Origin: Candidatus Heimdallarchaeota archaeon
Lineage (GTDB): Archaea > Asgardarchaeota > Heimdallarchaeia > Heimdallarchaeales > Heimdallarchaeaceae
Length of the DNA: 32,000 nt
Direction of reading: 5' to 3'
Assembly: GCA_030668875.1 (NCBI GenBank)
Contig: DAOVER010000002.1
Location: forward strand, 60,001 to 92,000
Shown here: piece by piece, positions 1 through 32,000 of the stretch
How positions within the stretch are numbered: position 1 is the stretch's first letter
Layout of the letters: every line of letters begins with the position of its first letter
The notes under the pieces: generated by a model
What the model saw: the letters and a program-made list of their open reading frames with translations, nothing else
What the model was told of the DNA's origin: nothing
Databases searched by the model: none
Program-made: the position numbers and the translations under genes

Positions 1-794
1 ACTGGATGAAATTTTGGTAGAATGATGATCTTTTCTCCTCTAAATAAAGGAGCGAAGAAACCGCATTGAAGACCAAAACTATGACATAATGGAAGAGATG
101 ATAAAACAGCCTTTGAATATTCTTCTGGAATGTCAGATGCCCAATGATTAAACTGGTAAGCATTTGCTATCATATTGAAATGTGTGAGCATTACGCCTTT
201 TGCTAAACCACTTGTTCCTCCACTGTAAAGCAAAAACGCAATGTCTTCAGAGTTGCTTATGATACCTGTATATATACCATCTTGTTTGAATACATCTTCC
301 ATCTTCATTATTTTGTTATCATTTGAAGAATCGATTTTGCATTTTGAATCAGGTGTTAAAATAGATGAAAGCAATTTGTAATGTTCTGGTATATTTGAAA
401 TTAAATCACAAAATGATTCATTTGTAATTAGAATTTTTGTTTCAGAATCGATTATTTGAAACTCTATTTCTTTCTGAGATAATCTGGAATTAATGAGTGT
501 TACCTTGGCTCCTACTTGAAAAGCAGCAAAAACTGATACTACAAACCATATTGTATTAGGGAGAAGAACAGATATAGTATCTTGGACTTGAATATTTTCT
601 GACAAGAAATAATCTGCAAGTTTATTGGAATATTCGATTAGTTGTCGAGGAGTATAAGATACCTTTCCTTGTTCTATTATTACTTTGTCAAGATCTCCTT
701 TTGTTGCATTTAGAAAGTTTTCATATATGGAGACCTCTGGGTATTTTATTATGGTCTCTTGAATATTTAACCACTTTGAATCACTCAATGCCAT
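1..794 (-). CDS. Long-chain fatty acid-CoA ligase / AMP-binding enzyme, N-terminal part (runs off the window start; absent from ORF track)
   Basis: My translation of the minus strand from ATG at 794: MALSDSKWLNIQETIIKYPEVSIYENF...VLLPNTIWFVVSVFAAFQVGAKVTLIN...DIAFLLYSGGTSGLAKGVMLTHFN...LPLCHSFGL...IIILPKFHP. Contains the AMP-binding motif (YSGGTSGLAKG) and is open to base 1. Confidence 0.92.
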   Translation of the reverse strand, partial: MALSDSKWLNIQETIIKYPEVSIYENFLNATKGDLDKVIIEQGKVSYTPRQLIEYSNKLADYFLSENIQVQDTISVLLPNTIWFVVSVFAAFQVGAKVTLINSRLSQKEIEFQIIDSETKILITNESFCDLISNIPEHYKLLSSILTPDSKCKIDSSNDNKIMKMEDVFKQDGIYTGIISNSEDIAFLLYSGGTSGLAKGVMLTHFNMIANAYQFNHWASDIPEEYSKAVLSSLPLCHSFGLQCGFFAPLFRGEKIIILPKFHP

Positions 795-925
795 TCACTG
801 AAACTACAGTTTTTAAAGGTATTAATGAACTTTATTAAACTAATATAAGTGAAGTTTTTGTCTAAGCAAAACTTTGATATAGTAAAATTAGGGGTTGTTT
901 CTATACTCTCACATGGTCTTAGATT

Positions 926-3685
926 ATGTCCTCACCAACAAAAATCGATAAGAGAAGTGGAAAGAAAAAAAGAACCACATACAATGAGGAAGATTTATCG
1001 AAGTTTGCTGAAAAATACGCTGTCTCATATGATTCCGATAAAGAGAAACTTGTGAGTGATTTTGCAATTAAAGGTCAGAATCTACTGAAAAGTGGGAAAT
1101 TTGACGAATCTGAAGAGATATGCGATTTTCTGTTGAGCGTTGGAAAACAATGGAGAGATGATTTTACAAAAATGAAAGCTTTCCTACTGAAAGCCCAATT
1201 GAGTTCTAGTTTGCATCAAGAATCAATAGGATTTCTATCAAAATCTTTGTCTCTTGCTAAGAAATTGAAATACAATGAGCTTATTGTTGGTGTTAGGGTT
1301 CAGCTGGCCTACGAATACTTCCATAAGAGAGACTTCAAGAGGGTTCTTAAACAAATATCCGAAATCGAAAAATATGAACCGTTGGATCTCGAAAATTCTA
1401 AAGTTATTTATGAGTTGAAATCGAGATGTTACTGGGAAACTGATGATTATGTCAAAGGATTTAATGCAACATACAAATGGTTTGGTTATCTTAAAGAAAC
1501 AGAAGATATGCATTCAATGTTTATTGTAATCGTGTATCTTCTAACTGTTGTATCTTCATTAGATTTGCCTCTAACTAAAGAAAAGGTTAACGAGATTAAA
1601 AAAGAAATAGAACAAGTTTTAGTAAATCTCGCTACATCCCCTCATCTATTTCAAGATCTTATACCCCATATTGATACACTGTTTGCTAAATCATTGATGA
1701 TGGTTCAACCTGGAATTCTTTATGAGTTTACTGATATGTTTTTACAAACTGTTAGGTGGATGGACGAGGAAAAATACCTATATTCATGTCTGAAACTTGC
1801 AGATGCCTTTTACAGCATAAATGATTCTAAAAAAGCAGTTGAAATAATCGATAAAGGTAAAGCGTTCATAAAGGATAAGAAATATGATAAGCTGGATAAC
1901 AAAATAGGTTTGAAAAAAGTAGAATATACAAGTTTAATATTCTATTTTATGTCTTTTGACCCTCTTTATGACCCCCTAGTTATTGAGAGTGTAAATATTA
2001 TTGAGGGTGAAGCTGAATCAAATCATTATCTTCAGACATTTTACACACCGATTAACAGCTATGCATCTACCTCTTACTCCCATTTCCTCAGAATTCTGGA
2101 AAAAACAAAGTCAAATAGGTTAACAAAAGAAAAATCATTAAGGATAAATGGTTTATCTGAAGAAGAAGAAAGAAAGTACTTTGTATTGCGATTAAACCTA
2201 GCTGATAAAATGATTGATATTTTGTTTAGAGAAGATTTCCAAATAGATGAGAACATATCACACACCTTGCACTCTACAGTTTCTCCATTTTATTCAGTTA
2301 TCGGTGTTCTTTCATCAGAAAAAGGAGAAAAAATTACGTGCGTGGAAGAAATGGAAAATATTCTACTTGAAATCCAAAGAGCGATTAACTGTCCAGCCTT
2401 AATTGCTGAAATTATCTCTCCAAGAAAACACCCTCAACTGGATCTTCTGCGCTTTTCATCCAATGATGGAGGTTTCAAAGACCTTCAAGAGAAAATTCTA
2501 ACTTGTGCTTTAAGTTTTAAGTACAAATATCCATTCTTAGGAGATCCTAATTTTCTACAAATTTTCCAAAGTGATCCAATTACTCTGTTTGATTTTTCAT
2601 TACGAGAACCAATTCAATTGGAACCCTTGTCTGTTCTATTGAGTAGAGCATCTGGATTGGATTTTACAAATGAAATTCTAAGTGATTTGTTTAAGGATAC
2701 CATGAATTTGTTTCTACAGAAAGGTGATACTAGATATTGGAAGGATTTCTATTATCAATATGCTTGGCTCCAGCAAAGTGGAACATATCTTAATCTTTCA
2801 AATGAATCTTTTAAGCGAAAAAGTAAACTGGCTGACGACCTTATTTTTCTGGCAGATAAACTACAAGAAGAAGAGAAAATACTTGAGAGTAGATATTACA
2901 GGTTGTTTCTACAGCTAACAAGTGAATTTCCTGATTACCAAGAATTTCTAGAGGATTTTCTATCTCTTGTTAAAAAATACAAAAATAAGAAATATGAAGT
3001 AATATCGAAAATTCTTATAAAATTATTTAATAATGAAGATTTAACTTCAGAAACCACCCTTTCTAATTCCTTCGATTTACTCTGCGAACTTTGTTCTTCT
3101 AAAGATTGGAAAAAAACTCTAGAACTATTCTTATGTTTTGTTTCCAATGTCCCTAATCTATCCAAACTGTTAGAAATTTGTGAGAAGAAGGAAACTAAGG
3201 ACACAAGTTTCTTAATATATCTAAACTTAATTAAACGTCTTATTAGAGAGAACCAGCGAGATTCTGCTTTTAGTGTATTGAAATGGTTAATAGGTGGTTT
3301 AGTAGAGAGAAAAGAGCACTTTGATTTACCAGAACACACATGGAATTATCTTTTCGTTACTGCAAATATTTTCTTGTATGATCTCCTTCCTATTCTAGAT
3401 GAAAGCAAGCTTAAATCTATGGGTTATTCAAGGAATGTGATTGTTGATAATTTACTTGAAAATTTCGAATGGATTATCGATCCTATCTTTTTAGTGCAAA
3501 TTCTTCTAGATAAGATAACTTTACTGCTTCAAAAGAGTGATTTTGCACTTTCAGAGAGGTTCTATTCTTGGATAGAGCAGCTGATGTTTTATCACTGGAA
3601 CATATTTACTTCTGAAGAAAATAAAGATTTAATTGAGAAAATACAAGAAGCAAAGAAAAAGATAGTTAGTCAACACTTTACTTGA
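926..3685 (+). CDS. Large helical-repeat (TPR-like / alpha-solenoid) protein of unknown function, 919 aa
   Basis: Long ORF. TPR-like helix pairs in the N-terminal third (e.g. AIKGQNLLKSGKFDESEEIC, QLAYEYFHKRDFKRVL, KLADAFYSINDSKKAVEII), a more beta-rich middle and a helical C-terminus. No catalytic motif recognised. Confidence 0.7.
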   Translation: MSSPTKIDKRSGKKKRTTYNEEDLSKFAEKYAVSYDSDKEKLVSDFAIKGQNLLKSGKFDESEEICDFLLSVGKQWRDDFTKMKAFLLKAQLSSSLHQESIGFLSKSLSLAKKLKYNELIVGVRVQLAYEYFHKRDFKRVLKQISEIEKYEPLDLENSKVIYELKSRCYWETDDYVKGFNATYKWFGYLKETEDMHSMFIVIVYLLTVVSSLDLPLTKEKVNEIKKEIEQVLVNLATSPHLFQDLIPHIDTLFAKSLMMVQPGILYEFTDMFLQTVRWMDEEKYLYSCLKLADAFYSINDSKKAVEIIDKGKAFIKDKKYDKLDNKIGLKKVEYTSLIFYFMSFDPLYDPLVIESVNIIEGEAESNHYLQTFYTPINSYASTSYSHFLRILEKTKSNRLTKEKSLRINGLSEEEERKYFVLRLNLADKMIDILFREDFQIDENISHTLHSTVSPFYSVIGVLSSEKGEKITCVEEMENILLEIQRAINCPALIAEIISPRKHPQLDLLRFSSNDGGFKDLQEKILTCALSFKYKYPFLGDPNFLQIFQSDPITLFDFSLREPIQLEPLSVLLSRASGLDFTNEILSDLFKDTMNLFLQKGDTRYWKDFYYQYAWLQQSGTYLNLSNESFKRKSKLADDLIFLADKLQEEEKILESRYYRLFLQLTSEFPDYQEFLEDFLSLVKKYKNKKYEVISKILIKLFNNEDLTSETTLSNSFDLLCELCSSKDWKKTLELFLCFVSNVPNLSKLLEICEKKETKDTSFLIYLNLIKRLIRENQRDSAFSVLKWLIGGLVERKEHFDLPEHTWNYLFVTANIFLYDLLPILDESKLKSMGYSRNVIVDNLLENFEWIIDPIFLVQILLDKITLLLQKSDFALSERFYSWIEQLMFYHWNIFTSEENKDLIEKIQEAKKKIVSQHFT

Positions 3686-3939
3686 AGTTTTGGGAAAATT
3701 TTGTGTTAGAATGAATTTCCCGTGATTTTAAAACTCTTAAGAGATTTCACATATCTTTAGGTTTGAAATGCTTATATAGAGCCCAATTATTTTCGTGTAT
3801 TAGCCCCTCTAATTGGTTTCTACGAAAGAAAGTAGCTCTGTAATTTATAACAATATTTATGAATGGATTACAACATTAATCAAATTGTGCAATTCAATAT
3901 TCGAATAAACGCTTTAATGCCATATTTGGAGTTCAATTA

Positions 3940-6492
3940 ATGTCAACAGAACATGAAATTGCGATAATACTTGCAGGATATAGAGTGAGTCCTTTCGTCA
4001 GGGAGGTACTTCATAAGGAAGATATTGCTTTCACTATTATAGCCAATAATTCCAGCGATTTTCAGATTCATCATGCTGACCCCTCCAAAATTCTAAATTA
4101 TAGTTTAGAGTTTTCTAATACAATAGAAATTAAAGCACAAAAAAGCATGGATTCATTAGCGGTTTTTGAAACCTTAGGGCAATTTTTCGATTTCTACAAT
4201 CCTCTCCGTTTATCCACTCTAAACTATTTAATATCCAAATTTACCACATCAACAAAAACAGAAGATATCAAATATGTTGATGCATGGAAGAAAATATGTA
4301 CAGCTATCTTTGAAGATGAGTTTATTTTGCCTTTGTTTTCCGAAACAAGAATTATCCATATTAAAGAAGGCGATGTGGAAATTCCAGCAAGACAGTTTCT
4401 AATTTCAACTGAAATTGAACAAAGAAAGGATAATTCGAAGAATAATATTAAAACACTAGAGCAAACATTGGTAGATATAACAGGTATCATCGACCTTGAA
4501 CAAACAGATAAAATGAAAATTTGTAATGAAGCTTCAAGAAAAATAGTTAATGCTTCAGCTGTTATTATAGTACCTACTGATATAATCTCTTTCTATGTTA
4601 TGTTTCAATCAGAGAGTTTTAGAGACATTCTCGAAAAAACTTCTGGAAAAATAGCTTTTATACCTCCCTTCTGGCTTGGTAATGAAATTAATAAATTTGA
4701 AAGAGCAATATTGGAAAAAACTAATTTTGAAGTAAACCTCCCCAACATTACTGATCTTGTGAAAGATTCTGTTGACACAATAATTATTGATACTAAAGAC
4801 AGTGATTTGGTTCCAACTTTAAGAGAAGCTGGCATAACAGTTTTAGTGGAAGATTTAACTCAAGAAAATCTTGCAAGCCAGGAGTTTTTAGAAACAGTTT
4901 TACGTTCTGTTGATGTTACTTTAGAATCTATAACTATTGAACCAAAAGAAAGAGTTGAAGGACTGGGAGATAAATTAGTAAGCCTTTTCAGGGGGAGAGT
5001 AGAAAAGAAAGATGTTGAGGAGGTTCAAGAACTCCTTGAAACAGAAACATCTCCTATTGATATCCCTGTCCCTTCAGTTGAGGAAACACTGTTAGAGATT
5101 TCAATTGATGAAAAAGACCCTCTGAGTATTCTAGAAGAACCTTCCGAAGAAGAGGACTTTTCTATTACTGATGAGTTCGAGATGGAAGTTATCGATACAG
5201 AAAAACTCGCACCTACAATACCAATAACCCCTGTAAAAGAATCTATCAAAGAAACTGATTTTCTCCAACCAATTTCTGAAGGTAAATTCATATTGCCTGG
5301 AATTGAACAGATTAAGCAGCTTGAACTAGAAGATATAGAATCTTTAGATGTTGATGAACATATAATAACCTCTTTTATAGACCGTGCAATGACTTCTAAC
5401 ACTTCAGGTCTCGAAGTTGTATTTTCTGATCTATTGGCATTACAAAATAATCCGTTGCTAATTGATAAAATATATCAAACTTTAATGAGAAAATTGGCTA
5501 AAGCTAGAGAGTTCAGTCCAGAAGAGAAGATAGCTGATATGATAACGTATCTTTCAGCTCATAAACCTGATTTCTACACAGAACGTATAGAAATGCTATT
5601 AGATGAAACCCTACAAGCCAAAGAGGAAAAAGAATTTCATAAACATCTGAGAAAAGCTACTCTAGTAATTAAAAGTTCACTACTAATTGCAGGAGAAGTA
5701 ATAGAAAAATTCATTTGTCAAAATATTGCAACAGATGATATCTATTTAGAGGACAAACTTAGACGAATTATTAATGCAATCGCGTTAACAGATTCAAACC
5801 TTCTTGAATTAGTAGCAAAGGTTTTAGCATCAATTTATACTAAAGAAATAAAGACTGAAGAACCAAGAGATACAATTTTGGACCGCATTATGGCCTTTTT
5901 ATCTCTATTTGACGGATGTACAGTTGGAATTGCTTTCATTCTTAATGATTTTGAAAAAGTAATAGATAGTATAATTGAAAAATTCGAGACTATGCATTTC
6001 AGTGTCTCTTACGAAGAAATAGTGAAAAATATTCTTTATGCATATAAAGATGGAACTTACGAAGATTTAATGGATGCTCTTCGAGGAAGAGAATTACCTG
6101 AATCTATAGAATATGATATGATGAAAAGGAAATATGTCAAAAGTCTATCAAAAGTAGGATCAATTCCTCTTGAGCTTTTCGCAGAAAATCTTAGAGTACC
6201 TATTGAGAAAGCGGAAAAAGTTATTTATGACCTGATATTAAAAGAGGAGATTACAGCTCGAATCGAATTAGTAAATGGCAGATTGTATATAGTTCAAGAG
6301 CTTCAAGACAAAGAAGAAGAAGAAACTGCTATCAAACCTGGAAAGGAGACCAAAGAAAAAGCACCGACCAAGAAATCTTTTGTTAAGAAACCTCCTTCAA
6401 CTAAGAAAACTACAGCTACCAAGAAACCTCCTTCAACTAAGAAAACTACAGCTACCAAGAAAAAACCAACTGAAGAAAAACAATCGAACTAA
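3940..6492 (+). CDS. Multidomain protein: degenerate CofD/YvcK-like N-terminal domain, acidic linker, helical region, PCI-like winged helix, Lys/Thr/Pro-rich tail
   Basis: aa 1-~325 follow CofD by eye (TIIANNSSDF; KICNEASRKIVNASAVIIVPTDII; VKDSVDTIIIDTKD). aa ~730-790 (KYVKSLSKVGSIPLELFAENLRVPIEKAEKVIYDLILKEEITARIELVNGRLYI) have the PCI winged-helix pattern. Confidence 0.65.
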   Translation: MSTEHEIAIILAGYRVSPFVREVLHKEDIAFTIIANNSSDFQIHHADPSKILNYSLEFSNTIEIKAQKSMDSLAVFETLGQFFDFYNPLRLSTLNYLISKFTTSTKTEDIKYVDAWKKICTAIFEDEFILPLFSETRIIHIKEGDVEIPARQFLISTEIEQRKDNSKNNIKTLEQTLVDITGIIDLEQTDKMKICNEASRKIVNASAVIIVPTDIISFYVMFQSESFRDILEKTSGKIAFIPPFWLGNEINKFERAILEKTNFEVNLPNITDLVKDSVDTIIIDTKDSDLVPTLREAGITVLVEDLTQENLASQEFLETVLRSVDVTLESITIEPKERVEGLGDKLVSLFRGRVEKKDVEEVQELLETETSPIDIPVPSVEETLLEISIDEKDPLSILEEPSEEEDFSITDEFEMEVIDTEKLAPTIPITPVKESIKETDFLQPISEGKFILPGIEQIKQLELEDIESLDVDEHIITSFIDRAMTSNTSGLEVVFSDLLALQNNPLLIDKIYQTLMRKLAKAREFSPEEKIADMITYLSAHKPDFYTERIEMLLDETLQAKEEKEFHKHLRKATLVIKSSLLIAGEVIEKFICQNIATDDIYLEDKLRRIINAIALTDSNLLELVAKVLASIYTKEIKTEEPRDTILDRIMAFLSLFDGCTVGIAFILNDFEKVIDSIIEKFETMHFSVSYEEIVKNILYAYKDGTYEDLMDALRGRELPESIEYDMMKRKYVKSLSKVGSIPLELFAENLRVPIEKAEKVIYDLILKEEITARIELVNGRLYIVQELQDKEEEETAIKPGKETKEKAPTKKSFVKKPPSTKKTTATKKPPSTKKTTATKKKPTEEKQSN
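6385..6462 (+). repeat. Perfect in-frame 36-bp tandem repeat (about 2.2 copies) encoding KKPPSTKKTTAT
   Basis: aagaaacctccttcaactaagaaaactacagctacc at 6385-6420 and 6421-6456, then aagaaa. Confidence 0.95.
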
Positions 6493-6526
6493 AGTGATAA
6501 TTTCCACTTTTTATTAATCAATAGAA

Positions 6527-6534
6527 TTTTAAAG
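6527..6534 (+). promoter_or_regulatory. Putative archaeal TATA box (TTTTAAAG) for the 6557 gene
   Basis: Ends 22 nt before the ATG. The identical octamer lies at the same spacing before the 25895 gene. Confidence 0.5.
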
Positions 6535-6556
6535 AGAAGCTTTGTAAATACTATTC

Positions 6557-7552
6557 ATGCTTATCTGTTTGTTCAAACTTGAAGATGATGGACCAACCAT
6601 AGTCAATATGGTTTCCGATCAGAATGTAGATTTTGATGAGAATGTGACAGAGAAATTTATGTTTTCAGGTTCAATAACCTACTCTCTCATATTTCAAGGA
6701 ATGGTTACAATCGACGATTTACCCTCAAATTTGTATGGTCCCTTCCCTTTTGCATTTACTTCTGGGTTTGTTCAATATGCATTTTCTTTTCTTGCTGAAG
6801 ATAAATCTATCAAAGATCAAAGAATGAAGAAGAAAACTCTGGGTTTAGTTTTAATGCTCGTACCAGAAATGTTAGCACAAATTGATGATTTCAGAGAAGA
6901 ACTTGCAAAAACTCTTATCTATAAGTTCCATAACATTAAAAAAATTGGGGATGTCGATGAGAAATTCCTTGGAAGCATAATACACTCCTACAATAAGATT
7001 CTAACCGATTTAATGGAAAGTAAGCAAGCAGAACTTCTTTCATCTCAATTATTAGAATTTATTCAACAGAAGCCTAAACCTAGCAAAAAGGATTCACTAA
7101 ATTTAGCAATTATTTATCCCAAAGCGTATATTGACATAGTAAAAAAACACTACAATTCTCTCCTATCTTCTCTTCCATATGAAACTACAAATTATTCAGA
7201 AGAGGAAGCTAATATTAGAACTAAAAAGTATAATTTCTCACTAAAGCTTGTCTCAAATGTAAAAGAAGATTTTATAAACGCCCAGAAAGTATTGATTCTT
7301 ATCATAGACGTGTCTGGTAAGAAATACGAGCCTTTCTACAAACTCTTATCAAAACTGAAAAAAGAACTAAAAATTGCTGTTGTTATCTCACTCCCAGATG
7401 ATATTGAGAAAGCTAGTCACCAATATGCAAAATTCTTTACTGGATTACAACGTTACATTAGCGGAATGCCATTCTTCTCGGCAAGTTTTACTACACCATA
7501 TGATTTCAAAACTAAAATGCTTGAAGCTCTGTTCTGGTCACTCTCTGAATGA
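6557..7552 (+). CDS. Longin/uDENN-like N-terminal domain fused to a degenerate Ras-fold (pseudo-GTPase) domain
   Basis: N-terminus ICLFKLEDDGPTIV resembles the first strand plus GP turn of uDENN/longin. LYGPFP..FSF..ED...R motif is shared with 29896..30954. C-terminus keeps Ras strands (NLAIIY, KVLILIIDVS, KIAVVI, PFFSAS) without GxxGxGK or NKxD. Confidence 0.55.
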   Translation: MLICLFKLEDDGPTIVNMVSDQNVDFDENVTEKFMFSGSITYSLIFQGMVTIDDLPSNLYGPFPFAFTSGFVQYAFSFLAEDKSIKDQRMKKKTLGLVLMLVPEMLAQIDDFREELAKTLIYKFHNIKKIGDVDEKFLGSIIHSYNKILTDLMESKQAELLSSQLLEFIQQKPKPSKKDSLNLAIIYPKAYIDIVKKHYNSLLSSLPYETTNYSEEEANIRTKKYNFSLKLVSNVKEDFINAQKVLILIIDVSGKKYEPFYKLLSKLKKELKIAVVISLPDDIEKASHQYAKFFTGLQRYISGMPFFSASFTTPYDFKTKMLEALFWSLSE

Positions 7553-7583
7553 GTTATCTGTTGTTTATATTACAAACACACTT

Positions 7584-8675
7584 TCATTTTGAATATTTTT
7601 CAATGGCATCTAGGTTTACATTTATTCCTAAACCAGGTTGTTTATTTGGTACTGATATGGTACCATCACTATTTAACTCGAATATTGGATCAACTAAATA
7701 ATTTGTATAGTATCTCTCACTTTCGCTTATATCATTAGGCAATGTAAAGGTTGAAAGGCTTGCTACTGCTAGATTCTTTGCTCTTCCAATTCCTGTTTCA
7801 AGCATTCCTCCGCACCAAAGAGGAAAACTATTTTCTTTTGCTAATTCATGAATGTGAAGAGTTTCAGTTATTCCACCAACTCTAGCTGGTTTTACATTTA
7901 TAATTCTAGTAGCATCTGATTCGATTGCAACTCTAGCATCATCCACACTTTTTATTGATTCATCAAGACATATTGGAGTTGCAATTTCTTTCTGTAGCTT
8001 TGCATGATCAAGAATATCATAATACTGCAAAGGTTGCTCAATCATCATCAAGTTGAATCTGTCAAGTGATATGAAAATATCCTTATCTTTGAGTCTGTAG
8101 GCACTGTTTGCGTCAACCATTAAAGGAATATTTGGGTAGACGTCCCTTATTTTCTTTACAATCTCTACATCCCAGTTTGGTTCTATCTTGATTTTGATTC
8201 TTTGATAATTTTTCTCCAAAGCTTTTCCAATTTTTTCTATAAGAATATCTGTATTCTGTTGAATTCCTAATGATATTCCTGAAGGAATTGATTCCTTGGT
8301 TCCCCCGATAAGTTCTTGAAGAGATTTATTGTTCATATGTCCATATAAACCCCAAATAGCATCCTCAATACAGGCTTTGGCCATTTGATTCCCCTTTATT
8401 TGTTGAACAAGTTTCTTGAAATCTCTGGGGTGGTCTAAATCTGTTTCTTTTAACCAAGGAGAAATGAAGTTTGTAATGATGGATTGACAGGAGTCAATTG
8501 TTTCTCCAGAATACCATGGACCTTTTTCTGCAACACACTCTCCATAACCATCGTATCCTTCTGATTGAACTCGAGTAACTAAAATCTCTCTTTCTTGAGT
8601 TACTCCAAAACTAGTCCTGAAAGGATTTCTAAGCTCCATTTTAACATGATATAGTTTTATTGCTTCAATTTTCAT
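7584..8675 (-). CDS. menC: o-Succinylbenzoate synthase / N-succinylamino-acid racemase (NSAR/OSBS subfamily, enolase superfamily)
   Basis: MKIEAIKLYHV...PFRTSFG, KIKI catalytic Lys motif, metal ligands VDAN / EQP / LDES, second Lys in NVKPARVGG, CGGMLETGIG. Start set at ATG 8675 (MKIE) rather than 8735. Confidence 0.9.
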   Translation of the reverse strand: MKIEAIKLYHVKMELRNPFRTSFGVTQEREILVTRVQSEGYDGYGECVAEKGPWYSGETIDSCQSIITNFISPWLKETDLDHPRDFKKLVQQIKGNQMAKACIEDAIWGLYGHMNNKSLQELIGGTKESIPSGISLGIQQNTDILIEKIGKALEKNYQRIKIKIEPNWDVEIVKKIRDVYPNIPLMVDANSAYRLKDKDIFISLDRFNLMMIEQPLQYYDILDHAKLQKEIATPICLDESIKSVDDARVAIESDATRIINVKPARVGGITETLHIHELAKENSFPLWCGGMLETGIGRAKNLAVASLSTFTLPNDISESERYYTNYLVDPIFELNSDGTISVPNKQPGLGINVNLDAIEKYSK

Positions 8676-8715
8676 TTTTATTCGCTCTTTTATTATATTT
8701 TTAATTATTAGAATA

Positions 8716-9567
8716 CTAAGAATCAACAGATTCAAGAATACTTAATACGTGATAAGCCTTCCAAGGTGTTATACTTTTGTCAAGGATAAAATCTATAGTT
8801 GAAAGGCCTTTATCGAAGTAGTTTGTGAGAACCTTCCTCGTTTCTTTTCGCCACTCTTTTGCGAGTTCATTATTGCTTTTCATAATTGTTGTGAAATTAA
8901 TGGGGATTTCAGCAAAAACAATTGTTTCTTGGATATCTAAATCCAATTCTTTGACCTTTAGTATTCCGCTGTTAGAAGTTGTTTTGATTGAATGATAACG
9001 ATCATTATTGATGATTTCTGTATAATCTTCGAAGTCATTGCTTAAGCGTTTCTTAACGTGAGATGAATCGATAAACCAATTGCAGTATAACCTATCGGTA
9101 TCAATACCAATATTCAATTCATCATGCATATCTCCCCAGTATTTAATTTTGTAATTGTTACAAATCGCTCCAAGTTTATGCAGATTTATATAGCAATTTT
9201 TACTTTGGAGAGGATCAAAGGTCCAGTTTATTGTTTTGAAATTTTTCTCCAAAGCCCATTTTCTCTGTTCATGTTTTAGTTGAATACCAATTCCTTTGTC
9301 TTGATGCTCTTTTACAACAGCATTATGGTGTGAATAAATGAAATTGCCATAGGGATCAATTCGCCCCATCCACCCCCATACATAACCTACAATTTCCTGA
9401 TTTAGATAAGCAGCAATAACCACCCCCCCACTTCGATGAGTTGCATAAATTACTCTCTTAGGGACTATTTCTCTGTCTGGAAACCCCCAAGCATTGATTT
9501 GTATATTTTCAATTTTGTTGTACTCACCATAGTCTGTTAGTTCTTTATAGTCAACAGTTTCCTTCAT
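8716..9567 (-). CDS. GNAT N-acyltransferase of the family linked to NSAR/OSBS (putative D-amino-acid N-succinyltransferase)
   Basis: YSHHNAV..EHQDKGIG..LK..QR.WA, WTFDPL...N.YINLHKLGA, YWGDMHDELNIGIDTDRL. Lies 40 nt upstream of, and co-oriented with, the NSAR/OSBS gene. Confidence 0.85.
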   Translation of the reverse strand: MKETVDYKELTDYGEYNKIENIQINAWGFPDREIVPKRVIYATHRSGGVVIAAYLNQEIVGYVWGWMGRIDPYGNFIYSHHNAVVKEHQDKGIGIQLKHEQRKWALEKNFKTINWTFDPLQSKNCYINLHKLGAICNNYKIKYWGDMHDELNIGIDTDRLYCNWFIDSSHVKKRLSNDFEDYTEIINNDRYHSIKTTSNSGILKVKELDLDIQETIVFAEIPINFTTIMKSNNELAKEWRKETRKVLTNYFDKGLSTIDFILDKSITPWKAYHVLSILESVDS

Positions 9568-9651
9568 CAAGCTTTAAAAAAAGTATGTTGATAAAAGATT
9601 TACGCTAAGTTTTGTAATAACTAATGTAAAACCTCTTGAGTTTCTATCTGT

Positions 9652-10938
9652 TTAGCTTAAATCTAGTGATAATACTGTTGAATTAGAGAGAATTTCAAAT
9701 AAGATTTTAGAGAAAGCTAGAGCAAGATTGGTCGGTGTGAACCTTTCTCCTTTAGTATGTCTTCGAATTTTGAACTGAAGTTGTTGAATAATCGAGGTTT
9801 TGTGCTCCTCAATCAAAGTTTCATGATCACTTATGAATTTTGCATAAAGCTTAATGTCTATCAAAGGAAGAGCCATTTGTGGATACTCTTCAAATATTTT
9901 AAACAAAGCATCTTGAATATATTGTAAAAATCGTTGGGGGTCTGCAATATCTTGTATTCCAAATTCCTCAATAGCCAGCCTTCTAAGAACTCGTTCTACA
10001 TTCTTCTCAAGAATTGTTATTTTTTGTTCAGTCAATTCTTTACGCAATTTCAAGGTTTCAACAAGTGTTTTTTCCACTACTGCTAGAATCTGTTCAATCT
10101 TCGAACGTTCTGATAATTCTTTTGTTGGACTATGAAATTGATGTTTGGAAATAGAAAATTGCTCACTAAGTAAAGTTTGTTTTTGTTCTATTTTAGTCTT
10201 CAAAGAATCCATTAATTTATCGAAGTAAGTGTTTATGAATATTTTAGTAATGAGATCGTATAATATATCCTCTCCTTGGGATAATGGATATATACTACAA
10301 AATTCGATGTACAGTTGCCCAGTTGATTTAGCTTTTTCTAGTAACTCATTTTTCTCAAAATAATTTTCTATACTAGATGCAAAGAGGGCTGAAATAAACC
10401 TCAAATCCATTTCAAATTCCCCAGCTTCAAAGCAAAAATTTGCTTCAGAGAATGCAGGTAGAAGATTCCTATTAATTAGAATAGCTGCAATAATATCATA
10501 TTCTATACCCATACCTCCTAGGTCAACCAAACCTTGAATAATTATGTTGGATGCTGAGAAAACAGCTTTTAGACATACAATGAAAGAGGATAATAACCCA
10601 ACAAATTCATCATCAGTAATTTGATTTTTCTTATTTGTTGCTTCAAGTAAAGCTGATATATCTTCTGCATAAGACTGTGGATTGTAATCTTTTACTATGT
10701 CTTCTGTTACAATAATTCCATAAACAGCTAAGATCATATTTTTCTTATGAGGTGAAAGGAATCCAATATCCATCTTTAACTGTTTTTTAAGTTCTCCAAG
10801 GAATGTTGGTTGTGTAATAATGAAGTTCTTAATTTTTGCTTCAAGCTTAGAATATAATCCCTGTACTTCTGTTACAATATCTAGGACGTCTTTTGGTTCG
10901 TAAATTATATCAATAGAATCTTTTAGCAAATCACTCAT
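9652..10938 (-). CDS. Hypothetical, largely alpha-helical protein with a coiled-coil segment, 428 aa
   Basis: Long ORF whose start overlaps the upstream stop by 8 nt (ATGAGTGA), implying translational coupling. No family recognised. Confidence 0.75.
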   Translation of the reverse strand: MSDLLKDSIDIIYEPKDVLDIVTEVQGLYSKLEAKIKNFIITQPTFLGELKKQLKMDIGFLSPHKKNMILAVYGIIVTEDIVKDYNPQSYAEDISALLEATNKKNQITDDEFVGLLSSFIVCLKAVFSASNIIIQGLVDLGGMGIEYDIIAAILINRNLLPAFSEANFCFEAGEFEMDLRFISALFASSIENYFEKNELLEKAKSTGQLYIEFCSIYPLSQGEDILYDLITKIFINTYFDKLMDSLKTKIEQKQTLLSEQFSISKHQFHSPTKELSERSKIEQILAVVEKTLVETLKLRKELTEQKITILEKNVERVLRRLAIEEFGIQDIADPQRFLQYIQDALFKIFEEYPQMALPLIDIKLYAKFISDHETLIEEHKTSIIQQLQFKIRRHTKGERFTPTNLALAFSKILFEILSNSTVLSLDLS

Positions 10939-12154
10939 CGGTCATTCCTCCAGCATTTGCATTGGTTTCTTTCACTAGTTCCTTGTATTCTGAGAGCTGT
11001 TTAACTTTGAGTGAGGGCGTCTGATTCCAATCTTTTAATTTAGATTTTTGTATTGCCTCTCCAAAAGAAAGTTGGTTTTTCACATTTTCCTTAATCTCTC
11101 TCATGATCATTGGCAATGATACTGCAGAGATTAAATCTATGTGTGAATATCTTGTATCAGTTACATATGCAAAAAGATAGATTTCATCTTCTGCTTTCCA
11201 GAAATAGTCAACTATTAACTTTACAGAATCATTTGTGGCTTTTGAATGGAAATTGGCGATAATCGGGAGAAGCACTTTATTTCCAAAAAGATCGTTGGCT
11301 AATCTGTTGAATAAAATTACCAGCTTTTTTGGCATCATAACGTCTTCCACAATCTGAAAAATTTTCTTTGGTTCAAGACTTTTGCTTGTGGAAATATCTT
11401 GTATGCTGTTAGGATAAACAATTGATACTTGATCTAAGTTAATATGAGGAGAAAGTAACCTATATTCTCCTCCACATTCGCAAGAAATTCCTTCATCCTC
11501 TCTAGAGATTAAAACTCGATTACAAGTACCCATACAGAGGTATTCATCTTGGATTATACTTGCTTTAACCATAAATAAAGTTGTTAACATTGGAGACAAA
11601 CCAGTTTTTTCACTCCCCCTCATTAAACTTCTTTCCTCAGAAATCTGCCAATTGTAGAATTTACCTAATTTGTACAGACCATTGTCAAGTTCATCTTTAA
11701 TCGCTATAGAAAATTCACTATTGTCATTTATTTTTGCTGTAACTCTTCGATATATCCCATTTATAGCTTGTCCAATGAATGCAATCTCATTACTTACTTT
11801 TGATAAACTAATTTCCGATAAATCTGTATGTAAGAAATTTACTGTATAAACATCATTAAGAGAATTTTTTGATAAATATATATGGGCTAAATTTGTTTCA
11901 GGTTTTTTGAACTCCCATTCGGCATATTGAACTGAATCAAGTACTATGTTTTCTTCTCTGTTTTCTTTAAACAGTGAAATGAGCTCAAACAGATCCATTA
12001 AATTTTCTTCATTAGCTAATTTTACGAAATCATTTTGAATGTCTTCAGGTCCGAAAAATTTCGCTGCTTGAAGAGGAAGATCATACTCCCCTCGAAGAAT
12101 ATTTGTTATAATCAGATTTAGATGTGATTTATCTGAGTTATTAGTTGTATCCAT
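10931..12154 (-). CDS. Hypothetical protein with an internal four-Cys zinc ribbon
   Basis: YLCMGTCNRVLISREDEGISCECGGEYRL. ATG 12154 is preceded by SD-like GGAG (caggagattacttgATG); TTG 12217 is an alternative start. Confidence 0.75.
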   Translation of the reverse strand: MDTTNNSDKSHLNLIITNILRGEYDLPLQAAKFFGPEDIQNDFVKLANEENLMDLFELISLFKENREENIVLDSVQYAEWEFKKPETNLAHIYLSKNSLNDVYTVNFLHTDLSEISLSKVSNEIAFIGQAINGIYRRVTAKINDNSEFSIAIKDELDNGLYKLGKFYNWQISEERSLMRGSEKTGLSPMLTTLFMVKASIIQDEYLCMGTCNRVLISREDEGISCECGGEYRLLSPHINLDQVSIVYPNSIQDISTSKSLEPKKIFQIVEDVMMPKKLVILFNRLANDLFGNKVLLPIIANFHSKATNDSVKLIVDYFWKAEDEIYLFAYVTDTRYSHIDLISAVSLPMIMREIKENVKNQLSFGEAIQKSKLKDWNQTPSLKVKQLSEYKELVKETNANAGGMTDE

Positions 12155-12284
12155 CAAGTAATCTCCTGATATGGTAAATTTGTAACCTAATTGATAAATT
12201 CTGTTATTGTTTTTCAATTTTTACATAGATTTTTTTGTTAAAATTATGATTTTCAATGAATTTAAAGTAGAGTTTCTTATTAGA

Positions 12285-12800
12285 TTAATCTTTATCTTGT
12301 TCTAGTGCTAGTTCTGCAATTTGTTTGAACATTGGGAAAAGATTTGCATTTTCTTTTGCTGATACTTCAAAGTATGTTGTATCATGTCCTTTTGCAAATT
12401 CTTCTCCTTCCTCCTTAGTGACTTCTCTTCTTTCTTCCAAGTCAATTTTATTACCAGCTATTATGACAGGAATTTTACCGATACCTTCCTCTAGTTTTTC
12501 TAGCCAGAAGGTAAGTTTCTGAAAACTCTCCTTTTTTGTAATATCAAAAATCAATACTGCAACTACTGATCCTCGAAAATATGTTGGGAGAACAGAGTAG
12601 AAACGTTCTTGAGAACCAGAATCACCAATAATGAGTTTGATTTCTTCACCATCGATAATCGTATTCCATATAAGAAAATTTGCACCTAACGTAGGTTGAT
12701 GAGTAATGGGAAAAGAATTTTGTGCTTGACGAAGAGCTATGGATGTTTTCCCTACACCTGGTTCTCCACATAAAGATACTTTGAAGCTTTTTTGCGTCAT
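12285..12800 (-). CDS. Rab-like small GTPase (Ras superfamily, Asgard type, no C-terminal prenylation motif)
   Basis: G1 GEPGVGKT, G2 PTLG, G3 GDSGSQE (atypical), G4 NKID, G5 SAK. RabF-like motifs LGANF, KLIIG, RFYSVL, YFRGS, LIFDIT. Ends ...ELALEQDKD. Confidence 0.93.
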   Translation of the reverse strand: MTQKSFKVSLCGEPGVGKTSIALRQAQNSFPITHQPTLGANFLIWNTIIDGEEIKLIIGDSGSQERFYSVLPTYFRGSVVAVLIFDITKKESFQKLTFWLEKLEEGIGKIPVIIAGNKIDLEERREVTKEEGEEFAKGHDTTYFEVSAKENANLFPMFKQIAELALEQDKD

Positions 12801-12884
12801 ACTATGGTTTCTGAATCCTTTCAAAGTTTTAAAGAGTTTTTATTCTACTAGCAGCAATATAGAAAAGAGTATAAGGAAAAATAA

Positions 12885-12891
12885 TTTAAAC
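12885..12891 (+). promoter_or_regulatory. Putative TATA box (TTTAAAC) with a purine-rich BRE-like run, for the small ORF-radical SAM unit
   Basis: aaggaaaaataaTTTAAAC ends 27 nt before ATG 12919. Confidence 0.45.
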
Positions 12892-12918
12892 ACTGCATTT
12901 CCAACATATTTGAACAGT

Positions 12919-13101
12919 ATGAGTGATGCAGAAAAATGTGGCGATTATGAGATATATTTTGAAAATGATTGGTGGGTAGTTAAAAATACAAAGGAAAACA
13001 AAATCATCGGAAAATTCATCTCAAAAGATGCTGCATTAGATAAAGTAGCTGTTTTTCTTCAAGACGAAGAAGGAAGAATGGAATCTGAATCTGTTTGTTG
13101 A
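12919..13101 (+). CDS. Small 60-aa protein; candidate radical SAM substrate (RiPP precursor) or small partner domain
   Basis: MSDAEKCGDYEIYFENDWWVVKNTKENKIIGKFISKDAALDKVAVFLQDEEGRMESESVC. Stop lies 5 nt before the radical SAM ATG. The track's longer 12739 version overlaps the Rab gene and is unlikely. Confidence 0.7.
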   Translation: MSDAEKCGDYEIYFENDWWVVKNTKENKIIGKFISKDAALDKVAVFLQDEEGRMESESVC

Positions 13102-13106
13102 TGTAG

Positions 13107-14456
13107 ATGCTAGACTGTGATTCTTCATACCATGTCTTTGAAGTCCATAATACTATCATTTTAATTGATATATACGCTCAAATGATTTGGGAACTTAATT
13201 CTGAAAGTGTTGGGAATATTAGACATCAAATAGAATCTCTAAAAAAATATGGCTTTTTTTCAAATGAGAATAATCATTTTGATGATATGGATATGGGGGG
13301 TCAAGAACTCAATTATATTGTTATTAATCCTTCAAATGAATGCAATCTCTCATGCTGGTATTGTTATGTAGATAGAACGGGAAATAACAATGTCAGACAT
13401 CTAACTCCTGAAAAGATATTTTCAAAGATTGAAATGTTTCTTGAAAATAAAAAGAAAAATGGATCAAAAACCCCCATAGCTTTCTCACTCTACTTTACAG
13501 GTGAAATATCTATTAATTTCCAAGTATTTCAGAATACTAGTAGAAAAATAGATCAGATTAGAGATAAATATGAGTTTCAGATATCACTTTTACTTCCTCC
13601 TACTAATCTTTTCAAACCTACAAAACAGTTTGTAGAGTATATCAATGATTATGGTTACATAACTGTTTCAATAGATTTAGCAAATCAACAACAGATTAGT
13701 GCGATAAACAAGAACATCAAGCTATTTGATGAGGGTGTAGTTAAACATTTGATTATTCCCATTCATTCAAAAACTAAAAACATCTTTAGTATCTATCAAA
13801 AATATATGAGTAGTTTTAATAAAGTTTCAATGAGACCTGTAAGAATAACTCAAAATTCGATTTTTCCTTGGACTAAACAAAGCCTAAATGAGTTCAAATT
13901 AGAGATAGAGAAATTTGTAGGAAAATTATTGTTGTTAGATGAAAAACAAGTAGCAAATTTTCTGATATCAATTGGACCATCGGATTATTTTGTAAAGTTC
14001 ATTGATTCGATATTGACAAGAGAGAAGAAGATTATACGGTGTCCAGCTGGAAGAACTGCAATAGCATTAGACCATAATTTGAAACAATTTCCTTGTTCTG
14101 GGTTAATTGGTGCGCGTGAGTTTCAGAAAGAGTATACTCCTGAGAAAAAGGGTAGCTGGGAAGAAGAAACATTATCTTCTGTAAATTCTGATAAATGCTC
14201 AAAGTGTGCAATCAAATATTATTGCGGGGGTTTTTGTGTCGATTGGGAATTCAAAGAGAAGAAAGGACCCATTTATAAAGAAATTTCTTCAGAGTGTTTA
14301 GTTAATTGTATCTACTTTGAAAATGCTGCGTATTTCATCCTTAAATTACAGAAAAAATACCCGTCTATTCTAAGAAACTATATTGAAAAAAAACAGAGAA
14401 AATTTAGGTTGAGTTATAACCTAAATCTAGATGATTTTACTAAGATATTTGTCTAA
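13107..14456 (+). CDS. Radical SAM / SPASM-domain protein with an N-terminal RRE-like segment (resembles CteB / thioether peptide maturases)
   Basis: CNLSCWYC motif. SPASM cysteines RCPAG...FPCSGLIG...CSKC..KYYCGGFC...C.VNC. N-terminal YHVFEVHNTIILIDIYAQMIWEL...LKKYGFF resembles an RRE. Confidence 0.88.
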   Translation: MLDCDSSYHVFEVHNTIILIDIYAQMIWELNSESVGNIRHQIESLKKYGFFSNENNHFDDMDMGGQELNYIVINPSNECNLSCWYCYVDRTGNNNVRHLTPEKIFSKIEMFLENKKKNGSKTPIAFSLYFTGEISINFQVFQNTSRKIDQIRDKYEFQISLLLPPTNLFKPTKQFVEYINDYGYITVSIDLANQQQISAINKNIKLFDEGVVKHLIIPIHSKTKNIFSIYQKYMSSFNKVSMRPVRITQNSIFPWTKQSLNEFKLEIEKFVGKLLLLDEKQVANFLISIGPSDYFVKFIDSILTREKKIIRCPAGRTAIALDHNLKQFPCSGLIGAREFQKEYTPEKKGSWEEETLSSVNSDKCSKCAIKYYCGGFCVDWEFKEKKGPIYKEISSECLVNCIYFENAAYFILKLQKKYPSILRNYIEKKQRKFRLSYNLNLDDFTKIFV

Positions 14457-14465
14457 ACTTATCTT

Positions 14466-14876
14466 CTATATAAACCAGGTAAATAGTGTTGGAAAGTCTG
14501 CTGACGAAAAATCGAGAACACCAACTAATCCCATTATTATTAAGAATACCCAACTTAATAGAAACCATAGTAGAAGTGTTCCTAATGTTGTAAATCCTGC
14601 ACTCTTATCACCAACTCCTCCTAAAGTAATCCATATCACCCAACATAGAAAGAATATTATGACTCCAAATAGAATCTTGAGGGCAGAACCCAATCCGTCA
14701 ATATATGCCCATCCAAAGACCCACGCTGTGGATATTACTGCTGATAGGATAATATTTAACCAGGTCCATCTTCGAGAATCTCTTCTAAACATAATCCCAC
14801 ACATTATTGCGGATGATATGTAGAAAAGAGCGAAGTTTATACCTACTACAGCTATAGTTTTCCATGGTTCGTCCAT
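14466..14876 (-). CDS. Small membrane protein (about 4 TM), unknown function
   Basis: Four hydrophobic segments. ATG 14876 (MDEPWK); TTG 14894 is an alternative start. Confidence 0.7.
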   Translation of the reverse strand: MDEPWKTIAVVGINFALFYISSAIMCGIMFRRDSRRWTWLNIILSAVISTAWVFGWAYIDGLGSALKILFGVIIFFLCWVIWITLGGVGDKSAGFTTLGTLLLWFLLSWVFLIIMGLVGVLDFSSADFPTLFTWFI

Positions 14877-14973
14877 ATTCTTGGAATACTTCAATCAGTA
14901 AATAAACTTTATTTCAGAGGAAAAGCAAGAAATTAGAAAAAGTTAAGCGCAACATTAACAAGATAGGAGTTGT

Positions 14974-16122
14974 ATGTTATTAATAATGATCTTCATTCCA
15001 ACTAAAGAAGAACATGCAAAGAAGTGTTTAATCTGCAATGAAGAGAAATTAGTGGCTAGTATCTTATCCGTTTGTAAAGATTGTTTGAGGAAAGGATCTA
15101 CGAAAGTTGCAGAGCTAATATTAAATGCTCATAAAAGAGCTAGATCCAACTATAATCTTCCTTTAACTGCTCCTAGTAGTGATAGAATAAGCTGTTCTTT
15201 ATGTAACCATAATTGCGGATTAGATGAGAATGAAACAAGTTATTGTGGTTTGAGATTTAGAAATAATGGTGTTAAGATTTCTACACATTCTACAAAAGAA
15301 ATGGGGTTGCTTCACTATTATCTTGATCCACTTCCTTGTAATTGTTGTGCAGCTTGGTTTTGTCCTGCAGGTACTGGGGCTGGCTATCCTGAATATGCTT
15401 CCAGCCAAACTAAAGAACTAGGTTTCTACAATCTATCTGTATTCTTCTATGGATGTTCTTTCGATTGTCTTTTTTGCCAGAATCATAATCACAAGAGAAT
15501 TGCTGATGGTACTAAAGTATCAGCATCCCATCTGGTTCAGAAATTTCAAAACAATCCCAAAATTAATTGTATCTGTTTCTTTGGTGGATCACCAGAACCT
15601 CAGTTTCCCTTCGCAATAAACGTTTCTAAACAAATACTTGAAATTGCAGAAACTGAAAATAGAATAGCTAGAATCTGTTGGGAATGGAATGGTTTCGGGA
15701 ATAAACATTATGTCAAAAAAGCTGCTGCACTCTCCTTAAAGTCTGGTGGTAATATTAAATTTGATTTAAAAGCATGGGATTCCAATATTCATCAAGCTTT
15801 AACAGGAGTGAAAAATGAAGTCGTATTGGAAAATTTTGAATATGTAGGTAGGGAATTCTTTGATTTAAGACCAGATTTGCCAATCTTGAATGCGACAACT
15901 CTTCTAGTTCCCGGTTATGTAGATGAAGTAGAAATAGAAAATATTGCTTCTTTCATTTCCTCAATTAATGAAAACATTCCATACTCATTACTTGGTTTCT
16001 ATCCGCAGTTTGAGTTTTCTGACCTTCCTCTTACTACTTTAGATTTAGCAGAAAAATGCTACAATATTGCATCAAAATATCTGAAAAATGTGAATATAGG
16101 AAATAGACATTTACTGTTTTAA
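14974..16122 (+). CDS. Radical SAM protein, PflA / AmmeMemoRadiSam-like family, with additional N-terminal Cys clusters
   Basis: GCSFDCLFCQN, CSLCNHNC...GLR, FFGGSPEP, WEWNG, FDLKAWD...H..LTG..N..VLEN, TTLLVPGY, LLGFYPQF. N-terminal CxxC pairs (CLIC, CKDC). Confidence 0.88.
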   Translation: MLLIMIFIPTKEEHAKKCLICNEEKLVASILSVCKDCLRKGSTKVAELILNAHKRARSNYNLPLTAPSSDRISCSLCNHNCGLDENETSYCGLRFRNNGVKISTHSTKEMGLLHYYLDPLPCNCCAAWFCPAGTGAGYPEYASSQTKELGFYNLSVFFYGCSFDCLFCQNHNHKRIADGTKVSASHLVQKFQNNPKINCICFFGGSPEPQFPFAINVSKQILEIAETENRIARICWEWNGFGNKHYVKKAAALSLKSGGNIKFDLKAWDSNIHQALTGVKNEVVLENFEYVGREFFDLRPDLPILNATTLLVPGYVDEVEIENIASFISSINENIPYSLLGFYPQFEFSDLPLTTLDLAEKCYNIASKYLKNVNIGNRHLLF

Positions 16123-16481
16123 CTGACTCTGAAGAAATGGCTTATACATTTTTTTTCACAATCACTATTACCAAATCCTGTTATAGGAACTGTTTTTTCT
16201 ATATCTCCGATTATTTTGGATAATTCACACTCTACTCTCTGTTTGGATAACACTCCTATTCCAATTATTTCTGAATATTTACTTACTGTAATTTGATCAA
16301 TATGCCAATGCTTTTTCTTTATTTTTCTAAGGTGTCGATGTAATCTAGAAGACAACCCACCCGCACCAAAAGCACTACCAATATAGATGTAATAGCCTTC
16401 ATTTAGGAGATATGTTTTTCCCCTTATTCTAATTTCAACTAATTTACTGAGTTTTATGAAAAGTAGATAAGTTCCTTTCAA
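16119..16481 (-). CDS. GIY-YIG / DUF123 (Uri superfamily) nuclease-like protein
   Basis: KGTYLL...GYYIYIGSAFGAGGLSSRLHRH...KHWHIDQ...EC.LS...GFGNSDC..C.SHFF. 4-nt convergent overlap with the radical SAM gene. Confidence 0.88.
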   Translation of the reverse strand: MKGTYLLFIKLSKLVEIRIRGKTYLLNEGYYIYIGSAFGAGGLSSRLHRHLRKIKKKHWHIDQITVSKYSEIIGIGVLSKQRVECELSKIIGDIEKTVPITGFGNSDCEKKCISHFFRVS

Positions 16482-16519
16482 ACCATAAGTGAAATTAATA
16501 ACAGATTCAGTGAGAATGA

Positions 16520-17554
16520 TTATCCCTCTTCTAGTTCAGAGGCTTTTTTCCAATTTTCCTCGGCTTTGTCTAGATCACCTGAATCTTCTTGAATATCTCC
16601 CATTAGCTGATAAATTCTGCTATCTTGACCATTGAATCGTTTTGCATCTTCTAACAGAGTCAAAGCTATTTTGTATTCTTTCGATGCCCAATGCAGAGAT
16701 GCTAAAGAAATGGAAGCTTCAATGAATGAAGGGTCAATGGTTAAACACTCTTCATAATTCTTCATAGCCTCCTCAATATTTGCAATTGATGCATATATAC
16801 TAGCTAAGTGGTGATAACCAAGTACATTATCTGGGTCTATTTCAACAACTTTGGTAAAAGCTTCTAAGGCCTGTACATGCTCTTGATTCAACTCATAAGC
16901 AGATCCCAGCTGAAACCATCCTGAAAGATTTTCTGTATTGACTTTTGTAACCTTCATAAAATAATTAATAGCTCTGTCAAAATTATCTAGTTCCAAGTAA
17001 GTTTGACCGATTTGTTGAAGTATTTGTTCATTGTCTGGATCAATTTGTTCAGCTTTCATTAGATTATTCCAGCTCTCAATGTCATTACCCATTTTACTAT
17101 AAATTGTTGCAACTATACCGAAAATCTCTAGTTTTTCATCATATTCTAGATATCTTAAGAATGCTTGAACAGCTTGAGGATACTCGCCTATATTATAATA
17201 TAAGTTTCCAATCTTTTCCCAGATTTCAAACCTCTTTTCATCTAACTCACAAGTTTTTTTCCATGAAATGATTGCTTGTTCCCAGTTCTTTAGATAATGA
17301 AAGATATCTCCAATGATGTCAAGAGTTTCTGCATTTTCACTTTGAATTTCTAAAGAATGATTAAGATAATTGAGAGCTGAATTTGGTTCACTATTTTTAA
17401 GAAATAGTCCCCCCAGATAATTAAGAAATCTAGGTGTATTTTCGAATTCAGGCAACTGTCTTTCGAGAAAACTGATTGCATCCTCTAGACTATCTTCACT
17501 GATTAATTCTTTAGCTCTCTGAATAATATCTATAAGATGAATATCGTCTGCCAT
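16520..17554 (-). CDS. Tetratricopeptide-repeat protein (about 9 TPRs)
   Basis: Consecutive 34-aa units (e.g. WEKIGNLYYNIGEYPQAVQAFLRYLEYD, WFQLGSAYELNQEHVQALEAFTKVVEIDP). Confidence 0.92.
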   Translation of the reverse strand: MADDIHLIDIIQRAKELISEDSLEDAISFLERQLPEFENTPRFLNYLGGLFLKNSEPNSALNYLNHSLEIQSENAETLDIIGDIFHYLKNWEQAIISWKKTCELDEKRFEIWEKIGNLYYNIGEYPQAVQAFLRYLEYDEKLEIFGIVATIYSKMGNDIESWNNLMKAEQIDPDNEQILQQIGQTYLELDNFDRAINYFMKVTKVNTENLSGWFQLGSAYELNQEHVQALEAFTKVVEIDPDNVLGYHHLASIYASIANIEEAMKNYEECLTIDPSFIEASISLASLHWASKEYKIALTLLEDAKRFNGQDSRIYQLMGDIQEDSGDLDKAEENWKKASELEEG

Positions 17555-17654
17555 CAATTATAAATCGCTGAATGTCACTTATGAATATTGCGTATTCTCC
17601 CTTGTAGATTTCAAACTAAGAAAGGACTTTTAAATTTCAAAACCGTTTTTAATA

Positions 17655-18554
17655 ATGCAGATGTTTCAAGTTATAACTCAACGGGATGACAAAATCGGTT
17701 ATCATATTCATATGTCAGATATCCCGAGTAAGCTTACCGAAGATTCAATCGTTTTTATGCCAGAGTTATCTACAAAACACCTACCTCATGTAAAATATGT
17801 TTCAAAATATACTCATAAGACAGGAGATATTATTATTAAACTGGTAAGAAGTGATGGAAATGATCCATTCGGTAGACCAAAGGCTCACTCTCATGGATTA
17901 GTTATTCCTTCAGAAGAATATAATCTCAATTCCTTATTGTTTTATGCTTCACCTTTAATAGATACAAATTACTTTGATGAGAAATTTGATGAACCACAAT
18001 TTCTAGATAGTAGTTATTTCAGAAAATCAGAAAATAGAATTCTTGAAAAATTAAATTTGAAGGATATTCGAGAGCTTATAGTTGCAGCTATGATCGACCC
18101 AAAAGTCACACTGCAACCTAATCTAGGGCAAAGAGAACTAATAGAATTAGCAAGTCTAATAGATAAAGCAATACCATTTGAAGCATCATATGACTTTTCT
18201 CTAATAACTTATTCAGACAGCAGCTGTAGTCAACATTTAGTACATAATATCCTTTATTTTTTTGATAAAAATGGAAAAATAGATAATAAATTAATAATAA
18301 AGAACAGAAAACCAAAGATTGAGAAAATAGCTAAGGAAGAAAAGGACTATCTTGATAATTACATTGAACTGATTATCGAAGAAAACTATGAAAAAATTCT
18401 AGAAGAACATGCTAAATGGGTTATAGGAATGTATTACAATGACTATAAAGAATTGCAGAAGGGTTTTACTAAACGTTTCCAGCTTGACATACCTTTCTCA
18501 CGTAGGAACAAATTTCATGCACGTTTGGTAGAATCACTTTCACATTTTGATTAA
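17655..18554 (+). CDS. Hypothetical protein resembling GAP1-N2/GAP1-M (DENN-like) domains
   Basis: GNDPFGRPKAHSHGLVIP matches the G.D..GR....H.L motif of GAP1 N-domains. ELASLIDKAIPFEASYDFSLITYS resembles the LP...SF.TY core of GAP1-M / DENN. Confidence 0.5.
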   Translation: MQMFQVITQRDDKIGYHIHMSDIPSKLTEDSIVFMPELSTKHLPHVKYVSKYTHKTGDIIIKLVRSDGNDPFGRPKAHSHGLVIPSEEYNLNSLLFYASPLIDTNYFDEKFDEPQFLDSSYFRKSENRILEKLNLKDIRELIVAAMIDPKVTLQPNLGQRELIELASLIDKAIPFEASYDFSLITYSDSSCSQHLVHNILYFFDKNGKIDNKLIIKNRKPKIEKIAKEEKDYLDNYIELIIEENYEKILEEHAKWVIGMYYNDYKELQKGFTKRFQLDIPFSRRNKFHARLVESLSHFD

Positions 18555-18688
18555 TTGGTTTTATATTTCAGTAAAAATATAAAATATGTGCTGAAAAATA
18601 CTTAACGAAGTTGAATCTAAGATCTATGGTTATGCATTTTTCTTTGACTAGAAATACATAAGGGAAAAAATGTAAAAAGAAAAGAAGG

Positions 18689-20440
18689 CTAGCTTCTCTT
18701 TCTTTTCAATAATATTACAAAAATGATTGAAAGAGTGATCAGAGTTAATACTGAAAATGAGATAAAATCAAATTCAGGTGCTAATGCTTGAATAACAATT
18801 ATTCTAATCTCTGAATATTCACCTACATCTCCTCCAGAATCTATCCCCGCAACTCTCCAATGATATGTATTTGGTTCTAATGCAACTGATGATTCATATG
18901 AAAATCCAACTACTGTTTCATTAATGATTGGAGTTAGAAATCCATCACTCACATCTATCTGGATCAGATAGGAACTAATACCAGTTATTTCAGACCATTC
19001 GAATAAAGGAGTATCATCTATTGTCACAATTCCATTATACGGATTAGTTAGCGTTGTAGCTCTGAGTTTGCTTGTATAGCTTATTGCTATAGAATCAATT
19101 AAAGGAGTAGAATCTATATTAGTTGTTGTTAGAACAGCTTTCCACTTCAATATGTATCCTGTGTTACTAAAATTATGAACCACACCTGGTGTTACACTCT
19201 CCCAGTTAGCACCATTGTCAGCTGATAGAAAGTAATCTATTGAAGTATCCGTTAAAATTGTATCTTCTTTAACAAGTGTTGCATATTTTAGCAAAGATTC
19301 TGCATCGCCTATGAAAACTGCAATAGATTGTGCAGTACCTTCAGTTCTGTACCTATAAATATTACTTACATCCAATATCTGTAATCCATTTGTCCCATCT
19401 GCGAGATAAACATAATCTCCAACCACTTCAATTGCAAAAGCATTTCCCGCAGTATCAAATTCAGTGTGTTTGATTGGAGCTGTTGGATCGCTTATGTCTA
19501 AAACACATAATCCATAGGAATTACTCGCACCATATAGAATATCTCCTATAGCATATACGCATTCAAAATCTCCAGCGAAATGACCTATAGAAAATGGAAG
19601 AAGGGGATTACTGATATTAAATATTCGTAGGCCGTAAACTCCATTAGACACAAAAGCCAAATCTCCTGAAATGAATACATTTTTTGAATATTCACCAGGT
19701 CCGAAATCACCAATATTCACAAGATTAAGTGGATTTGTTATGTCAACCACCCATAAATCAGCATTTCCTTCTGCAACAAATGCATAATTTCCACTTATTT
19801 TTAGTCCTCTTGCAATTCCAGTTGGTGGATTAGCTATATTGTCAGCTACAGATATACTAGCTTTATTCGTTACATCCATTGAGTATAATCCTAAATTTGT
19901 TGCAACATAAGCATAATTCCCAACAACTTCTATTTGATCCCACGCAATTGTGTCTCCAATGTCGTATATGTCAACTTGTGTTGGATTATAAGGGTCACTT
20001 ATATCAACAACATGAACTCCGCCATACCTATAACCTATAAACGCATAATCACCGTCTATACAAACATCCATTGCTCGATTAGCTAAAGTTGGAGTGTAAT
20101 TTCCTACAAAACTAGGTGACAAAGGATTAGAGATGTTAAGGATCATAACCCCATTATATTTGTCAGCAACATATGCTAGATCGCCATCAATAGTCACATC
20201 CAATGATTCTCCTGATGATGGGTAGTTACCCAATTCTGAAGGTTCTTGATAAGAGATTCTTATCTCACCTGAACCCCAATCTGAAACATCTGAGTTAGCA
20301 AAATCACGGTAAGTTGTGGATGAAAAATTTTCTGTGAAACTGCTTGTGACAGCTGTTACATTACTCGATAAATCCATGCTAATTACTACAATTAGCAAAG
20401 ATGATAAAATCATGAAATTAATAATGTTTTTTTTCCTCAT
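18689..20440 (-). CDS. Cell-surface LVIVD-repeat (7-blade beta-propeller) protein with an Ig/Fn3-like domain and PEF-CTERM-like anchor
   Basis: Signal peptide MRKKNIINFMILSSLLIVVIS. Seven repeats of the type V.I.GDYAYVAD...GL.ILDISDP..P. Ends APEF-hydrophobic helix-KRKRS. Confidence 0.88.
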   Translation of the reverse strand: MRKKNIINFMILSSLLIVVISMDLSSNVTAVTSSFTENFSSTTYRDFANSDVSDWGSGEIRISYQEPSELGNYPSSGESLDVTIDGDLAYVADKYNGVMILNISNPLSPSFVGNYTPTLANRAMDVCIDGDYAFIGYRYGGVHVVDISDPYNPTQVDIYDIGDTIAWDQIEVVGNYAYVATNLGLYSMDVTNKASISVADNIANPPTGIARGLKISGNYAFVAEGNADLWVVDITNPLNLVNIGDFGPGEYSKNVFISGDLAFVSNGVYGLRIFNISNPLLPFSIGHFAGDFECVYAIGDILYGASNSYGLCVLDISDPTAPIKHTEFDTAGNAFAIEVVGDYVYLADGTNGLQILDVSNIYRYRTEGTAQSIAVFIGDAESLLKYATLVKEDTILTDTSIDYFLSADNGANWESVTPGVVHNFSNTGYILKWKAVLTTTNIDSTPLIDSIAISYTSKLRATTLTNPYNGIVTIDDTPLFEWSEITGISSYLIQIDVSDGFLTPIINETVVGFSYESSVALEPNTYHWRVAGIDSGGDVGEYSEIRIIVIQALAPEFDFISFSVLTLITLSIIFVILLKRKRS

Positions 20441-20553
20441 ACTAAAACCCATTTTATCTTACTCTGATTAGTCTTAAAAACGTTTTGAGCAGTTTTGTTA
20501 AAATATTCATACAACTAGTGAGATTTATTAATGCTAGATGTTCAATTATCTCG

Positions 20554-22218
20554 ATGAGAAAAACTCAAGCTTTATTCCTTATTGTTTTGTTTGTCAACTT
20601 TCAATTTCTCAATGTTGTTATAAATTCTTCAGCGACATTTAATATTAAAAAACAAGAGACACTTGACCCCTATATCTGGTTTTGGGAAGAACTCTCAAAT
20701 GCTCCTGGGCAAATTAGTGGCGAGGATGTAGTTTATTGGGGCGAGAATTTGGGACCCTATCACAATTACACGGAATTGACAGAAAAGCTTGTACTTCTAA
20801 ATAGTACTTTTCCTGATATAGTTGACGTATTCTCAATAGGAAAAACTTGGCATAATAATGATGTATGGTGTGTAAAACTAACCAATGAAACAATAACCAG
20901 TTCAAAAACAGAATATTACATCGTAGCAGAACATCATGCTAGAGAATTAATCTCTGTAGAAAATGCACTCTATTTCATAGATAAAATTGTATATGATTCA
21001 ATCTTTGGTCTCTATGAGGAGCTATTATCGAGTAGAGAATTATATGTCATTCCTATGTTAAACCCAGATGGTATCTCAATTATTCATTGGTTTCCTGAGC
21101 AACGCAAAAATCTACACCCCATTGACGATGACGGGGATGGGATTAATGACACCGACATGGATGGTTTACTTGATGATGAGCTAGAGAGGACATATTATTG
21201 GAATCCTGCTGCAAATACTTCTGCAATTCGGGAATTTGATTTAGATGGTGATGGGTCAATTGCTGAAGACTTACCTGGGGGTGTCGATCTCAATCGAAAT
21301 TATGGAGTTAACTGGGAAGGTACTGGTTCTTCATCAGTTAAAAGAAATCCTCTTTATCGAGGAGCTTATCCATTTAGTGAGAATGAAACTCAAATCATGA
21401 GAGACTTCATGCGAGAACATGCTTTCAATTTTGCAATTAGTCTTCACAGTGGTATTAAATCTATAATCACACCTTGGGGTCATAATGGTTCCTTACCTTT
21501 AGCTGATGAAGATGAATTTAATGCATTGCTAGTTGACTTGCAAGATATTCTCCATTGGCCACTTTGGAATGAATCAGGGGGATACCTCACAAATGGTGTG
21601 TGGGAAGATTATTGTTATGCAGCTCATGATATTCTCTGCTTTACCTTAGAGACTTACTATGATATCTGGACGGGGTCATATTTTGATTATTTCAATCCTC
21701 CTGGAAACCAGATTCTATCTAATTGTGAATATGTTTACCCAGCTATGATCTATTTAGCTGAAGAACCAAGATTAACTTATTCCAATAACCTCCCTAGTAT
21801 AGAAGTAACTAATCCTTCAACGATTAATCAAGTATTTGAAAATTATACCATTACTTGGACAATGGATGACTTGGATGGAGATAATTTAAATTGTACAGTT
21901 TTAGTATCCGAAAATGGTTGGAACTGGGATGTTTTGGCTACAAATCTAACAGATCAAACCTCCTTCTTCTGGAATGTAACTTCTGTAGATCCAGGTTCAT
22001 ATTACCTAAAAGTCGCTGTATATGATGGAAAGGATTGGATTTCTGATGTTAGTGAAATTAGCTTAAACGTTCGAAATGTAAAACCTCCATCTCCTTTTGC
22101 TTTCTATATTCTTGCAGGTATTTTTGGTACTCTAGCAGTTGTCTACCTCTTCTTCTATTTACGAAAATCTAAAAATCTTAGCAAGATGTGGGGACCCGAA
22201 GATAGTACTAAAAAGTAA
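20554..22218 (+). CDS. Membrane-anchored M14 zinc carboxypeptidase with C-terminal Ig-like domain
   Basis: HARE (Zn ligands), NPDG, QRKN, GVDLNRNY, SLHS, TLET (catalytic Glu). N-terminal signal helix and C-terminal TM helix followed by RKSK. ATG 20554 preferred over TTG 20485. Confidence 0.9.
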   Translation: MRKTQALFLIVLFVNFQFLNVVINSSATFNIKKQETLDPYIWFWEELSNAPGQISGEDVVYWGENLGPYHNYTELTEKLVLLNSTFPDIVDVFSIGKTWHNNDVWCVKLTNETITSSKTEYYIVAEHHARELISVENALYFIDKIVYDSIFGLYEELLSSRELYVIPMLNPDGISIIHWFPEQRKNLHPIDDDGDGINDTDMDGLLDDELERTYYWNPAANTSAIREFDLDGDGSIAEDLPGGVDLNRNYGVNWEGTGSSSVKRNPLYRGAYPFSENETQIMRDFMREHAFNFAISLHSGIKSIITPWGHNGSLPLADEDEFNALLVDLQDILHWPLWNESGGYLTNGVWEDYCYAAHDILCFTLETYYDIWTGSYFDYFNPPGNQILSNCEYVYPAMIYLAEEPRLTYSNNLPSIEVTNPSTINQVFENYTITWTMDDLDGDNLNCTVLVSENGWNWDVLATNLTDQTSFFWNVTSVDPGSYYLKVAVYDGKDWISDVSEISLNVRNVKPPSPFAFYILAGIFGTLAVVYLFFYLRKSKNLSKMWGPEDSTKK

Positions 22219-22323
22219 CTAATCTGTTTTTTAATACATTTTATTCCTTTTTTTCTACCTCTAACAAATGTTTTATAGTTCATGCTCTTCTGTATGTTAT
22301 AGGTAAAACACTTAGGGGTTCAA

Positions 22324-23421
22324 ATGTTTGACCAAACATATATTCTCTTTAAGTATGTCGTAGCTGTAGCACTAATCTTGGGTGGAGTTGCTGCAACATA
22401 CTGGGGAATAAAAAGACAAAATCCATTCTATAAACTATGGGTAGCTTTTCTCATATCTTATGGTATATTTGAAATAATTGAGGTATTAGAAAACCAGAAT
22501 CCAACATCATTGATTCTTTATCGTGCCTTGCAGATTGTTCAAGCAGTTGCCTTAATTATCCTTTTTGCAGCTTGTTTAGAACAATCTATGACTATTACAT
22601 CCAGAGCTAGTAGAATTCTTGCAATCAGTCTATCTACTTTGGCACTTTACTTCATAGTTATTCCGTTAGATGTATCAATAGAGAGTTTCCGAATATTAAC
22701 TATATCAATTTATGGTGTTATTTTTACAGATATTTACGGATTCATTTATGGTTCTTTAATATTAGTAAGCTCCTTCCTCTTGATAGGTGTCTATATACGA
22801 TACTTCAAACTTGCATCTTCATCAAAAAGTAGACGAGTGAAGGTAAAACGGGATATAACCTTACTTCTTATTATACTTCTAATTGGATTTGCAGTTCTAG
22901 TAACTATAAGAAGGAAGATGCTTGAAGCTAATTCTCTAGTTTTTAATATAGCAGATCTTGCATATACCTTCGTTGTTGTCTTAGTAGTTTCATTTTATCA
23001 AAGCCAATCTCTATCTCATGGTATTGAGGCGATTTTAGTTGTAGATAGAGAAGGTAACCCTCTGCTAGGTTACTCCCCTCTCCGAGGTAGAAGGATATCT
23101 TTTGAAGAAAAAATAATAGCAGCTTCAGGATATCTTGCTGGACTTTTTCACTTTGTTCGTGAATATGTTGCTACATCCTCAGAAGAGCAATTCAGAGAAT
23201 TAAAAACTAGTTCCTCTACCATGTCATTCTATGTAGGAGAAAAAATCTTCATTATAATACAAACTAAGATTTCAAGTAAAGTATTAGCTAAAGCCACAAA
23301 ACTGGTTATTAAAGAGTTGGATGGCTATCTCATGGATTTCAAAGCAAATAAAATGCTAACAGAGGAGCAAATTGAACATGTACAAACACTACTAAAAGAA
23401 AATTTTACTCTCATGGCTTAA
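22324..23421 (+). CDS. 7-TM membrane protein with a C-terminal cytoplasmic longin-like domain
   Basis: Seven hydrophobic segments in aa 1-~225, then GIEAILVVDREGNPLL...AASGYLAGLFHFVREY...FRELKT...MSF...IFIII...LVIKELDGYL, the Asgard longin pattern. Confidence 0.7.
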   Translation: MFDQTYILFKYVVAVALILGGVAATYWGIKRQNPFYKLWVAFLISYGIFEIIEVLENQNPTSLILYRALQIVQAVALIILFAACLEQSMTITSRASRILAISLSTLALYFIVIPLDVSIESFRILTISIYGVIFTDIYGFIYGSLILVSSFLLIGVYIRYFKLASSSKSRRVKVKRDITLLLIILLIGFAVLVTIRRKMLEANSLVFNIADLAYTFVVVLVVSFYQSQSLSHGIEAILVVDREGNPLLGYSPLRGRRISFEEKIIAASGYLAGLFHFVREYVATSSEEQFRELKTSSSTMSFYVGEKIFIIIQTKISSKVLAKATKLVIKELDGYLMDFKANKMLTEEQIEHVQTLLKENFTLMA

Positions 23422-23472
23422 TCTTGCTCAACTTCACTAAAACTTATATTTTTCAAAGAATTACTATTACTA

Positions 23473-24789
23473 ATGGTTTCAATTTCATTTGTTCTAGGAA
23501 CAAGACCTGAAATAATAAAATTAGCTCCAATAATACATGAAGCTGAGAAAAGAGAGATTTCCTTTAATATAATCCATACAGGTCAACATTACGACATGGA
23601 AATGTCAGAACAATTCTTGGAATCCTTAAACATTCCTTCTCCTGATATTAATCTAGAAGTAAAATCCTTAACTCTCCATGCTCAACTGGGAAATATGGTA
23701 GAAAAGCTAGGAAACTATTATAAGAATAATAAACATGATATTGTGTTAGCTGTAGGTGATACAATAAGTGTTCTAGCAGCTGCTTTAGTTAGTAATCAAA
23801 ATAATATCCCCTTCGGTCATATTGAAGCTGGTTTGAGATCTTATGATAATACTATGCCTGAAGAAATTAATCGCAGACTTGCAGATAGCATTGCAACACT
23901 TCATTTCGCTCCTTCTGACAGGGCTGTTTTAAACCTCCTAAATGAAGGAATTGAACCTGAAAGAGTATTCAATACAGGAAATACTATAGTAGATGCCATT
24001 CGTATCTATTCTGCGAAATTATCTAAAAGGAAGACTTCACAGGCTGATAAGATTCTTCAAGATGTAAAAGGAGAATATTCCATTTGTACAATCCACAGAG
24101 TATCTAACGTTGAGAACAAAGAGAACTTGTTAGAAATTATCCAAGCCTTAGAATCTTTTAGAGGATATCTGAAGATCTTTTTATTACATCCTAGAACAGA
24201 AAAGAAGCTGCACGAGTATAAATTATACGATAAATTCAAACAGATCGAAGGGTTACATATATACAAGTCTGTAAATTACATGTCAATGTTGAAGCTACTA
24301 ACCGATGAAAAGTGTCAACTCATTATCACCGATTCAGGAGGTATAATTGAAGAAGCGTCGGTATTGAAAATTCCATGTATAACTATCAGACCAAATACAG
24401 AGAGACCAGAAACAGTTGAAGGAGGGGTAAACTTTCTTGTACGACCTAAAGCTCTGGAAATTCTTCAAACTATTGAACTTATTTTGTCAGATGAAGATAT
24501 AATAGAGAAAATGAAAATATTTACAAATCCATACGGTGATGGCTTTAGTAGTGGTAGGATATTGGACATTATTGAAAATAAGCTTACAAAGATGATATTT
24601 CAATCACCGGAATCATATAAATTTGGATCAAAGTCATTTTACCTAATAGATATACAAATACCAATGAAAACAGCTTCTTTAGAAGAATTGTATGGATGTA
24701 CAGTAACTATGGTTTATGGTACGGATGGAGAGCCTTTACCAATACCAAAGAAATTAGAAAAAGGATATAGGGTTAAATTAACACTATAG
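23473..24789 (+). CDS. wecB: UDP-N-acetylglucosamine 2-epimerase (non-hydrolysing) with an extra C-terminal domain of about 60 aa
   Basis: Reads on the + strand (atg gtt tca att... from 23473; TAG at 24787-24789), contrary to the track. Motifs GTRPEIIK, HTGQHYD, GDT, HIEAGLRS, MPEEINR, HPRT, TDSGG..EEA, TERPE, NPYGDG. Confidence 0.95.
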   Translation: MVSISFVLGTRPEIIKLAPIIHEAEKREISFNIIHTGQHYDMEMSEQFLESLNIPSPDINLEVKSLTLHAQLGNMVEKLGNYYKNNKHDIVLAVGDTISVLAAALVSNQNNIPFGHIEAGLRSYDNTMPEEINRRLADSIATLHFAPSDRAVLNLLNEGIEPERVFNTGNTIVDAIRIYSAKLSKRKTSQADKILQDVKGEYSICTIHRVSNVENKENLLEIIQALESFRGYLKIFLLHPRTEKKLHEYKLYDKFKQIEGLHIYKSVNYMSMLKLLTDEKCQLIITDSGGIIEEASVLKIPCITIRPNTERPETVEGGVNFLVRPKALEILQTIELILSDEDIIEKMKIFTNPYGDGFSSGRILDIIENKLTKMIFQSPESYKFGSKSFYLIDIQIPMKTASLEELYGCTVTMVYGTDGEPLPIPKKLEKGYRVKLTL

Positions 24790-25779
24790 CAAGATGTCCC
24801 AGCCATATATTCTAGCTAGTACATTTAACAAAACTCTAACTGCTGCGAAGATAGCTAAAAACCAAAAACCTGTCAGAATAGCTTCTGATTTTATCTTGTG
24901 TAAGAATCTTGGAACTATGTTAGCAGTAATTAAAGTTCCTGCTGCCATACAGATTACTATGCCCCAGTGAATATACGATCCAAGAATTAAACGAAGTCCT
25001 AAACCAAAAGGAGTAGCAAATAGGATGGTGAATGTTGATGTAGCCGTTGCAACTGTTGCAGGAAGCCCTAATCCCATAGTCAGTATTGGTACATAGATAA
25101 CCCCGCCACCTAAACCTAGGAGAGAACCGATAAATCCACCAAAGGTTGCAATTAATACTCCTGGAAGTAACTTTGCTTTGTATTCGAATTTAGTTCCTCT
25201 TTTGTCTTCTAATTTTCTAAGGAGAATAGTGTGTAACCACCATGGTTTATCCTTCTGACTTTCCGCAATTTCGATTTTATTAATTATTTTTTCTTTTACT
25301 GGAACCCCTCGCTTTTTCTTACTCCAGCCAATAATAATTGTTGTAATTTTATATCCTGCAATTAAAAGCATTGTAACAGCAAAGATGATTTGATAAAGAT
25401 CAATATCGATACTCTGTTTCTTAATGAACAAATTTGAGAACAATGCTCCAGAAATAGCTCCTGGAATTGCAAAAATCATAAATGTTATAGCTACTCTGAA
25501 ATCAATAAGTTTTTCTCTAATATAGGAAATAGATCCACTTAAAGCTGTTATAATAATCACTCCTAAAGATGTAACTGTTGCTACATCACCAATTTTTAAA
25601 TTCGGGTCACCTGTAGCAGAGACAAATTTATCTAGAAGAGCAGGAAACCCAATCAGCAGTATAGGGACGTTAAGTAAACCTCCTCCGATACCAAAAGTAG
25701 GAGAAATTGTTCCAGATATTAATCCAGCAACGAACAAGAGAAGATAATGCCACCATTCAAATCCAGCAAATATTTCCAT
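24784..25779 (-). CDS. TauE/SafE (sulfite exporter-like) membrane protein
   Basis: Two repeats of G..S...GIGGG...VP.L (GLISGTISPTFGIGGGLLNVPILL; GFIGSLLGLGGGVIYVPILT), about 8 TM. Convergent 6-nt overlap with wecB (ctatag carries both stop codons). Confidence 0.9.
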   Translation of the reverse strand: MEIFAGFEWWHYLLLFVAGLISGTISPTFGIGGGLLNVPILLIGFPALLDKFVSATGDPNLKIGDVATVTSLGVIIITALSGSISYIREKLIDFRVAITFMIFAIPGAISGALFSNLFIKKQSIDIDLYQIIFAVTMLLIAGYKITTIIIGWSKKKRGVPVKEKIINKIEIAESQKDKPWWLHTILLRKLEDKRGTKFEYKAKLLPGVLIATFGGFIGSLLGLGGGVIYVPILTMGLGLPATVATATSTFTILFATPFGLGLRLILGSYIHWGIVICMAAGTLITANIVPRFLHKIKSEAILTGFWFLAIFAAVRVLLNVLARIYGWDILL

Positions 25780-25864
25780 TAGATGCACCCAATATTAACA
25801 ATTGATTAAAAAGAGTGTTACTTAAAACTTTAATGCTTAAACAAATATCTACAAGTAGAAATTA

Positions 25865-25872
25865 TTTTAAAG
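25865..25872 (+). promoter_or_regulatory. Putative TATA box (TTTTAAAG) for the 25895 gene
   Basis: Ends 22 nt before the ATG; same octamer and spacing as at 6527. Confidence 0.5.
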
Positions 25873-25894
25873 TAGTTCGAAGTAGTAATCTCCT

Positions 25895-26764
25895 ATGAGT
25901 TCAGAAAAGGAAAACGCTATTGCTGAGCAGTTTCTTTCTCTAATCGATAAGAAAAATGTTTGGGAATTAGAAATACTTTCATCAATCATTAATATAAATT
26001 CTCAAAATCTAGCTGATTTCATCAAGGATCTGCCTATGGCTTTCGGATTAGCCGTTTCTGGGAAAAAAGTGCATATTACACCTGAACTTGTACGTGATGT
26101 TACGTCTGAAATTAAAGATACTTTTGTTTCCTGGTACCAGAGTACAGTACCCGGAACATACACCCAGTCTTCTTTGCTATCAAATGAGATTATCAGGGAA
26201 GATTTTGCTATGAATTTAAGATTAGAGAAAAAGGCTAAAGTTAAGATTACTATTTATGGTGATAACTTTCTCGTACAAAGAGTTGTTGACAGATACTTAA
26301 CCAAAGGAAATTTACAAGTTGCATATAGTTATGAGGGGGGATATGAGCCAATAAATGCAGAAAAAACTATAGGTAATGATATTTTAGAATGTCAATTCAG
26401 TGTGATAAATTATAGACGTGAAATATCTTCTCTTGCTAATCTTCTCTTTGAATTATCAGAGGGTTTCTTATTGGTTTTCAACCCCTTGGACAAAATGCAA
26501 GTAGTGAAATTAAACGATATGATAAATCTTCTCTCTCAGAAAAGAAGATCTGATTTATTTGTTACTTTTCTAGGTATAATCACTGAAGAAGAAGGACAAG
26601 AATCAATCACTGAAATCGCAACAGTTCTATCAAAAATGGTTGGGAAACTTGAACATATTCATCAATTTAAAGTGTCTTTTGCAATTCTTTCAGATGAGAG
26701 ACAAATAGAGAGAAAAATAAACGACCTCTTACAAACCTCTCAACTATTGGTTAACAAAGATTGA
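25895..26764 (+). CDS. Winged-helix-like N-terminal domain fused to a P-loop-dead Rab-like domain
   Basis: KVKITIYGDNFLVQRVVDRYLTKGNLQVAYSYEGGYEPINAEKTIGNDILECQFSVINYRREISSLANLLFELSEGFLLVFNPLDK aligns register-for-register with Rab beta1 to beta4, but G1, G3 and G4 are lost. Confidence 0.6.
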   Translation: MSSEKENAIAEQFLSLIDKKNVWELEILSSIININSQNLADFIKDLPMAFGLAVSGKKVHITPELVRDVTSEIKDTFVSWYQSTVPGTYTQSSLLSNEIIREDFAMNLRLEKKAKVKITIYGDNFLVQRVVDRYLTKGNLQVAYSYEGGYEPINAEKTIGNDILECQFSVINYRREISSLANLLFELSEGFLLVFNPLDKMQVVKLNDMINLLSQKRRSDLFVTFLGIITEEEGQESITEIATVLSKMVGKLEHIHQFKVSFAILSDERQIERKINDLLQTSQLLVNKD

Positions 26765-26766
26765 AA

Positions 26767-27453
26767 TTAACCAGGTCTCATTTCTTCATTTTCAACTAAA
26801 TGTGGATAAGCTCGAAATGCAATGTTTATTGGTATGAAACCTATACTTAGAAGTATTATTGCTACAGCTGTTATTCCTATCCCAATAATGTTTATTATTA
26901 CTGCTACTGCTTCGTTTGAAATTAACCAGCTTATGAAGAATAATGTAAAGGATAGAGACTGAACTCCAAACCCTATCGATAGGAAATGTTTTGGATACTT
27001 TACAATGACTCTTTTAAGGTAAAGAGATGCCAACTGTTTCTGAAGGAAGAAAAATCCAATAGTATACGCAATACTGGATAATATAAGACATATTCCGCCA
27101 AGATAGATGAGAATGTCAGTGACTATCCACTCTATTAGGATTAATAGAAACAATCCGAGTAGTAATATCCCAGAACCAACAAAAATGAATATAGCAATCT
27201 GTTTTCCACGCTCCCATGCAAATTCGCTTTCATTCCTAAAATTCAGTGCAGCTTTTCCTATTCCAGCTAAGCCAATAATAATCGGTGCGTATAATATTTG
27301 TGAAGCATCCAATCCGTAAAGTACATCAAAAAGACCATTAGCGATAATGTATCCTCCTGACATAAAGTATAATAAAATACCTAATATTACGTAGAAGAAA
27401 ACAACTAGTATGCTCCCACTAGCAAAAAATTTCGAATTTCTATGAAGACTCAT
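26767..27453 (-). CDS. 6-TM membrane protein (third of three tandem paralogues)
   Basis: About six hydrophobic helices. IGFFFLQKQL...FLSIGF...SIGFIPI motifs are shared with the two upstream genes. SD-like GAGGTG precedes the start. Confidence 0.75.
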   Translation of the reverse strand: MSLHRNSKFFASGSILVVFFYVILGILLYFMSGGYIIANGLFDVLYGLDASQILYAPIIIGLAGIGKAALNFRNESEFAWERGKQIAIFIFVGSGILLLGLFLLILIEWIVTDILIYLGGICLILSSIAYTIGFFFLQKQLASLYLKRVIVKYPKHFLSIGFGVQSLSFTLFFISWLISNEAVAVIINIIGIGITAVAIILLSIGFIPINIAFRAYPHLVENEEMRPG

Positions 27454-27455
27454 TA

Positions 27456-28178
27456 TCACACCTCTTCCTTATCTTTCTTCTCAACCAAAGTTTTTTCTTC
27501 TTCTTCCAATTCAAGAGATTTATCCTGTCGTTGAATATCTTTCCTCCTTAGTAAGTTTAGTGTGCTTGCTAATTGGAAAAGACCAAGAATTATCATAAAT
27601 TGAGCGAATAGGATTAAAGCGAGTATGGTGAATGCTAACCAACTAGGTAATTGTAATTGTTGAGGATAAATATACTCACTATACCAAGACAATACACTTG
27701 GAAAGAATAGAACTAAAAATCCTATGGGAAGAAGAAACTCAGATTTTCTGTTAATATCATTTTTATCTAGCAAGTCATCAAAGAAGAATTTATTTAATGT
27801 AAATGATGCTACTAATGTTACATAAAAAACAATAATTAAAGCTAGCCTTACGAAGATGACAGGAGAAGAATTCCATATCTCTTCTGTACCAAGAATGTAA
27901 TAAAGAATTGTTATGCATATGTCAGATATTGCACTAACTAAAAACATTATACTAATAAGTAACCAAAATTTGAGCTCTCGATTTTCTCTTCCTGCTCGTA
28001 TGATCCCTATTACAAATAGTAGAATCACACAATCAAAAGCTACTGATAGAATCAATGGTAAATTTGGATATGAAACTGCAAGCGGAGTTGTATTGCTTAT
28101 TGTAATTATAGTTTGAATCAAAACCATAGTCCAAGTAGCGTAGAAAAGATGTTTTGCAATATCCTTGGACGTATCCAT
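27456..28178 (-). CDS. 6-TM membrane protein (second of three tandem paralogues)
   Basis: ATG 28178 lies 4 nt after the upstream stop, with SD-like AGGTGA. LLPIGF and ILGLFQL motifs; acidic/basic tail. Confidence 0.75.
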   Translation of the reverse strand: MDTSKDIAKHLFYATWTMVLIQTIITISNTTPLAVSYPNLPLILSVAFDCVILLFVIGIIRAGRENRELKFWLLISIMFLVSAISDICITILYYILGTEEIWNSSPVIFVRLALIIVFYVTLVASFTLNKFFFDDLLDKNDINRKSEFLLPIGFLVLFFPSVLSWYSEYIYPQQLQLPSWLAFTILALILFAQFMIILGLFQLASTLNLLRRKDIQRQDKSLELEEEEKTLVEKKDKEEV

Positions 28179-28182
28179 TTTT

Positions 28183-29190
28183 TCACCTAGTGATGTAAGG
28201 GTTTGTTTCACCACAATTTGAACAAAATACTGCATCATGTTCAAGTTCTAGACCACATTTGACACAGAACATTTTTTTGCCTTTTAATTCTTCAGGAGGA
28301 ATTATTGTGGACTTGTAATCAATTTCGTCTTCTTTTCTTTGTGAGGGAGCAATGGGTCTTTGTCTACTCAAACCTAGCATTGTCTGTGCAGGTTTCTGAG
28401 TTCTTTGAGCCCTTTGTTGAGTCATTGCAGCCTTCCGGGCTTCTTGTTTTTCAAAGAATCCTTCTGGAAGCTTATCTAGAATGCCATAAGCTCGTCGTAA
28501 ATACCAAAAACCCATAATAACCATAACAACAGCTGCAATACCCATGAAATATGCTGTATTCACGAATGCTTCAGATCCTTCATTAGGAACTCTCCTTCCA
28601 TTAACATCAATGTGTGTTACCGAATCTAAAGGTACTACCATGTACATAACAAACCTCACTAATAGCAATGCATATCCAATTGGGAGGGATAATTGACCTT
28701 TGAAGATATTTCTCTTTTCCTGTCTAAATCCATCTAAAACCATTTTCATAAATATAAAACCAGCTAGCAAAGAAACATATGAAACAATAGTCAATATGTC
28801 GCTAGTAAGTTCATTGGAATCTGATGTGAGAATTATATTAGTTACAGTTAGACCATCAATTATATGTCCTGGTAAACTGATTAATCCGCCTATGAATACT
28901 AGAATTGAAGAAAACAACAAATAGATGTTTTTCTCCTCTCTATAGAAGAGAAAGAAACCAACCGCTAACCCTATAATAACTATGTTAGAAACGATATATA
29001 ATGCAACTGAATATAGGCTTATGTCCGCATCTGTATTAAAGAACATTTCAATACCTTTTGCAATCACGATGATCAGTGTAGTCCAAGTTATTATCTTTCT
29101 TGTTCTATTAGAAATTTTTTTCTCGGATTGAACAACTTCTGCAACTGCGATATCTTCACCAGTAAATTGTAGTTTAATTTCTTTTGACAT
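28183..29190 (-). CDS. 6-TM membrane protein with C-terminal zinc ribbon (first of three tandem paralogues)
   Basis: LAGFIFM...SLPIGY...IMGFWYL motifs, a Gln/Arg/Pro linker, then FCVKCGLELEHDAVFCSNCG. Confidence 0.8.
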   Translation of the reverse strand: MSKEIKLQFTGEDIAVAEVVQSEKKISNRTRKIITWTTLIIVIAKGIEMFFNTDADISLYSVALYIVSNIVIIGLAVGFFLFYREEKNIYLLFSSILVFIGGLISLPGHIIDGLTVTNIILTSDSNELTSDILTIVSYVSLLAGFIFMKMVLDGFRQEKRNIFKGQLSLPIGYALLLVRFVMYMVVPLDSVTHIDVNGRRVPNEGSEAFVNTAYFMGIAAVVMVIMGFWYLRRAYGILDKLPEGFFEKQEARKAAMTQQRAQRTQKPAQTMLGLSRQRPIAPSQRKEDEIDYKSTIIPPEELKGKKMFCVKCGLELEHDAVFCSNCGETNPYITR

Positions 29191-29327
29191 CTAAATTTAT
29201 CTTGACTGCCTAATATTTAAATATGCACAATTATGAGCAATTTCAAAGGTATTATTGTGTTTTTGTATAGTATGAATGAAAACAAAAGAGGTAAAGTATA
29301 TAAGTACGTTTTGTCTCTTTTTTTTTG

Positions 29328-29852
29328 ATGAGATTATCTTCCTCTTTGTCGCTGCTAGTTTTTACCTTAGCTTTTTTAAGCGTTCTAACTCCTGCCATGT
29401 ATGATTCTGAGGGATTTGCTCTTAACTGGATTGACATCCATGAATCTCCTGTTCTGTGGATTCTACTTGCAGCAACAATGCTCGTAGGATTACATGATGT
29501 TGAATTACTTTATGGAATAAAGTTTCTGAGAAGCTCAAATAGTAGAATATTACGTATTTTACTCATTGCAGTAGCTGTAGGTATGTCGTACGCTATGGAA
29601 TTATCTGTAAATTACCATTTATCAGGACTTACCTTCTGGACTGGAAGTATCATCTTTCGTTTCCCTGCTAATGCTTCTATACACGATGGTATTGGGATAG
29701 GTTATCATTTGGTTCGTTTGTGCCGTATCATATTGCTCTTTGGCCTTCTCGAAGCTCTTATTGAGAAAGATCCTAAGAAAGGTAGTATCCATATTGAAAA
29801 ATTATATGAAGATTCCTTCACAAAGGATAAGAAGAAGGAAAACAGTTTTTAA
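29328..29852 (+). CDS. Hypothetical membrane protein (about 4 TM)
   Basis: Hydrophobic segments with five His residues near the helices and a charged C-terminal tail. Divergent from the 6-TM operon. Confidence 0.65.
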   Translation: MRLSSSLSLLVFTLAFLSVLTPAMYDSEGFALNWIDIHESPVLWILLAATMLVGLHDVELLYGIKFLRSSNSRILRILLIAVAVGMSYAMELSVNYHLSGLTFWTGSIIFRFPANASIHDGIGIGYHLVRLCRIILLFGLLEALIEKDPKKGSIHIEKLYEDSFTKDKKKENSF

Positions 29853-29874
29853 TTGAAGTTGACCTTACTTCAAT
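29852..29874. promoter_or_regulatory. Perfect 8-bp inverted repeat (terminator or operator candidate)
   Basis: ATTGAAGT-tgacctt-ACTTCAAT directly after the 29328 gene stop and abutting TATAAAA (29874-29880) upstream of the next gene. Confidence 0.4.
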
Positions 29875-29895
29875 ATAAAACCCCATTTGATTGTG

Positions 29896-30954
29896 ATGAC
29901 AGATACAATATTTATTCCCTATGTCTCATTGCTAGTCTTAGATGAGATGGGGATGACTTTAAGAAGTTCTATATCCAACCCAGATATCTCAAGAGAAGAA
30001 ATAATGGGGATGGGAAATTTCTACAGTCCAGTTATATCTGCTTCATCACCCAATCTAGAGATTTATGGACCATTACCCATTCCACATTTTGGGAAATATC
30101 ATCTACTTATTGTGTCTTTTCGCAAAGCTGATTCTGAAAATAGAGTAATGAGATCAAAGGCTACAGACAATTTGTCATTCTGTCAATTACTAATTATCTA
30201 TGACAAAAAATGCGACCAGAAAGTAAAATTTGGTCATAGCAAAATCTATGATACCGTTGAATCTTTCTTACAGCAATTTACAGACATCAAACAAATAACT
30301 GATAATAGTTTGATTTTTCTAAGTGAGTCGCTTATTGAAAACATCTTGCTAGATGAACAGATAAAGTCAAAGAGTTTAGAGGATGTTGTACGTGACATAG
30401 CTTCTCGTTTTAATACAATTCAACAAATTTCTAACCTTCTTAATCGAAGAACCAAAATAGGGATTATTACTTCTGACTCGCTTTCTTATAACCTAATAAT
30501 TCAGTCCCTTTTCCATTATCAGAATATAGATTTTATCTATGAATTTAGTAGAAATGAGTTTATTAGCAGAATTGATACATATTTTATGAGAATAGTGTTG
30601 ACACTTCTATTTGACTTAGAAACGATTGCTGGAAAAGAGTATTTTAGAGAGATGGACTATTATATCTATTTAGCTTCATGTGAGGATATAACATCAGCTA
30701 CTAGACATATAAGAAATATTGATGAATTGAAAAAACGTGATCCTAAATCAAAAATCTTCTTAGTTACCTTTGAGAAAGCAGAGCAAATAGATTTAAACGT
30801 TAAAAAGGCTCTTTTTGCTGAATCAGAACGTAGGAAGAATGTTCAACTAATGATAACGGTTGGAGATTTGTTTAGAACTTTAGACAATGCGGTGTATTTG
30901 ATACTTAACGATGTATTAGAGTTAAGAAATATTCTTCTTTCAACAAATATTTGA
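29896..30954 (+). CDS. Longin/uDENN-like domain fused to a degenerate Ras-fold domain (paralogue of 6557..7552)
   Basis: IYGPLPIP...LIVSFRKADSENRVMR...QLLIIY. C-terminus RTKIGII...YFREMDYYIYL...SKIFLVTFEK follows Ras strand order with no Walker A motif. Confidence 0.55.
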   Translation: MTDTIFIPYVSLLVLDEMGMTLRSSISNPDISREEIMGMGNFYSPVISASSPNLEIYGPLPIPHFGKYHLLIVSFRKADSENRVMRSKATDNLSFCQLLIIYDKKCDQKVKFGHSKIYDTVESFLQQFTDIKQITDNSLIFLSESLIENILLDEQIKSKSLEDVVRDIASRFNTIQQISNLLNRRTKIGIITSDSLSYNLIIQSLFHYQNIDFIYEFSRNEFISRIDTYFMRIVLTLLFDLETIAGKEYFREMDYYIYLASCEDITSATRHIRNIDELKKRDPKSKIFLVTFEKAEQIDLNVKKALFAESERRKNVQLMITVGDLFRTLDNAVYLILNDVLELRNILLSTNI

Positions 30955-30988
30955 AAAGTATGTCTACGAGGTTCTAATCCACTTGATT

Positions 30989-31729
30989 TTATTTTTTGTT
31001 TTCTAACCACTTCTCGATTATTCCGAATAATTGGAATCTACCTGCATCTTTTGGAATCACGTGACCTCCTTTCTCAATCCACGCCAATTCCTTATCAGAG
31101 GAAGCAACGTTGTCATAGATCCAACTTGGAAATCTTGCAGGTATACTAGGATCATTTTTACTCTGAACAACCAAAATCGGCACAGTAATCTTTGGAATAA
31201 GTTTTTTCACCCTTACTAATAACTTATGTAGCTCTGCTATGCTTTTTAATGGATATTTTCCATAGGCTTTGTGACTCTCTAAAGAATCTAGATCTTCCCA
31301 TCCAGTTTCTATATTTTTCTTGTATTTATAGAAACTATGAATGGGCAAAATCCTTACTAATAACATTCGCCAATCTATTGGTTTGTATGGGGCAGCCATC
31401 GCTATAATTCCTGCAATATCAGGATTGTTTGCTCCTAGATACAAAGTAATCGCTCCCCCCATAGACAATCCACCTATGAAGACTTTGTTATACTTTTTAC
31501 AAAGATCTTTAAGTTGATTTTGAGCATATTTCATCCACTCTTCCCATTTTGTATTAGCCATATTCTCAATAGTAGTTTCATGCCCTGGTAGAGTGATATT
31601 GTTAACATAGTATCCTTTGCTAACTAAGAATTCTTCTAATGGAACCATCTCATAATGTGTTCCTGTAAAACCATGTATTAATAAAACAGCAGTATTCTTT
31701 GTATTGGAAGATATGTTTGATGAAATCAT
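30989..31729 (-). CDS. Alpha/beta hydrolase (carboxylesterase / monoacylglycerol-lipase-like)
   Basis: LLIHGFTG oxyanion motif, GLSMGG nucleophile elbow, NDPSI (Asp), GGHVI (His). Confidence 0.92.
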   Translation of the reverse strand: MISSNISSNTKNTAVLLIHGFTGTHYEMVPLEEFLVSKGYYVNNITLPGHETTIENMANTKWEEWMKYAQNQLKDLCKKYNKVFIGGLSMGGAITLYLGANNPDIAGIIAMAAPYKPIDWRMLLVRILPIHSFYKYKKNIETGWEDLDSLESHKAYGKYPLKSIAELHKLLVRVKKLIPKITVPILVVQSKNDPSIPARFPSWIYDNVASSDKELAWIEKGGHVIPKDAGRFQLFGIIEKWLENKK

Positions 31730-31812
31730 TGTATTTTATTTTTCAATCCTATTAATAAATGGTCTCTTCCTATCATAGAAACACTCAATAACGTAATTTA
31801 CTATTACTCTCT

Positions 31813-32000
31813 GTGATTGATGCTATTTGGTATTGGATTATAATTGGTATCCTTTCTATAATCCTAATTGTCTGGTTAATATTTGCAATTTACCGTAATA
31901 TCAGATTTGAAGCAATTCAAGCATTCGGATATGTCTTCTTGATATTAGGGCTGTCATTTACTCTAGGTGAGTACCTTCCAATCCCTTATTACCAACATAT
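31813..32000 (+). CDS. Membrane protein, N-terminal fragment (runs off the window end; absent from ORF track)
   Basis: GTG at 31813 opens VIDAIWYWIIIGILSIILIVWLIFAIYRNIRFEAIQAFGYVFLILGLSFTLGEYLP..., open to base 32000; two TM helices visible. Confidence 0.6.
   Translation, partial: MIDAIWYWIIIGILSIILIVWLIFAIYRNIRFEAIQAFGYVFLILGLSFTLGEYLPIPYYQH

Follow-up and report, generated by a model that had tools for sequence, protein, structure and literature searches.

Fusions of longin and roadblock domains to small GTPases have been described in Asgard archaea (Tran et al., 2024, PMC10933270), as have AArfs carrying an N-terminal longin (Zhu et al., 2025, PMC11914678). A GP motif and an arginine finger are specific to the GAP-type longins FLCN, NPRL2, SMCR8 and C9orf72 and to one Heimdallarchaeial longin class (PMC12290439), and DO-GTPase/GAP1 conflict systems are found in bacteria (Kaur et al., 2020, PMC7159879). 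The window analyzed here, a 32 kb stretch of a 3.23 Mb Heimdallarchaeaceae genome, encodes two proteins, P0001 and P0003, that are a variant of the known Asgard longin-GTPase architectures. Our preferred explanation is that the GTPase-related genes of the window belong independently to the expanded small-GTPase machinery of this archaeon and do not form a single system. We give it a probability of roughly 0.55, one joint figure that also covers the architecture of P0001 and P0003, their docking function and their clients.

P0001 and P0003 each consist of a folliculin/NPRL2-like longin, a helical linker and a predicted small-GTPase fold devoid of any nucleotide-binding motif. They are distant paralogues within a two-domain family found across Heimdallarchaeia, and both are conserved across Heimdallarchaeaceae. 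In P0001 (331 amino acids; 6557..7552, plus strand), characterized through AlphaFold2, Foldseek, VIA-align, hhalign and alignment A1, the longin-like domain spans ca. residues 1-160 and the small-GTPase fold residues 178-331. The latter is modeled at a pLDDT of ca. 85-90 with the strand and helix order of small GTPases, including the six-strand order and the hairpin after helix 1 typical of Ras-like proteins. Each of its top 50 hits in the PDB is a TRAFAC small GTPase (Z = 11-13), with Z-scores of 12.9 for Arf1, 12.4 for MglA and 12.8 for the Lokiarchaeal RagA-like structure 8yl2 (rmsd 3.0 over 142 residues). A flavodoxin appears at rank 33 of the Foldseek list for P0001. Neither the translation nor alignment A1 contains GxxxxGK[ST], DxxG or NKxD. 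The N-terminal domain is modeled at a pLDDT of only ca. 40; hhalign matches it to the longin of P0003 with 68% probability (E = 4.6e-5). In P0003 (352 amino acids; 29896..30954, plus strand), for which ESM Atlas and alignment A2 were used alongside AlphaFold2, Foldseek and VIA-align, a longin (residues 4-154) resembling Lokiarchaeal longin 8yqg (Z = 13.8) and Lst4 (Z = 12.6) is followed by the linker and an Arf/Rab-like fold (residues 164-344; Z = 10.5 to Arf1). Residues 208-246, where the hairpin of strands 2 and 3 is expected, have a pLDDT of ca. 30, and SGNH hydrolases and a de novo protein are found among the structural matches.

The Asgard longin-GTPase fusions share this arrangement of a longin and an Arf/Rag-like G domain in ca. 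340 residues. The ESM Atlas cluster nearest P0003, an Asgard 341-residue cluster with Arf/Ras Pfam domains, belongs to such proteins; C9orf72, a Heimdall cluster with the Folliculin Pfam domain and SMCR8 are also among the nearest models. In contrast to the Pfam-detectable, motif-bearing G domains of the fusions, P0001 and P0003 lack G1, G3 and G4, as read for P0003 from its translation and alignment A2, and match no GTPase profile. Neither protein has any Pfam match, and sequence comparison of their C-terminal domains with GTPases yields nothing significant (hhalign <5%). The original prediction that dead small-GTPase folds are fused here to regulator-type longins, and that annotation would miss them, thus holds for both proteins.

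The longins of P0001 and P0003 carry conserved features of GAP-type longins. The nearest eukaryotic proteins to this longin fold are Lst4, FLCN, C9orf72 and NPRL2/3 (Z = 9-12.6). As in FLCN/SMCR8-type longins, P0001 has a Gly-Pro pair (G12-P13) just before strand 2, which is invariant in 37 homologues together with R89 in the loop between strands 4 and 5 (alignment A1). P0003 shares the arginine in this loop (R86, invariant in 21 homologues in alignment A2) and differs in carrying Gly-Met (G19-M20) in place of Gly-Pro. In both proteins the arginine is a putative equivalent of the arginine finger. A D-x-R loop and an LYGP motif are present in all remote homologues read. The Pfam Folliculin model (PF11704) matches neither P0001 nor P0003, and their second lobe fits small GTPases better than DENN lobes.

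Relatives of P0003 in other lineages lie directly behind a live Arf-family gene, which is missing from P0003's own genus. In six Heimdallarchaeia genomes (G075, G076, G077 and G078 of family f7, G003 and G004) this gene overlaps or precedes the P0003-like gene within a few bases; its product most resembles Arl3 and the Asgard ArfR structures 8oul and 8ouk. In G004 and G075-G078 the pair completes a four-gene cassette encoding a membrane protein, a soluble protein of ca. 300 residues, the Arf-family GTPase and the longin/dead-GTPase protein. P0003 is a member or close paralogue of the last gene (longin HMM, E = 1e-17 to 1e-26). The Arf-coupled relatives are only ca. 22% identical to P0003 and their C-terminal halves cannot be aligned to it by HMM; they could be paralogues. 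This Arf gene is absent from all 23 genomes of genus g1 and from both g2 genomes, and the g5 copy is interrupted by stop codons. P0004 and P0005, two further proteins of the window, show no detectable similarity to the membrane and soluble proteins of the cassette (hhalign <1%).

The surroundings of P0003 are rich in membrane protein genes. Hydropathy and synteny identify P0124 (29325..29852, plus strand), a small membrane protein with ca. 4 transmembrane segments; its gene precedes that of P0003 by 43 nt in the same orientation, and the two are neighbors in genera g1, g2 and g5. P0121, P0122 and P0123 (26767..29190, minus strand; from translations and hydropathy) are polytopic membrane proteins, the last with a C-terminal zinc ribbon. 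In each of the four genera with readable loci (g1, g2, g4 and g5) they remain beside P0004, P0003 or both. Rearrangements in g5 leave both the P0124-P0003 adjacency and the membrane protein neighbors intact.

The single Ras-type GTPase gene of the window encodes P0006 (12285..12824, minus strand), which probably starts at residue 8 (ATG near position 12803). Pfam Ras (1.5e-41), PDB matches and an orthologue alignment identify P0006 as an intact Rab-like GTPase of the working type, in agreement with the original prediction. The best solved relatives are Rab30, Rab21 and Rab2, with Rab6 also among the top scores. P0006 shares G1 (GEPGVGKT), G2, G4 (NKID) and G5 (SAK) with the Rab family and differs in G3, which reads DSGSQE instead of DxxGQE and is retained as D[ST]GSQE among orthologues, and in the absence of a C-terminal cysteine for prenylation. 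In two sister genera (G003 and G004) the genes of P0001 and P0006 directly abut, 37-85 nt apart. Their orientation is convergent, an adjacency that does not imply cotranscription. A live Rab-like gene neighbors P0001 in four of five genera and is missing from the P0001 locus in g5.

These observations are consistent with a regulatory function on live GTPases. Because the arginine is invariant in both family alignments and Gly-Pro is kept in the P0001 branch, the longin would probably form a docking surface on a live small GTPase, regulating it as a GAP or as a GEF or platform. The dead G domain, predicted from the lost motifs to be nucleotide-free in P0001 and P0003, probably offers a static surface for docking or pairing, as the inactive partner does in a GTPase dimer. 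The client in other Heimdallarchaeia would be the dedicated Arf-family GTPase from the preceding gene, which appears to have been lost in P0003's genus; for P0001 the most likely client is P0006. P0003 is probably cotranscribed with P0124, and since it lies among polytopic membrane protein genes, with the putative second dead Ras-like protein P0002 nearby, it probably works at a membrane. An unlikely alternative is that P0001 and P0003 are membrane-trafficking or signaling adaptors without a remaining GTPase client in the host genus, their longins binding membrane proteins or SNARE-like partners and the G domain persisting as a structural remnant. The missing Arf partner in g1 and g2 and the membrane protein setting of P0003 would fit such adaptors. 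So would a role of this longin type as a general output module, which is suggested by its fusion elsewhere with N-terminal receiver and other sensor-type regions. However, the strong conservation of the arginine and GP motif, the recurrent Rab-like neighbor of P0001 and the ca. 38 Ras-type genes, all candidate clients, still encoded in the genome argue for regulators of GTPases.

Three further genes of the window had been named in the original proposal. P0002 (289 amino acids; 25895..26764, plus strand) has a winged-helix-like N-terminal domain and a C-terminal domain (ca. residues 112-289) without G motifs in its translation or alignment A3, suggesting a nucleotide-free state here as well. 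This half aligns in register with the Ras and Rag-like GTPases of the host genome (hhalign E = 4e-4 and 6e-5) and, below threshold, with the PDB structures of Ypt51 and RABF2b. The half-decayed paralogue P0125 combines the same winged-helix N-terminus with a Pfam Ras domain (2.9e-9). Three Ras folds without P-loops had been proposed: structure comparison bears out those of P0001 and P0003 (Z = 10-14), while profile comparison and P0125 partly confirm a decayed Ras-like domain in P0002. P0004 (22324..23421, plus strand) has ca. 7 hydrophobic segments by hydropathy, and its 140-residue C-terminal cytoplasmic domain, possibly of roadblock or longin type, weakly matches roadblock proteins of the genome (hhalign 28%) and the P0003 longin (5%). 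The three longin/uDENN-like domains originally called consequently reduce to a clear one in P0003, a partly supported one in P0001 and none upheld in P0004.

P0005 (17655..18554, plus strand) is a soluble protein of about 297-299 residues, likely starting at M3 (position 17661), with the conserved motifs DG.D.FGR....H and D.AIPP (alignment A4). A language-model search links it to GAP1-N1, GAP1-N2 and GAP1-M clusters (score 0.98), and its size is similar to stand-alone GAP1 proteins, so that it is possibly a distant GAP1-like protein. Its proposed DENN-like character found no support, and no GAP1 Pfam model matches it even at E = 10. DO-GTPase/GAP1 systems differ further: no DO-GTPase was found in the genome, P0005 lacks an FNIII or GASH partner, and its gene is conserved in single copy within a stable neighborhood, always divergent from a TPR gene, instead of lying in a variable defense island. 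P0004 and P0005 are no more than possible members of the small-GTPase machinery.

Gene order in the window reflects inheritance for the most part. In genera g1 and g2 the whole window retains its gene order, down to the metabolic genes; synteny is therefore uninformative about the GTPase-related genes specifically, and most gene proximity is inherited order. The two 428-residue proteins P0119 and P0120 (9652..12217, minus strand; from the ORF list), of unassigned family and without Pfam match, are encoded directly downstream of P0006 in the same orientation; GNAT and enolase-superfamily genes come next (7584-9570). Gene order at P0119/P0120 is kept in g1, g2 and g5; we regard this region as context and claim no module membership for it. 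Deletions in g3 and g4 place P0001 beside P0006 and P0005 beside P0004. We consider it improbable that the six genes form one dispersed toolkit, as originally proposed, whose longin, pseudo-GTPase and GAP1-like members together control the one Rab-like GTPase of the region. All six do stay inside one 25-47 kb block in g1, g2 and g5, the genera with long enough contigs, and the deletions in g3 and g4 create pairs of them. However, the block retains unrelated genes equally well (radical SAM, DUF123, TPR, TauE, hydrolase, epimerase and M14 peptidase), P0006 is missing at the g5 locus, and g3 and g4, where the genes are scattered over short separate contigs, lack P0002 and a close P0003. The genes are split over the two strands and at least five transcription units, as expected from the original caveat that they are not one operon. 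Their density is near average, with one Ras-type gene per 32 kb against ca. 38 in the 3.23 Mb genome by genome-wide count; a denser cluster of true GTPases lies outside the window on contig C18.

Equally improbable is a generic three-layer alpha/beta domain (flavodoxin-like, SGNH-like or a DENN-type lobe) at the C-termini of P0001 and P0003 that is G-domain-like in appearance alone, for which "pseudo-GTPase" would be a misnomer and which would have no link to GTPase signaling, since, despite the insignificant sequence similarity to GTPases, the flavodoxin, SGNH and de novo matches and the poorly modeled hairpin of P0003, the P0001 model has the Ras-typical topology and exclusively small-GTPase best matches, the Atlas cluster nearest P0003 represents an Asgard protein of the same size that has a genuine Arf/Ras domain, and live Arf genes adjoin the genes of relatives. 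Overall, the new observations are the placement of P0003 relatives directly after an Arf-family gene and the abutting P0001 and Rab-like genes in two sister genera, and by gene context in other lineages the P0001/P0003 family is tied to live GTPases.

The window encodes two proteins, P0001 and P0003, in which an N-terminal longin domain, putative in P0001, precedes a C-terminal domain with a predicted small-GTPase fold and no nucleotide motifs. Both are conserved single-copy proteins, P0001 (6557-7552, forward strand) being found in 29 of the 30 Heimdallarchaeaceae genomes and P0003 (29896-30954, forward strand) in all 30, although the latter count includes matches in two genera, g3 and g4, that are only weak. 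The homologues of P0003 begin at the ATG of residue 4. Neither protein has a Pfam match (hmmscan). In an AlphaFold2 model of P0001 based on a 37-sequence alignment, residues 178-331 form a confidently predicted C-terminal domain whose six strands and five helices follow the Ras-type order, and the top 50 PDB matches are exclusively TRAFAC small GTPases (Foldseek, VIA-align). The Z-scores of this predicted domain are 12.9 for Arf1, 12.8 for the Lokiarchaeal RagA-like structure 8yl2, 12.4 for MglA and 11.9 for Gtr1, with 142-146 residues aligned to Arf1 and 8yl2. The corresponding domain of P0003 is predicted to be Arf/Rab-like, with a Z-score of 10.5 to Arf1 over 145 aligned residues; its model is poor where the strand 2-3 hairpin should be. 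The motifs GxxxxGK[ST], DxxG and NKxD are absent from both sequences and from either family consensus, and neither protein matches the Ras HMMs. The combination of a small-GTPase fold in the models with the loss of G1, G3 and G4 leads us to infer that both C-terminal domains are pseudo-GTPases. As originally predicted, P-loop-based annotation misses such proteins, given that P0001 and P0003 are matched by neither Pfam nor the Ras HMMs.

The N-terminal part of P0003 is confidently modeled as a longin domain with the order beta-beta-alpha-beta-beta-beta-alpha-alpha. Its Z-scores are 13.8 to the Lokiarchaeal longin 8yqg, 12.6 to Lst4, 10.4 to FLCN, 10.3 to C9orf72, 9.7 to VAMP7 and 9.4 to NPRL2/3. 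DENND10, C9orf72, FLCN and FNIP2 are among the structural matches but align over the longin lobe, the second lobe matching GTPases. Residues 1-71 of P0001 are modeled with a pLDDT of about 40, and its relation to longins is suggested by hhalign to the P0003 longin only, the N-terminal domains of the two families being related with a probability of 68% (E 4.6e-5). The C-terminal domains could not be aligned by hhalign to each other or to GTPases. BLASTP among P0001, P0003 and a third protein with a putative Ras-like domain, P0002, returned nothing significant, an ESM Atlas feature search with P0001 gave no usable match, and profile searches of family alignments A1 and A2 against PDB sequences yielded chance matches only. 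The original prediction of a longin joined to a Ras fold without P-loop holds for both genes at the level of predicted structure, with a putative longin in P0001, because of the AlphaFold2 models with their PDB matches, the missing G motifs and the hhalign relation between the longins.

The longin domains resemble those of GAP-type longins to different degrees. A Gly-Pro preceding strand 2 and an Arg finger mark the GAP-type longins FLCN, NPRL2, SMCR8 and C9orf72, and the same pair occurs in one class of Heimdallarchaeial longins (PMC12290439). Like FLCN, NPRL2 and SMCR8, P0001 carries an invariant Gly-Pro (G12-P13), also present in its remote homologues, whereas P0003 has G19-M20 instead. An arginine in the strand 4-5 loop is invariant in both families (R89 in P0001 and R86 in P0003), and the two are candidate counterparts of the Arg finger residues R164 of FLCN and R78 of NPRL2. 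Remote homologues in other Heimdallarchaeia are of the same two types, with a D-x-R loop and an LYGP motif in all. Pfam Folliculin (PF11704) yields no match in hmmscan, nor any when the genome is searched in six frames at E 1, and we therefore do not claim that P0001 and P0003 belong to the Folliculin family. Fusions of Asgard G domains to longin domains are already known (Tran et al., 2024, PMC10933270; Zhu et al., 2025, PMC11914678), and the nearest ESM Atlas cluster to P0003 is a longin-G-domain protein, but one with a real Arf/Ras domain. The complete loss of nucleotide motifs sets P0001 and P0003 apart from these fusions, and a full-text literature search found no paper on pseudoGTPases in Asgard archaea. 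The P0001/P0003 family is a new, motif-less form of known Asgard longin-GTPase architectures. Longins of the LYGP/D-x-R type are also fused to a response-regulator receiver domain (L008, contig C1:6165-7019 of the same genome, Pfam match) and joined to other sensor-type N-terminal regions (L065 on G001:C1, L061 and L063), which suggests that this longin is a general signalling output module in Heimdallarchaeia.

In other lineages, relatives of P0003 are encoded next to live Arf-family GTPases. Class-wide profile searches identified P0003-like proteins in genera g3 and g4 and in a second family, f7 (genomes G075-G078); they are 350-365 aa long, and none has a P-loop. Each of their genes directly follows a gene for a 200-aa GTPase, overlapping it or lying a few bases away. 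This GTPase possesses the motifs G[AS]SG[AS]GKT, DVGGQ, NKQD and SAK and a conserved N-terminus, MSWLxRIFxRK, and its closest matches are Arl3 and the Asgard ArfR structures 8oul and 8ouk. Further upstream are two more genes, one for a 6-8 TM protein and the other for a soluble protein of about 300 aa, so that a four-gene, same-strand cassette with few-codon overlaps results (6-8 TM protein, soluble protein, Arf-family GTPase with the MSWLxRIF helix, longin/dead-G protein). It is found at L049 (G004:C95, 2516-6068), where the first two genes are swapped, and at L066, L067, L071 and L073 (G076, G077, G075 and G078). In another family, f6, a P0001-like protein is convergent with a different Arf-like gene. 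This repeated gene coupling ties the longin/dead-G family to live GTPases. The window differs from the Arf/longin-pseudoGTPase operon in lacking the live Arf gene directly upstream; the upstream neighbor of P0003 is instead the small membrane protein P0124 (29325-29852, forward strand). An Arf orthologue is absent from all 23 genomes of the organism's own genus, g1, and from both genomes of genus g2, and the putative dedicated Arf client of P0003 is gone in this genome. In genus g5, the match to the Arf orthologue covers residues 1-126 only and is interrupted by in-frame stops (G005:C1:651467-651817 and G006:C1:741093-741470), probably representing a decaying gene.

The one live GTPase of the window, P0006 (12285-12824, reverse strand), is Rab-like, as originally predicted. 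It matches Pfam Ras with an E-value of 1.5e-41 and 142 bits (cut-off 21.6 bits), and its best solved relatives are Rab30, Rab21 and Rab2. In the translation G1 (GEPGVGKT), G2, G4 (NKID) and G5 (SAK) are all intact. The canonical G3 DxxGQ is not found; the sequence reads DSGSQE, with Ser at the position equivalent to Gly60 of Ras and Gly one position early. This variant, D[ST]GSQE, is common to the orthologues read (L016, L014, L050 and L051), and the catalytic Gln is retained. P0006 ends in EQDKD and has no prenylatable C-terminal Cys. Downstream and in the same orientation, separated by short gaps or overlapping, lie two 428-aa proteins without Pfam match (9652-12217), the first of which, P0119, contains a CxxxC...CxC zinc-ribbon-like motif; both remain in g5 although the GTPase gene is gone there.

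P0002 (25895-26764, forward strand) is likely, but not proven, to consist of a winged helix and a decayed Ras domain. In its family alignment, the N-terminal part is winged-helix-like, and the strands of the C-terminal part match those of Ras in position. Using hhalign, P0002 was aligned to the Ras proteins of this genome (34%, E 4e-4, 114 columns in register) and to its Rag-like proteins (65%, E 6e-5, 61 columns), and the PDB profile matches Ypt51 and RABF2b are in register and sub-threshold. The N-terminal domain is shared with a paralogue, P0125 on contig C89 (hhalign 63%), whose Ras domain is recognized by Pfam (2.9e-9) and combines a half-decayed P-loop, GEERVGKQ, with an intact NKID. Genera g3 and g4 lack a P0002 orthologue and contain only distant relatives of P0003. 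As the phyletic patterns of P0002 and the Arf partner are complementary, descent of P0002 from the lost Arf was considered and rejected, with an hhalign probability of 0.1% to the Arf alignment compared with 65% to Rag-like and 34% to Ras-like proteins. A complex prediction for P0003 and the G-like domain of P0002 scored 0.01, a 'no answer' that counts neither for nor against binding. In g5, the P0002 orthologue is a 192-aa frame without the winged helix (G005:C1:1074943-1075521, reverse strand), located tail-to-tail with P0003 at a distance of 33 nt.

Two further proteins had been proposed as regulatory partners. P0004 (22324-23421, forward strand) contains about seven hydrophobic segments followed by a tail of 140 aa, which gives weak hhalign signals to the roadblock proteins of the genome (28%, E 6e-4, 35 columns) and to the P0003 longin (5%, 122 columns); Pfam Robl_LC7 does not match. 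P0005 (17655-18554, forward strand) is conserved in all five genera and has only 13 relatives in a full HMMER scan of 1.8 billion representatives. It had been described as GAP1/DENN-like. A language-model search places it among GAP1-N1/N2/M clusters (0.98), which we regard as a lead only: Pfam GAP1-N1, GAP1-N2 and GAP1-M match neither P0005 nor 10 distant homologues at E 1, and a six-frame GAP1 search at E 10 leaves the locus without a match. No DO-GTPase rises above noise in the genome, the neighbors of P0005 are TPR, DUF123 and LVIVD genes, and the housekeeping genes around a distant homologue, P0116 (aIF5B, TFB), are uninformative. The eLife paper defining GAP1 never mentions DENN or longin, and the DENN-like half of the description is therefore baseless as far as we found. 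Correspondence of P0005 to the soluble protein of the Arf cassette, and of P0004 to its membrane protein, was rejected (hhalign <1%). P0005 homologues begin with MFQ and several relatives carry TAG at the residue-2 position, this in-frame TAG occurring only where the match begins at query residue 2. It would be a stop just upstream of the true start, M3, rather than recoding, and the start of P0005 is probably the third codon, an ATG at 17661 (window 17655-17661).

The conserved gene order does not indicate a single system. The window is C40:60001-92000 of an assembly (3.23 Mb, 99 contigs, G+C about 32%) that contains 38 Ras-family matches or about 0.4 per 32 kb, so that a single GTPase in the window is ordinary, and all of them except P0125 have a P-loop. 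A denser cluster elsewhere in this genome (C18:1328-24802) packs into 25 kb the genes for five Arf/Rag-like GTPases and for a 438-aa protein that ends in an LYGP-type longin domain; four of the GTPases are extended at the C-terminus by about 120-140 aa, a stretch that is roadblock-like by position. Homologues of the orphan proteins of the window are all labelled Heimdallarchaeaceae or Heimdallarchaeota. The six genes are distributed over both strands and at least five transcription units and are interspersed with genes for enolase-superfamily, GNAT, two radical-SAM, DUF123, TPR, LVIVD, M14 peptidase, UDP-GlcNAc 2-epimerase and TauE proteins. All window genes were mapped onto the genomes of relatives. 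The order is conserved in g1 (G022) and g2 (G001), but the entire window is collinear there, metabolic genes equally, and the conservation is therefore uninformative about these genes in particular. Genera g3 and g4 lack the four genes that separate P0001 from the Rab-like gene here, and the pair is convergent there, 37-85 nt apart. In g4, P0005 is directly followed by P0004, TauE and the three polytopic membrane proteins (P0121-P0123, 26767-29190, reverse strand, in the window), with P0002, P0124 and P0003 missing. A compact block in g5 comprises P0004, the three membrane proteins, P0124, P0003, the truncated P0002 and TauE, and the P0001 locus of this genus lacks the Rab-like gene. P0124 is always upstream of P0003 on the same strand. 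These arrangements hint at two loose neighborhoods, P0001 with the Rab-like gene and the membrane-protein group with P0003 and P0002. The original prediction was largely right in its motif reading of four of the six genes, while its reading of all six as one toolkit is unsupported. Separately, a gene for an 850-aa protein that has a PCI-type winged helix at its C-terminus (3940-6492, forward strand; Pfam PCI 4.8e-6) ends 64 nt before P0001 in the same orientation, a pairing retained in g1 and g2 and not in g5.

The predicted folds, lost motifs, conservation and gene coupling in relatives are shown; beyond them, the explanation we favor, with a probability of roughly 0.55 as a whole, is that the longin domain would dock on a GTPase and regulate it via the conserved Arg, as in FLCN/NPRL2, and that the dead G domain would serve as a fixed pairing surface. 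P0003 would act at the membrane together with P0124, and the likeliest client of P0001 would be P0006. A more far-reaching version, which we consider improbable, holds that Asgard Arf- and Rab-like GTPases have their native regulators in the longin/dead-G proteins, and that the two-lobed GAP subunits of the FLCN/NPRL2/SMCR8 type go back to these prokaryotic proteins, which would work as folliculin/GATOR1-style GAPs through the conserved Arg; here Arf would have been lost and the module rewired to membrane proteins and to P0002 as a second dead GTPase. If true, this would amount to a switch platform made largely of inactive G domains.

Native regulators of Asgard small GTPases are not yet known (Zhu et al., 2025, PMC11914678), and GTPase genes seldom share an operon with those for longin or roadblock proteins (Tran et al., 2024, PMC10933270), which makes pairing hard. 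As the window is no dedicated locus and lacks the Arf partner, its value is lower than that of the intact cassette in relatives. The longin/dead-G family supplies concrete protein pairs for GAP/GEF and binding assays, with a live Arf gene directly before the family member in some Heimdallarchaeia and the Rab-like gene near P0001 here. Censuses based on the P-loop or on Pfam undercount the G-domain-derived proteins of Asgard genomes.

What the first reader, a model, noticed from the sequence alone, without database searches (positions are those of the whole stretch)
12919..14456. Unannotated 60-aa ORF coupled to an RRE-radical SAM-SPASM enzyme: candidate new archaeal RiPP system
Seen: a TATA-like box 27 nt before ATG 12919, a 60-aa ORF (two Cys, at position 7 and as the last residue; a WW pair; acidic C-tail) and, 5 nt later, a radical SAM enzyme with CxxxCxxC, eight SPASM-region cysteines and an RRE-like N-terminus. 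Established: RRE plus SPASM enzymes such as CteB and the SCIFF/ranthipeptide maturases bind a neighbouring short precursor and cross-link it. The peptide matches none of the precursor families I know (it is not six-Cys SCIFF), and the enzyme's GGE motif is altered to TGEI. Inference: a new Cys-thioether or Trp cross-linked peptide. Alternative: the peptide's beta-beta-beta-alpha pattern (YEIYFE / WWVVKN / KIIGKF / SKDAALDKVAVFLQ) suggests a small folded DUF2188-like protein, so this could be protein rather than peptide modification. No protease or exporter is co-transcribed.
Basis: partly seen in the sequence, partly recalled or inferred. Interest (0 to 1): 0.78.

Follow-up and report, generated by a model that had tools for sequence, protein, structure and literature searches.

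The report
Cys-tailed mini-protein with radical-SAM partner
A 60-residue protein that ends in an invariant cysteine is encoded next to a CteB-like radical SAM enzyme in almost every Heimdallarchaeaceae (Asgard archaeal) genome searched, and the enzyme most likely modifies the protein's tail chemically, though this has not been tested.

Summary
The 60-aa ORF (12919-13101) and the 449-aa radical SAM/SPASM gene (13107-14456) are real and lie 5 nt apart behind a conserved BRE/TATA element.

- **Distribution.** The enzyme occurs in 26 of 29 other genomes of the same family and the small protein in 27 of 29. Neither occurs in about 370 other genomes of the phylum. The small gene lies directly upstream wherever the contig allows.
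- **Small protein.** It is under strong purifying selection (dN/dS 0.06-0.18) and is better conserved than the enzyme in 251 of 253 pairs. It is predicted to be a folded four-strand, one-helix domain. An acidic linker of variable length follows, then a disordered tail with invariant E-x-x-S-[V/T]-C, where Cys is always the last residue.
- **Enzyme.** Its closest solved relative is the thioether-forming CteB (Z 25.8, N-terminal RRE region included). All seven SPASM cysteines map onto CteB's 3-Cys and 4-Cys auxiliary clusters. It reaches no named family's cut-off.

Best reading (about 0.45): this is a modification of a protein rather than a classical RiPP, namely a thioether crosslink at the C-terminal Cys tail. 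No chemistry was shown, and the complex prediction gave no verdict. The scan had not noted this family before; it has noted other, different rSAM-SPASM cysteine systems in Asgard archaea. I rate it a new variant of a known kind.

The parts
12875..12890 (+). Archaeal promoter: purine-rich BRE-like GGAAAAA (12875-12881) followed by the TATA box TAATTTAAA (12882-12890). It ends 28 nt before the ATG, which implies a very short or absent 5' leader.
   Evidence: Read directly. The same GAAAA..ATTTA[AT]A element lies at the same distance from the ATG in most of the 24 related loci, while the surrounding intergenic DNA diverges.
12919..13101 (+). Gene for the 60-aa small protein (P0001), the proposed substrate.
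   Evidence: Translation. Orthologues of 58-68 aa were found in 27 of 29 other family genomes and in none of about 370 genomes elsewhere in the phylum. dN/dS is 0.06-0.18. It is the only ORF in the genome ending E..S[VT]C.
12928..13065 (+). Folded domain of the small protein, residues 4-49: strands 4-7, 10-15, 18-23 and 28-33, and helix 36-49. It holds the invariant C7, G8, Y13, W19, G31, F33, A39 and Q48.
   Evidence: AlphaFold2 on 24 sequences gave a mean pLDDT of 75, with blocks of 86-88 in the core. The fold is a generic beta-sheet plus helix, like YegP/HVO_2922, MmoD and AP2, at Z of only about 5.
13066..13098 (+). Acidic linker (residues 50-54, variable in sequence and length) and predicted-disordered tail with invariant E55, S58 and C60, and nearly invariant E57. 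Cys is always the last residue. This is the proposed modification site.
   Evidence: pLDDT is below 50 for residues 52-60. Alignment A1 shows a 2-residue deletion in one locus and a 6-residue insertion in two loci in the linker, and an invariant E-x-x-S-[VT]-C end.
13107..14456 (+). Gene for the 449-aa radical SAM/SPASM enzyme (P0002), 5 nt after the small ORF's stop.
   Evidence: Translation. Pfam finds Radical_SAM. There are weak NCBIfam hits to RiPP maturases. The CteB profile match has E 7.7e-27. AlphaFold2 gives pLDDT 85; the top structural match is CteB at TM 0.66 and Z 25.8. In relatives the enzyme's start lies from 32 nt inside the small ORF's 3' end to about 9 nt after its stop.
13119..13259 (+). 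N-terminal RRE-like domain, residues about 5-51: strands 8-13, 16-21 and 26-29, and helix 35-46. This is the short form, lacking two helices present in other genera.
   Evidence: Secondary structure and pLDDT of 81-93 are. The VIA alignment to CteB starts at model residue 5 and CteB residue 1, whereas the anSME and ChlB matches align only from residues 62-68. The family profile aligns to CteB from residue 7. The deletion is seen. No Pfam PqqD hit was found, and the domain alone gave no PDB hit.
13341..13364 (+). Radical SAM cluster motif C79-x3-C83-x2-C86.
   Evidence: Invariant in 25 orthologues. It aligns with the CteB radical SAM motif.
14040..14297 (+). SPASM domain with seven invariant cysteines: C312 and C330, then C364-x2-C367-x5-C373-x3-C377, then C397.
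   Evidence: Invariant columns are. The residue-by-residue alignment to CteB, combined with the published CteB ligand list (PMC10177961), maps C312, C330 and C377 to the three-Cys auxiliary cluster 1. It maps C364, C367, C373 and C397 to the four-Cys auxiliary cluster 2.

Best explanation
This is a two-gene module for post-translational modification of a protein, restricted to the family Heimdallarchaeaceae. The steps below are marked as shown or inferred.

1. **Expression (shown in part).** The two genes share one BRE/TATA promoter and are close enough for translational coupling.
2. **Substrate (inferred).** The 60-aa product is the substrate. It is a small folded domain carrying a flexible acidic tail that ends in Cys.
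3. **Docking (inferred).** The enzyme's N-terminal RRE-like domain docks the small protein, and the tail threads into the active site.
4. **Cys binding (inferred by homology).** As in CteB, PapB and Tte1186, the thiolate of the C-terminal Cys60 binds the open iron of the three-cysteine auxiliary cluster 1.
5. **Crosslink (inferred).** The 5'-deoxyadenosyl radical abstracts a hydrogen from a nearby tail residue. Invariant E55 or S58 are the best candidates, then V/T59. A sulfur-to-carbon thioether closes a small ring at the C-terminus.
6. **Fate (inferred).** No protease or exporter is linked, and the pair is a single-copy gene pair present in nearly all family genomes searched. The product therefore probably stays in the cell as a modified mini-protein rather than being released as a peptide natural product.

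Shown here: gene structure, conservation, co-occurrence, predicted fold and cluster-ligand pattern. Inferred: binding, the site and the chemistry.
For: **Linkage**
- The small ORF is directly upstream and co-directional in every locus with upstream DNA.
- Enzyme start codons lie between 32 nt inside the small ORF's 3' end and about 9 nt after its stop.
- Phyletic co-occurrence is strict. The enzyme is in 26 of 29 and the small protein in 27 of 29 other family genomes. The mismatch is a small-ORF fragment at a contig end, and both are absent from about 370 other genomes of the phylum.

**Enzyme type**
- The CteB profile match has E 7.7e-27 and covers the RRE, the core and the SPASM domain.
- CteB is the top structural match at Z 25.8, rmsd 3.3 over 378 residues, and the alignment includes the N-terminal domain.
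- The best NCBIfam hits are peptide-modifying rSAM/SPASM maturase families; the characterised ones are thioether-forming (PapB, QhpD, SCIFF maturase).
- Seven invariant SPASM cysteines map 3+4 onto CteB's auxiliary clusters. This is the scheme in which substrate Cys or SeCys binds auxiliary cluster 1 (PMC10177961; PMC13692751).

**Substrate features**
- Two invariant cysteines are present.
- E55, S58 and C60 are invariant, and E57 nearly so, inside a segment predicted to be disordered and set behind a linker of variable length. Conservation of that kind points to recognition or chemistry rather than folding.
- dN/dS is 0.06-0.18.
- It is the only ORF in the genome with this ending, and there is no other Cys-rich small ORF in the locus.

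**Precedent**
- CrpC/CrpA in Methanococcus shows RRE-rSAM-SPASM thioether formation on a whole protein with an N-terminal recognition domain (PMC13692751).
Against: - No experimental or transcript evidence exists.
- Adjacency is weaker evidence than usual, because the whole neighbourhood of about 15 kb is syntenic across the family.
- The enzyme reaches none of the curated cut-offs of named thioether maturases. The N-terminal domain alone matches neither Pfam PqqD nor any PDB chain.
- A thioether needs no free carboxylate, so it does not explain why Cys must be the very last residue.
- Known ranthipeptide motifs mostly place Cys before the acceptor (CX3D, CxxQ/D). Here any tail acceptor must precede it.
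- The acceptor at position -3 (E57) is replaced by Gly in one genus.
Confidence: 0.45

Rival explanations
1. The chemistry resembles mycofactocin or AviCys rather than a simple crosslink. The enzyme acts on the free C-terminus by oxidative decarboxylation of Cys60, possibly with ring closure onto the beta-branched penultimate residue. This would give a protein-bound or later released thiol-derived cofactor or small molecule, with the mini-protein serving as a scaffold.
For: - Cys is the last residue in all 24 aligned orthologues and in the three cluster representatives found by the profile search, despite linker indels. This suggests the alpha-carboxylate matters.
- The penultimate residue is always beta-branched (V or T). 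This parallels the Val-Tyr end of MftA, on which MftC acts (my own knowledge of the mycofactocin pathway, not checked here).
- Being a single-copy gene pair in nearly all family genomes, with very strong conservation of the small protein, fits a cofactor better than a secondary metabolite.
Against: - MftC and PqqE models are not among the 25 best NCBIfam hits, which are dominated by thioether maturases.
- No MftB-, MftD- or MftE-like genes and no peptidase lie in the operon.
- The cluster-ligand pattern is the CteB/PapB one.
Confidence: 0.15
2. The modified site is the N-terminal motif C7-G-[D/E/N]-[F/Y]-E11 rather than the tail. This would be a PapB-like Cys-X3-Glu or Cys-X-Asp thioether, and the C-terminal tail would serve for recognition or for something unrelated.
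For: - C7 and G8 are invariant, and D9 and E11 are nearly invariant.
- The spacing matches the CX3D/E motif that PapB crosslinks, with Cys preceding the acceptor (PMC10177961).
- PapB is the second-best NCBIfam hit at 1.8e-17.
Against: - Residues 4-15 are predicted to form a beta-hairpin of the folded domain, with C7-G8 at its turn (pLDDT 74-88). They are therefore less accessible than the disordered tail.
- E11 is replaced by Val or Ile in two orthologues.
- This reading leaves the invariant E55, S58 and C-terminal Cys unexplained.
Confidence: 0.12
3. The small protein is not the substrate. It could be a co-expressed accessory such as a chaperone, a redox or sulfur partner, or a metal-binding dimer using Cys7 and Cys60. 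It could also be an unrelated neighbour, with the enzyme acting on another protein or on a small molecule.
For: - The whole region is syntenic in the family, so adjacency alone is weak.
- The small protein is a compact folded domain of a generic beta-sheet plus helix type.
- In a close relative the enzyme gene was swapped for a very divergent allele while the small gene stayed nearly unchanged. The two are therefore not tightly co-adapted.
Against: - An RRE-type domain implies a peptide or protein substrate, and CteB-type enzymes need a substrate Cys.
- No other candidate is encoded nearby.
- The spacing fits translational coupling, the pair shares one promoter, and both genes are found only in this one family and in the same genomes.
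- The protein is strongly acidic, so it is unlikely to be a DNA-binding regulator despite its AP2-like topology.
Confidence: 0.18
4. This is a classical secreted RiPP natural product. The folded N-terminal part acts as a leader that an unlinked protease removes, and a short modified C-terminal peptide is exported as a signal or antimicrobial.
For: - The layout resembles a leader plus a C-terminal core next to an RRE-rSAM-SPASM maturase.
- An M14 carboxypeptidase gene lies 6 kb away in the syntenic block.
- The enzyme evolves fast and was exchanged between lineages.
Against: - There is no protease, transporter or immunity gene in the transcription unit.
- The 'leader' is the best conserved part and is predicted to fold.
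- The pair is single-copy, present in nearly all family genomes searched, and found nowhere else. This is unlike mobile, patchily distributed biosynthetic clusters.
- The putative core would be only about 6 residues with one Cys.
Confidence: 0.05

Closest known systems
CteB with its SCIFF precursor CteA (Clostridium thermocellum; PDB 5WGG/5WHY; TIGR03974/TIGR03973)
   Same: - It is the closest solved relative by sequence profile (E 7.7e-27) and by structure (Z 25.8, TM 0.66).
- The order of domains is the same: N-terminal RRE, rSAM core, SPASM.
- All seven SPASM cysteines are in the same 3+4 arrangement.
- A Cys-containing substrate is encoded directly upstream.
   Different: - Identity is only 17-19%. 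The TIGR03974 score is 46.6 bits against a cut-off of 425.
- The RRE is shortened in this genome.
- The partner is not a 45-residue six-Cys peptide. It is a folded 60-aa protein with two Cys, one of them the last residue.
- It is archaeal and confined to one family.
CrpC/CrpA of Methanococcus voltae (TIGR04463; PMC13692751)
   Same: Both involve an archaeal RRE-rSAM-SPASM enzyme with a seven-Cys SPASM domain. CrpC installs thioethers on a protein rather than a short peptide, and an N-terminal domain of the substrate is thought to engage the RRE. This is the best functional precedent for modification of a protein.
   Different: - CrpA is a 28.8-kDa protein with ten repeats of a Cys motif in which Cys precedes the acceptor (CxxQ/D).
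- Here there is a single terminal Cys and no repeats.
- The TIGR04463 model scores only 19.6 bits against a cut-off of 525.
PapB/PapA (freyrasin) and Tte1186: ranthipeptide maturases
   Same: PapB is the second-best NCBIfam hit (63.6 bits). The scheme of a three-Cys auxiliary cluster 1 with an open iron that binds the substrate Cys or SeCys is the same (PMC10177961). Acidic acceptor residues lie near the Cys.
   Different: The PapB cut-off of 340 bits is not reached. PapA has six CX3D motifs. Here the only comparable motif is C7-x3-E11 inside a predicted hairpin, and the tail has the reverse order, with the acceptor before the Cys.
QhpD/QhpC (quinohemoprotein amine dehydrogenase gamma subunit)
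   Same: It is an rSAM/SPASM enzyme that forms Cys-to-Asp/Glu thioethers in a small protein subunit that stays in the cell as part of an enzyme. This is named as a protein-level example in PMC13692751. TIGR03906 gives a weak hit of 51.8 bits.
   Different: The hit covers only residues 31-195 and is far below the cut-off of 453. No dehydrogenase subunits, leader protease or flavoprotein genes lie nearby.
MftC/MftA (mycofactocin)
   Same: In my own knowledge, not checked here, MftC is an rSAM/SPASM enzyme that acts strictly on the C-terminal residue of a small, highly conserved precursor with a beta-branched penultimate residue. The product is a cofactor rather than an antibiotic. This parallels the invariant terminal position of Cys60 after V/T59.
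   Different: The terminal residue is Cys, not Tyr. The RRE is fused to the enzyme rather than being a separate MftB. No mftD, mftE or mftF genes are present, and the MftC model is not among the 25 best hits.

Membership tests
RRE-dependent rSAM/SPASM thioether maturases (CteB/PapB/Tte1186 type) | CxxxCxxC radical SAM cluster motif in a partial TIM barrel | tested here: met
   C79, C83 and C86 are invariant in 25 orthologues. Pfam Radical_SAM scores 31.4 bits against a cut-off of 29.5. The barrel aligns with CteB and anSME.
RRE-dependent rSAM/SPASM thioether maturases (CteB/PapB/Tte1186 type) | Seven-Cys SPASM domain, with three Cys on auxiliary cluster 1 (leaving an open iron) and four on auxiliary cluster 2 | tested here: met
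   C312, C330, C364, C367, C373, C377 and C397 are invariant. They align one-to-one with CteB C344, C362, C400, C403, C409, C413 and C432 (with the PDB numbering offset of 3; ligand list from PMC10177961). There is no eighth invariant Cys. Cluster content itself was not measured.
RRE-dependent rSAM/SPASM thioether maturases (CteB/PapB/Tte1186 type) | N-terminal RiPP recognition element (PqqD-like winged helix: three strands plus three helices) | tested here: inconclusive
   **For:** the family profile aligns to CteB from residue 7. The model has three strands plus a helix at pLDDT 81-93. The VIA alignment to CteB starts at model residue 5, whereas enzymes without an RRE align only from residue 62 onward. 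**Against:** there is no Pfam PqqD hit for eight N-domains, no PDB hit for the domain profile alone, and two helices are missing in this genome.
RRE-dependent rSAM/SPASM thioether maturases (CteB/PapB/Tte1186 type) | Cys-containing substrate encoded next to the enzyme | tested here: met
   The small ORF, with invariant C7 and C60, lies directly upstream in every locus with upstream DNA.
RRE-dependent rSAM/SPASM thioether maturases (CteB/PapB/Tte1186 type) | Product carries a sulfur-to-carbon thioether (-2 Da, Cys no longer alkylatable) | not testable with these tools
   This needs co-expression or reconstitution followed by mass spectrometry.
Named NCBIfam maturase families (SCIFF maturase TIGR03974, PapB NF047865, nif11 rSAM TIGR04064, QhpD TIGR03906, TIGR04463) | Whole-protein score at or above the curated cut-off | tested here: not met
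   The scores against the cut-offs are 46.6 of 425, 63.6 of 340, 65.7 of 518.7, 51.8 of 453 and 19.6 of 525 bits.
SCIFF precursor (six cysteines in forty-five residues) | Peptide of about 45 residues with six Cys in the C-terminal half | tested here: not met
   The protein is 60 aa with two Cys only. There is no NCBIfam or Pfam hit at E up to 0.1.
Mycofactocin system (MftA/MftB/MftC) | C-terminal Val-Tyr precursor, a separate RRE protein MftB, and an MftC-family enzyme with mftD, mftE and mftF nearby | tested here: not met
   The end is [V/T]-Cys. The RRE-like domain is fused to the enzyme. MftC is not among the 25 best NCBIfam hits. The neighbours are a Ras-like GTPase, a membrane protein, a second rSAM, DUF123 and a TPR protein.
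DUF2188 / AP2-like / YegP-like small beta-sheet plus helix proteins (fold of the small protein) | Significant sequence or structure match to the family | tested here: inconclusive
   There is no Pfam hit. The Atlas feature score to a DUF2188 cluster is 0.86, below the 0.9 lead threshold. Structural Z is only 5-6 to MmoD, HVO_2922, NMB1088 and AP2, and Foldseek E is 0.2 or worse. hhalign against the enzyme's own N-domain gives probability 0.1.

The most novel reading that the evidence does not exclude
The mini-protein is a genetically encoded thiol scaffold. Its strictly C-terminal Cys would be converted by the radical SAM enzyme into a new protein-bound or later released redox cofactor or small molecule. 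The logic would resemble mycofactocin, PQQ or the pearlins, but start from cysteine, and the product would be a housekeeping component specific to Heimdallarchaeaceae. The precise exchange of the enzyme gene between lineages while the scaffold stays fixed would then mean that divergent enzyme alleles are interchangeable for the same reaction.
Probability: 0.15. Interest if true: 0.85.

Novelty: new variant of a known kind. Interest (0 to 1): 0.62.

Why it matters
Radical SAM/SPASM enzymes with recognition domains are known mainly for making bacterial peptide natural products. Cases in which they modify a whole protein are few: QhpC, and CrpA reported in 2026.

This pair would add a minimal and easily tested example, one 60-residue folded protein with a single terminal cysteine. 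It comes from Asgard archaea, whose post-translational chemistry is almost unexplored.

The small protein is under stronger constraint than its enzyme, and the pair is present in nearly every family genome searched. The product therefore probably has a cellular role and is not an accessory weapon.

The system is small enough for direct heterologous co-expression. It could reveal either a new crosslink topology, with the acceptor before a C-terminal Cys, or a new chemistry that depends on the C-terminus.

Tried and rejected
- **Complex prediction** of enzyme plus small protein: no verdict (score 0.02 against a mark of 0.32). It is not evidence either way.
- **Sequencing runs**: no RNA holder is listed. 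Only marine-sediment and cold-seep DNA runs hold the stretch, four of them possibly the source sample, so expression and co-transcription could not be checked.
- **Homology of the small protein:**
  - Pfam and NCBIfam gave no hit.
  - A word-based search found only close Heimdall relatives.
  - An exhaustive profile search of 1.84 billion representatives found three true clusters. The other hits were FG-GAP and AP2/SPOR repeat proteins matching one hairpin, which I rejected as low-complexity resemblance.
- **Fold searches for the small protein**: only generic small beta-sheet plus helix matches at Z 5-6. No function can be drawn from them.
- **Small protein as a duplicated RRE:** rejected, hhalign probability 0.1.
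- **N-terminal enzyme domain alone** against Pfam and PDB: nothing.
- **Selenocysteine read-through** of the small ORF's TGA stop (the window would read Cys-Sec-Cys-Arg-Cys): rejected. The downstream sequence is not conserved, and three loci use TAA or TAG.
- **The longer 120-aa ORF** from 12739: rejected.
- **A hidden tiny Cys-rich precursor ORF,** as in other Asgard rSAM systems noted by this scan: none found. The only candidates are a 19-aa ORF on the opposite strand in the promoter region and a 25-aa antisense ORF inside the enzyme gene. I did not test either for conservation and treat both as chance.
- **Literature**: no description of this pair was found. The absence holds only for the library searched.
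Full report
**1. What is in the sequence**

The window is AT-rich archaeal DNA. Close homologues of both proteins come from MAGs named Candidatus Heimdallarchaeaceae or Heimdallarchaeota.

- At 12919-13101 (+) there is a 60-codon ORF.
- Five nucleotides after its TGA stop, a 449-codon ORF runs from 13107 to 14456.
- Upstream, a Ras-family GTPase gene is transcribed divergently (12285-12824).
- Downstream, the next gene (14466-14894, a 142-aa membrane protein with no Pfam family) is convergent. The transcription unit therefore holds just these two genes.
- The TATA-like box, TTTAAA at 12885-12890 behind a purine-rich GGAAAAA, is conserved at the same distance from the ATG in most of the 24 related loci, while the rest of the intergenic DNA drifts. 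This fits an archaeal BRE/TATA promoter with a very short leader.

**2. Is the pair real and linked?**

A six-frame search of 399 genomes of the phylum found the enzyme in 26 of 29 other genomes of the window's own family and in none of about 370 genomes of other families.

tblastn and ORF extraction in those loci found the small ORF directly upstream on the same strand in every locus whose contig reaches upstream.

A profile of the small protein gave the mirror result: 27 of 29 in the family and none elsewhere, with one copy per genome.
- The extra genome has only a fragment at a contig end.
- In one genome the two genes lie on different contigs, and there the enzyme gene is cut off at the start of its contig.
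- The two genomes lacking both genes are 76% and 82% complete.

The enzyme's candidate start codons lie between 32 nt inside the small ORF's 3' end and about 9 nt after its stop. Several relatives have a TGATG or ATGCTAA overlap. This spacing fits translational coupling.

One caveat applies. About 15 kb around the pair is syntenic across the family, so adjacency alone is less telling than it would be in a shuffled genome. The promoter, the coupling distance and the shared restriction to one family are the stronger arguments.

**3. The small protein**

- It is a real protein-coding gene. dN/dS against relatives is 0.06-0.18, and indels come in whole codons.
- It is more conserved than the enzyme in 251 of 253 pairwise comparisons.
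- Invariant residues are M1, C7, G8, Y13, W19, G31, F33, A39, Q48, E55, S58 and C60.
- AlphaFold2 on 24 sequences predicts strands 4-7, 10-15, 18-23 and 28-33 and helix 36-49, with pLDDT blocks of 86-88 in the core. The tail, residues 52-60, is disordered at pLDDT below 50.
- Between the helix and the end lies an acidic linker that varies in sequence and length: one locus has a 2-residue deletion and two loci have a 6-residue insertion. The last six residues keep E-x-x-S-[V/T]-C, and Cys is always the final residue.
- Invariance inside a disordered segment points to recognition or chemistry rather than folding.
- The fold is a common small beta-sheet plus helix arrangement, with Z of 5-6 to MmoD, the YegP-like HVO_2922 and NMB1088, and AP2. 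The Atlas feature lead to DUF2188 scores 0.86, below threshold. No function follows from these matches.
- The protein carries a net charge of about -6, so a DNA-binding role is unlikely.
- The family is tiny. An exhaustive profile search of 1.84 billion representatives returned three true clusters.
- No other ORF in this genome ends with the motif.

**4. The enzyme**

- Pfam sees only the radical SAM core.
- The best NCBIfam hits are peptide-modifying rSAM/SPASM maturase models: nif11-type, PapB, QhpD, the ScfB-related orphan, CbpB and the SCIFF maturase. All score far under their cut-offs.
- The family profile matches CteB at E 7.7e-27 in two stretches, which together cover CteB from residue 7 to residue 446.
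- The AlphaFold2 model has pLDDT 85. Its best match is CteB, by Foldseek (TM 0.66) and by VIA-align (Z 25.8, rmsd 3.3, 378 residues, model 5-415 on CteB 1-450). The anSME and ChlB matches align only from residues 62-68 onward. The first 60 residues therefore occupy the place of CteB's recognition domain.
- In this genome and part of its genus that domain is shortened to three strands and one helix. Other genera keep an insert of 27-29 residues that matches CteB's first two helices.
- Taken alone, the domain matches neither Pfam PqqD nor any PDB chain. I therefore rate the RRE assignment as likely but not proven.
- Seven SPASM cysteines are invariant; the window's eighth, C401, is not.
- Counting through the HMMER alignment and using the published ligand list (PMC10177961), C312, C330 and C377 correspond to CteB's three-Cys auxiliary cluster 1. 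C364, C367, C373 and C397 correspond to the four-Cys cluster 2.
- This is the arrangement in which the substrate cysteine, or selenocysteine, was shown to bind an iron of cluster 1 in PapB and Tte1186. CrpC was proposed to use it as well.
- The enzyme family itself is sharply isolated. Forty-four clusters score 350 bits or more; those that carry a source name are Heimdallarchaeaceae, Heimdallarchaeota or Asgard-group MAGs. The next hit falls to 78 bits.

**5. How it most likely works**

Shown here: a shared promoter, spacing that fits coupled translation, strict co-occurrence, a CteB-type enzyme with an N-terminal docking-type domain and an open-iron cluster pattern, and a partner protein with an invariant Cys-ended flexible tail.

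Inferred:
1. The enzyme docks the mini-protein.
2. Cys60 binds auxiliary cluster 1.
3. The 5'-deoxyadenosyl radical abstracts a hydrogen from a nearby tail residue. Invariant E55 or S58 are the best candidates.
4. A thioether ring forms.
5. No protease or exporter is linked and the pair is present in nearly all family genomes searched, so the product probably stays in the cell as a modified protein. QhpC and the recently described CrpA are precedents (PMC13692751).

I put this at about 0.45. The broader claim, that the small protein is the enzyme's substrate whatever the chemistry, I put at roughly 0.75.

**6. Rivals**

- **Carboxylate-dependent chemistry (0.15).** The strict terminal position of Cys and the always beta-branched penultimate residue are not explained by a simple crosslink. 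They recall chemistry that depends on the C-terminus, such as that of MftC on Val-Tyr. The enzyme's relatives argue against this, and no companion genes are present.
- **N-terminal site (0.12).** The motif C7-G-D-[F/Y]-E11 fits PapB's CX3D/E spacing and could be the site, or a second site. It lies in a predicted hairpin, however, and E11 is not invariant.
- **Not the substrate (0.18).** The small protein may be an accessory or a mere neighbour. The regional synteny and the allele swap described below keep this alive.
- **Secreted RiPP (0.05).** This is the least likely reading.

**7. An unexpected extra**

Against the closely related genome G031, the flanking DNA is 84-96% identical at the nucleotide level. 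An island starting at the small ORF's stop codon and ending at the enzyme's stop is only 51-64% identical, and the membrane gene beyond it is intermediate at 71-78%.

Synonymous differences in the enzyme gene are saturated (pS 0.80), against 0.23 in the adjacent small ORF. The enzyme gene was therefore exchanged for a very divergent allele of the same family, still closest to the window's clade at 45-48%, while the small protein stayed 90% identical.

Either divergent enzyme alleles are functionally interchangeable on one fixed substrate, or the enzyme is under a different and faster selective regime.

**8. Comparison, novelty and score**

The system works like the CteB/PapB/CrpC group, but it is not a member of any named family, since every cut-off was tested and not met. 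Its partner is a new protein family.

The differences from known systems are:
- a folded mini-protein instead of a leader peptide;
- a single candidate donor Cys at the very C-terminus, with any acceptor before it;
- a truncated recognition domain;
- a single-copy gene pair in nearly all genomes of one Asgard family.

I found no description in the papers searched. This scan had not seen this family before, although it has noted other rSAM-SPASM cysteine systems in Asgard archaea.

I rate it a new variant of a known kind, with interest 0.62. It is well supported as a real, conserved and directly testable module, but its chemistry and role remain inferred.

Noticed in passing
window 13100-14500, compared with L035 (G031:C115): There is a sharply bounded island of divergence. 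Flanks are 84-96% identical at the nucleotide level, but the rSAM gene, from exactly the small ORF's stop to its own stop, is 51-64% identical with saturated synonymous sites (pS 0.80 against 0.23 in the small ORF). This indicates replacement of the enzyme gene by a very divergent allele through recombination while the small gene was kept.
   Followed up: partly
window 13107-13271, and alignment A3: The enzyme's N-terminal recognition-type domain exists in two forms. The long form (three strands plus about three helices) occurs in four other genera and part of this genus. The short form has lost 27-29 residues, roughly helices 1-2, and occurs in this genome and its nearer relatives. The small protein shows no matching change.
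   Followed up: partly
window 14466-14894 (-): A 142-aa predicted membrane protein with no Pfam family lies convergent to the rSAM gene, 9 nt from its stop. It is adjacent in 5 of 8 wider loci examined and not found within the fetched stretch in the other 3. It is partly inside the divergence island, at 68% amino-acid identity to G031 against about 88-91% for the flanking genes.
   Followed up: partly
window 14974-16122 (+): A second radical SAM protein of 382 aa has a Cys-rich N-terminal region and weak similarity to glycyl-radical activases and the AmmeMemoRadiSam rSAM, all below cut-off. It lies next to the pair in 4 of 8 wider loci only.
   Followed up: no
window 20485-22218 (+): An M14 zinc carboxypeptidase gene lies about 6 kb downstream in the same syntenic block and is seen in three related loci. 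A carboxypeptidase could in principle release a modified C-terminal residue, but nothing links it to the pair.
   Followed up: no
window 12826-12870, and related loci: A second conserved AT-rich element (CTTTAAAG.. / TTTTAAAGAG) lies in the divergent intergenic region. It is probably the promoter of the Ras-family GTPase gene on the other strand.
   Followed up: no
window 7584-9570 (-): An enolase-superfamily (MR/MLE) gene and a GNAT acetyltransferase gene overlap by 20 nt and are syntenic throughout the family, next to two 428-aa proteins of unknown family downstream of the GTPase gene.
   Followed up: no
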